From assembly GCA_046563655.1 (NCBI GenBank), contig CM102285.1, forward strand, positions 1,922,001-1,986,000: 64,000 bases of DNA, given 5' to 3'. The DNA comes from Yuukianura sp. NJ FZ-2021 (Eukaryota). Both the position numbers and the translations under genes were made by a program. Shown piece after piece: positions 1-64,000 of the stretch; position 1 is the stretch's first letter; every line of letters starts with the position of its first letter. The notes under the pieces are model-generated. The model saw only the letters and a list, made by a program, of their open reading frames with translations. It was not told the origin of the DNA and ran no database searches.

Positions 1-1726
1 GATACAAGTCATATTCTCAGCTAATTTTATTATTAAAAAAAAGCTTCTACCAATTTCACGTCGCCTTTTTGTCTGTTTTGTATTCCAGTATTTTAGTTTT
101 CAAATTTTTTATAAATTTTTCTATACGTGCCGCAGCGAGTATACAGTATGTAGATACTCTTGTGTAGAGAATATTTATTTGAACAGTTTTGGCTAAAAGC
201 GCGTCAAAATTTAAAATTTTGATACAAAGTTGCGCGGGAAACCGTGTGATGTGGTACTTAACATTGGCGTTTTGAACATTGCAAGTTAAAGGTGAAGTAA
301 ATGTGGCACTTGAACGCGTAAATCCAGATACAACATTTTCTTGACATTCCATTACGAAAATGAAAATTCCCGCGCGCCAATCCTCCAGTTTTCTTCCTTA
401 GTCGACTTTTCTCTTTTTCCTTAAAGGAAATGGATTTAAAGCTTCGCTCTTTAGGCTTTCACTCACTCAAACTTTCTCTGCAGCAAAGAGAAAGTAAAGT
501 CTTCACGTTCCTTTTGGCTTTTGAATTTTCCAAGTTTCAATCCCACCCCATCAGCTTCAATCATCCAAATGCGTACAAAATCTCACTTTCCCGCCAAAAT
601 TTCAAACATCTCACACGTCCAAAACTTCAAAACTTTCTTCAAAATAAATTTTAGGCACTTCTTCAAATCTTCTCTCTTTGGGTTTTGAAACTTATTTTTA
701 CAACACAATTTTAAGCTCAATTGGTTTTAATTTGATGTTGACACTGTACAGCACTAAATTGCATGTGATTGTACTTTGGCTAACTTTTGCACCAAATACT
801 TCCAAAACAAGTTTTGCATCAAAAATTTTTTACAACCTTTTACCTGAAATTGTGGCACCATTTTTGCACAAACAAAATTTTGCATAGCGTTTCCACAATT
901 TTTGAGAAAAAATTTTGACATCATTTTTACACCAGAGTAATTCTTCGAAACGTTTTCACAACTTTTGTATCAAATTTTTTTCCTTACGCTTTTATCACAA
1001 CTTCCGCAAAATTTTGTAAGGAAATTTTATACCAACACATTTGCATAGTTTTGCCAAATATTTTCGTCGAAATATCTTTAAAACTGTTACACAGAAAAAT
1101 TTTCTCAAAAACGCTTACACTTTGAATTATATTTAGATTAACTAAAGTTAATCCAAAATTTGAAAATTTGAATTCGAAAATGACTGTTATTGCGTCATGT
1201 TAGCTTTGTTTAGATTAACCTCAAGTTAGCCTAGTAATCCTACATTTTTAGGTTAGGTTACGGTTAGCTTTGTACTTCTAGGATGCTCCAACGTCAAATT
1301 TTGACCAAAGAGCAAAGATCAAAGGAGGTTGTTCAACGTTCCTTTGAGAAGACATGTACTAAAGTTTAGTTCTGGTTTCTGAGGCGCGAACCTTTGAAGT
1401 TTCAAATTGATAACTTTAGTAAAGACGAAATTGGAAGGCCTAATTTGATTACATTTGGAAAGTAGGGTCAAATTAGATTTTCCCGGTGATTCTACAAAGT
1501 CTCTTTTCCACCATCCGCTTCATTCTGGCGGGAGTTTTAGATTTTCATTAGAGTCTCTCGCACTTTCGAAGGTATAGAGGAAGGTATAAATTGAACGGCA
1601 GAGGAGCCGGAATTTGAAATTCTGGAATGAATTTTCCCTTTAGTAGCACAGTACAAAATAGAAGTAATTTTGAGCGTCGTTCAGAAGTTTCGCGCTTTTG
1701 AACCAAAAAAAAAGATTACAACTTAC

Positions 1727-10929
<9,203 letters not shown>

Positions 10930-11568
10930 TTTAACGTGAAATTTTGTTTAAGCACGACTTATGGTTGTAGCAATAGTATAAAACTTTTCACTTTTTTTCT
11001 TTAAATTTTTAAAAGTGCGTTGTTTTCTGTTTTTTAAACAATTTTTTTAAAAATTGGCCGCAAGATAGACTTTGACAGACTGGAATTATTTTTTGGAAAA
11101 AGGAAAGACGATGAACCCGGACTGAAAAACATGAAAGTTTGGTTTCCATGGCTCTATACCTTTGAGAGTTCGGTTCAAGGTCAAGCCATATTCTTCCAAC
11201 TCACCTTTTCAAAAAAGAGTGCAAAAACTTGTTTAGCTTCAAGGCACCAAAAATTTCGAAAAGGTTTGGTGAAAATGGAATGACAAAACAGAAGCACCGT
11301 GTTTATTTTCCCGCGTTTTTTTCAAACAGAAACAACAAAATTTGAGTCAGATTTGTTTTTCCAATTACGCCAATTTTTTGGCGGCACCCTTTACTTCCTT
11401 GGTGTTTGTCGATTACTCCCTCAAGAAATTGGCAAAACTTTGCAAAAAATTTTCTTAAAAGTTTTTTTTTTTGGAACGTGATACCTAAAATTTTCTTGGA
11501 AGTCAAATTACAAAGAAAATTTCTTAGTAATGAGTTTTCCAAAAATTCTTTGGAGGTGCATTTTAAAA

Positions 11569-11668
11569 NNNNNNNNNNNNNNNNNNNNNNNNNNNNNNNN
11601 NNNNNNNNNNNNNNNNNNNNNNNNNNNNNNNNNNNNNNNNNNNNNNNNNNNNNNNNNNNNNNNNNNNN
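11569..11668. other. Assembly gap (100 N)
   Basis: Exactly 100 N. The 13-mer GTGCATTTTAAAA occurs on both sides, suggesting overlapping contig ends. Confidence 0.99.
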
Positions 11669-14002
11669 GTGCATTTTAAAAGGTTTTTGATCCAGAGTTG
11701 TGCGGACAATAACATTTTCCGGTCAATATTTTTTGCAATAAAATTTGCAATTATTTTTTCACAAAGATCAGTTACCTCTCCGAAGTATTTGAAGCTAAAA
11801 ATAGACTCAAACCATAACTTACACCAAGCTCGTCAATATTGACTCACTCGAACTTCTTGCTTCATCATCACGCTAATACCCGTCAAAACACTTTTCGAAT
11901 TGATGATTCTTGTGTGCGGTTTGTGGTGAAAAGGCTGTTAATAGCTCTTGACAGGTATCTCATTAAGACCAATGCCCCGCCAATTTTCAAAAATGTGCCT
12001 ATTCTACAATCAACGTCCAGAAACGTCAACTTCTCAACTTGTACCTTTCAGCGAATTTGCACAGATTTGGACATGCCAAGTTCATTCCCTTGCAACTCTA
12101 AGAAGTCATCGGCATCTTTGTTCAAAAAATGGAATTTGAACTTACAAAGTTCAAACCACAAGCCGAAATTGCAAATTTTTCAATTTAAAAAATTCTCTAC
12201 AGTTTTTGATTCTTGTGTGTAGGAATGTAAGAAACATTTCTTCAATCAAACGCAGTACTTCTAAACAAAAAACGGCAATTTGAAGGAAAACATTTTAACT
12301 TTTTTTGTTTTTTCAAAAATTTTGTTTTAGCAAAACAAAAAAGATACAACGGTCCAGGAAGGCGTTCCAGTGAACCAAAGTTCGTATGGTTTGCGTCGCA
12401 AAAAAAGGAAATGCGAAAATGGGCTTGGCTTGTACCGGTTTATCCACTCAAACAAATGTAACAAGAATGCGAAGCGTACTTCTTCGTAAAAAAAATACGC
12501 AATTGGCAAAAAATTTCAAAACTTCCTGCGAAGAGAAATAAGTAACAACAATTAATTGTGAATCACTGTTTAGAAATGCAAGATGAAACGAAGAAAAATT
12601 AAGAACTGCGACATTTAACTAAAATGTTTATGATCGATTAGGTCATTGGAAATTTACTTTATGGCTTTCAGGTTTCCATAAAGTTTACCATTAAATACGT
12701 AATTTGACTTTTAAAACAACAAAATTCAAAATAATATTTGTCAATAAACTACCTCTAACACAACCGAAACTTCAGAAAAGTTTTTGGTAAATTTTGACAC
12801 TTTGACAATAACTATCATGTTCAGTTCGAAATGGTTCTTTATTGAAATGTGAGAAGCTGAAAATTTGAAAAGTTGATTGGACGAGATTCTCCAAGTTGGA
12901 CGTTCAGCTGCATTTCGAAAATGAATTAATTTGACGTGTTTTTTGAAAATTTGAAAAACAGTGTTTTGAGATTCCACTTTTCAGGAAAATCGTAAACCAA
13001 AAGTTGTCTATGCCAAAGGCGCCCAGGTGTCTACGGCTTCTAGTTTCACATCAACTGGTTTTCAGTAATCCTCTAATTCAATCATTACAACTAAAATATT
13101 GGTCTAATCAACTAAATTATTCCACATAACATTAGCCAACGTTGTAAAAATTTGTGCAAATTTGCTCTCCAACAGCAAAAAGTAGTGAAACTTGAACATT
13201 TTTTGTGGAAAAACTAGGTGCCAGACAGATTTGTCTCTGACAATGACAAGCTAGAATCACCAGACATCGTTAAATTTAGCATTTCAGGTTTTAGAGGTTT
13301 CGTGTTGTCACCTGATTACATTTGACCTATGGCGGGTCATTGTCCAAAAGTCACCTCCAAAAGCTTATACTGTTGAGAAAAAATTAGGCACGAAAGGAAT
13401 TGCAAATAAATTTATTAATCGCAAAAAGCTTTGCAAAAAATATTTTCATGAGGTTATGGAACTGTGGAGATCATATTTGCGGAAATATGTAGATGAGAGT
13501 TTGATGGACTATGAGAATTGTGGTTCATGTTTTGATTATTTGCAAATTTTTTGCACACCTGGAGAAGATGAGCTGTTTGATTGACAACTAAAATAAGGGG
13601 AACATCAAAAGCCGTTCTTTTGTTTCTGGATGAATGGGAAGATGAGCAGCAATAAAACTAAAACTCACCCCCGCAACATTCAAAGTGGTTGCGGTTGACC
13701 AGGTCTGCGAAATGAAGATGAGCTGTTTTTTTTTTTGCAAATTATTTTGCAAAGAAAAACTTCGTTGTTGGTACTCCAGTATTGCTTTTCGGACGAATAT
13801 ATAAAGATGCTGCGATGGTGCAAAAATGGCCAGTGACATCTTGGAACTGATAAATTTCGCACTTACGCAATATTTTTTCAAAAGATCAAAGCTATAATAG
13901 TTTCACACAAAACTCAGCGTCTAATATTATAACTCGTATTTCAAAAATTTTAAACATAAAAACGACACTTTTTATAATAAATAATTAACACATTTGTGCA
14001 AA

Positions 14003-15940
14003 ATGAAGGCGCTAAACTTTACACATTTTTTAAAAGTTTTGTATTTTGCAACAATTGTTGGTGACGCCTTGCAACTAGTCAACTCCGAATCTTATATTGA
14101 CGAAGACACAATTGTAATTGAAGGTACATTTTAAACCAAAAACATTTAAAAAAAACTTTTTTTTTTAAATTTTAAGAACATTTTAAAAAAAAAACGGAAA
14201 TTTGAAACGAAACTCTTAGATTTCAAATTAAAAATTTCAGCTGCAAGTAAGCATAGTAACCAGAATCTACGACAGAAGCGACAGACAATGATGATTTATC
14301 CTGCTCAGACACAGTTTGTGTATCCACAAATACCAAGGCAAGGTCAATCCATACCACAAAACCAGTGGTTTCAACCAGGTCAAAGGTCAACTGGAAATGG
14401 AGGTCAAAGGTCAGCTCAAAGTGGAAGTCAATGTAGAACGCTGAGTGGGACAGAAGGTCAATGCTCCACGTTGGGTGAATGCTACCCGAATATTTTCATT
14501 CAGAATCAGGACGTGGCATCGCTTCTGCTAAGAAACTTGAGTGTCTGCGCCTCACCTCCAAATAATTTAAACTATCCAAGTAAGCTAATTAAAGCTACTT
14601 TAAACTTTTTTCTATAATATTTATATAAATATTTTGATGTAATTATTTTTTGAAATATATTTACTTGTAAATATAATTATAAACTTTTTTATTTCATAGA
14701 CGGGCAGCGACTTATTTGCTGTCCAACGAGAAGAACAGCGCGAAACATTGACTTTGGCCCGAGAGTCACCAAAATTGACCCTGCACAAAAGTACTACGAC
14801 AAACAAAAACTGTGGAACTCCATTCCATTCCATTTGCGCAACATGGTTCCACCTAACGTATCCCCAGTACCTATTCAAAAATATCCATGGACGGTAAACT
14901 TAAATTTCAAAATTTCACAAAAACAAAAAAAAAAGTTTGGAAACAATTAAACAAAAATGTTATTAATGAAATTTAGGTTGCTATTATGCAAGGAGAACGA
15001 CACCATTGTGGTGGATCTCTGATCAGGTAGACGTCGAAATAAAAAAAATCATAATCTGTAACGCAACTGAAAATTTCACATTTCGCGTTGAAATACTATT
15101 GGTCCAATTGCTTAAATTTTGTTTTCGAAATTTTATTACAGCAAATTTACTGTGCTAACTGCCGCGCACTGTTTGTACAACATGGACTCTAATGCTGTTA
15201 GAAGTCTACGTGTGCTGCTTGGGCATCACGATATTTCTCGTAGCGAACAATCACACGCCACAGTTCGAAATGTCGTTAAAGCAGTTTTTCACAGAGATTT
15301 TACAATGAGAACGCTGGTATGTGGAATATATTCTGGCCGAAATTTGAAAATTTTTTTCTAAATTTGAAACCAGAAAGTTTTGAAGTATTTTTTCTTTTGC
15401 TTTTTAGCACAATGACATTGGCCTGCTCATTCTCGATTACTCCGTTCCAATGGCCGACAATGTAAACATTTCACCAGTCAAGCTCAGTTTCCGCCCACCA
15501 CCGGCAAGTGGTAAGGCGATGATTCCAGGGTGGGGTCAAATGGGTTGGAATCTTCCCGCCGCGCCGAATTTGATGGAAACCACAATTGACATTTGGACGA
15601 ACAGAAAGTGCGCGGCAATGTACGGACCACTTGCCCCAGGCGGAATTACGAACAACATGATATGTGGTTCGGCTGTTGGAAAAGATGCTTGTCGCGTAAG
15701 TTCAAAAAATGGCCGGCGTAGAATTTTCTCAACATTAAATCAAATTAATCAAGTATTTAAAAGTTTGAATTTTGTTTTGAACAGGGTGACTCTGGTTCTC
15801 CTTTGATGATTTCCGGCCAGCAAGGAGAGTTGGAGCAAATAGGAATTGTTTCTTGGGGAATCGAATGTGGGCGCTACCCAAGTGTACATACAAAGTTAGC
15901 TTCATATTTTACGTGGATTCAAAAGAATAGGCTAGATTGA
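14003..15940 (+). CDS. Clip-domain trypsin-like serine protease (7 exons)
   Basis: Signal-peptide exon 14003-14123. Six-Cys clip domain (CRTLSGTEGQCSTLGEC...VC...LICCP) across exons 14241-14579 and 14700-14893. HCGGSLI and triad motifs TAAHC, HNDIGLL and DACR|GDSGSP are present, then GIVSWG and TGA at 15938-15940. Confidence 0.93.
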
Positions 15941-17505
15941 GGTCAAAGGTTAGAAGTGTCATTTATTATTAGTCTTGGTCAAATATTCAGTCTAAAAACG
16001 CCACAATTCTTCAAATTAAGACTGAATTATGAAATATTTTCGGAAATTTGAGACATGTAAAGAAAAATTTGCTCTTAATCTTTACCAGACTCATAAGGTT
16101 TTCCTTACCAACACTTTGTGTCCATGCTAGGACTTTTTAATCTACTCTTTTATACAATTTCTAAAACGTTTTTGCAAAAAAATTTTAGTGAACTGACAAA
16201 CATTGTTAGTAATTTATTTATGTCTCAATAAATCAATAGTGATAGTATAATTTAATACTAGTGCTAAATAGTAAATTTACAGGCTTTACTCTGTCATTTT
16301 CTTTCGTACCCAAAACAGCTTCCCAGTTTGAAATGTACTACGACACACGATACTCACCTTTACTTTCTGTTTTGGTTTTAACACCCTGGCTTTCCGTCGA
16401 ATTAGTGCTACTAATTTTTGTTTGGTATAGATAATTGCGTGGTAAAGTGCCGAAATTTCGAAAAGGAACAAAATAAACACAACAACTAGTCCAAATCCCC
16501 AAATGTAAAACACCGTGCTCACATTTGATATTAGACTAAGTTTTTGTACTTGTTTAACATGGTACAATTTTGAGTCCACCTTCCAAAAACGATTTCTTCC
16601 CATCCAGGCATACCAAAACTTCAGAACTCCATTTGCAAGAAGATGTTGAGCTCTCTTGTACATTTTTGCTGATAACGCCGCATGAAATCTGAGTAGAGTA
16701 AATCCAAGCCATCTGAAAAATATTTTAGACTTTCCTTTTCTATAAGTCCTTCCGCGTTGACTCTGTGCTCTTGCAATGAAATGATCCAGAGGTGCTTCAG
16801 TATCTATGTAGCCAACATTGTCACATGTTGATGTTAGGTTAAGTACGGTGTCAATTTGAGCTGTTGTATACTTGTCGAAGTAGAGTGTAGGAGGGTGAGT
16901 TTACCTCAGTTATTTTTAGCTCAGCCCCGGGGGCTAGTCGGGCGCAATATTGGGGAGGGGAAAACCCCTCAAAAAATACATAATGACAAAATCTCAACAT
17001 CTAAAATGACAAAATGTCAACAACGAGTATACACTGATGAATCTAAATATTCATCGTTTATCCCAGCAAATTCACCGTTTAACCTAACAAATTCAACGAT
17101 TACCCTGAGAAATCCACTGATCAACCTAACAAATTCGCTAAATAACTTATGAAAATGGCCGCCTACGCTAATCCCTTTGTTGTTCAAAATTGTTGAAAGC
17201 TGTCTCTAACCGTATGAAACCGTATGTAGCCGTCTGTAACTGACTACGACGCTTCCGGAATCTATTTTTTAGAACTCGCATACACTACGCCACGTTCCCG
17301 GCCGCCGTGAAAACTTCAGAATTTGCTAATCAAAGTCTCCAGAAGTTCTCCAGTATCAAGACCGCTATCCAACTTTCCAGATCCCCCAATATTTTAAAAG
17401 ATGGCTACAGAGTACAAAGTATTCAAGCTGAAACGCTTGAACACCTCATGGCTACAGCGTTGGATTTATCCAGCCCAGTCCTGGGGGAGCCTTTGGGCCG
17501 TGTGA

Positions 17506-17581
17506 GCCAGCCATTGGAAGCCAGCCTTTGGACGCCAGCCTTTGGACGCCAGCCTTTGGACGCCAGCCCTTGGACGCCAGC
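17506..17581. repeat. 14-bp minisatellite GCCAGCCTTTGGAC, about 5 copies
   Basis: Tandem copies read directly from the sequence. Confidence 0.95.
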
Positions 17582-17606
17582 TCTCAATTCGCATGAATTT
17601 TTAACG

Positions 17607-17757
17607 TAATATAACAACTTCACTGCATAATACAATGGCCTCTCTGCATAATACAATGGCCTCTCTGTATAATACAATGGTCTCTCTGCATAATACAATG
17701 GCCTCTCTACATAATACCATGGCCTCTCTGCATAATACCACAACGTCATTACATAAT
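17607..17757. repeat. 21-bp minisatellite ATAATACAATGGCCTCTCTGC, about 6-7 copies
   Basis: Tandem copies; the source of the spurious YYAERPL repeat ORF. Confidence 0.95.
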
Positions 17758-17910
17758 GCCGAGTTTATTCTGTACAACATAGCGAGTTTGCGAGAGTAAA
17801 GTCAGACTTTGTCAATGTCACGGAAACTTACTCCGTGAGTACACCTTGCAGAGTTCTTCCTCGGGATTATTTCCCGCAGGTAACCTTCCTTCGAGAGTCA
17901 GATCATCGTC

Positions 17911-18021
17911 AATACCATGGTCACGTTGTATAATACCATGGTTACATTGTATAATACCATGGTCACGTTGTATAATACCATGGTCACGTTGTATAATGCC
18001 ATGGTCACGTTGTATAATGCC
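17911..18021. repeat. 21-bp minisatellite ATAATACCATGGTCACGTTGT, about 5 copies
   Basis: Tandem copies sharing ATAATAC(A/C)ATGG with the neighbouring 21-bp array. Confidence 0.95.
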
Positions 18022-21000
18022 TTGACTTGACTTTGTAGTGATGCATTTCTTTTGGAAATTTATCCAAAAAATTTTCTTCAACAATGAAATACGTAGTGTA
18101 AATATTTTGAATAGGTATAGAGTGGAGGTAAACAGTTTTTGAAAGTATAGTACGTAGGCGTTGGCTAACAAGGTGTTTTCTGGAGAAAGTTAACGTTGTA
18201 ATGGTCATTAGCCAGAATCGGATGTGGGAAATACAAAAGGCAAAAACGAAACCTTTGGAAAAGTATACTAACTTCTACTGAACAACGTTAAGCTTATTTT
18301 CAAGGATTAAATTATACTGAACTACACTTGGTTTAAGAAATATTTCTCGGCGCTTAAATCTTAAGCTGTAAATGTCGCGTATGCCTACCTTTTGCAATAT
18401 TTTTGCGTTTTGCATGTTCCCAGTTCGTTTTCTTGCTAATGACCTAGATATATTCAGCAGCACGTTTATGTAAAAAGTTGAATATCCAAGGAGCCCCGGA
18501 AAGTATTTTAGGTAAAAACGGATGAAATTAGGATCTTTATAAAACTCTCTGGCTGGTAGTACTGCAAATAATGCAATTGAAAATGGTTTTCGTCTCCATG
18601 CACGGGTAATGCTAAAGTTATAATTTGATGTGTCGAGTAGTATAACTGGAACAGACGTGATTGGTTCAAGTGCTATTACGTATTCAGTAGGACGCAACAT
18701 TTTTAATATGGTGACTTCGGAATCATTGTACTCTGATACAAGAGAATTAATGTTTTCAATAAATATTTCGTTTACCAATAGTTTGTTCTTATGCTGTACA
18801 TTTGACTCTTCAAATGATTGAACAATTGGTATACACCAACACAACAAGATAATTTTTAGCCCAAACGTTGATCTATTTCTGGTTAGCATGTTGAATTCAA
18901 GCAAATACCAAGCACTAATAAACTTTGTATAAATATATGCTCTGGTTGGCACCTAGGGAAGGCTTTGAGGGTATACTGGAAACTGGATTTTGAAAAGCTC
19001 TTTGTGGAAGTATTTTGCTCTGAATTTTTTTTTGTAGAAAATAAAAATGACGTCTTTGAACAAATTTAATAAGTAGTCTAAGCTAAGCATGGAAGAAAAG
19101 GAGTAAAAATTTAATGTATTTCTGAATATTAAATTACAATTTCATTTAGTGCTTTAAATGTCAGGTCATATTACCCAATATGCTCAACTTGCATAAGTTG
19201 GTGTTTAAGCGAATTGTAGTTGGTTAATTATTGTTGCATATATAACGTTGTTCAACATCAACATACCACATGCCTAAACTTTATGCCTTAAATGACTTAC
19301 TGTTCTCGAACTACTTAATCCTCTATCTTGAATGTACTGGTTATGGTTTCTGTTTGTGCAGTAGTCGCACTATTGTTGAAAACTTTGTTTTGGTATAAAC
19401 TTTTAACTGTTAAATTTAAGCAAAACTTAGAAATGAGCAACATGAAAACAAGAAGAAATTTTAGACCCTACAAGCAAGTATGGTAACGCAAAAGTCGAAC
19501 TCAAAAAAACCGCGGCATGCCGCCACTCGTTACGAAATTCAAAATTCGCCAAGAGTAGTCATTTCTAAAGTGGCGTCATTGAAATCATTGTACTGTACTA
19601 CTCTGATATTTACAACACAGAAATATAATTTTTAGTGATTTAGTATTAGCTGACTCAACCTTGTTTGACGCATTTTACCATTCTTCTAAATTGAAAAACC
19701 TCGGGATGGCGTATTCGGTTTATAAGTGTTTTTTAAACGGTATTAAAGAAACAGTCAAGATGTTGAAAACTTTCATTTTTCGCAAAGTGGATATTTAATA
19801 CAACTTTGTTCCACTTTATTATACTTGCTTAAGAAAAACTAAAAATGTGATAAATTGTGAGTTTCAAAAAAGTTCCTTGGTCACGGTGTGGTGGTTGTAG
19901 CTTCGCCTTTCGGCAAAGCCGTGTGATTAGCTGCTGCACAAGTGAAAGTCGTAAAGAGGAAATGTCACGGCATAATACATTCATCCACCATACAACCTTC
20001 CTTTTGTGTGGTTTTCTACGCTATATCATTTAGTATCCATTTCATTGCTAAGTTTTAAATCGAAACTTGAGATAATACAAAGTTTATAGCTACACGGTGA
20101 AAACGTTTTTTTTTTATTTATATGCTTCTCCATAAAAGCGTAACGCTTTTATAAATTAAAATTAACCAAAACTCTCCGTCCTATTTTTTCTCGTTTTTTT
20201 TCCTTCTTTTTTTTACAAAAGTTGTCGAAAAAGTTTAAAAAATACCAGTTCATCATACTTTCCAAATTCTCAATGCACACAAACAGAACAAATAAATTTA
20301 TTTGCCTGCCAACAGTTTGAAAAATTCTGAAAAATTTAGTACCGATTCAAGGCTCAAGTTTTAGTCAAACTTTGGTGCAATTTATCAATTTTTGTCGGAT
20401 TTTTCTTACACTCCTTCAAAAAACTGGAATGTACGTTAGGAATTTGTAGTGTAAGTTATTCCACATTATGTTAATGCCATTTTATGTTGTGTTTGTGTTA
20501 TGTCCACGGTAGTTTTATGCATGACACATTAGAATGCATTGGCCAAGTGCTTGGATCGTGTCAATACCTCAGAAGAGCTCCTTCTATCAAAAATTTCATG
20601 GTTCTCCGTATATCATTTGCACTGGGATGTCGTGTATATTCTCTGCAACTTTCTTCCTCTCCTTTCACTTCCACTTTTGGGTCGATACGACCGGCTCCTC
20701 TTCCCTTTGCTGCACGCAGATGCATAGTCTATGCTAGTCTAAGGCTGTAGTAGAAGGTTACACTAGGTTACACCTCCAAAAGGTTATACCGAAGGTTATA
20801 GTAGACGCTAAGGTTACTTTGCAGTAACCTCAGAGCTCATGCCTAGGTTAACTCTAAGTTCTGGAGGGACATTCAAACAAGCATTTTCTCCTGTCCGCCC
20901 CAACACCCTGCCTCTGCCCTGTGAATCCCTTCCAGAAAAAAGACAAACCATCCGCCCTATTATTCAAGAACTGTAAAAATCAGACCCTGAATTATTCAAA

Positions 21001-21825
21001 CAAGTATACGGAAAATCAGAGGAGCTGCAAGAGAGGGGAGCTTTTTTGGACAGACGTAGAGGAGCAGAGCAGAATTGCTTTTCCTTGTCTGTCGAACGAA
21101 CCTAACCTAACCCCAAGGCCCCTTCTTCCTAACTAGACAAGGCCCCGACAAAAATTTTGAAGTTCGGAAGTCTCCGAATCCGAACCGAACTGATTTTCAA
21201 TATAGTGAGCACAGTCATCGTCGCCCGTCTGCTCCCATGTTCAGTCACTCAGCGACGACGAGCTAAGCGGGCAGAAAGTCGAGGCCTGGGCTTCGTTTTT
21301 CAAAAAAAAAGAAGTTTTTTTGAAAACATAATCCGAATTTTACATTTCAAGCAACCTCCATATCTTTACAACAAATTTAATCAAAGTCACGCAACGTATA
21401 CAATAAACCTTCTTCCAAAGTTTGACTTTTTCAAAATTTTGAAAATTTGAGACAAGAGGAGTGAAAAGTTTGAAAAGATCGGTGGGTGCAAAAGTGAGTG
21501 TGATTTTACAGAACAAACTTTGAACATATCTTGAACAAATATCAGTTACAGTGTTGAAATTGGCGGTAATTTGACTCGTGAAAATTTGAAATCTTCCGCC
21601 ATGCAGTTAGTCCCATGTCCATTGGGACTCATATCAGATTTAATATTATCAACTGGAAGAAGTGTAACGTACTGGTAGCAGAATGGCGGAACTAGCATAA
21701 TGGAGTCGTTTAGTTTTATGGTAACGATGTATGGACTCCAGTGTTAAAATGAAGGTTTACAAGAAGACACGGGATCTACCAAATGTAGGAAATAGTAGGA
21801 TTTGATTGGTCTGTTCGCCGGGTCA

Positions 21826-24800
21826 ATGACCTCCTGCACGGGACAGGTCATCATGAGCCGGCCGGGATTTTCAAAATTTCCTATTCCGCTCCTTGCTTTG
21901 TGGACTACTCTCCTGGTACTCAACTACGTTCCTATCACATTTGCAGGAACACAGACATGTAAGTTTATGAAAATTTTGAATTTCCTTTTTATTTTCTTTT
22001 TCAAATTTTCTGTTCAAAACCTCAAAAATGGGGTTGTTAATTTTCGAGTGATTGTTTTCCAAGCAAAGCTCAAATACATTTTTACTGATGCAAAAATATT
22101 GCAAGTTTTGGAACAAGTTTTTGAAAGATTTTTTTTTAATATACTAAAAACGTTACTAAGTAGAAAATTCTCAATTTCTGAAATCTCATTTTGTTTTTGC
22201 TCATTTCAAAAGTACTTTTTTATGATTTCAAATAATATTGAAAGAAAATAGACGCAAGGAAGTTTGAGACTTTTATTTTCAAAATATTGTTTGACTTTGT
22301 GAAAATTGAAGTTTGGAAAGCGAAAGTACCACCAACTGCTTCCAGCTCCCAAAAGTTTTTTGATTACTGTTTTAAAAGCTTCAATTTCAAAAATTTTAGT
22401 TCCTCTCAACTTTCTATTTCAAAAAAAAATTGCAGTTCATCATGAATGTTGAAAGTCTTTTAACAAAAGATGAAAAGTTTTTTAGAACTCAAGTTAGCAA
22501 CAGATCCTGCGCCGCAGGATTTTCGTAACAGCCTGGAAAAAGTTAAAAGTTGCACAATTTCTCTATTTCAAAAAGTACAACTTTCAGCTATGCAGAAAAG
22601 ATGATATGTCCTACTTAAAAATATGTTTCAAAAAAATTTACTAAAAAGTATGAATCCAAAAATGGCTTTGGGTTTTGAGTTTTAGTCAATACAAAGAAAA
22701 AAAAAGTTTAAAAAATGGCATTTCGAAAAACATACACTTCAATTTTCTTACTTTTTCCCATTTATGCTTGTGTTGGTTACAAGATCAGGAGTGATAAGAC
22801 TTTATTTTATCAAGAACCGCCCATTCTTTGATTAAATTCTTGTTGAAAATTTTGTTGTTGAGACGACAAATTAAATTTTTATTGAGCTTTTGTTGATCAG
22901 AGAAAGAAAGAACTAAAGAGAAAGTAGAAGGAAAAAGAAAGTTTTTATAATGCATAAAGTTTAGCCAGCTCATACGAAGACCATGTCGATGTCAAAGTGA
23001 AGAAAAAGAAGTATGAATTTGGAGACCGTATCATGCGATGTGACGCGATATTCCGAAAACTTTTTCTTTTTTGAATCTCCCTTCTTTCTCCGCTCCTGCC
23101 CGCCCGCATCTCTTATCTCGTCAATAACGGCAGACAGGATAGGGGCAGTAACTTGTACATTTTTCAAAAAAAAAGTAGAGTTGAGAAACAGTTCCCAGCC
23201 TTTTCCTCGATTTCAATCACTTCTCATTTAAAATGACGTTTAAAAAACATGAAGATGAAAATTTCCCGCTCAAAATTTACATTTGAAAAGAAAATTTCAC
23301 CGAACAGTAGAAAATTTTAGAGAGTGAAGAGTTCCGAGATGTTTACAAAGTCTAATTTGAATTTAATGTTCTTAGGCCATTCTGTATAAATGAGTTTTCA
23401 ATTTCAAATCCGACTGCGGAAAAACTCGTATTACTTTGGATTACCCGACGAAAATGATAAAATACACGATTAAAAGTTAATTTCCGTTTGGTTGAGTTCG
23501 AATTGCAGTTTCAAAGTGATAACTTCAAAAAATGTCTTGTTTCTAGGACTATGGGTCACAATAACCGAGCAAAACTAAAGTGATTTTTATCACTTGAGCG
23601 TTGAAAATCGTTAAACTCATCTCTTTCGTTTGTAGATGAAATAGTGATCGGAATATAAAGATTGAGTTTGAGTTTTGGAAGACAATAATGACTTTCCTTG
23701 TCCAATTCCCGGCATTCCATGGAAGGCTTCACGGAAAATCCCATTTGGCTCCTCTAATCATATTCCAAGCCACTTTGAACGAACACGTCTCAATTTATTT
23801 TTCAAACTCTCCCGCTCTTCGCCCTCCGCACATTCCTCCATTTCCGTCATTTTTGAACAGGAAGTGCCCAGGTCGTAAATAGGCTTGTTTCTTTTTTGAA
23901 AAAGGCGCGCTTCCGACAGTACTTGAGGTGAATACTAGCAAACTTACAGGAAACGACCGCACGGTTTCTCCTAAATCAAGTTTTCTAACCTCCTAAATTT
24001 TCTAATGAAATTTCCAAAAAGTGGAGGTAAATTTGAAACTGGAGAGAGAGGGAGAGGCGCTGAACTCTAAAATTTGTTTACTTTTTCAAACCTCATAAGC
24101 ACACTATGGACATGCAAAACCGAGCGGAAGGAAAACAAACAAGAAAAATGGCGCCTTCTAGGGCTGGATAAATGGCGCTAAATTTTCAAAATTTGAATTT
24201 TTTTTTCAGTTGAGCTGTCCAGTCTTTGTCGTGAAAGATTCCCATCTCAAATGCAACACCGTGAGATTGATGGTGCCGTGATAGTTTCACGAAATGAAAA
24301 AAATTTAGACTGTTCCGTAACTTTCACGGCGGAGTACGTGACGCAACGGTTCATGATACGATTTGACGAGTTTCAAATGGATTGCGAAGATCATCTGAAC
24401 ATCTATGACTCTTCAACAGCCGTTGGAAATGCTCGGGTAAGGTCAACTTTCGATTTCAAAGGTCATTGACCTTTTAAACATTTCCGAGGTCATTGACCTT
24501 TACAATATACCAAACGTTTATGTATTTACTTTAGTTTATGCTCTTCTTTTTGATATTTGTACAAAAAAAAAAGTCTCAAAGGTCATTGACCTTTGTTGTT
24601 TACAACATTTTTTCCCGCGCTTTTATGGTTTTTTTTTGAATCCACTATAATTTGCGCAAAACATTGACTTTTTTGTGCGTATCTTCACAAGGTCATTGAC
24701 CTCGGCTTAAGTATTGCTAAGGGTCAATGACCTCGCGGTTGTTAAGTTTTTCTGATCACGTAATGTGTTATGTTATCTAGGCGGAACTCAATTGTCGCTA

Positions 24801-27800
24801 CATTCGTCCAGATGATATTGGCGTAATTCGAACTCGAGGACATTCCGTGACACTCCGTTTTGGTAAGAAAAGTTTTCGGAAGTTCAGCAAAAAAAGTCTC
24901 CTCATTTTCAAAATTTGGAAATTGAAATAATTTTTTTGTTTCAGTTACTGACAACTGGGGAACCACTGCCCACTTCACTATGATTATCACAGCCTACAAA
25001 GATGCTTGTAAGTTTTTTCATCAACTCCCGCCTTCTTTGAAAAAAGAGAGATAACACGCAATCCTTCCTTGCCAGCATTTTTTTTTCAAAATGGCCTCCG
25101 AAGAACAATGAATGCTCTAATTGAAAAAGTTTCACCATTTCCAAAAATTAGGTTTCCCGCTGTAACCACTAGTTGATGTTGATTCAAAATTAATGCTGAC
25201 CGGCACCTACTGTCTACCTCTCATAGCCTTTGCATGTTAAATATTACTGGATTTAATCTAGCGTCAAGTTAGTTTAAGCTTAACCTAACCAGACATGCCA
25301 TCACACTTTTATGAAAATTGGAAATCAATCTCAATATCCTTCGGGCTTTGCTTTAGATTAGCTAAGGCCAGGTAACTAAACCGCCAAACATCAAGGCTTA
25401 ACCGCCAATTTTTGAATTTATCGTATTTCGATAACTCCGCAATTTTCATAACAACTCTAGTGAGTGTGCATTAGCGACTGACTTTGGCAGAAAATCGTTT
25501 AAAAAATTCCGTGGGTGGCTTCTTTTGCCTGAACAAATTCCAAAAATATCGGGATTGAATTTTGAACTACTCCGCCTCCGCTATTTTTTAAAATAGACGT
25601 ATCTAAAGTGCCTTATGTGAGAGGATTTTCGAACAAAATACTTATTTTTATATATACCTTCATTCATTTCATGTACAAAGCAATGCATGGCCGTAGATCA
25701 GGTTTCACTAAAAACGTACACAACTTTTAACCTAACTAACCCAATCCAAACACTTAGCCTAACATGACAAGCCAAATTTAGACGTTAGTTTTTCAAAAAG
25801 GGATATAAGAATATTACGAAATTTTGAAAAAATGTTCTTCAAACGTTGTTGTAACGGTGGTTACAACTGTAATTTGTTAGTCATTTTTTTTAACGATTTA
25901 GTATTCTAGGGTAACCAGTCATTGTAACCACTATGTTACCGCCAATGCAACCCATCGATACCCTAATCAAGTTTAACAGAATTTCTTGTCCTTGTTTTTG
26001 AAAATTTGAATGTTAGTAAAGTTGAAAATTAGGATATTTTAAAATTTGGTTCGGAGAGAGTGGAAATTTTGAAAGGAAGTTGAATAGGCCCTTGGGTTAT
26101 TGCAGGGGTTAGGGTTAAGTTAGGGTTTTTGATTAAAGGTTTAGCTTTGAGGGCAAAAGGTTGACGAGTAGCTGGGTTTAATCTAGCCGGGTTGTTGTGG
26201 CGGGTGTATTCAAATTCACTATTCAACAAAGTCCTTTATGCTAAGTCTTGTCAGAGTAAAGGCAAATTTTCATGACGCATTTCCTCTTACAAACATTAGG
26301 TTTTAGTCTGTTGGAGATGCTTGCTGCAATTGAGAGCTTTTAAAATTGTTTTCATCTGTTAATCCCAACGATGGTGGGTTTCTGTAAGGTCCAAGTGAAG
26401 TAGCTTACCAGAAATACACAAAATGCTCTTGAGGTTAAGTCTCATTTGAATTCTCGCGCTCTCTTCCATTTCACCAAGTTTCCCTTCTCCCAATTACTTC
26501 GACCTCAGTGCCCTTCCAATTTTGAATTGAGAAACAAAGGGAATGGGGGGACTCTGCCCCCCTCTCCATGATGACATGCCGCCAAATTATTTCTCTTCTG
26601 TTGTTATATTCAATTTACTTTTTGAAAATCAATTGAATTACGACCGTCCTCTTCTGTCAAGTTTACAATAGAGCGCCAAAGTCTATTGAATTTGAATTGG
26701 GCGCTATTCAAACCTCGTTAGCTTTCTCACAAATGGAATTTAAAGCCAATGACTGTAGCTAAGTGCAGCTGGAAAAATAAACTGCGACTTGAATTATTTT
26801 TTTTTGTTCACGTTGCCCATTACTGCAAATAATTGGTTTGCCCAGCTCTGTCCCCTCATTTTCTTATGCCCAACCATGGCAACGCCTCGTCTTTGTCTAG
26901 CTGAACATCAATGTCGACTAACTTTTATTGGATAACATGTTCTTCCAGTGTTTTGGAAAAAAAATATTAGATGGTAAGTGGTTAATGCTTCGAATGACAA
27001 TCAGTGTCGCCTGGGTTCAATTCAAAGTTAGGGTAGCTCAATTTTTCTCCTTTTTTTAGTTTAGCCAGTTCAAATTCAGCTGTTAAATATAATTAGTTTT
27101 CGTCACATGACGGTGCACGACTCTAAAATTTCGAGTTGCTCTGAAGTACAGAATAACAAGAGGTTGAAGAAAATGACGTCACATGATGTGTGACTCATAC
27201 GTCAAATAACAATGCAAAAGGCGAGCTTACGTCCTCTGAAATTTCAAAATTGATGTCCCCCGTCTGACCAGTAACCGTAGTAACTTTGAGAGTAGCAGTA
27301 AAATTTTGAAAGTAGGCGCTACTTTCACTCGCCTATGGATTTGGATAATGACATCATTTTTTCCCACAGCACAAAGGCACCACCGAAACTACCGCCACTC
27401 AAAAAACTTTTTATTGACTAAACCGAAGCCGTTAAGGCTCGTATTTCTTGGCGGCCGCGCAAACTGCAATAATTTTCACAGATATGAAAAGAAACCCGGA
27501 AAGTTTGGAAAGAAAGGAAACGCTTTACCTTCACTTCCAGTCTTCCCGCCATATTTCATCTCAAGTCTCCCAGAGATAAACCTACTCTAACCTTAAAGCT
27601 TTCATTTCCACACAAAACTAACGTTAGACAGTGGGCGGGTGCGGAGATGAAAAAGTGAAGAAGATTTCCGTCGTCTTTGAAAAATCGGAGGGTTGAGAGA
27701 ATGATGACGTTCAAGGGCGTAATCCCGGAAAACAGGCATTTTTCAAACTCTTAGCTTAGGAATTAGGACAGGTTCAAGTCGACAGAAACAAATTTGAATT

Positions 27801-30800
27801 TGGGCGGTGTCAAAATTTAAGAAAAACGAATTTTTGACTTTGTTTTTCTTTTGTGTGTTTTACAGCTCAAGGTTGTCGAGACTCCTTTTTCTGCAGTTCC
27901 GACAACATGTGCATCTCCAATCGTCTCCTGTGTGATAACGTTAACAATTGTGGTGATCGGGCTGATGAATCCAGAGCAGCAAACTGTTCCAGTAAGTATA
28001 TTTTTTAAAAATTTCAAACACCTAATCTTTTTTGAAATTTTGAAAACCGAGAGTTTGAAGAATTCCAAAAAGGCACAAAAAACTTGTTGGTTATCCAGGA
28101 GTGGAAAACTCGGAAAAGCTAAAAATGCTTGTGCTTATCAAGCTCAAAGATTTTGTAAAGGCGCGAAAATATTTGCATTCCTGTGCCGTATTCAAATTGG
28201 CATTGGCGCGAGTATAAAATTCAAATTTTCAAAAATAAGCCGTTTAGAACGATGGCGTATCCTAACATTAGCGAAAGTGCCAACTCACATCTGCGAGAAA
28301 TATTTTCGAAAAAGCAAAACCATTTCAGATTTGGCGCTAAAATTTGGCTTCAGCAAATAGCATTAAGGAAAAATACTAAAAGAGATGCAGGATCTGATAA
28401 CAGGGGTTCAACATTCGAATTTTTCGCGTTATTTTTTCTACTCACGAAGAATGTAGAAAACAAACAAACAAAATTGGTAGACTTTCTTTTAATCTCGATT
28501 AGGTTTTGTTGTCGAAGAAAGCTGAAAACATTTTCCTCTAAAAATTTTCTTTTCTACATTTTTTTTACTTTCTCTTTTCCTGAAAGTCAAAAAGTCTTTT
28601 TCTTTGGAACCTGGCTGGAGGTCCTCCGTCTGCCCATTAAATTCCGATTCGTCTCTCCATTTCTCCGCCAATGTTTGAACCCATTCTTTTTCCGTCTCTC
28701 AAAACCAAACGACCGGAGGGGAAAGAGACGCTAGAAACTTGCTTCTAGCTAGCTAGCGAGCGGTAGTGGTTAGGTTTTGTTAGGTTTTCTAACCTAACCG
28801 GTTTGAGTGCCAAAAGCTACGCTAGAATCTAGAAGCACCGAGAATCGACCATACAATAATCAATAGTTTAGATTCCTAGAGATTATTTGGCTTCCCGCCG
28901 CACCAACTTCAAGTCTCTCAAAAAAAAAAGGTTTTGAGACTTTTGAGAAAATGGTTCTAGCGCGGGAAGAAAGTAAAAAGTTTGAACTCATAAAAAAAAT
29001 AAAGGTTACGTGCCGAGGCTGTAAGGAACTCTCATTTTCTCACACTAAATTTAGTACTAAAAAGAATAAAGTTACCGCCATGCAATTTGGCCATCGAACG
29101 AACCTAAGAAAATCTAATCCAAAAGCCAGGACATGAGTATAATGCCCGCATTTTTGAGAAAAAGTAAAAGTAAAAAGAAAGTTTAGACAATTACTGAGCT
29201 AAACCGCCCTTTTGGACTTTGAAAAAGTTTTGAGAACGGGGCGTGCCAAAGTTCAAGTTTGAATGGGCTCGTCCAGAACAAAAGTTCACTTTTCACCGCA
29301 CCAAATGGTGCGTTCACCTTTTGGTCTTTGGCGCCTTAACTGTCTAAAAGTTTGAAAAAAAAATGTTTAGTGCTTGTTTCAAAAAATAAGTTTGGCGCCA
29401 AAATTTCAAAATTTTGGCTCTTTCTTAGGTAACTTTCTGTTGGATCTTATTGCAACGGCTGGTGCAGGGGATTCTACGCATGGAATCCTAATCATCAGTG
29501 GCCTCGTCGTGATTTCTACGGTGATAGTCCTCGTCTGCGTCTACTTCTGCCATAGACGTTCCTCTCAACGTAACCAACAACCTCTACCTTCTCCACAACA
29601 CGTTATTAACAATCATTCAAGTGAGTTTCAATTCAAATTCTGCATTTGAAATTCCCGCCGAAATATTTTAAACTTTCTCTCCCGCTTTGAAAGAGTGACA
29701 GCCAACCATTCCTTTCCTTTTCAGAATAAAAAATCCAGGAGTGGATGCTAAGTCAGGGTGAAGTGAAAGTTGAGCTAGAATGAATTATGTACAAGGATTT
29801 GAATTTTCCCGCACTCCCTTCCCGGGGAATCTTTCTTCCCGCGCTTTCTTCAAAAAATTTGAATCTCCCTGGAGTTTCTTCCTTTTGAAGTTAATTAAGA
29901 CAAAGAGGTGTGCATGGGTCAAAGGAGAACCAAGAGGATTCAAATGTGGGCGAATAAAAGAAGTTGAATGAAAGTGACAGTTTAGAGTTATGCACAGCCC
30001 ATTTACACCGTAGCAGATTTTATCGATTACTATCAAAATTTTGGTTTTCTACCACATAGTTTTACAAACTGTGGTTTTAATTAACGAATTGAAAAAAAGC
30101 GACAGTTAGAGTTGTGCGCCTTTCCTATTCACACTGTTCCAACTTGAATGAACTAAAAACTAAGACGGTGTAAATAAGATACGATGCACAACTCAATTAC
30201 AGTTAGAGTTTTGCACTTTAGCTATTTACACCGTATTAATGTTTTAGTTCATAAAATACAGATAGCGTAAACAGGTACAGCGCAAGACTCAGCTACGGTT
30301 AGAGTTTTGCGCCTTACTAATTTAGACCGTCTCAATTTTCAGTTCTTAAAAATTAAGATGGTGCAAATTGGTAAGGCGCACAACTCTAACTGTCGTTTTT
30401 AATAAAATTCTCTCGTTAAGGTAGGTAAGCCTATTTAGGTTTACCTACCCTAAAACTAAAGTAATTGAAAAGTGTAAATAATTTATGAGTGTGTGAGTTA
30501 CGTAATCACTCAAAGGGTGAAGTAAATGAGTAGAAGTAGGGTGATGGGTGGCTGGTTCTCGAATGGTTGGTTGCCTGGGATGCTGTAGATTAGACGTGTG
30601 ATCAATAACTGTCTCCTCCATCTTCATTATGGTTTTGTCTCCATACAGAGAATGAGGTCAGGGGTTGTGGTGTGGGTGGGTCGAATGGAGCGGGGACTGT
30701 GGTGGCCATGACAGACAAGACGGGCATCCATCGTCTCCATCACCCCAACCAGTCAACGACACTGGACAGTCTCGTCACTAAGTCGGGAAACTACCGTCTC

Positions 30801-31932
30801 CCTGCGGCAAGCCTAGGGTACATCACCATGAAACGTCGTCTTCACCTTCTCCCATGCTATATGGCAAACTAAACGTTCCCTCGTCAACACACTCGTAAGC
30901 CCAAAAATTTAAATTTCAAAAACTCCTTTCCAAATTTTTAAGCGTGCTCCAATTTTTAGTTTCCCGCACGTCCTACTTTCTCCAAACATCTCATTTTCTT
31001 TTAGCAGGCTATCAATCACTATCACAAAAAATACTTTCTCTTACTTCTTTGCGCTTCGCAAACCCCAAACTTTCTGGATTTCACATGCACGGTACCATGC
31101 ATTATGTTTTCTTTTTTGTTAAAAACTTCAAAATTTGAAGTAAAATTTTCAAATTTTGGTAAATTTGAGTTCAGTTTAGTGCTACCTATCGATTGTAGTT
31201 TTGCGATAAATAAATTTTGTTTGCTGGCGTTTGTATTATTTTGGCTTTCCAACTTTATCTGATTTTTCGGCAGTGACAAAAAAAAAAGCTCCTGAGTTAA
31301 TATTTTTTTCTGAAAAAGAGAGAAAGAATTGTCGTTTTTTTTTAAATTTGATTTGTTAACGCCAAACTTTTGACTCTTAAAAACACGTTTACTGCTATAC
31401 TCATAATTCATAAACTTTGAACAACATGGCAATTATTTTTCGATCACAATTAATTTGATTTCCAAAATTTTTCATGCAGAGGAGAGGGAGAAGGGAGGGG
31501 AGGAATGAAAATCGCCATGAAATGGAATTGGGGAGGGAGAAAACAAGGTGTGGGGCACAATGTGAAATTTTGAAACTTAAATTGAGCTCGAGGAAACTTT
31601 CAAATTGAGACGGGCGCGACTACCTCAAAACTTTTCCTATTATTATTTCCCTTTCTCCCTCCACTTTCTTTTCTCACACTTAGTTACTCTCTAAAGCACG
31701 TCCTGGCACTTTATTTACTTTCATTTTTTCCAAGCCCTTGTTTGTTGAAGAAAGTTGCGATAGGAAATCGATGCGGTGACTGCCAGTTATTAAATGTAAA
31801 CGACTCAATACACGGAGCAGAAAGCTGTTCTACAAAAGGAGAAAGAAAAGCGAAGTCTAATAACTCTTTTATTTCTTTGTAAATACAAACAGTGACGTCT
31901 CACCAAGTCAAAAAGAAGAATGGTTCGTGTAA
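21826..31932 (+). CDS. loaf: CUB-like + LDLa + single-pass transmembrane protein, Drosophila Lost-and-found-like
   Basis: Exons: 21826 (or 21853)-21958 signal peptide; 24210-24436 (REIDGAVIVSRNEKNLDC..QRFMIRFD); 24781-24862; 24945-25007 (VTDNWGT); 27866-27991 LDLa (CRDSFFC..CISNRLLCDNVNNCGDRADES..C); 29429-29620 TM; 30649-30817; 31893-31932 ending KEEWFV*. The symbol rests on remembered motif similarity, and the penultimate exon is uncertain. Confidence 0.8.
24460..24733. promoter_or_regulatory. Cluster of five IR-1 nuclear-receptor palindromes (RGGTCA-N-TGACCT, ecdysone response element type)
   Basis: AGGTCATTGACCT at 24460, 24487, 24580 and 24690, and GGGTCAATGACCT at 24721, all in one 344-nt intron with otherwise non-repetitive spacers. 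Confidence 0.7.
26972..27023 (+). other. Possible degenerate tRNA-derived (SINE-like) relic
   Basis: A-box-like TGGTAAGTGG (26972) and B-box-like GGTTCAATTC (27014) at tRNA-like spacing. No convincing cloverleaf. Confidence 0.3.
30100..30395. repeat. MITE-like array of three self-palindromic units of about 97 bp
   Basis: Perfect 23-bp terminal inverted repeat CGACAGTTAGAGTTGTGCGCCTT (30100-30122 / 30373-30395). Units start at 30103, 30200 and 30296. Confidence 0.8.
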
Positions 31933-33743
31933 AAGCAAAAACAAAAAACAACGCACAACCTCTAAAACTTCCGACTAAACGTCCACAAATTACAGAACAA
32001 AAAAAATCTGTCGCCAAATGACCACCATCACAAGAAAAGAAACGACCGTCACTGCAGCAACGTGAAAAGTGAAAATGAAAACAACACGCCCACCTCTGAA
32101 ACACAAAAATTAAGACTGCCCAACCCTGAAAAAAAAATGCCCACCTCTGTTTAATCGAAAATCAACAACAGCCGGTGAACTGCAGAACTCGTGGCAGAAA
32201 ATACGAGGTCAAAGTTTTGCTAAAAACTTTTGGTCGTTGTTGGAAGAAAATGAAATTTTCAGAGGAAGCGGGAAAACACGGAAAATTCAAACTTTGCTGC
32301 AAATGGTACAGTGACAGAAGAAAAACAATAAATTTGGACGCAATGTGTGCGGAAAATTTTTTTGGAGGGAGAATACAAAAATATGAACAAAAAAGTTACT
32401 CTGGTGAAGAAAAAGGGAAAATTTTAAGAAGGAAAGACACGTAGCACCGCAGGGAGAGAATTTAAAAATTTGCTTCAGTGTACCCGGAAAGCAAAATTAG
32501 AGAAAAACGCCGATTTTTGTTGAAACCAAATGAAAAAACTATGATAATAATGAAAAATACTATATATTTTATACTCCACTTTTCTGAAAAATTTCCAATT
32601 ACTAATTGAAATGAAACCTAACATAGATTAACTATCAGTTTTTAGCTTGTTAACTTAATATATCATAATGTAAACGTAATAACTTAATGTATAGACTACG
32701 GTAATATATGTTCATATCTTTTTCACTCCTGAAACTGGAGAGAAAATTTTCGTAAAGTCGGGTATTATAGCGCCAAATTTTAAAAAGTTGTAGGCGTTAC
32801 CGTGTACGACGTGGACGTCGAAATGTAAATTTTTCTGTTACCTGCTAATGCTAAATCTTTAAGTATGAATGGCCTTTTTCGCGAATGCTGAGAAGTTGTT
32901 TTTTGAAAAAGCGCGCCAACTTATTAATGACAAGTTTGACTTAAAACCGCGAAGTTTCAAAGAATCTCTGATAAAGTTAGCAGCAATGTTAAACATTGTA
33001 TCCGAAGGTGAAATAAATTTGAGTCTTTTTGAATTTCACGCCAACTGTACATCTGCGCAAAATTTCCAGAGGTCAGTGACCTTAAAGCTAAACAGTTGTA
33101 GTGGCATGAGTAATTTTAGTATTAAGAATTCGTTTAGTAGTTAGTTTCCTTTGTTAAGTGGAAATAGGCTTTAACAAGAAAAGTTGGTTATAAAATGACA
33201 AATTTAATCTAAATTCTGAAATTCCTGTACCTTACTTGAATGTGTTCTGCTGTAGACTGACTACCACTTTAAATTTACTCAATTATTTCTGTCATTGACA
33301 AATATTACCAACAGTTTTAAAATATGCCGATCTGAAGTAGTTTTCTCCAAAAGAAATTTGTTGTACTACTTTTTTTGGTAGAAAAATGCATTATTCTATT
33401 TGAATGTTTACTAAACAATGTTTATAAAACGTCTGCATCAGGATTTGTACAAATTTCATTTTTACCATATCAATTGTAATCTTCACCCAACTAGTTTTTG
33501 TATTCTAGGTCTTAACTGCTACCAATCTCAGGTGATTTAAATAAAGTGAAGGAGTACTAAAACAACGTATTGCGTAGCATTTCTTTTATACCTATAATGC
33601 TCAACAAGTGTACCACAGCAAACTTGTTCCTAAAATTGCAATCATTTTATTCGAAAATTTTGAAATTACGGCAATCTAAAATTTTTTATTGTTTCCATTT
33701 GAGTCGTATGTTAACATAATCTTCTCAAATTGTTTCAACTTTT

Positions 33744-34460
33744 TTACTGTGTCAAAATAGTTGCATCCTGCGTTGCCGTTATGTTTTTGACCTTGGCGCA
33801 CAGTTTGTGCAGATAGATCATTTTCTTGGAAGAAAATCCGATTTCTCTCAGCTTTTTCTTGATTGTTCTCAATTGACCTCGTCTCAAGGTCAACTGCGAT
33901 GAAGTGACTGTCCATGCAGCTTGACCTTTCGACCCTATGCACCATCTCGTCAAAATCGTGGTTTCATCCGCCCAGACTACCTGAGTAGTATGCTTAGTGT
34001 AATGAAAAGCACTGTGACTTTTGACATTTCGCGAATTCCGACAGTAGTGAGTGAATTCATCCTGTTTGCACTTGACCTTCATCGTTCGCCCGTTTCTCGA
34101 CCATTTGAAAAAGACGATATTGTTGCGCTTGACCTTTACCCTAAATGATGACTCACAATGGACGATGTCAATAAATTCTTGTCCATTCCAGAGATAGCCT
34201 TCTGACCTTTTGTAGTTAAATTGGTACATCAGTTGACTTTGAACGACGATGTGCTTGAAAGTAGCTATAGGGGTGAAAGACGATATTGGAAGAGGGTCAA
34301 AGGTCGGCATGCAGCTACACACTGAGCAGCGTGGATTCAAATAGTCCTTCCTCCCAATATTCAAACTCTTCAGCAAATCGGATTTTTCTATGCCGTATGT
34401 AGATGCGAAAATTAAAGTGAACACGAACAGTGACAGCCCAAAAAATTTCGAGAGGCCCAT
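33744..34460 (-). CDS. Secreted basic Cys-containing protein, divergent lipocalin/calycin-like, paralog 1
   Basis: Intronless ORF from ATG 34460 with signal peptide. The PRC(S/T)xCSCMPTFDP motif is shared with two adjacent paralogs. C-terminal W.vsS...TL + helix + GF + Cys pattern resembles lipocalin SCR3. The gene itself is well supported; the fold is inferred. Confidence 0.75.
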   Translation of the reverse strand: MGLSKFFGLSLFVFTLIFASTYGIEKSDLLKSLNIGRKDYLNPRCSVCSCMPTFDPLPISSFTPIATFKHIVVQSQLMYQFNYKRSEGYLWNGQEFIDIVHCESSFRVKVKRNNIVFFKWSRNGRTMKVKCKQDEFTHYCRNSRNVKSHSAFHYTKHTTQVVWADETTILTRWCIGSKGQAAWTVTSSQLTLRRGQLRTIKKKLREIGFSSKKMIYLHKLCAKVKNITATQDATILTQ

Positions 34461-34646
34461 TGTAATTGTTGTATTCAAAATTGTTCCTCATTTTCTACTG
34501 CTGACAAAGTAAAGGGAGAGAGTAGATACTACAATGGCGTGAACGAAATTGTAATTTCATGAATTTTTATTAAAACAAATTAATTCTAGTAGTAATTAAT
34601 TTTAATGCTCAAGTGTTCCTACCGTAGGAACTGGTATTCAGAATTG

Positions 34647-35339
34647 CTAAGGAAAAAACAATGTCATGTTTTTGACCTTGGTGCACAATTTGGGCAGATA
34701 CACAATTTCCTTAGCAGAAAATCCGATTTGTCTTAGCTTTTTCTTGATAGTTTTCAATTGACCTCGTCTCAAGGTCGGCTGCGACGAACTGACTTGCCAA
34801 ACGGCTTGACCTTCTGAGCCTACGCACCATTTAGACAAAATTGTCGTTTCGTCAGCCCAGACTAACTGAGCAGTACGGAGACTGTAATCAAAAGTCGCCT
34901 GACTCTTGACCTTTGGTGAATTGCGACAGTAGTAAGTAAATTCATCCCGTTTGCACTTGACTTTCATCTTTCGCCCGTTTCTCGTCCATTCGAACACGCT
35001 CATATTTTTTTTCTTGACCTTTGACCTAAATGATGACTCACAGTGGACCGTGTCAATGTCTTCTTTTCCATTCCAGAGATGACCTTCTGACCTTTTGTGG
35101 TTAAAGTAGTACATCAGTGGACTTTGGGCTACGATGTACCTGGGAGCAGTTGGAGGAGCCCAAGATGATGTCGGCACAGGGTCAAAGGTCGGCATGCAGC
35201 TACACACTGAGCAGCGTGGATTCAAATAGTCTTTCCTACCATGCGCCAAATTCTTCATCAAATCGGATTTTTGTATGCCGTATGCAGATGCGAAAATTAA
35301 AGTGAGCAATGACAGTGCAAAAATGTTTGAGAGGCCCAT
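34647..35339 (-). CDS. Secreted basic lipocalin-like protein, paralog 2
   Basis: Intronless 230-aa ORF very similar to paralog 1. The upstream non-coding sequence is duplicated too (34461-34645 vs 35340-35515). Confidence 0.75.
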   Translation of the reverse strand: MGLSNIFALSLLTLIFASAYGIQKSDLMKNLAHGRKDYLNPRCSVCSCMPTFDPVPTSSWAPPTAPRYIVAQSPLMYYFNHKRSEGHLWNGKEDIDTVHCESSFRSKVKKKNMSVFEWTRNGRKMKVKCKRDEFTYYCRNSPKVKSQATFDYSLRTAQLVWADETTILSKWCVGSEGQAVWQVSSSQPTLRRGQLKTIKKKLRQIGFSAKEIVYLPKLCTKVKNMTLFFP

Positions 35340-35762
35340 TGTAACTGTTGTGTTCGAAATTGTTCTTTTCTACTGCCGTCTTTGTAAACGGAGAGAAGTT
35401 ATAATGGCATGAACAAAATTGTAATTTCATGAATTTATATTAAAACAAATTAATTCTAGTAGTAATTAATTTTAATGCTCAAGTGTTCCTAACGTAGGAA
35501 ATGGTATTCAGAAATGCTCAGAAAGAAACAAAAACAAGTTAAATGTAATCAACGATGATGAAGATGCATCTGGTTTTTCCAAAATCTACTAAAAGTTTTT
35601 GCCAACTTAAATATTTATCCAACATTATGTTTAACTTTACACATAAAAATAAACAGGAGTGCTTGAAAGGTTTATTCCTTCCATACGGTTTCTCGTTTGA
35701 ATATCATGTTCGCACTATTTCAATTTAACTATTTTCACTCTAATCATTTTCCGTCTTCTTGC

Positions 35763-36506
35763 TTAAGAATTTGTTTTTGTTTTGAGGTTTTCACACCTTT
35801 TGCGAACATTCAGCATTCCCTTGGCAGAAAATCCAATTTCTTTTAACTTCTTTTTAATAATCCTCATTTGACGTTGTGTCAAGGTCGTTTTAGTTGACTT
35901 GAGTGCCCAAACAGCATGACCTTCTGGTCCAATGCAGAATCGGGACAAAAATGTCGTGTCATCTGCCCAAATTGCTTGAGCAGTGTAAGTAGTGAAGGCA
36001 AACCTAGATTGTGCATCGCTGGACATGTTTTGACGTTGACCTGGATGACCAAGGTTTCTTGGTCTTTTTATTTTGCAGTAGTCAGTCATTCTGCCTTCCG
36101 AAATTTGCAACTTGCAATTAATCTTCATAACTCTACCGTTCCTTGTCCATTTGTGTAAGATACGTTTTCCCATTCTAGGGTTGGACGAAAACGTTGACTG
36201 GCAGTAGACCATGTCAGCATCTTCTCCCTCTTCCCATAACAACCCCTTTGACCTCACAGAGTTCCAGTAATCCATCAGTTGACTTTGGTACAACGTGTAA
36301 CGTTTAGTGTTGAACATTGGAGCGATGGTGTTTATGGGAACCGGGTCAAAGGTCGGCATGCAGCTACACGTAGTGCACCGTGGACGAATGTAATCTCTGG
36401 TTACATCTTTTAAACCTTGGCGCCAATCGAACTGGTCTTGGGCAATTGTAGTTGCAAAAAGTAAACTGAAGAGTAACGACGCTGTGGACTTTATGTGCGA
36501 ACACAT
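35763..36506 (-). CDS. Secreted basic lipocalin-like protein, paralog 3 (more divergent)
   Basis: 247-aa ORF with signal peptide, PRCTTCSCMPTFDP, WADDTT..C, and KKKLKEIGFS..C. Confidence 0.75.
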   Translation of the reverse strand: MCSHIKSTASLLFSLLFATTIAQDQFDWRQGLKDVTRDYIRPRCTTCSCMPTFDPVPINTIAPMFNTKRYTLYQSQLMDYWNSVRSKGLLWEEGEDADMVYCQSTFSSNPRMGKRILHKWTRNGRVMKINCKLQISEGRMTDYCKIKRPRNLGHPGQRQNMSSDAQSRFAFTTYTAQAIWADDTTFLSRFCIGPEGHAVWALKSTKTTLTQRQMRIIKKKLKEIGFSAKGMLNVRKRCENLKTKTNS

Positions 36507-37380
36507 CGTGATTGTTTTAAGGTAGTATAGTGTATTTTGTATTGCGAAAAGATGGTTCTAGTTATACGCAAAATTTCACACTTGAATTGCTAATTTCAGA
36601 TAATGTCCAGATACTATAGAGGAGTCAGAGTGCATTATAATTTCAGATTAATTTAGCTAACTCAAATGTTTGGAACTTTCTTTTTTTTTCTGGGCAGTTT
36701 AGAAGGAGACATTTGTTCAATAAACTGACTTAAGTGGATGTCCAAGCCACTTGATCTTTTAATCCAAAAACTACTTCTGACCAAAATTCTTTTGTTACTA
36801 CTATCTACTCTGGCAAATTTGGTCTATCTCACAATTGCAACTTATGACTACTCGAACAGTAATCACAACGTCTCACTTCACACATTCAAAGTTTACAAAC
36901 ATTTATTCCAAGTGTAAATTCTGCCTGTATGTTATTAGTAAAGTTACCTATAAGAGAAAAATCTCAAGTGTACCAATAAGTACCGTCATTTAGCTCTGCC
37001 GATTATTATTTCGGTCTGCTGATTACAAAAGTTAGCTTTATTTCCACTACAGTTCAAAGAGCAATTCAACTTTGAACTTTCTCTATCATCTTGGCATCAA
37101 AAATTTACAATATGTTAGATCCCAAGATCCCCAAACCGTTTTAGTTTGGAACAATATTTACCATTAGAATCGCATGTTACCTGTACTTTACAACCGACTG
37201 GGAATTCCTATGTTGCGTTCATGGTCAAAACATTGATCAATTCCTTCTTAACTGTCCTCCAAGAATCCATTACCTTCTCAGTTTTGAAAATTTTGAGTTT
37301 ATACCTGAAAAGTACATTGTGGTACAAGCCTACAGGCGAATTCTAAGCAATACGTGCAAATTTAACTAAATTTGCTCAAA

Positions 37381-39726
37381 ATGGGCTTATCTACTGTTAT
37401 TGCAGTGTTTGAATTTTGCTACAACATTTTACTATTTCACCCTCACACAACAGTTCCACTCGGAGAGTTTCCGGCGCCAGTGGCCATTCAATCAGTCGGA
37501 ATTCTTATGAGAACTATGTATGTTACCGCCAAATTTGCAAGAACCGACCCATGTATCGCCGCTATCTTCGTTCTACCCGTACCAGGGACACAAAAAATAA
37601 AAACTTCCAAAACATTTTCAAATTTGGAGCAGTACATTGGAGGTATGCATACAGGCCCTAATTCAGTTAAATTTCCGGACAAGTTCAAGACGAACCCAAA
37701 AGCCTACTTGCACCATCCAATTGGAAATGCTTACATTGTTTTCGTGTACCCACAAGGCTCACCTCCTACAGCAAAACATTTGCCGCTCCATTTCTTTACA
37801 AAAAGTCGATACGTTGCAGTTACTTATGTGGTTGGAGCTACTGACCAAACAATTTGCTTGCAAATTGTAAAGCGCCAATTTAATGCGTTCAGAGGTGTTC
37901 GCCTGTGGCCATCTTGTACTACAGAAGAGCCGAAATTCAACGTAAGTGTGCCGCACCTACCAATTAACATTTCTTTGTCTACTGTAAGCGGTACCATGGT
38001 TACGGAACTTGATTTGAGGAATCAAGTAATAAATATGTTAACCCCTTATTTTCAAAACTCGACAACAAATTTCGTGGGAGACTTAAACTGCGAAGGTCTA
38101 AGGGATTTGGCAGAAGATATAGACAAAAATCCTACAAATTTTGACGCTTACAAGCGCATGCGCACTACGATTTTGAACAAATACTTGAGTCCGTTTGTAT
38201 TTGAAGGGAAGTACAAAAATTGGTCATACTGTGAAATAACACAATATTCAAATGCAAATGAACAGGATTATTTAGGAGCAAATTTAGTTATCTTTGACCT
38301 TGGATATTATTTAGAACGAAAACCATTATTTAAAAGCGGATACATAACCCATATCGCAGTTTTGCACGGGTCAACGGGTAACGCATTTGGGTTTCTCGGG
38401 TGCATAAATTTACAAGAAGGAGTTAACTTTTTAGCATATGTTAAACCACTTGACCTCAATTCGTGGATAGCCTTAGGCATTTATGTATTGTTTGGGATTT
38501 TGGCGGGAGAAGTAGTTTTTAAAATACTTAAACTTAAGGACTCTCTGCTTATGATTGTCGTTACGTTATGTTTTGAACAAGGAATAGATTTTTCAGGGAA
38601 GTTAAAAAAGTTGTTATCTTTTACTATATTGTTCATTACTACACAGTATATTGTAATGTTATTTACCAACGGTTACAAAAGTTTTTTGATTACGAACATG
38701 TTGGCGCCAATTCCGCCACTGGAACTTAAAACGTTTCAAGAGGGACTCGCTGCAAACATGTCCTTTATACCATCTGAATTTCAGAGTTCCCGTTTTATTA
38801 CGGAGTGGATCGAGCGAGAAATGCCGAACAAGGCAAAGGTCACTTGGTTATTTTTTTCAAATTTCATGCAGGAAACTAGTCTTTGCGACTATTTTTCGGA
38901 ACATATGCCTTCTGTACCACGACATATCAAAGGAGATGTTTACATCTCGGTCTGGCCGTTTCTGAAGACAATCAGCTACCAGAATTTTACACTTAAGAGA
39001 ATGTGTATAGATGCTCTTCAGCTGAATGGTTGGAAGGCACAAGTAGTCAACAGTTTAACCCTGCCGGAAAAATTTCCAAGTGTAACCGCAGAAGAACAGT
39101 TTCTGAAATGTCAAGGTCAGCTGTTGGTTGTCAAGGAAGCAAGTATGGCTGAACATAGAGTGAAGTTGTATAGCTACAATGGGTCTACTGGGTTGTACAT
39201 TTACCAAAGTAATAACGTTAACAACGAAGGAGTACTGCGCGGCGAAAACAACGACTATATCTTTACGTTTAATGATATGTTTACTCTACAATATTTAAAA
39301 CATAGGGTATCGGCTCTAGCTAGCTCGGGATGTTTATTGCAGTGGGAGAAATATTTGAATTGGACAGAAAACCTTAAATTTTTTAAGCAAGAACAACAGT
39401 TTCTACACAGTGAGAAAAACGTCTTAAAAGAAAGTGAGTATTTGACGCTCATGAAAATAAGGTCAGTATTTGCAATCGTAGCAGTTGCGTTGAGTATATG
39501 TGTTTGCGGATTTGTTTATGAACAAATCAAAGCGTTTGCAAATAAATGCATCAGTGCTTACAAATCTAAGAAATGTAAGAAGACAAAGAAATATGGTTAC
39601 AAGTACCACGTCTCAAAACTAAATGCTCCAAAATTTGGTGCATACAAATTTAGTATTTACAAATTTAAAATACCTAGGATAAATATTCAAAAGTTGTTGC
39701 GTTTACTAATAAGAAAAAAAACTTAA
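37381..39726 (+). CDS. Divergent ionotropic receptor (IR)-like protein, single exon
   Basis: Uninterrupted ORF of about 781 aa: pre-M1 YVKPLDLNSW + TM, EQG pore-like segment, NGYKSFLITNMLAP (M3-like), S2-like region, LASSGCLLQW, and M4 IRSVFAIVAVALSICVCGFVYE. Paralogous to the genes at 54-64 kb. Confidence 0.8.
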   Translation: MGLSTVIAVFEFCYNILLFHPHTTVPLGEFPAPVAIQSVGILMRTMYVTAKFARTDPCIAAIFVLPVPGTQKIKTSKTFSNLEQYIGGMHTGPNSVKFPDKFKTNPKAYLHHPIGNAYIVFVYPQGSPPTAKHLPLHFFTKSRYVAVTYVVGATDQTICLQIVKRQFNAFRGVRLWPSCTTEEPKFNVSVPHLPINISLSTVSGTMVTELDLRNQVINMLTPYFQNSTTNFVGDLNCEGLRDLAEDIDKNPTNFDAYKRMRTTILNKYLSPFVFEGKYKNWSYCEITQYSNANEQDYLGANLVIFDLGYYLERKPLFKSGYITHIAVLHGSTGNAFGFLGCINLQEGVNFLAYVKPLDLNSWIALGIYVLFGILAGEVVFKILKLKDSLLMIVVTLCFEQGIDFSGKLKKLLSFTILFITTQYIVMLFTNGYKSFLITNMLAPIPPLELKTFQEGLAANMSFIPSEFQSSRFITEWIEREMPNKAKVTWLFFSNFMQETSLCDYFSEHMPSVPRHIKGDVYISVWPFLKTISYQNFTLKRMCIDALQLNGWKAQVVNSLTLPEKFPSVTAEEQFLKCQGQLLVVKEASMAEHRVKLYSYNGSTGLYIYQSNNVNNEGVLRGENNDYIFTFNDMFTLQYLKHRVSALASSGCLLQWEKYLNWTENLKFFKQEQQFLHSEKNVLKESEYLTLMKIRSVFAIVAVALSICVCGFVYEQIKAFANKCISAYKSKKCKKTKKYGYKYHVSKLNAPKFGAYKFSIYKFKIPRINIQKLLRLLIRKKT

Positions 39727-40341
39727 TGCAAGTAAGTTAGAGTTTAGTTTGGGCAATTAAATAAATAAATAAATAACTAAATAACTAAAATTGATAATTT
39801 GGGTTAGTTCAATACATACTGATAGGAATGAGTATTTGTGAAAACTATAACTTTAATAGAATTGGTAGCCAACAGTTAAAACTATAATTTACTCAAACTA
39901 TGTAAGTTCTAAATCAACTTAATACTGAATCAGGGTTGAGTAATAACAACAATTTTCTGCGATTCATCAAATGCGTGGATACAACTGATACAATTCTGAT
40001 TTAACTCGAGACTTAACGCGAATCCGCTGTCTGGGAATTAGTAACCCCATTTTATCGACGCGGGAATTCACTGACATGAATTTTCTGTTTGTCATTCTGC
40101 GAGCGAAAGCAAGATTAAAAATCATCAAGTAAATTCAACATTTCAAGTTAGCCTCTTCATCAATCGTTGTGTTTGCTCTTGGAATTTGTGACTGTCAACA
40201 TAACAATCGTTGACGCCCGGAATCCGAGCCAGTTGCTGTTACACCGTAAATCGTGAGAGTAAATCATTACGTTTAAGTACCAAGATTAACCTTAAATCTA
40301 TCTAGGTTCCTAATTAATTTCCGGTTTCAGAATAATTCATC

Positions 40342-41431
40342 ATGGCGCACCACTGTGGAGGCTGCTGCAATGGAGACCATAATCATATGGATGACAGTCC
40401 TGAGATGGGCATTGAGTACAGTTTGTATACAAAGATTGACAAGGAGAATCTCACGTGCTTGAATGAACGTAGAGATGGGTCCGGTAAGGAAATCTTCAAA
40501 CCCTGGGAAGAAAGACTCATTATGAACAAGGTCAGTTAAAGCTTCTGTTCGTAAGACAGTCTAGTTGCATCTGATACTTTATTATGTATCCCCTCGTTTT
40601 TACTCGTTCGTGTCTTAATTGTTGACCTTATCTTTCTCGTTTAATTTCTTCTTTGATTTTTCAGGTCGTCGAAAGTGACGTTGACGAGGAGTTGCTCTTC
40701 AATATTCCGTAAGTTAAAGCCTTCAAGTACAATTGATATCGAATTGGAATGGAACTAGTATAATTTATTGGTGTTTTGGATTTATTAGGTTTGCTGGAAC
40801 TGTTAAACTAAAAGGAATTATAATCGTTGCACCAGATGATGACAGTCATCCACAACGTATGCGCTTGTAAGCACGGAATGCATTGGGTTTCCGAAATTCA
40901 TATGATTTGATTTTTTAACACCTCGTTTTCAACATGCTTTGCTAAGGTTCAAAAATCAGCCGAACATGACGTTCGACGATGCTCAAGCTGAAGCCGTCCA
41001 AGAGTATGAGTTGCACGCGGATCCCACCGGTCTCCTGGAATACCCTACTAAGTAAATCAATCAATTCCAGTTAAACTCAGCTCACTCGAAAAGCAGACTG
41101 GCCGTATACTTTGTATTTATCTAATTTCAATACTAAAATTTCAGAGTCGTCGCTTTTTCATCTGTGCATCATCTCACAATCCACTTCCCAATGAATTTTG
41201 GGACAGACACAACTCAGGTTTCTTACATTGGTTTGAGAGGTACAAGAAAAACCTGTTTCATCTTTATAGTCTGTGTTTATTTTACACTTCGCTTAACAAC
41301 TTTAACTTCTTTCAGGGGAATGGACACCGCAACAACGGCAAGAAATTACTATTGCCAACTACGAACTGCGACCAAACTTGTCGGATCATCCGAACCGAAT
41401 TTGGGACCAGACCTTTCACGAGGTGCAGTAA
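40342..41431 (+). CDS. PITHD1: PITH domain-containing protein 1
   Basis: Six exons: YSLYTKID..CLNE..FKPWEER | VESDVDEELLFNIP | FAGTVKLKGII | FKNQPNMTFDD | FSSVHHLTIHFPMNFG...YIGLRG | EWT..NYELRPNLSDH. TAA at 41429-41431. Confidence 0.95.
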
Positions 41432-42286
41432 AGCTCCCAAGTATCCAATTATTGTGATTCTCTCAATTAACTCAACATATAAATTCTGGTTAGAGGAAGA
41501 TTTATGTAAAAATTAAAGTTCGTTGGATATCTTATTGTCTTAAATCCTAAAAATAGCGTTCATACTAGCTACTAATTACCCATTTATCTTATATTTAGCT
41601 TAACTATTTTGAAATTACCATTAACAGAGCAAAATTAGGAATGAATCAACCAAAAACCAAACTTGGGAAAAGGAAGATTTGTTAACCCAAGCCGCAACCA
41701 CATTCAGCCCCTCTTCCTCTCCATCCTAAACCGCATTTGCAGTTGTCCTTGTTATCCACTGTGGAATTGTGATGCTCTTAGTGTTACGTGCATAGGTTAT
41801 GTTCTAAGCTCCAGTTGTTAGAGTTCTTAGGAGCTTAAACATTCGCTACAAAATGACCGTGACAGGTCAAGTAATTTTGGTCATGAGTCATTTGTAATAG
41901 TTCTGCGGCGATTTGAGAGGCTTAGGAAGAGACAATGACGTGGAAGATTGGCCGTGGAAGTTATTGGGAATGGTGGATTAAGATTTAAAATCTGATTGAA
42001 TAGCGTGTCAGAAGCTCCTCAAAATCTTTAGCATCTCAAAATGTGTCTTCTGAAGTGGTTCGATTCAGTTTTTATATAGTTTCTTTTGACATTGATTCAC
42101 TTCGAATCTGGAATCCATCCCAACCTAAAGTCAATTATGCAAGGATTAGGCTAAATTAAATTTCGGTAAGCAAGGGAGATGAACTTCAGAAAGTTTTGCT
42201 AGCAAAATCAACAATTTGTCTAAAAAAAAAAGCGACAACGCAACGTTGTGAAATTTTATGCTAACAGCTAAAAACTGGCGCTCACG

Positions 42287-45200
42287 ATGGAAGTCGAATC
42301 GAGCCACGCTACAAGCGGTAAGTTTTAAAAATCTCATTTAAAAAAAATGAGATTTCTTAAATAAAATTTTTGCTTGCTATAGACTCTGAGTCGCGTCGAA
42401 GCGGTAGTACAGAGGATATGCCGTTACTTGAAACTCAGGTAATGCTTCCAAAATTTCGAAAAACAAAATTTCAAAAAAAATCAGAAATGTAGTTTTTGAT
42501 AGTGAATTGATTTTTGTATTGAAAATTTTTCACAGAACGAAATTCCTTATCCGAAGTCTGTGTTCTTCATTGTTGTAACGGAATTTTGCGAACGATTTTC
42601 TTACACTGGAATGCGAAGTAAGTTTTTCGGTTGAATTTGAAAGGTGTCGCGTACATTTAAACTGCAAATGCTCAGAAATACGACAATGATTTGTATTTGC
42701 GCAGCCATTTTGACCATGTACATTCGAAATGTTTTGTACCGTGGAGCTTCGAATGCTGAAGACATTGCCACTGTCATTTATCACGCATTCGTTTCACTCT
42801 GCTATTTTACTCCACTTCTCGGAGGAATCATTGCAGACTCTTTCCTGGGAAAATACAAGTAAAATTTCAAAAAGAAATATTTACAAAAACTTCAGATTTT
42901 ACATATTTTGAAAATGTGTTTAAAAAAAATGTCTCCTTTCTAGGACTATTCTCTACATTTCAGTTGTATACGCCATTGGCAACTGTATATTGTCTCTTAC
43001 CGCTGTGGCTCCACTACACCTACCAAAAATGTAATTTGAAAAATTTATTGTTGCCAAATTCAAAATTTCGCGGGTTTTAAAGCAACGCCTTTTGTATTTC
43101 GCAGTCCGTTCAGTTTGCTGGGATTGGCGCTCATTGGTTTCGGAACAGGAGGAATCAAGCCTTGTGTCAACGCTTTTGCTGGTGACCAATTCAAATTGCC
43201 TGAACAAACGAAGCAGCTTCATCAATTCTTTTTCTTCTTCTACTTTGCAATCAATCTGGGGAGTTTGAGTTCAAATTTTGTCACACCGATCATGCGCAGA
43301 GACGTTTCTTGTTTTGGCTATGACACTTGCTACTCACTTGCCTTTGGAACGCCAGCTCTACTCTGGATTGTGGCTCTCTGTTGGTTCAAATTTAAATTAT
43401 ACAATTTTTTTTTAAATCCCGCGCAATTTTAGAATTTTTTTTAGTCATCTTCTTCTTGGGAAGTCGCCACTACAAGGTCAAGCAGCCTGAAGGCAACGTT
43501 GCTCTGGAAGTTGTGGGCTGCGTGTGGGTTAGTGAATTTAACATGACTTATTTTATTGCAATAATTATAGTTTTAGTCTTCTTGAGACGCACGTCTACGA
43601 CGTGCTGAAGAAGACTATTGATACGACTTTGTCCGTCTGTCTGTCTGTCCGTCCGTCCGTCACGTTTTTAGGACTCTTCCCACTGAAACATTAGCCCCAT
43701 CGCAGTCGGGGGGTTATGTATGGCTCAAGTATTTTCATTAGCTCTACATTTCACTTAAAGTCGTACATTAACAACGCCAAAGTATGCGGCTACTTTACGT
43801 ACCCGCAGTATCGTGGCTCCGCAAAACATTTTTGGTCTCGATTGTACTCAAAATATTTTTTAACAACGAAGTTTTGATCTGCTCATTTTCCGACAATATG
43901 TTAATTTACGTTGTTAATTTAAGCCTAGTTAGAGGGTAGAAAATCCGGCTTAAATGTTTAATATGTGAATAGTGAATGAAATGGGTCAAAATTGCATTCA
44001 CAAGGAATTTTTGGTTTTGATTTTAAAGAAACCACTTTCGAATATTCCTATCAACGTCAATTTTGTGCATGATGCACACAATTGAAGGTTTGTGTAGGTT
44101 TGAGAACTACCCTGAGCATTGCCATGACAACATCGACAATACATTATGTGCATCTTCTTCAACAAATTAAGAACATCAATCAAGAATGATATTTGACTCC
44201 TTCTAAGCGTTCAATTTTGTGCATTTTGTGCACACCAATTTAACAACAATTCAGAGCAAGTATTTTGGGCCTCAAAGCTTTAACATGATTTTGGTTTAAA
44301 TAACCGGTAAAATTGCCAAGACTCATGCACAAAATAGGATCTCATATTTGCACTAAAATTTTTAGCAACGTTTTAGAGCTTCAATTCCATGAAAACGGTT
44401 TCTCAGTTCGTCTACAGTTTTGCGGTAGGCCGGTCTACATGTCGTATCAATTGTCAACTCCCTCCAGAAGACCTATGCTCAACCCTTGAGCATCGCCCTA
44501 CCTTGTTTATATTATATTTATTTATGATAATTTATGTTTTAGCATGCTTTGACAGTTAAGGACCTCACAGCAGTTGGGAAAGATGGAGGTCACTGGCTGG
44601 ACAAAGCACGAGGGAAGTACAGTGCAGGATTTGTGGAAGATGTGAAAGCACTTTTTAGAATTCTGGTTCTAATTTCCCCACTTCCAATTTACTGGGCGTT
44701 GTATGAACAGCAGGTAGCTGTTAAAATATTTGCAAAAACCAAAAAATTGAGGAATTTCATTTTCGAAAAAGAATTCAATTCCAAAATTCAAAATTTTGAA
44801 ACAAGGGATCAACCTGGACACTTCAAGCTACGCGAATGAAAGGCTACATTTCACCGTATCTGAAGCTAAAACCAGATCAAATGCAGGTAAATAACTCTCA
44901 CAGGAATTTTTGAATTTTTATTTAAGTTTTTTTTTTCAAAACTTGGTCTATGGATAGGCGATGAACAGTTTTCTGATTTTGTTCTTCATCCCTCTGTTTG
45001 AGCGAATTATTTACCCACTGATGGCAAAGTGTCACATTCTGAAAACTCATCTTCAGCGCATGTGCGTTGGATGTGTCATGGTTTCTCTTGCGTTTGTCAT
45101 TTCTGGTATGGTGGAGCTGCGCATAGAGGTAGCACAACAGTTTTTGATGTGCAATTTTTCGAAAAACACGTTTTAAGTTTCATTTTTGAAAAATTGTTTT

Positions 45201-46747
45201 GTTTGTGCAGCCGACATACCCCGTCATACCATCCAGTTCTGAAACAAATTTGAATTTTATAAATTCCCTCCCATGCACTGTTGACTTTTACATGAAACAT
45301 TCAGATGCAAATGGACGGGCCCATTTTGCAGCAATTTTGGAACCTTATGAAAATATCAAGTTTGAAAAAATCCCTGCCGGCAAATACAACATTTCAACCG
45401 AATTTTGGAAAATGGACGACTGTAGCATCGAGGTTAACCCAAATTCAATCATAGTGGAAACGGAAGGCGGGAAGGTGCGTTAAAAAACAGATTCAAAAAG
45501 TTTGAACTTGTTTTGAAAATTGAACTTTTCGTTTTATGAAAATTCAGGCTTATAGTGCGTTTGTATCGACCGACAAAGACAACACAATTCAAATGGAGTT
45601 ATCGGTGGATGATTTGGAAAAGTCACGTGAAGGTGACGCTAAGCTAAAGTGAGAGGGATTACAAATCAAATTCAAACAAAAACAAAATCCAAAAAATTTT
45701 CGTTTTTTTTTAAATTTTTCATAAAATGCAAAAAAAAAAAAAAAATTCAGGGTCATTTATGGTCAGATGAAGAGTCCAAATGCTACGCTTGTTTTGACTA
45801 CAACGGAGGACTACAAAACAACCGTAGCCTTGCACGATGATGGAGGTTGCACGCATACCTGGGAGATTGAACCAAATATGTAAAAAGTTTTAGTTTTTCG
45901 AGAAAAAAAATTTACTTCGTTTTTTTAAAGTTGATTTTTTTCAATTCAGGTACAAGATTTGTTTGAATGACGGTCCACATCGGAAGCTTCTGTGCCAAAG
46001 TGTTTTGTTAGACGAAGGCGGAAATTACATCATCGCTGTTTTTCCTGAGCACCTTGGGAAAGGAAGCATAGTAGATTTGGATGCAAGCGTTGTAAGTTTA
46101 GGAGTTTGGCGGGAAATTTTAAATTTTAAAATGTTGAATTTGAACATTTTGAATTTGTTCAGGCGCTGAAGGTATTTGTGATGACGAGTCCAAATTCAGT
46201 TCACATGCTGTATCTTCTACCACAGTATGTCATGCTGACTTTAGCGGAATTATTCTTTTCAATTACCGGATTCACATTTGCTTACACTCAGGTACATGTG
46301 TTGAAATTTTTCAAACTACTTTAAACATGTTTTGAAACTTTGTTATTTTGGTGTTTTAAGGCCCCGGCAAGTATGAAAGCAGTGATCCAGAGCTTGTGGC
46401 TTCTAACAATTGGACTTGGTAGCTCTCTCGTTATTGTCATCACCAGTTTGGACTACTTTGAACGACCGGTAAAATTTTTTATTAAAACACCTTTGAATCA
46501 AGATTTGTGCCAACATTGTACTTTTTAAATCATTATTTTCCAGGCAATGCAATTCTTTTCATACAGTGTCATTATGCTTTTTGGAACTGCAATATTCAGC
46601 GTTCTTGCATATCGATACAAACCTATCGGAACAGCCACTAGCACGCCCACTGAAGATTCAAAACCAAGTACAGCTAGACGCAAATCCAAAGATTTTGTTA
46701 TGGATTCAGAAGAAATTCGAACAATGGCGCTAGATTTAGCTCAGTAA
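42287..46747 (+). CDS. Proton-coupled oligopeptide transporter (SLC15/PEPT1-type, yin-like), copy A
   Basis: Multi-exon gene with YPKSVFFIVVTEFCERFSYTGMR, GGIIADSFLGKYK, GTGGIKPCVNAFAGDQF, FYFAINLGS, WALYEQQGSTW, an extracellular loop, QAPASMK and a TAA stop. Confidence 0.93.
43571..44508 (+). mobile_element. Non-autonomous Helentron/DINE-1 (HINE)-like element inserted in a transporter intron
   Basis: 5' hairpin TAGTCTTCT..GCACGTCtacGACGTGC..AGAAGACTA, a GTCY microsatellite, a 3' subterminal inverted copy CTCCAGAAGAC, a 3' stem-loop ATGCTCAAcccTTGAGCAT and T-rich ends. Absent from the 87-nt equivalent intron of copy B (51646-51732). Confidence 0.85.
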
Positions 46748-47585
46748 AACTTGTACAACAATTTCAATATTATTAGTGTTTCATAAAATATAAATCAACT
46801 AAATCTAGTTTTCTTAAAATATTCCTGTGATAACCAAAACGGAAATAAAAGGCGTCAGAAAACATCCAGCCACTTTAAAATTACTGCGATTGCTATTGGT
46901 TCTGAACTTGTGACACGAGTAGCGATGAGTCCAAATCCATTTCAGATTCTGAAAAAGATCAAATTAATCTTTTAGTGTCTTGTTGACATTGTAGAGCCTA
47001 AACACAAAGTTCACACCATTGACATGCGCATGGGACGCCATCTTGGGTGTCACTTCATGTCCACGATGATTTGAAGCACTGACTGCTTCTGTCCAGCTTC
47101 TTGTGACTGGTCGAACCGGAATAACTGGCTTGCTGGCAGCAATGGCTAAACGAGTTATTTAAAGAAACCTGAAATTTTGAATGTTTAGTTTTGGAATTCA
47201 TGATTTGTCGTTTTCATCTTGCGTTTTTGGAGTTACCTGTTTGCAACTTTGCATGAATGAGACCCAAAGCACGGCGCACAACACAATGACATTTGCCACA
47301 AATTGTGGCTCCATTACAACGAAACTTGCGTTGGTTGGACGCGCGTTTTCGAAGACACTTCTCACACTCCCAGTTTCCCATTATGAGTTTACAAACTTAC
47401 GTTTTCAAAAGAATCGACAAGTTTCGACAACTAAAACTTTCCAGAAAAAATGTCTTTCGTAATACGCAAAGATTCAGGTTCAAATGAGATTTGATGACAT
47501 TTTGACACAACGGAGCTTCTTTTTTTAAACAAACGGTGTGCAGTGTGCACCGGTAGCCACGTTTCCAAGGAAACTGGTGTCATTC

Positions 47586-47633
47586 TTTTTAGTCTTCTGG
47601 AGACGCATGTCTACGACATGCTGAAGAAGACTA
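47586..47633 (+). mobile_element. 5' hairpin fragment of the same HINE-like family
   Basis: TTTTAGTCTTCTGGAGACGCATGTCTACGACATGCTGAAGAAGACTA is nearly identical to 43571-43617. Confidence 0.8.
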
Positions 47634-47838
47634 AATAAAAGCCCAGATTTTCCTGACTTTTCAGAGTCTGCTTTTGCCCAGTTTTTAATACGTCAGCGTT
47701 TATTAGCGTGCAATGTGGGATACTCAACTGTTTTTATTTGTATATTTCTCCTCAAGGTTGGTCTTTAAAGAAGCTGTTGCTATAGTAACCTTGATTTCTC
47801 CTCCTTCTAGTATTCATACAGTGCGTACTTGATTCTTT

Positions 47839-48966
47839 TCACATTCTAGTCTTTTTACATTCCTGGTTATTTACAGAACGTTTCAAAATGATTGAATCCG
47901 TAAAAGTTAGTCGGTACCTCGGGCCGGGTATATACAATTGTAAATGGCCGTCCATACAATTGTCCAGAAGGTCTAAAAACGTTTCCAATTTTGAATCTGA
48001 GGGATATGACGTTAGAAGTATTCCTCGAAGATACAGGTATTCTACAGCATCTTCTGTTAGCTTTTGACACATTTTTTTCACACATATGTTGAGCTCTTTC
48101 TGGAGTTCCAGTTGGTTTACGTTGCACTTGAGTTGGAACAACATATAATTCTGCTCTTTTGTATGAACATCCCTCTTGATTCCAAGAATATCATTGACTA
48201 AAGATCCGTACGAATTGGCAACATCAAAAAGTCTGGTCATGTATGGAGACTCCAATGCCGCTTTTCCTGGAAGTATGTCATGTAAAATAGCAAAAGTGAC
48301 GGCAGTTCCATCCATGAATAATACAATATTTCTCCAATATTTGAACATGTCTACGTTCCGAAAGTCTTGAGTCCCAAGAGAACAAACTAGTTCAGTCGCC
48401 CTGCTGTACCTCCTTCGGTAATAAAGGAATGCCGGAAGTCCTTCAGCAAATCCCGGAAACAATCGCATTCGGTCACGAATATGAACCAATGACGCACACA
48501 GTGGGGCAAACAAGTGGCAGACTTGTTCTGGAGGTCCAAGGCCAGAGTCATCTTCGCACCACAGCCGCTGAAAGTGGTCGTTTTGTTCTCTAATCATTGT
48601 TACAGCCGTAGGTGGGGATTGCTCAATAAAGTCGTCAAGTAAGACACACCAAAAGACAAGTTGGATTTCCAGGTCCATAACGTCATTGTCCAAGGGTGAA
48701 CGATGGTCGAGGTAAACCCCAAAAATTACACAAGCTGTGGCGAAGTGTTTGAGGTCTTCGCGTCGATTTGAGAAGTTGAAGTATTCATCAGCCCACTTCA
48801 CAAGGTTGGACACGAGACGTTGGAGTTCTTTTTCATCCAGGTCAGGTCGTTCCGTTCGTGGTCGAATGCGAGGAAACGTGCCGCGGACACGAATGTCACC
48901 GGGGAGTGGGGATGGAAACCCTATGTCGAACTCCACATGGCCTTCTTGATGGACGGCTGAAAACAT
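47839..48966 (-). CDS. Microbial-type class I terpene synthase (alpha-only fold), intronless
   Basis: 375-aa ORF with LLDDFIE (DDxxE), the effector Arg in YWRNIV, NSE/DTE-like NDILGIKRD, and C-terminal PRY, in the order typical of bacterial, fungal and amoebal terpene cyclases. Confidence 0.9.
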   Translation of the reverse strand: MFSAVHQEGHVEFDIGFPSPLPGDIRVRGTFPRIRPRTERPDLDEKELQRLVSNLVKWADEYFNFSNRREDLKHFATACVIFGVYLDHRSPLDNDVMDLEIQLVFWCVLLDDFIEQSPPTAVTMIREQNDHFQRLWCEDDSGLGPPEQVCHLFAPLCASLVHIRDRMRLFPGFAEGLPAFLYYRRRYSRATELVCSLGTQDFRNVDMFKYWRNIVLFMDGTAVTFAILHDILPGKAALESPYMTRLFDVANSYGSLVNDILGIKRDVHTKEQNYMLFQLKCNVNQLELQKELNICVKKMCQKLTEDAVEYLYLRGILLTSYPSDSKLETFLDLLDNCMDGHLQLYIPGPRYRLTFTDSIILKRSVNNQECKKTRM

Positions 48967-49451
48967 TTCGAGTCAAAGTTAAAACTTTGGTTAAAGGTAG
49001 CACATTGTTAAAAGTGAAATACAGCTAAAAGTTTAAACATTGTTAAGAGTTTCGTTTATTAGATGAAAAGTTATTGGTTTCTGCTATCAAATTTTCTGCT
49101 CTTACTTTCTTCAGGGACGCATTCCATTTTTCTTGATGTCAAATGTCAAATAGATGAAGATGGGCGGCACAGTGTGGTGAGACCACAATGCACAAAAATA
49201 ATAACATAAAAATTAAAGCTAACAATTGAAAATCAAAACTTGAACACCTTAGACAAAGGAGCTTTCTTTCCATTTCAGTTTCACTTTGCTAAAATTTACA
49301 ATTTGTGTCAAGGATAAAAGGAAGATGACGAGTTGCATCAAGGAGTGCAAGTCAAAATAAAGTAACTGTAAAAAATACTGTTAACAATATTTGTGTAGAG
49401 GAATTTTCGAAATGCGAAATCAAAAATTTATAAAATTTCAAGCTCTTTCAG

Positions 49452-49680
49452 TTTTAGTCTTCTGGAGACGCATGCCGTCGACATGCTGAAAAAGACTATT
49501 GATACAACTTTGTCCGTCTGTCTGTCTGTCCGTGTGTCCTGTTTTTTTATCACTTTTTCCACTGAAACATAAGCCCCATCGCAGTCGGGGGTGTTTGGGG
49601 ATGTTCGGGTCAGGTTTTTTCATTAGGTCTACATTGCACTCAAAGTCTTAACGTTAACAACGTGAAAGTTGTATGGCTGG
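49452..49680 (+). mobile_element. Truncated HINE-like element copy
   Basis: 5' hairpin, GTCY microsatellite and CACTGAAACAT.AGCCCCATCGCAGTCGGGGG shared with the 43571 copy. The 3' boundary is approximate. Confidence 0.8.
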
Positions 49681-50413
49681 TTCGCGTTGCTGTTAAGTCC
49701 TAAAATTTTTGTGTTAAAAAAACCTAAATTAGCGATACCCATTTTTTGATACCCAAAAATTCACAAGTTAAATTTAGTAAAAAAAATCTATTCAAATTCA
49801 AAAATGTTTGTGCCATACATGTCAAACATGAAAGCTCCGACGGGATCACCCCATAAGAACTTAATATAATACGTTTTTATCTAGTGTGGGATTATGCAAT
49901 GTTTTTGGTGTTACGAGCATAAGTTATGTTTTAAGCTCCAGTTGTTAGTGAACTTAGGAGCTTAGTCGTTACTCACTACTGACAGGTCAAGTAATTTTTG
50001 TCGTCAGTCACTTGGATTAGTTCTGAAGCAAGTTGGGTGGCGTAGAAAAAGACAATGACATTGAAGAGTGCCCGTGGAAGTGATTGGGTGTGGTGGATTA
50101 AGATTTAAAATCGGACTGAATATAGTGAGAAGCAGTTACAAAATCTTACCACCTCAAACTTCGTCTTTTGAAGTGCTGTCGCTGTGATTCAAACTTATCA
50201 TTAGTAATCTTCTGACATAATTTCACGTTCATTTGGAAATGAGACCAAACCTCATGTAATTTTAAATTACTTGGATTAGGTTAACTTGGTTTTAGACACC
50301 TTCGTGAACAATCGAGATGAATTAGAAATTTTTACTAACAAAAACAAGTTGTCTAAAAAATTTATTCCAAAGTTTTGAAATTTAACACTAAAATTCGAAA
50401 ACTGACGCTCACG

Positions 50414-53400
50414 ATGAAAGTCGAATCGGGCTATTCCACGAGCGGTAAGTTTTAAGAACTAAACAAAAATTAAATTTTTTGCCAATAAATGTTTGCTTGC
50501 TGCAGAATCAGAGTCGCGCAGAAGCGGAAGTACAGAGGTTACGCCATTACTTGAAACTCAGGTATACTGCCAAAATTTCGAAAATCGGAATTTTAAAAAA
50601 GTTAGAAATGCAGTTTTCCGTAAAATTTTTTCTGTATTGAAATTTTTTCCAGAACAAAATTCCTTATCCGAAGTCCGTGTTCTTCATTGTAGTGACAGAA
50701 TTTTGCGAACGATTTTCTTACACTGGAATGCGAAGTACGTTTTTCATTTAAATTTGAAAGTTTTCGAGCGTATTAAAACTGTGAATGTGCAGAAATACGA
50801 CACTGTTTTGTTTTTGTGCAGCCATTTTGACCATGTACATTCGAAATGTTTTGTACCGTGGAGCTCCGAACGCCGGAGACATTGCCACTGTAATTTATCA
50901 CGCATTTGTTTCACTCTGCTATTTTACTCCACTTCTCGGAGGAATCATTGCAGACTCTTTTCAAGGAAAATACAAGTAAAATTAAAAAAAAAAAACAACA
51001 AACGAAGCAGATTTTCTCTCATTTTCAAAAAAAAAAAAATTCCTAATTTTGCTGTCCATAGGACTATACTTTATATTTCAATTATTTATGCCATTGGGAA
51101 CTGCACACTGTCTCTCGCCACCGTGACTCCACTTCATCTGCCAAAAATGTAATTTGAAAAATCTGCCTTGTTTCAAACTTTGGCGAGCCTTAAAGTTATG
51201 CTTTTTTTCCATTCGACAGCCCGTTCAGTCTGCTGGGATTGGCCCTCATTGGTTTCGGAACAGGAGGAATCAAGCCTTGTGTCAACGCTTTTGCTGGTGA
51301 CCAATTCAAATTGCCCGAACAAACGAAGCAGCTTCACCAATTTTTCTTCTTCTTCTACTTTGCAATCAATCTGGGCAGTTTGAGCTCAAATTTCGTCACA
51401 CCGATCATGCGCAGAGACGTTTCTTGTTTTGGTTATGACACTTGCTACTCGCTTGCCTTTGGAACGCCAGCTCTACTCTGGATTGTGGCTCTCTGTATGT
51501 TCAAATTTTAATTTTACAATTTCTATGAAAAAATTTCCCGTAATTTTGAAATCTTTTTTAGGCATCTTTTTCTTGGGAAGTCGCCACTACAAGGTCAAGC
51601 AGCCTGAAGGCAACGTTGCTCTGGAAGTTGTGGGCTGTGTATGGGTTAGTGGGATTTAACACTATTTATTTCATTCTAATAATTATTTTATTTATATTAT
51701 ATTATATTTAATTATGACAATTTATGCTTTAGCATGCTTTGACAGTTAAGGACCTCACTGGAGTTGGAAAAGATGGAGGTCACTGGCTGGACAAAGCACG
51801 AGGGAAGTACAGCGCAGGATTTGTGGAAGATGTGAAAGCACTTTTTAGAATTCTTGTTCTAATTTCTCCACTTCCAATTTACTGGGCGTTGTATGAGCAG
51901 CAGGTAACTGTTAAAAATGTTTGCAAAACTGATGGGATTGACCAAATCCATTTTCAAAATGGAATTCAATTCCAAAATTCAAAATTTTGAAACAAGGGAT
52001 CAACCTGGACACTTCAAGCTACTCGAATGAAGGGCTACATTTCACCATATCTGAAGCTAAAACCAGATCAGATGCAGGTAACGCTTATACTAGCGTTTTT
52101 GAATTTTGATTTCATTTTTGTTTTTTTTTAAATATGGTTTTTGCACAGGCGACAAACAGTTTTTTGATTTTGTTCTTCATTCCTCTCTTTGAGCGGATAA
52201 TTTACCCTTTATTGGCAAAGTGCCATCTTTTGACGACACATCTTCAGCGCATGTGCGTCGGATGTGTCATGGTTTCTCTTGCGTTTGTTATTTCTGGAAT
52301 AGTGGAGCTTCACATAGAGGTAACACAAGAATTGTTTGAAAATTTTCTTTGAAAATCAAAGTTACTGAATAAAAATGTTTTCTGTAGCCCGAGTATGCCG
52401 TGATTCCATCCAGTTCTGAAACGAACTTGAATTTTATAAATTCTCTCCCATGCACTGTAGACTTTTACATGAAACATTCGGATGAAAATGGACACGTTCG
52501 TTTTTCATCAATTTTGGAACCTTATGAAAATATCAAGTTTGAAAAAATTCCTGCCGGCAAATACAACATTTCAACCGAAGTTTGGGAAATGGACGACTGT
52601 AGGATCGAAGTCAAACCAAATTCAATAACAGTCGAAACTGAAAGCGGGAAGGCACGTTCCGAAAACAGATTGAAATTTTGAAGTAGTTATATGAATTTTT
52701 AAAGTAAGATTTGTTTGTTTTGCGAAAATTTAGGCTTATAGTGCGTTTGTATCAACCGACAAAAACAACACAATTCAAATGGCGTTATCGAAGGACGATT
52801 TGGAAAAGTCACGTGAAGGTGACGCTAAGCTAAAGTAAGAGGTCTTACAAATTTCAAAAAAATCCAAAATTTGTTCCTTGTTATTGATTTTTTTTTTGAA
52901 TTGTTTATTTTTCATGTATATCATGTACGCAATGTTTTTATGTGCAAGGATAATTTATGGTCGGATGAAGAGTACAAATGCTACGCTGCATTTGACTGCA
53001 ACGAATGGCTTCAGAAAAAACGTAGCTTTGTCCGGTAACGGAGGTTACACTCATAGTACGGAAATTCTACCAAATATGTAAGAAAACTCAATTTTTCGAA
53101 AAAAAAATCTACTTTGTATATTTTTGAAGAAATTGATTTTTTGAAATTTCAGGTACAAGATCTGTTTGAATGATGGGCCACATCGGAAGCTTCTGTGCCA
53201 AAGCGTTTTGTTTGACGAAGGCGGAAATTACATTATCGCTGTTTTTCCTGACCACCTTGGAAAAGGGAGGATAGTAAACTTAGATGCAAGCGTCGTGAGT
53301 TCTCTCAGGAGTTTGGCGGAAAATTTTGAATTTGAAAATTATGAACATTGAATTTGTTTAGGCGCTGAAGGTATTTGTCATGACGAGTCCAAATTCAGTT

Positions 53401-53973
53401 CACATGCTCTACCTTCTACCACAGTATATCGTCCTGACATTGGCGGAATTATTTTCTCTATTACTGGATGCACATTTGCTTATACTCAAGTATGTGCGAA
53501 ATTTTTCAAAAAAAAATCAACTTTTTTCAAACGTTTTTGTTTCTGTGTTCTAAGGCCCCAGCAAGCATGAAAGCTGTGGTCCAGAGCTTATGGCTTCTAA
53601 CAATTGGACTTGGTAGTTTTCTCGTAATCGTCATTACGAGCTTGGACTACTTCGAACGACCAGTAAAAAATCTTTTAAAACACAAAAACTTCAAATCGGG
53701 TTGTTTGGGATTTGTAGTAAATCGATATTTTTTAAAATTATTATTTTCCAGGCAATGCAATTTTTCTCATACAGTGTCATTATGCTATTTGGAACTGTCA
53801 TATTCAGCGTTCTTGCATATCAATACAAACCTACCGGGACTGACACTACCACGTCCGCTGAAGGTTCAACACCAAATACTGCTAGACGCAAATCCAAAGA
53901 TTTTGTTATGGATTCAGAAGAAAATGGAACAATGGCGCTAGATTTAACTCAATCAGTAAAACGTGTAAAATAA
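50414..53973 (+). CDS. Proton-coupled oligopeptide transporter (SLC15/PEPT1-type), copy B (tandem duplicate)
   Basis: Same exon structure and near-identical motifs as copy A, with homologous upstream (about 49880-50400 vs 41760-42280) and 3' sequence. One intron needs a GC donor at 52652. Confidence 0.92.
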
Positions 53974-54277
53974 ATCAAGACTGTTAGTGTTTTATTAAAT
54001 ACAAATCTACGAGAATCTAGTATTCCTAAAATATTCCTGTGATAACCCAAATAAAAGATACCAAAGAGTTTCCTGACACTAAAAAGTTACTAAGATTGTT
54101 GTCGTTAGAAGGTTGAAGTGAATTTTAATCACATCTTTCTTTATTGCTACAAGCTATTAGCCAGAAAGCATGCTTAGATTTTGATATATAATACATTTTA
54201 CGTTTACAGTTTTTTAACATGCACTACGAAGCAAAGTATTCGCGAAATGAAAGTTAAAGTTTTAACACTATGTAAAA

Positions 54278-56962
54278 CTAATTGAATACACCAACGTTCC
54301 ATTTTACATCTATAGCACACAAAGTTCTAAAAATTGCATTTACATTTTTCACTAACACTTTTACCCACTCACATAAAAAGCCAGCAAGTGACAGCACAAT
54401 GCCTATTGTCACGAGAACAAAAACTGTACGAATCTTCGATAAGTTTAAAATCTGTGACTCTATTTTGCTATGTTGTGTAGTATTTGTGAGAAAATCCTGT
54501 TCTTCCTTTAAAAATTTGAGGTTGTAGGTCCAATTCATTGACTTTTCCCAATGTAAAATGAATCCTGACGTCGCTAAAACCTCTACTCTTTGTTTCAGGT
54601 ACTCCATAACGTATATGTCATTGAAGGTAAAAATATAGTCAAAGTTGTCTCCACGAATGACGCCTTCGCCATCCTTGTTGTTACTTTGATAGATATGCAA
54701 TTGTTCAGTCCTGTTGTTTTTGTATAGCTCGGCCTTCAGTTCTTGCATAATTGCTTCTTTTACAACAAGAAGATCACCTTTACACTTTAAAAAATGGCGG
54801 GAAGGAGGCCAATCTGGAAAATTTTCCGGAGAAACCAAACTGCTAATTAAACTTTTCCACAAATCTGTGTGATTAAACCTGTCGAGACACACTTCTTGTA
54901 ACGTAAAATTTGTTCTTTCTATGACGTTTTCTATATCGTATGCAAAGAACCCTGGTGAACCTATCATTACAGTTAAATCTGCTGAAATTGTTTTACACAA
55001 AGGCGTTTCTTGTAGAAATTTTGACATGAAAAGTATCAGTGCAGCCTGTGATTCGTTTGTTTTCTTTGGCCACTTAAGATTGTCTAGCCAAAATTCTCTG
55101 TAGTAATGAAAGTCATTAGGAATTATTGACAAATTTGATTTTACCGCTTCCTGAAATGTTTTGATTTCCGGTGGAGCAAGTGGTGCCAACATATTTGTAA
55201 TCAGTAGACTCTTGTATGCGTTGGGGAGAATTATAAAAATGTAGCGTATAGTTATGAATAACACAGTAAAAACTAAAGATTTTGTTAGTTTATGTGAGAA
55301 TTCCATCCCTTGTTCCATTGTCACCGTTACAATCATCATAAGTAGCGAGTCTTCAAATTTGTATGCTTTCAGTAGAATTCTACCACCTATGGTGAACAGA
55401 CATACAAAAATGACCAGACCTAACCAAAGTCTGGAATGAAATGGTTTCAAATAAGCCGTAAAACTTAATTCATCTTTTAAATTTACACAACCGAAAAACC
55501 CAAAAGCATTCCTAGTTGATCCATGCAAAGCTACAACAGTCCAAATGTATCCACCTCCAAATAATCCCAATTTTCGTGTGTGGAGCTCTTTCAAGTCAAG
55601 GATTAACAGATTGACTCCTAGAAAATTATCTTCGTGATATCTTACATTTCCACAGTACTGCCAACCTTTGTATTTTCTGTCTGCTAGGAACGGGATTGTG
55701 TAGTTGAGCATAATCTTGTCGCGCATGCGTCCGTAGATGTCAAAGTTCTGAATTTGGTTGTTTACGTAGTCTGCAGGCATTTGGAATGTTTTGCAGTTGT
55801 AGTCCGGTGTAAACTCCATAGTAATGTTTTGAAAATACAAGAATATACTTTTTAAAACATGGTTTCTAATACACTGCTCTGTGACTTTTCCACTATTTTG
55901 GAGATCTTGCGCTAACGTGTAGCTTGACATTCCGTAGTAAGTTTTGTTTATCGTAGAAGACAATCCTTTTGCCCCATGGTCTAAATTTATATATTATACA
56001 TTCATGTTATATATACATTAACTATGACAATAGACTGAATGTTCAAAACTACTGTATTAGAGGAACCCCTGAATTAGCAACAAAAAACCCTACCCGTTCT
56101 CCACCTTCTTGTGTGGAACCTCAATGAGGCCTACTTGGACGCCCGTGGAAAGGATTGGAGAAAAGGTTGAGGTTTTTTGTTGCTAATTGAGGGGTTCCTC
56201 TGCAGTAGGCACTATCACTACACATCATTGTGCAGTACACTGTAGTATGTAGTATACTGTATACATTGTACAACATGCAATATATATTACAAATAGTGCA
56301 TGTTATATATGGTAACCAAAAATATCCAATAAGAAAAAGTATTGTAAAGATGTCACAAAGATGTTCTTACCTTCTTGGCATGTTAAGTTGAAAAGCTGAA
56401 CTGCGCAAAACGGATGTTGACCAATTGTATTTTCTTGTAAGAAGAACGTATGTAAACAAGCATTGACTTCAATGGAATTTGGCCCAACAAAGTATGTGAC
56501 CCCCACTACTCTGCTTAGTAAATTAAGCCAAATAAATGGCACAGTATTTAAATTCAGATGTTCTGCGTTTTGTGGCACTACGTTGACTATATAAGCAAAC
56601 CCCATTGGGTGATTTAAATATTTAAGTCCAGACTCCGTTTGAGGGTTTGGAGAGATGTCTACATACGGATTATTCTCTCCATAATACGATCTGTATTCCT
56701 CTATGTTATAAAACACGGCTTCCGAATAATGTTTACCAATGACTTGTTGAGTGTGATTCAGCGATAAAACGTAAATTAGCGCAAAGCAAGGGTCTGTTCT
56801 TGCAAGCTTTGCCGTGATATAAAACATTCTCCATATAGAAGTGTTAGCAGCTTTCGTTGTTATTGGAAACTCAAAAGGCTCCAGAGGGACAGTAGTATTT
56901 GGGTAGATGACTAATAGGTTGTAGCAGAACTCAAAGGTCGCAAGTACACTAAGAATCCCCAT
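54278..56962 (-). CDS. Divergent IR-like protein (2 exons)
   Basis: Exon 1 56962-56371 (..CQE G|gtaag) and exon 2 55980-54278 (tag|AC CAT) join in phase 1. Motifs HGSTRNAFGFFGC, YLKPF..W, NAYKSLLITNMLAP and M4. Confidence 0.82.
56059..56201. mobile_element. MITE in IR-like gene intron
   Basis: 31-bp inverted repeats AGAGGAACCCCT(G/C)AATTAGCAACAAAAAACC with one mismatch. Confidence 0.85.
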
Positions 56963-57355
56963 ACTAGCAAATGAGACAGGAAAATTGTAAATGAAATCCT
57001 AACTTGAAAAAGAAAACGGTCTTCAAGCAACAAAGTGATAAAGAATAAAGAAATTAGCATGCTACCTGGTGTCCGTCAAAAGGTTGCATGTTTATGCAAC
57101 AGGTAGGTCTGCATCCAATGTCTTCATAAATATTTAGAATTTTAATGCCCAAAAAAGTTAAATTTAGCCTGCAGGAAAAATTTTCTATCTTAATTTTTAA
57201 ATATATTGTGTTAGATATGTCAAAGGTGATAGAGCACCCTACCATAGTGTTTAGTGCAATACTTTGTACATTAAGAAAAAGTCTTCGTAAAGCTGAAAAT
57301 TTGGATAAAATCTTGACAAGAAAATTCAATCACTTCTATTTTACATAATTTTGAC

Positions 57356-59771
57356 TTAAAGTTTAACCACAATGTCTCTAGCATGAATGAAACTCAAAAG
57401 TGCATTCACGCTTTTTACTATGACGGACAACTGCAAATATAAGAAGTAGAACACTGAAAATGCAATTCCTATTGCTCCAATAACAAAAACTGATCGCAGT
57501 TTTTCCAGACTTAGGACAAGGTCATTAATTTTGTCGTTTTTTGTTGCTGAAAGAAATTTTTGTTCCTCTATCATAAATTTTAGGTTGTTTGTCCAATTCA
57601 AAGACTTTTCCCAGTGTCGTAGAAACCCTGAACTGCCTAATACATCCACCCTTTGCTTCAAGTACTCCAGAACATACATGTCATTGAACGTAAAAATATA
57701 GTCATAGTTGTCACCACGAATGATGCCCTCATTTTCTTTGTTATTGCTTTGGTAAATGTGTAGCCCTTCAGTTTTGTTGCTTTTGTACAACTTTACTTTT
57801 TCTTCTTGCATACTCGCTTCTTTTACAACCAGTAAGTGATTACTACATTTCAAAAAATGGCGGGAAGGAGTGGAATTTGGAAAATTTTCCGGCGGAACCA
57901 ACTTAGTGATAACACTTTTCCGCCAACCAGTGTGATTAAACCTATTGATACATATATCTTATAACGAAAAGTTTCGCTTATTTATTCTCGTGCTTATTTC
58001 GTCAATTGTCAAGTCTCCTGGTAGTGTAACTTCAAGAATCATATCTGAAAATGTTTTGCACAGCGGTGTTTGCTGTAAAAAATTGGACATGAACAGTAAC
58101 ATGTCATTGTCTGATTGTGGTAGTCTTTTGTGCGTTTCGTTCCAGTTATTACACATCTGCTTCCACAGGAAGTAAAATTCATTCGGAATCAGATACGAAT
58201 TTGAATTCGCCGCTTCCTGAAACGTTTTAATTTCATGCGGAGTCAGCGGAGCCAGCATGTTTGTAATTAACAAACTTTTGTAGCCGTTGGACAAAATTAT
58301 AAAAGCGTATCGTAGAATTATACAGACAGCAGAAAACGTCAACAATTTAGTCAACTTTGCTGAAAAGTTAACACCTTGTTCCATTGCTATGGTTACAAAG
58401 ATAATAAAAAGAGAGTCTGTAAATTTGTACACGAGAAACAAAATCTTGCCAATTATGGTTGCTAATACACCCAGTACGACCAGTCCACACCAAAGGTTGA
58501 AGTAAAACGGTTTTAAATACGCGCCAAAATTCATATCATCCCGAAATTTTATGCAACCAAAGAACCCAAAGGCGTTTCCAGTTGATCCATACATCACTAT
58601 GGTATGCCACATTAAGCCACCACGGAACACTGGTCTTCGAATGTGTAAATCTTTAACATCGGAAACAAACATATGTAGTCCAAGAAGATCATATTCATCA
58701 AATGTACTGAATGTGCAATACTCCCAATTTTTGTACTTTTCATGGGTTAAGAATGGACCCAAGTAATCGAATAGGATGATATGATGCATGCGTTGGTAGA
58801 TGTCGTACTGTTCAGGATGTTTTGCCACATGTTTAGCCCTGTCAGGGCTAACCATTACGCAGTTCCTGTCAACTAGAAAGTGCTTTGTTAAGTTTCTAAA
58901 CTGAGAAAATGTTCCGCTCAAAACCAAATTTCTAATAGATTGCTCCGTCATCAGTCTTCTGGAGTTTGGTTTAGTTGTTCCCAAAGCAGCCTCTTTTGCG
59001 CAAATATCTAAAAAACATATTCCACGTATTACTAATATTCAGAATTGTTTTCACAGTTTATGCTTATCATACGCTTATTATGGAATTTCGACGTTGTACG
59101 TATGTTTGTATGTCTGACTGTCAACTTATGTGCTCATCTGCGACAATTATTCATAATTAAATAATGTTGGTATTACCTTCTTTGCATGTTGGATTATGAT
59201 ACGCCAGGACGCAAAGTAATGGTTGAGAATGAGTGAGAGAATCTCCATGTCGTAAGAAAACCTTCAGTAAGCAGACGCTTAACTCATAAGTATTTGGCAA
59301 GAGTGTGTAGGTGATTGCGACGACTCTGCTTTTTAAATGAAGCCAAGTGAATGGTTCTGCGGGCGAACCTTTAACTTTAACTTTCGAATTCAGTACAGAA
59401 ACTATATAAGCAAAACCAATTGGTTGGTTCAAGTATTTCAGCGGTGACGTAGTCTGCACATTTGCACTATTACGATCAGGTGGCGTCTGTCCATAATATT
59501 CCTTGTACTCCTCCACATTGAAAAATACTGAACTTTGATACTCTGTCCCAACAACTTCAGTAAAATTTGGCGGAAGTACGTATATTAAGGCGAAACATGG
59601 GTCTGTTTGTGCCAATTTTGCCGTCACGTACATCATTCTGTATACTGTTCTATTGACAGATTGTGTTGCCAGTGGATGAAAGAAGGGTTCCATTTGAACA
59701 GTTGTCGTTGGGTAGACAACAAGCAACTTATAACAAAACTCAAATGCTGCTAGAATGTGAGCCAAACCCAT
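57356..59771 (-). pseudogene. Divergent IR-like gene with a single in-frame premature TAA
   Basis: Exons 59771-59177 and 59007-57356. TAA at 57961-57959 sits where the neighbouring paralog has CAA (NFSL-Q-DICIDRF), and the frame is intact downstream to the normal stop. Confidence 0.82.
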
Positions 59772-60991
59772 TGTGAGGATTGATATTGTTAAGATTCCGA
59801 CTAGCTAGTGTCAACAGCACTTTGCTCAAATGTTTCAGCTTTTTAGAAATTAGAATTAAAAACATCTCTTAGCATTTTGAATAAATGCTCCATTTTTATG
59901 CATTCAAAAGTAGAAAGTAAAGACATGCTATATTACGTGTCCACTACAGATAAGCCACAAATTCCTCTTTTTCTACATTTTTTGACCACTTCCAGACAAT
60001 CCCAAATGGTCTCAAATGATCAATTATTTTCAGAGGTAAACTTTGAAAGGATAAGAAATACAATTTTTTTTAAATTCCCAATAGAACGTTGGAATTTTGT
60101 TTTCCCAAGAGGTCCGGGTTCTTGGGAGCTATTACAACATGATGTTACGTAAGGTGAAATCGTGCTTTGGTGGGTTTCATTCTAACTGTAGACCTTGTTT
60201 TCTTCAGAGAGTTGTTGTTTTCATTGTAAATTTCAGGGAGACCACCCCACCTCCACTCCCCTACCCAACGGTCGACCTTTAGAAAAAAAATGGAGTGGTA
60301 ATAAGGTCAACCAAACCCATTATGTGACAATAGCATTGAAATTACGAGTAATTTTAGCACGATTGTAAAGCTTTTTATGACAGACGGTTAAAACTGATTG
60401 CCCATGTGTAACTACTATAACTAACGATAAGATGTTTATATTTACAATTTTACAATGCGGAAATTAAGCTTGCGCAACAATTCAAGTAACTAACATTAGT
60501 CAAAACTACATTAAAATAAGGTATGATCAAAAAACTTGCTGCAGAAGAGTTTCGGTAACGTACTTAGCGTACTTAGCAAAGCGACAGAAATTTCAGCGAC
60601 AGTTTCAAAAAAATGCTACGCTATACTCATCCTCCATAACACCTTCGGACTCACCAGCATCTCCATGTTTTGTATCAAATGGGCTTCAACTTGAGTACTT
60701 TTTTAAACTTTTAAACAAATTATTTTCCCGGCAAATCTCGGTGGGTCGTGAAGTGTTGGCAGCAGCCAAATTTTTAATGAAATTCCAAGCGTCTGAAAAA
60801 AAAGCTTTCCTGCAATAAAATGGTAAACAACAAAGAAATTTTCTGGCACGGTTTCTGACGTCGGGCATAAGTATTGGCGTGCTTCCGCAAGAAATGATGT
60901 TGCCTGCAATGTCTTCATCAGCATTCAGAATTTATAAATTCATAACGGGGAAAATTCAAATAGATTCGTTTTCCTTTTATATAATTTTGAC

Positions 60992-63900
60992 TTAAAGTTT
61001 GAGAAAAATGTCAATAGCATAAAGGAAACTAAAAATTGAATACACGTTTTTTACTACGACGCACAACTGCAAATAAAAAAACATAATGCTTGAAAATGCA
61101 AATCCTGTCGCTGCAATAGCAAAAACTGATCGCAGTTTTTTTAGGCTTAGGACAAGGTCTTTAATTTTGTCGTTTTTTGCTGCTGTGAGAAATTTTTGCT
61201 CCTCTTTCATAAATTTTAGGTTGTTTGTCCAATTCAAAGACTTTTCCCAGTAACGTAGAAATCCTGAACTGCCCAACACATCCACTCTATGTTTCAAGTA
61301 CTCAAGAACATACATGTCATTGAACGTAAAAATATAGTCGTAGTTGTCACCACGAATGATGCCTTCGTTTTCTTTGTTATTGCTTTGGTAAATGTGTAGC
61401 CTTTCAGTTTTGCTGCTCTTGTACAACTTCACCTTTTCTTCTTGCAAGCTAGCTTCCCTTACAACTAGTAAGTCGCTACTACATTTCAAAAAATGGCTTG
61501 AAGGAGTAGAATTTGGAAAATTTTCCGGCGGAATCAAGTTATTGATCACCCTTTTCCGCCAACCAGTGTGATTAAACCTGTCGATACATATATCTTGTAA
61601 CGAAAAGTTTCGCTTATACATTCTCCTATCTATTTCGACAAATTCCAAGTCGCCTGGTAGTGTACCTTCAAAAACCAAATCCTCCGAGAATGTTTTGCAT
61701 AGCGGTGTTTGCTGTAAAAATTCGGACATAAATAGTAAAGCGTCACTGTCTGATTGTGGTGGTCTTTTGGGGGCGTTCGGCTCTTGACGCCATACAGAAT
61801 CCCAGTAGAAGTAAAAGTCATTTGGAATCAATGATGAATTTAAATTCACCGCTTCCAAGAAAGTTTTAACTTCATGTGGAGTCAGCGGAACCAACATGCT
61901 TGTTGTTAGCAAACTTTTGTAGCCGTTGGAAAGAATTATAAAAACATAGCGTAACGTTATAAATAAAATAGAAAACTTCAATGATTTAGTTAGCTTTGCT
62001 GAAAAGTTAACACTTTGTTCCATTGTTATTGTAACAAAGATAATAAATAACGAATCTGTAAATTTGTACATGATAAAGAAAGTTTTGCCAATAATGATTG
62101 CCAGAACACCCAATATAACCAGTCCACACCATAGGTTCGAACTAAACGGTTTTAAATACGCGGTAAAATTCAAGTCATCCCGCAGATTTATGCAACCGAA
62201 GAACCCAAAAGCATCCCCAGTTGATCCATGCAACACTATCATATGCCACATTAAAGCACCATAGAACACAGGTCGTCTGAAATGCAAATCTTTAACATCG
62301 GATACAAACATATGTAGTCCAAGAAGATCATCTTCGTCATAATTTCCTTTACAATACTCCCAATTTTTGTACTTTCCATGCGTTAAAAATGGAGCCAAGT
62401 AGTTGAACAGAATGATATGACGCATGCGCCGGTAGATATTGAACCTTTCAGGATATTTTCTCAAGGATGACGTCATGGAATGCTCACCTGCGCAGTTAAA
62501 ATTAGGTATAAACTGCTTTGTTAGGTTTCTAAACCGAGAAAATATTCCGCTCAAAACGACATTTTTAATACATCGCTCCGTCATCAACATTCTCGAGTAA
62601 GGTTTAAGTGATCCACCACCATTTTTGCTCTCGCCAATATCTAAAAACACATTAAGTGAAAATATTAAAATATACAAAACTAAACACATTTTAATAGCAT
62701 ATTATAGTTCAACTGAAAATGATTGACAGTTTGTTGAAAGCCGAAATTTTTATTTTTGGCGTGGAGACGTCGAAGTTGCAATAACGATTGCGTGTCAATT
62801 TGTACCCTTTGGAGCTTAAATCTTTGTGCAAACGCAAGTGTAACTTAAGTCGGTAATATTTATTTTACTCATTCCTAAAACCCACTCGTACATAAATAGG
62901 AATTCGTACAAAGTGATAAAGGTAAGACGAGGACTGTTAAAGTTATGCCAATTGAAGAATATTTATTTGTGACAAAACAATATGGAACTTTGCTACTTAC
63001 GAGGTACACTTTAGAAACAACATTAAGGAATAACTTACACTGAATGGTATGTTTATACAAGAGAGATAGTAGAATTGAGGAAAAAATGATCAAATGATTG
63101 AACCTATTCCGAATACGAATCCGAACCTGATTCGGAATCTATACTAGCATTTTTGACCGAAATAACAATGCGCTCTTGTGTGATCCGGATAAAATCTTCA
63201 GTGATATTTTCTGCTTTCATGATGAGCTCATCAAGTTCAATTACATGGCGAACGCATGACTGCCACATTTTGGTCTATTTCTGGGGATTGAATTACAAGT
63301 TGTACGATTGGTTAAGAGAATCTTAAAAGTCTTGTTCCTTTTCTTTACAGCGTCTAATCTAAATGGATCCTCCCATAAATGGGCATATTTGAACCATTCT
63401 TAGGCTATTTATTTAATTAGTACGCAGGTTTTCATTTATTTTATTTATAAGTCGTCTGGACACAGTTGCATCGCCCGGTTTATGTCAACCATGTTGTTAC
63501 CCGGGCCAACCATGATGTTACGCGCAAAAATTCAAAATCAACAAACTGTCAATCATTTTCGGTTGAACTATAATAATCATTAATGTTCTAAAACGTTCAC
63601 ATAATACTCAGATTGATTGAACAATTACTATTAAGTAGCTAAAGTTTATGCGGTGCTCTTGTATGTCTTTGTATTTCTCTGTCTGGTGGTTAGCACAAGC
63701 GACCGTCGATGGCAATTATTACAAATTAGTACTTGTTTGTTTTCAAATATGTAAACCGTTTCACAGTCACGCGGAGACATTTAAATGTCGTGCTCAAATG
63801 CAAATGAGGTTTATCTGCAGTTGACATGTCAATGAATCTTTCGCTACTTGTGTGCGCCTCAATTACCACGGTTCCACCCTAATTTATTGATCTAATTCTA

Positions 63901-64000
63901 ACTTCTATTAATTTCAAGTATAGTATTTTGCGTTACGATAAGGTTAGTTACCTTGGCATGTTGGATTATTATATTCCATAAGACACTGGTTGGGTTCAGA
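60992..64000 (-). CDS. Divergent IR-like protein (exon 1 starts beyond the window end)
   Basis: Exon 1 tail 64000-63952 (SEPNQCLMEYNNPTCQ G|gtaac) and exon 2 62640-60992 (tag|AT ATT GGC). Close paralog of the 57356-59771 gene. Confidence 0.82.
62705..63570. mobile_element. Internally deleted IS630/Tc1-mariner-like DNA transposon in IR intron
   Basis: Inverted repeats TAGTTCAAC(T/C)GAAAATGATTGACAGTTTGTTGA flanked by TA on both sides. Minus-strand degenerate peptides FRLDAV..KILL / SYNL*FNP and KMWQSCVRHVIE resemble the C-terminal part of DDE_3 transposases. Confidence 0.75.

Follow-up and report, generated by a model that had tools for sequence, protein, structure and literature searches.

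Octocoral terpenoid gene clusters consist of a terpene cyclase adjoining P450s and other tailoring enzymes. To our knowledge, carriers, transporters and receptors are the partners in no described terpenoid cluster type.

Springtail terpene synthases were reported only in 2024–2026. According to PMC13638087, 277 terpene synthase genes of microbial type are present in 21 of 26 springtail genomes, with a mean of 13 per springtail, and 45% of the reported genes are intronless. The kind of gene studied here is thus already published, and the suggestion in the original prediction that it would be unusual in animals fails for the synthase itself. The named enzymes include FcTPS2/5 and AfTPS2 (PMC11665903) and ScTC1–5 (PMC13638087), single-domain proteins of class I that span about 350–400 aa and have the DDxxD/E, NSE-type and RY motifs. 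Among the accessible passages of PMC13638087, none dealt with the genomic neighbours of these genes (clusters, P450, lipocalin or receptor), and those of PMC11665903 were likewise silent.

The window, meaning the whole 64-kb stretch of DNA analyzed, resembles the octocoral clusters in that an animal genome carries a microbial-type terpene cyclase close to candidate partner genes. Unlike those clusters, it holds no tailoring enzyme or prenyltransferase among the ORFs scanned, and carriers, transporters and receptors take the partner role in the proposed module. To what has been published it contributes a terpene synthase that is very divergent and apparently intact, along with two unnamed gene families, and it calls for caution, as it is easy to over-read suggestive neighbours when a gene family is dispersed.

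A divergent terpene synthase

The terpene synthase (TPS) is an intronless ORF of 375 aa on the minus strand (47842–48966). The lone ORF reached PF19086 at E 0.0018–0.0019 with 18.5 bits, which is below the cut-off of 23.7. A word-index homologue search with TPS found none among 1463 candidates, and a single-sequence PDB search gave two matches, both unrelated, and did not reach the bacterial cyclase structures. When HMMER was run in full against 1.84 billion representatives, 22 relatives were recovered. The top relative is 32% identical, and the nearest named one is Folsomia candida XP_035702665 (E 3.2e-21, 26% identical), values that set TPS apart from the known springtail enzymes as very divergent. 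TPS is otherwise like the springtail enzymes of PMC11665903 and PMC13638087: it is a single-domain class I protein of similar length, intronless, set among arthropod genes and with a Folsomia candida protein among its relatives.

A family profile was built from the ORF and 10 of its relatives (11 sequences) and searched against the PDB. It matched 101 sequences at E ≤ 1, the best being 7zrn (E 1.4e-21, residues 51–355), and the best 60 of the 101 were all terpene cyclases or variants engineered from one, including 10 SVS-variant/design entries. PF19086 was matched by 11 of the 11 aligned members.

In class I terpene synthases, the second metal site is defined as (N/D)Dxx(S/T/G)xxxE, and a C-terminal RY pair is also expected. 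The first metal-binding motif, DDxxD/E, is present in TPS as DDFIE (residues 111–115), with D111 and D112 invariant among the 11 sequences. The second appears as NDILGIKRD (258–266), with Gly at position 5 and Asp at position 9, and N258 and D259 are invariant in the same alignment. For the RY pair (350–351), R350 is invariant and Y351 nearly so. These metal motifs and the sensor Arg are in register with those of the bacterial sesquiterpene cyclases over residues 51–355, namely 10-epi-cubebol synthase (7zrn), (+)-T-muurolol synthase (9hqd) and pentalenene synthase (1ps1). Unlike the bacterial enzymes, TPS lies in an animal-type genome and has Gly for Ser/Thr and Asp for Glu in the second metal motif. 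The family profile and the conserved motifs confirm, at the level of sequence, that the ORF is a microbial-type terpene synthase, as originally predicted; it belongs to class I, is very divergent and apparently intact, and keeps DDxxE, NDxxGxxxD and RY.

Contamination was considered as the source of TPS and was ruled out due to the host-like G+C (0.38–0.40 in the TPS region, the same as in the window), the occurrence of the family in springtails and the intron-bearing arthropod genes on either side.

No second biosynthetic enzyme was found among 96 further ORFs of at least 72 aa in the 64-kb window. P450, prenyltransferase, methyltransferase, dehydrogenase and glycosyltransferase genes were absent from the scanned ORFs and exon-sized frames, a scan in which short exons could be missed, and the caveat that no P450 or prenyltransferase is visible therefore stands. 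A biosynthetic gene cluster in the plant, fungal or octocoral sense holds at least two enzyme classes of one pathway as neighbours, and among the ORFs scanned the window contains TPS alone.

Gene families around the terpene synthase

TPS sits in a 3-kb spacer between tandem copies of an SLC15/POT gene. Copy 1 (42506–46744, plus strand) and copy 2 (50641–53970, plus strand) are multi-exon genes lying in duplicated blocks (41749–46839 and 49874–54051), and copy 2 has 80–82% nucleotide identity to copy 1. PF00854 matched the exons of the two copies at E 1.5e-27 and 3.9e-28, through seven exon-sized ORFs in copy 1 (profile positions 2–349 of 392) and five in copy 2. The TM1 exon, which carries EFCER in copy 1, reads EFCERFSYTG in both copies, so that ExxER, which we take to be the canonical TM1 motif of SLC15/POT, is kept and one Tyr is changed. 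Two SLC15 transporters are thus present as proposed, but their description as motif-altered was overstated. Ahead of copy 1 lies a PITH-domain exon (41137–41457, plus strand; PF06201, E 2.1e-08), interspersed as the original prediction had cautioned; it is a gene of housekeeping type outside any proposed module.

Three secreted Cys-rich proteins are encoded on the minus strand to the left of TPS: LIP1 (33747–34460, 238 aa), LIP2 (34650–35339, 230 aa) and LIP3 (35766–36506, 247 aa). LIP1 is a single ORF matching no Pfam family, and LIP2 and LIP3 are 69% and 42% identical to it, respectively. Eight Cys are common to the three paralogues, and each has a hydrophobic N-terminus. Their dN/dS of 0.38–0.57 indicates purifying selection; the range over the secreted and channel-like paralogue families together is 0.18–0.57. 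The paralogue alignment confirms that the trio is a real family with a secreted-type N-terminus, whereas its lipocalin identity is a lead only. The lead comes from a language-model comparison, in which the look-alikes of LIP2 that have a Pfam family all belong to the lipocalin clan (score 0.89–0.91). The look-alike clusters of both LIP2 and IR_A (described below) are arthropod, which, together with the Folsomia candida relative of TPS, supports a springtail origin of the DNA.

The LIP proteins matched no lipocalin Pfam family. A PDB profile search with the secreted family gave one unrelated match (E 1.4) and no solved lipocalin, and comparison with E. coli Blc by hhalign gave no significant alignment (probability 0.4%, E 0.15). 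The predicted structure (mean pLDDT 38.1) was too poor for fold comparison, and a word-index homologue search with LIP2 found none among 91 candidates. Like lipocalins such as bacterial Blc, ApoD and the triabin/nitrophorin type, the LIP proteins are secreted and have about 210 aa in the mature form. In the non-significant alignment with Blc, a stretch near their C-terminus (Cys-Gly ... Trp ... helix ... Gly-Phe) corresponds to the final strand and helix of that protein. Unlike lipocalins, they carry at the N-terminal end an additional Cys-rich segment, about 65 aa long. A literature search for springtail lipocalins and terpenes gave two matches, and the one listed concerned mites.

The second family comprises four channel-like paralogues with 43–53% identity, located on both sides of TPS. 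IR_A (37381–39726, plus strand) is intronless and encodes 781 aa. IR_B (54281–56962, minus strand) has two coding blocks, 54281–55993 and about 56306–56962, with an intron between them. IR_C (57359–59771, minus strand) also has two coding blocks, 57359–59038 and about 59160–59771, and carries an in-frame stop at 57959–57961. The main exon of IR_D (60995–62701, minus strand) encodes 569 aa, and the last 16 or so codons of its first exon are visible at 63953–64000, the rest lying beyond the window end.

Ionotropic receptors (IRs) and iGluRs share a layout of signal, ectodomain, TM, pore-like loop, TM, a loop of about 260 aa and a final TM. IR_A has a hydrophobic N-terminus (1–19), about 340 aa between this signal and the first TM (362–380), a short hydrophobic segment (378–396) and further TMs at 411–429 and 695–713; the loop before the last TM is about 260 aa long (265) and has NxS/T at 459, 535, 600 and 660. 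The membrane pattern of IR_B, IR_C and IR_D is as in IR_A, and all four show the order S1 - M1 - re-entrant loop - M3 - S2 - M4. The language-model look-alike clusters of IR_A are named ionotropic receptor (score 0.90–0.93).

Profile searches did not recover this relation. Lig_chan (PF00060) and the ligand-binding-domain families PF10613 and PF24061 gave no match at E ≤ 0.1 on the seven IR-like ORFs among the 11 ORFs scanned, and neither PF00060 nor PF10613 gave one at E ≤ 10 on four core pieces of the IR-like genes. A PDB profile search with the family returned no iGluR among eight matches at E ≤ 10; the matches were only NaK channel pores, which were weak (E 0.4–2.8) and aligned the TM - loop - TM segment to the pore. 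An AlphaFold2 model from seven paralogue rows was unusable (mean pLDDT 35.6), a word-index homologue search with IR_A found none among 6499 candidates, and a prokaryotic Lig_chan protein for comparison was found neither in E. coli K-12 nor in 14 control genomes. An exact-sequence lookup of TPS, LIP1, LIP2 and IR_A in the protein collection found none of the four.

The four paralogues are thus confirmed as a real family by their alignment, and their identity as ionotropic receptors is a lead suggested by the membrane layout and the language-model look-alikes. The two original claims of three lipocalin-like proteins and four related IR-like receptors are therefore borne out as to families, secretion-type N-terminus and receptor-like layout; the lipocalin matches in Pfam and PDB and the Lig_chan match did not materialize, and one receptor-like copy is interrupted by a stop. 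According to PMC6938034, Campodea augens has 2,431 IRs, and the IRs of early-branching hexapods are divergent and mostly intronless. The window family is like them in its tandem arrangement, few or no introns, a pseudogenised copy and fast divergence, and it differs from them in having no PF00060, PF10613 or PDB iGluR match.

Explanations of the neighbourhood

We consider that the locus is probably a fast-evolving, lineage-specific neighbourhood of springtail type and not a demonstrated pathway, with adjacency arising from tandem duplication and the scattering of TPS. In such a neighbourhood, each gene would act on its own. TPS would ionise a prenyl diphosphate through the DDxxE and NDxxGxxxD metal sites and then cyclise it. 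Small hydrophobic molecules may be the cargo of the secreted proteins, the channel-like family may consist of divergent ionotropic chemoreceptors, and the SLC15 genes would import peptides. Their proximity would result from tandem duplication of the neighbours, as the identities within the SLC15 blocks, the IR-like genes and the secreted trio given above suggest, together with the dispersal of TPS copies across the genome. Around TPS, hairpin repeats lie on both sides, the secreted trio on the left and channel-like tandem copies on both sides.

Synteny in relatives had been proposed as a check, and it was followed in eight short metagenome contigs recovered by a scan with a four-row TPS alignment, six of which carry 1 kb or more of flanking sequence (about 28 kb in total). 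Among these six, a homologue of the secreted family was found in one and a homologue of the left relic in another. None of the eight contigs contained an SLC15 gene or any gene homologous to the four IR-like ones. In contig L008, the homologue of the secreted family (E 6e-8 and 2.5e-6), whose best match in the window is LIP3, is separated by 270 bp from a TPS fragment. In contig L001, 0.9 kb separates the TPS of that contig from a homologue (E 5e-5) of the C-terminal part of the left relic. The left relic (16289–18952, minus strand) consists of two ORFs, 16289–16900 and 18278–18952, with tandem repeats between them. The window TPS and those of L008 and L001 fall in one four-member subclade with support 100/99, and the presence of these homologues within one subclade speaks against the explanation above, since it suggests linkage that was kept and not mere coincidence.

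The arrangement in L008 is also a point in favour of a second explanation, which we regard as unlikely: the TPS subclade would have stayed linked to a secreted family that solubilises, stores or delivers the terpene, with the SLC15, PITH and IR-like genes as bystanders. The lipocalin-clan look-alikes of LIP2 and the purifying selection on the trio are also consistent with such a pair that makes and carries a terpene. However, the TPS of L008 is a truncated, frame-broken fragment without about 137 N-terminal residues, which leaves this pair non-functional in its present state, and the 6.6-kb and 3.3-kb flanks of L001 contain no secreted-family gene. Within the window, 11 kb and three unrelated genes separate TPS from the closest secreted gene, and neither the structure prediction, the PDB profile search nor the comparison with Blc yielded a lipocalin fold. 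It is quite unlikely that this subclade has kept its linkage, down to 25–32% protein identity, with the family of secreted, lipocalin-like Cys-rich proteins, and possibly with a gene of receptor-like type, as a make-and-carry pair for a terpenoid signal or defence compound, a cluster kind not described so far. If it were true, it would be the first case in an animal in which a binding protein, and not tailoring enzymes, is linked to a biosynthetic gene, and a carrier family travelling with one TPS subclade would provide a handle on terpene storage, release and presentation in a soil animal.

A third explanation, which we consider improbable, is that TPS arrived recently as a passenger or that its segment is misplaced. 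A 1.87-kb piece between hairpins would have been moved by repeat-mediated transposition or recombination, or by the assembler, and the neighbours would then say nothing on TPS function. A hairpin-forming dispersed repeat of 47 nt (47587–47633) lies 209 bp beyond the TPS stop, and a 220-bp repeat element (49450–49669) that begins with the same hairpin (49452–49498) lies upstream of TPS, 486 bp from its start. These direct 47-nt repeats are 91% identical and bracket exactly TPS and its short flanks, and the hairpin pattern occurs three times in the window against none expected. A 215-bp copy of the 220-bp repeat (43569–43783) lies within the SLC15 copy 1 block.

Window DNA was present in five DNA sequencing runs from two studies, with no RNA run among those listed, and with fragmented contigs in which dispersed repeats and one 866-bp indel were seen. 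Among the records listed, short-read contigs end at the repeats (46686–47612 and 47764–49521), and none listed joins TPS to either SLC15 gene. Against a passenger or misplacement, the G+C of the segment matches that of the window, and neither a target-site duplication nor a transposase was seen. The repeat is also common, with a contig depth in the bin containing the 47587–47633 hairpin 50–170 times that of neighbouring bins, so the copies flanking TPS may be coincidence. Contig joints that skip TPS were read as repeat artefacts due to their short sides; they have 25–37 matching letters on the shorter side, as expected from repeat copies elsewhere.

Least probable is the full module, a co-regulated terpenoid signal or defence system in which TPS makes, the lipocalin-like proteins carry, SLC15 moves and the IR-like proteins sense the compound: the four kinds of gene occur together within 30 kb, a relic homologue accompanies the L001 TPS, and TPS and SLC15 copy 2 are divergently oriented about 1.7 kb apart, but the eight related contigs lack SLC15 and IR-like homologues, the left relic, taken for an IR relic in the original prediction, has no demonstrable relation to the IR-like genes (E 0.66), SLC15/POT proteins carry peptides and have their motif intact here, IR_C carries a stop, and the maker and sensor of a signal would normally be in different cells, leaving linkage without obvious benefit.

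Further left than the relic, a carboxylesterase-family gene (6163–10947, minus strand) has a COesterase exon reading GEGAG at the catalytic-Ser motif, where the Ser belongs, in agreement with its description as a dead esterase.

The terpene synthase and its relatives

The terpene synthase (TPS) ORF at 47842–48966 on the minus strand encodes 375 aa, counted from the first Met, and has no intron. The sequence alone matched Pfam PF19086 only under the cut-off (E 0.0018–0.0019; 18.5 bits against 23.7), a word-index search found no homologues, and a single-sequence search of solved structures found no terpene cyclase. HMMER was run in full over 1.84 billion representatives and gave 22 relatives at E ≤ 0.001, with 11 at E ≤ 1e-10 and 2 at E ≤ 1e-30; the closest was only 32% identical, and a Folsomia candida protein was among the relatives. 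The window ORF and 10 relatives were aligned to give a profile. D111, D112, N258, D259, D339, and R350 are invariant in this alignment, and the window protein carries the motifs DDFIE and NDILGIKRD and a C-terminal RY pair.

At E ≤ 1, this profile reached 101 PDB sequences; each of the 60 listed is either a terpene cyclase or a variant engineered from one. The best match was 10-epi-cubebol synthase (7zrn, 1.4e-21), with T-muurolol synthase, presilphiperfolanol synthase, and pentalenene synthase as further top matches. The motifs and the sensor Arg were in register with the solved cyclases, and PF19086 was matched by 11 of the 11 aligned sequences. Because of these profile matches, the register of the motifs, and the shared Pfam family, the ORF is, at the level of sequence, a genuine microbial-type class I terpene synthase that is apparently intact, and enzymatic activity would be expected of it.

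The tree built from 15 relatives places the window TPS in a four-member clade (support 100/99) with P0001 and P0002, the TPS proteins of metagenome contigs L001 and L002, and a fragment on contig L008. One publication describes TPS genes with active enzymes in Folsomia candida and Allacma fusca (PMC11665903), and another counts 277 springtail TPS genes in 21 of 26 genomes, on average 13 per species and 55% with introns (PMC13638087). The window TPS adds a strongly divergent new member to this already published springtail family.

Gene content of the window

The G+C content across the window is 33–40%. Intron-bearing animal genes are present, among them genes for two SLC15/POT transporters, a PITH-domain protein, a protease of the trypsin-like kind, and a carboxylesterase, and the language-model look-alikes of two window proteins are arthropod clusters. 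As to which genes are present, the original prediction was largely right. Its "dead esterase" stands because the carboxylesterase-family exon (6738–6923, minus strand) has GEGAG at the catalytic-Ser position, so that Gly stands where the nucleophile Ser would be. This replacement is known from non-catalytic esterase-like adhesion proteins, which the window exon resembles in missing that Ser. A 100-N assembly gap within 11303–11842 lies next to this esterase gene, on its 5' side. A 325-aa ORF (4650–5624, minus strand) gave a weak META-domain match just below the cut-off (E 9e-5); this domain occurs mostly in bacteria and kinetoplastids.

The two tandem SLC15 genes lie in duplicated blocks (41749–46839 and 49874–54051) and were recognized by PF00854 on exon-sized ORFs. 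The blocks are 80–82% identical in DNA, and a 0.94-kb insertion breaks copy 1 inside an intron. Both copies have EFCERFSYTG in the TM1 exon, where the canonical POT motif is ExxERFxYY. The SLC15 genes are therefore present as predicted, but calling them motif-altered was an overstatement, because ExxER is kept and only one Tyr is changed.

The secreted trio, LIP1–3, consists of single-ORF genes at 33747–34460, 34650–35339, and 35766–36506, all on the minus strand, with identities of 69% and 42%, a common hydrophobic N-terminus, and 8 conserved Cys. Their dN/dS of 0.38–0.57 indicates that they are real, constrained genes. All look-alike clusters with a Pfam family belong to the lipocalin clan in the language-model comparison (triabin/nitrophorin/lipocalin 0.91, RBP4 0.90, ApoD-like 0.89). 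An hhalign alignment to E. coli Blc placed the C-terminal Cys-Gly...Trp...helix...Gly-Phe on the last strand and helix, with a probability of only 0.4%. A word-index search found no homologues, and the structure model was unusable (pLDDT 38). A family of secreted type was predicted properly, but the Pfam scan returned no lipocalin family and the PDB profile search no lipocalin match; "lipocalin" is a lead on thin evidence.

Four channel-like proteins, IR_A (37381–39726, plus strand, intronless) and IR_B, IR_C, and IR_D (minus strand), are 43–53% identical with dN/dS of 0.18–0.39. All four share one layout by hydropathy: a hydrophobic segment at the N-terminus is followed by an ectodomain of ~340 aa, the first and second TMs flank a short hydrophobic loop, and a ~260-aa loop carrying four N-glycosylation sequons leads to the third TM and the tail. 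This matches S1-M1-pore-M3-S2-M4, the plan of iGluRs and IRs. Language-model look-alikes were unnamed arthropod clusters (0.96–0.97) and clusters named ionotropic receptor (0.90–0.93). The only PDB profile matches were weak (E 0.4–2.8) and placed the TM-loop-TM stretch onto the NaK channel pore; the word-index search found no homologues, and the structure model failed (pLDDT 36). Since the layout and look-alikes fit but Lig_chan and ligand-binding-domain families gave no match even at E ≤ 10, we describe these proteins, predicted to be four related receptors, as a related family that is IR-like in architecture and do not class them as IRs; the name is a lead.

IR_C has a single in-frame stop (57959–57961) and is otherwise 72% identical to IR_D. 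The stop may mark a recent pseudogene, or it may be a variant that segregates or stems from the assembly; none of the short-read contig differences listed falls at this site. Only the last ~16 codons of the first exon of IR_D are within the window, at its end. In contigs from three DNA runs, all of one sample, 62702 is joined straight to 63569; another haplotype or read set therefore lacks the 866-bp stretch between them (62703–63568), which immediately precedes the main exon of IR_D. In another early-branching hexapod, IR arrays have been described that are large and mostly intronless, turn over fast, and contain many pseudogenes (PMC6938034).

Farther left, two ORFs (16289–16900 and 18278–18952, minus strand) that had been called an IR relic are split by tandem repeats. 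They showed no significant similarity to IR_A–IR_D (E 0.66) and no Pfam family. Between them, 17426–18189 (minus strand) holds two runs of tandem peptide-like repeats with units of about 7 aa.

Repeats bracketing the terpene synthase

The TPS lies in the 3-kb spacer between the SLC15 blocks, bracketed by hairpin-forming repeats in direct orientation. One 47-nt copy (47587–47633) is 209 bp beyond the TPS stop, and the second (49452–49498), 91% identical, is 486 bp upstream of the start. The latter heads a 220-bp element (49450–49669), of which a 215-bp copy lies within an SLC15 intron (43569–43783). Contig depth in the bins holding the repeat is 50–170 times that of the neighbours; depth is not copy number, but this makes the element a dispersed repeat, perhaps MITE-like or Helitron-end-like. 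With direct repeats on both sides, it is possible that the 1.87-kb TPS segment was moved through them. The short-read contigs listed end at the hairpin repeats and thus give no independent support for the TPS-SLC15 join.

Linkage of the terpene synthase to its neighbours

For the synteny comparison, 16 window proteins were searched against 8 metagenome contigs with TPS relatives (6 with at least 1 kb of flank, flanks of ~28 kb in all), and the window was searched in turn with the contig ORFs. A homologue of the secreted family was found at one locus (L008 763–1449; 25–27% identical; E 6e-8 forward, 2.5e-6 back), with a signal-like N-terminus and 270 bp from a TPS. A homologue of the left relic was also found at one locus (L001 8601–8738; 37% identical across 46 aa; E 5e-5 in each direction), 0.9 kb from the L001 TPS. 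Because both of these TPSs belong to the four-member clade of the window gene, their neighbours look like the pattern expected of retained linkage, and this is the main result against pure chance. However, the relic itself is broken, which weakens the hint.

A narrower linkage of the TPS with a carrier, to make and carry a terpenoid, would be consistent with the L008 arrangement, but we consider it unlikely. Both this reading and the hint of retained linkage are weakened by two further points: the TPS on L008 is cut short and its frame is broken, and in the window 11–14 kb separate the secreted genes from the TPS, a distance that holds IR_A, the PITH gene, and SLC15 copy 1. The whole make-carry-sense module of the original prediction is very improbable on present evidence. 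SLC15, PITH, and the IR_A–IR_D family had homologues at 0 loci among the 8 contigs, and no second pathway enzyme was found in a further 96 ORFs of at least 72 aa or in the other window ORFs and exon-sized frames scanned.

Duplication and decay of TPS copies appear to be common. The L008 relic (1716–2391), 59% identical to P0001, lacks ~137 N-terminal residues and has a frame break; on L001, a TPS piece of 47 codons (5622–5762) lies upstream of the intact gene. L001 also carries a 422-aa multi-pass membrane ORF (2577–3842, minus strand), 2.7 kb upstream of its TPS, with no Pfam family and no window homologue. On contig L005, a 345-aa ORF (542–1576, minus strand) lies 1.5 kb from a springtail-type TPS (3072–4175, plus strand) and has a class I SAM-methyltransferase domain behind a hydrophobic N-terminus (Methyltransf_25 E 2e-13, CMAS 4.5e-11). 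This pairing recalls the prenyl-diphosphate methyltransferase/terpene synthase pairs that exist in bacteria.

Follow-up and report, generated by a model that had tools for sequence, protein, structure and literature searches.

The locus described here raises the question of how a gene that resembles a microbial terpene cyclase, encoded in a single exon, has come to lie between intron-containing animal genes, and whether it is part of that genome and still specifies an enzyme. The window, i.e., the whole stretch of 64,000 nucleotides that was analysed, is AT-rich (GC 0.37) and holds a single run of N at 11569-11668. An earlier note on this DNA had claimed an intact, single-exon reading frame for a terpene synthase (TPS), and the frame has indeed been located exactly at 47839-48966 with its 375 codons; open reading frames of at least 375 aa have occurred in 0 of 200 block-shuffled windows, in which the maximum length was 187 aa. 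An in-frame stop is situated at a distance of two codons upstream of the ATG (the stop-to-stop frame begins at 48972). The alignment to the best relative runs from end to end, with query residues 7-357 corresponding to residues 13-363 of a 371-aa protein, and therefore one exon accounts for the whole protein. The gene and a candidate signal for its 3' end are placed as follows:

47839..48966, minus strand: complete, single-exon coding sequence of TPS, an ATG-to-stop frame of 375 aa plus stop encoding a class I alpha-domain homologue
47699..47704, minus strand: AATAAA, candidate polyadenylation signal as read from the sequence, ~135 nt past the stop codon

That TPS is read from the minus strand is a detail absent from the earlier note. 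The sequence 3' of the gene contains no long poly(A) tract and thus gives no sign of retroposition, and a reading of the N-terminus by eye has made no signal peptide evident. TPS is a real gene, and it is probably functional.

The genes on either side had been described as intron-rich, and multi-exon eukaryotic genes have been confirmed there, with a PTR2 transporter on both flanks of TPS. The neighbourhood comprises the following features:

~41772..46839, plus strand: POT/PTR2 (SLC15-type) transporter, tandem copy 1, multi-exon, with PF00854 matches
~49899..54051, plus strand: POT/PTR2 transporter, tandem copy 2, with blocks that match copy 1 at 82-94% nucleotide identity
47587..47633, no strand assigned: 47-nt palindromic repeat 3' of TPS, with 91-94% identical copies at 49452-49498 and 43571-43617
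49450..49669, no strand assigned: ~220-nt interspersed repeat 5' of TPS, composed of the 47-nt palindrome and a GTCT-rich tail
40.3-41.5 kb: PITH-domain gene, multi-exon
3.8-10.9 kb, minus strand: carboxylesterase gene in six pieces
15.1-15.8 kb: trypsin-like protease gene, multi-exon
37.4-39.7 kb and 54.3-62.7 kb: clustered ORFs that are large, resemble receptors and have no Pfam match

TPS sits inside the 3.1-kb spacer that separates the tandem PTR2 copies. Copy 1, for which 7 of 45 scanned ORF pieces are colinear with PF00854 positions 2-349 (at least seven pieces), ends ~1.0 kb from the TPS stop codon in a tail-to-tail arrangement, and copy 2 lies head to head with TPS, its start ~0.9 kb away from the ATG on the upstream side. 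For the receptor-like ORFs, a language-model look-alike search has returned nearest Atlas clusters that all belong to Arthropoda, some of them annotated as ionotropic receptors, and this search is the one source of the lead that the flanking genes are specifically arthropod. A tblastn search has found no second copy or fragment of TPS in the window. Pfam matches of its 278 stop-to-stop ORFs of at least 60 aa, a set that shorter exons would escape, include no P450, prenyltransferase or methyltransferase, and no biosynthetic gene cluster is evident around TPS. Rfam families and tRNA genes each number zero in the window and so offer no hint of a taxon.

An intronless gene whose family is typically found in bacteria and fungi may bring to mind a microbial contaminant or a chimeric assembly, with TPS lying outside the animal genome altogether, and arthropod assemblies with contaminants are documented. 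However, sequence without any N leads from TPS to the multi-exon PTR2 genes ~1 kb off on either side, and the ~220-nt repeat that adjoins TPS recurs within an intron of PTR2 copy 1 (43569-43783, 82.5% identity over 223 nt). The composition of the TPS ORF (GC 0.439, GC3 0.428, CpG observed/expected 0.92) lies in the range of the host ORFs for all three measures (GC3 0.365-0.504), and its relative synonymous codon usage correlates with that of the pooled host ORFs at r=0.43, as compared with 0.26-0.81 for the host ORFs among themselves. Furthermore, two pattern scans, queried with the single TPS protein and with alignment A2, have found no bacterial or archaeal relative in 185,579 species genomes, which is a weak negative, as few exact peptide patterns were used. 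Because the PTR2 genes adjoin, composition and codon usage are host-like, and host repeats flank TPS, we consider contamination very unlikely, in line with the argument already made against it, on which the N-free continuity, the host-like composition and the shared repeat all agree. The 47-nt palindrome yields a hairpin of -13 kcal/mol (z=-5.7). The idea of a mobile unit that carries TPS and is bounded by same-orientation copies of this palindrome, 1865 bp apart, has been considered and found unsupported.

Regarding the family to which TPS belongs, its single sequence scores 18.5 bits (E=0.0018) against Pfam PF19086 Terpene_syn_C_2 and misses the gathering cut-off of 23.7 bits, and a Pfam scan of the ORF at E<=1e-4 has assigned no family. 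None of the NCBIfam models matches the TPS sequence, a single-sequence phmmer search of the PDB has given chance-level matches only, and a word-indexed search of 5.8 billion proteins has returned 0 matches. When 1.84 billion cluster representatives were scanned exhaustively with HMMER, 22 relatives were retrieved, 11 of them at E<=1e-10 and two at E<=1e-30; the best one (E=1.1e-45) is 32% identical over the full length, and the top identity of TPS to any library sequence amounts to 32-33%. The PF19086 gathering score is reached by 17 of these 22 relatives, and no Pfam family has been matched by P0009, P0010, P0015, P0019 and P0022. One relative, P0021, is annotated as 'hypothetical protein'. 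When alignment A1, which consists of the query and 15 relatives, has been used as a profile against solved structures, the best match has been 10-epi-cubebol synthase (7zrn, E=1.7e-23), followed by T-muurolol synthase (9hqd, 1e-21), BcBOT2 (8h6q, 1.7e-20) and pentalenene synthase (1ps1/9c7l, ~1e-16). The HMMER check with Terpene_syn_C_2 that the earlier note had proposed has accordingly come out divided, with the single sequence below the cut-off and the majority of relatives as well as the profile in favour of the family. In an Atlas feature (look-alike) search, the nearest clusters of TPS are all terpene synthase, with a score of 0.95.

The predicted structure agrees with the profile matches. 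An AlphaFold (AF2) model computed from alignment A1 has reached a pLDDT of 84.3 and a pTM of 0.85, and it replaces a single-sequence model that was unusable (pLDDT 35.9). The predicted model shows the all-helical class I terpenoid synthase fold, and terpene cyclases lead its 198 Foldseek matches in the PDB at E<=0.001, namely pentalenene synthase (E=7e-8, TM 0.63/0.72), BcBOT2 (TM 0.66/0.76), aristolochene synthase and bacterial diterpene synthases, with TM values of 0.6-0.79. Against viral structures, Foldseek has found no match at E<=0.001; the best one, an Orpheovirus terpenoid synthase, has been obtained at E=0.018, and a viral relative of TPS is unsupported. The model further contains an extension at the N-terminus:

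48871..48942, minus strand: predicted N-terminal beta-hairpin extension, residues 9-32, with strands 9-18 and 24-32 and a block pLDDT of 81-90

The hairpin closes with a conserved G-x-x-P-R-I-x-P element, in which G29, P32, R33, I34 and P36 are invariant in P0001 and P0002. Solved terpene synthases start to align at about profile position 46-55, and the conserved N-terminal segment of ~45 residues is without counterpart in the aligned solved chains. A family feature of this kind was missing from the earlier note; that the hairpin might act as an active-site cap is speculation.

Four catalytic motifs had been reported for TPS before (DDxxE, effector Arg, NDxxGxxRD and RY), and all of them have been recovered intact at canonical spacing, an arrangement found in 2 of 100,000 shuffles of the TPS protein:

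48622..48636, minus strand: Asp-rich first metal-binding motif D111-D-F-I-E115, with the DDxx(D/E) column conserved in alignment A1
48331..48333, minus strand: Arg212 at the pyrophosphate-sensor position, exactly 46 residues upstream of N258
48169..48195, minus strand: second metal-binding motif N258-D-I-L-G262-I-K-R-D266 at the NSE/DTE position, a Gly/Asp variant
47914..47919, minus strand: diphosphate-binding pair R350-Y351, with R350 nearly invariant in alignment A1

Within the second motif, hardly any variation is seen at N258 and D259 across A1, and measured against the consensus (N/D)Dxx(S/T)xxx(E/D) the sequence NDILGIKRD carries Gly at the Ser/Thr position, a variant also described for active enzymes of sponges and plants. 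The motif is recognisable in 13 of the 22 relatives, among which Gly takes this position in 11 (Ser in P0016 and P0018) and the final residue is Asp in 6 and Glu in 7; in P0005 and P0017 the Gly is present and the final acidic residue is missing. TPS has Arg at -46, and so do 11 of the 13 motif-bearing relatives, with Lys in P0002 and Gly in P0014. In bacterial enzymes, this position is that of the pyrophosphate sensor. A diphosphate-sensing role of R212 would further be suggested by the enzymes described in PMC13638087. The residue six before R350 is Leu, which agrees with the absence of the Trp of WxxxxxRY as stated earlier, and this Trp is missing family-wide in A1.

The Gly, the Asp and the missing Trp had been read in the earlier note as hints of an unusual product. 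As the Gly/Asp triad and the missing Trp recur across the relatives, they are marks of the clade and not peculiar to the TPS gene. Moreover, PMC9992776 describes NDXXGXXXD in 12 of 13 sponge type I terpene synthases that have been characterised and are active, and a second sponge has been reported to carry it in 9 of 10 enzymes (PMC13483135). Since the Gly/Asp motif is clade-wide and the same as that of the active sponge enzymes, it gives no pointer to an odd product, and the earlier hint is not supported.

Because the profile, the predicted fold and the motifs agree, with the second metal motif in its Gly/Asp variant, and despite a single-sequence score below the strict Pfam cut-off, TPS is a homologue of the class I terpene synthases that consist of the alpha domain only, and not a derivative of isoprenyl diphosphate synthases (IDS). 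The latter type deserves consideration, as it comprises most of the characterised insect terpene synthases according to PMC11665903. However, no prenyltransferase family is found among the Pfam matches of TPS at E<=1, and therefore an IDS-derived enzyme is excluded as an alternative. The protein holds one DDxx[DE] motif only, its relatives belong to Terpene_syn_C_2, and its best solved matches are terpene cyclases. Refuted as it is by the Pfam results, by the family of the relatives, and by the profile and Foldseek matches, an origin of the insect type is given next to no credence. The 'microbial-type', non-IDS identity that had been proposed from the sequence holds on the same evidence.

To place TPS among its relatives, a maximum-likelihood tree has been computed that comprises the query and every relative of at least 200 aa, 17 in number; the shorter P0011, P0013, P0015, P0020 and P0022 were not included. 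P0001 and P0002 are the partners of the query in this tree (support 100/99), and the terminal branch of the query is long, with 1.24 changes per site, a length that would fit relaxed constraint or an altered function. As far as the sequences indicate, TPS would belong to a small, very divergent clade that is marked by NDxxGxxx(D/E) and by the conserved N-terminal hairpin. A horizontal origin of the gene is plausible.

One might instead suppose that TPS stems from an old animal TPS lineage common to sponges, either by vertical descent with many losses or by transfer from animal to animal, and not from a transfer of its own from microbe to arthropod, with NDxxGxxxD as a synapomorphy. The combination of NDxxGxxxD, RY and a single exon is the signature described for sponge type I terpene synthases (PMC9992776; PMC13483135), the authors call the NDXXGXXXD motif rare among microbial enzymes and known in plants (PMC9992776), Gly prevails among the motif-bearing relatives of TPS as counted above, and the two pattern scans have brought up no bacterial relative. 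A transfer of TPS between animals, from mites to sciarid flies, has also been proposed (PMC11665903). However, a motif of three residues can converge, and Gly occurs at this position in plants too; the best solved matches of the family profile are bacterial and fungal enzymes, and sponge terpene synthases have been reported to form a monophyletic clade of their own (PMC9992776). On balance, descent from such a lineage is regarded as rather improbable. NDxxGxxxD has been highlighted only for sponges in the literature searched, and Gly variants may already be contained in the arthropod alignments that supplement PMC11665903 and PMC13638087. There is a possibility, albeit an unlikely one, that TPS and its relatives define an animal clade, characterised by the sponge-type triad and by the conserved N-terminal hairpin with G-x-x-P-R-I/V-x-P that solved microbial enzymes lack, that reflects either a common origin of arthropod and sponge enzymes or a new arthropod lineage. 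In the former case, the TPS clade would tie the enzymes of arthropods and sponges to a common origin; in the latter, TPS would occur in arthropods outside Acariformes, Collembola and Sciaridae, which would widen the animal range of canonical TPSs. The position of the clade in a wider tree would bear on whether terpene synthases originated in animals a single time or repeatedly.

Taken together, TPS is probably an intact, integrated gene for a canonical class I TPS of an animal, most likely an arthropod, that was acquired horizontally long ago, has become adapted to its host, and makes terpenes, likely sesquiterpenes from farnesyl diphosphate (FPP), as semiochemicals or defence compounds. Of this reading, the data show the ORF, the motifs, the homology, the fold and the host context; how the enzyme acts, on what substrate and in what role, and that the gene came by horizontal transfer, is inferred. 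The mechanism follows by analogy with solved class I enzymes. In the proposed mechanism, D111, D112 and E115 at one edge of the mouth of the active site, with N258 and D266 at the opposite edge, would hold a cluster of three Mg2+, with a water molecule or the backbone substituting at G262. This cluster would bind the diphosphate of the prenyl diphosphate together with R212 as the diphosphate sensor and with R350 and Y351, and thereby trigger its leaving; the carbocation so formed would be folded, cyclised and quenched within the helical barrel. Cytosolic farnesyl diphosphate is the likeliest substrate, given that sesquiterpene synthases lead the profile matches among solved structures, and sesquiterpenes would be the expected products; the lack of an evident signal peptide fits the use of cytosolic prenyl diphosphates. 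Promiscuity for GPP and GGPP is described as common among the arthropod TPSs tested to date (PMC11665903). The products of TPS may serve as semiochemicals or defence compounds, and the ancestry of the gene would be an old horizontal acquisition, separate from the isoprenyl diphosphate synthases, after which its composition would have become fully host-adapted.

Intact motifs are no guarantee of activity, since ScTC4 of a springtail (PMC13638087) and BcTPS4 of a fly (PMC11665903) have been reported as inactive in vitro with their motifs intact. TPS could accordingly be a decaying or non-catalytic relic that was acquired and has since lost its expression or its capacity to make terpenes; the very long terminal branch, the Pfam score below threshold, and the solitary state of the gene, which has no paralogue in the window, agree with such a fate, as do the inactive enzymes just named. 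However, a relic is difficult to reconcile with 375 open codons compared with a shuffle maximum of 187, with four catalytic motifs that are all intact, with a full-length alignment to the relatives free of frameshifts, and with a confidently predicted fold, and we consider it improbable.

The finding of TPS as an integrated animal gene can be set against several known systems. Among arthropods, the first report of canonical TPSs concerned trombidid mites, for which 39+17 and 21 genes at <=30% identity to microbes were given (PMC6275457). A survey of 361 insects and 76 other arthropods has reported them in 12 of 15 Acariformes, 2 of 3 Collembola and 5 Sciaridae, and the active ones yield mono-, sesqui- and diterpenes (PMC11665903). 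For springtails, 277 TPS genes have been counted in 21 of 26 genomes, 152 with an intron and 125 with none (PMC13638087). In view of these mite, springtail and sciarid reports, a single-exon microbial-type TPS among arthropod genes is already known; the rarity of such genes was overstated in the earlier note, as Collembola and Sciaridae carry them too and many are intronless (PMC11665903, PMC13638087). TPS resembles these arthropod enzymes as an alpha-domain-only class I protein whose gene is chromosomal, lies beside intron-containing genes, as theirs do, and lacks introns, as theirs often do; it further shares the host-like composition, an identity of ~30% or lower to microbial enzymes, and the set of a DDxxD-type motif, Arg sensor, NSE-type triad and RY. 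It differs from the five characterised Sinella enzymes, for which NDXXSXXXE is described (PMC13638087), in its NDxxGxxxD. With host genes ~1 kb away on either side, the locus provides a well-anchored case of a foreign-type TPS fixed in an animal chromosome, and its extreme divergence, with a maximum identity of 32-33%, is mildly new.

With the IDS-derived insect terpene synthases, TPS presumably has the reaction class and the ecological role in common, and it differs from them in its family and in having neither a prenyltransferase signature nor two Asp-rich motifs. The similarity to bacterial and fungal sesquiterpene synthases (7zrn, 9hqd, 1ps1/9c7l, 8h6q and aristolochene synthase) is seen in the fold, at the TM values given above, and in a profile alignment of ~300 residues that covers all motif positions; unlike these solved enzymes, to which the identity in structural alignments is 12-17%, TPS has Gly for Ser/Thr, Asp for Glu, no Trp, and an extra N-terminus of ~45 residues. 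Sponge type I terpene synthases as described (PMC9992776; PMC13483135) match TPS in NDxxGxxxD, in RY, in a single exon amid intron-containing animal genes, and in weak scores against standard terpene synthase HMMs. Their first motif is given as DDxxD, in contrast to DDxxE in TPS, and the host of TPS looks like an arthropod. A sponge-type NDxxGxxxD in what appears to be an arthropod is likewise mildly new.

The single-exon class I terpene synthase homologue has been found in the spacer between two POT/PTR2 (SLC15-type) peptide transporter genes, PTR2 copies 1 and 2, a tandem duplication with 82-94% identity in blocks. The spacer itself is unique sequence, and a conserved eukaryotic gene, encoding a PITH domain, lies directly upstream of PTR2 copy 1 and may be informative about the host lineage. 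The neighbourhood comprises:

40336-41454, + strand: PITH-domain gene, multi-exon (PF06201 positions 3-42 and 124-160)
41772-46839, + strand: PTR2 copy 1, multi-exon
49899-54051, + strand: PTR2 copy 2, multi-exon
43571-43617, 47587-47633 and 49452-49498: 47-nt imperfect palindrome, three copies in the same orientation

Folded as a DNA hairpin, the palindrome reaches -13 kcal/mol (z=-5.7), and in two of the three copies it is extended (43569-43783 and 49450-49669) by a tail of ~180 nt with a GTCT microsatellite. One of these interspersed repeats resides inside an extra insertion of ~0.9 kb that follows position 43534 in PTR2 copy 1. Palindrome and tail together resemble a small non-autonomous mobile element. 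Two palindrome copies, 1865 bp apart, bracket the terpene synthase. The sole assembly gap of the window (100 N, 11569-11668) is ~36 kb away from it.

A further ORF is possibly a second foreign-type gene in the window besides the terpene synthase:

4650-5624, - strand: single-exon ORF, 325 aa

Since it is located between two carboxylesterase exon pieces on the same strand (6163-6372 and 3842-4024), this ORF is apparently nested within a carboxylesterase intron. Its only match has been a META domain below threshold (22.8 vs 24 bits, E=9e-5), a domain known chiefly from bacteria and trypanosomatids; PDB and NCBIfam have yielded no match.

The remaining features are repetitive or paralogous:

17423-18189, - strand: ORFs in which short peptide units (YYAERPL-like and GIIQRDH-like) recur in tandem
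33744-34487, 34647-35369 and 35763-36557, - strand: three tandem paralogous ORFs, 240-264 aa
37366-39726, + strand: large paralogous ORF, receptor-like
54278-55993, 56303-56998, 57356-59038, 59157-59804 and 60992-62701, - strand: large paralogous ORFs, receptor-like

The composition of the peptide-repeat ORFs indicates minisatellite DNA. All members of the 240-264-aa trio begin with a hydrophobic stretch and share conserved Cys motifs; they have no matches in Pfam or NCBIfam. The three look like a lineage-specific family of secreted proteins. The receptor-like ORFs, of which a single exon encodes up to 786 aa, likewise have no Pfam match; a stop at ~57958 splits the stretch 57356-59038, which may thus be a pseudogene. 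In the Atlas they lie closest to arthropod clusters of hypothetical proteins and ionotropic receptors, and so probably represent a tandem expansion of a divergent ionotropic-receptor-like family.
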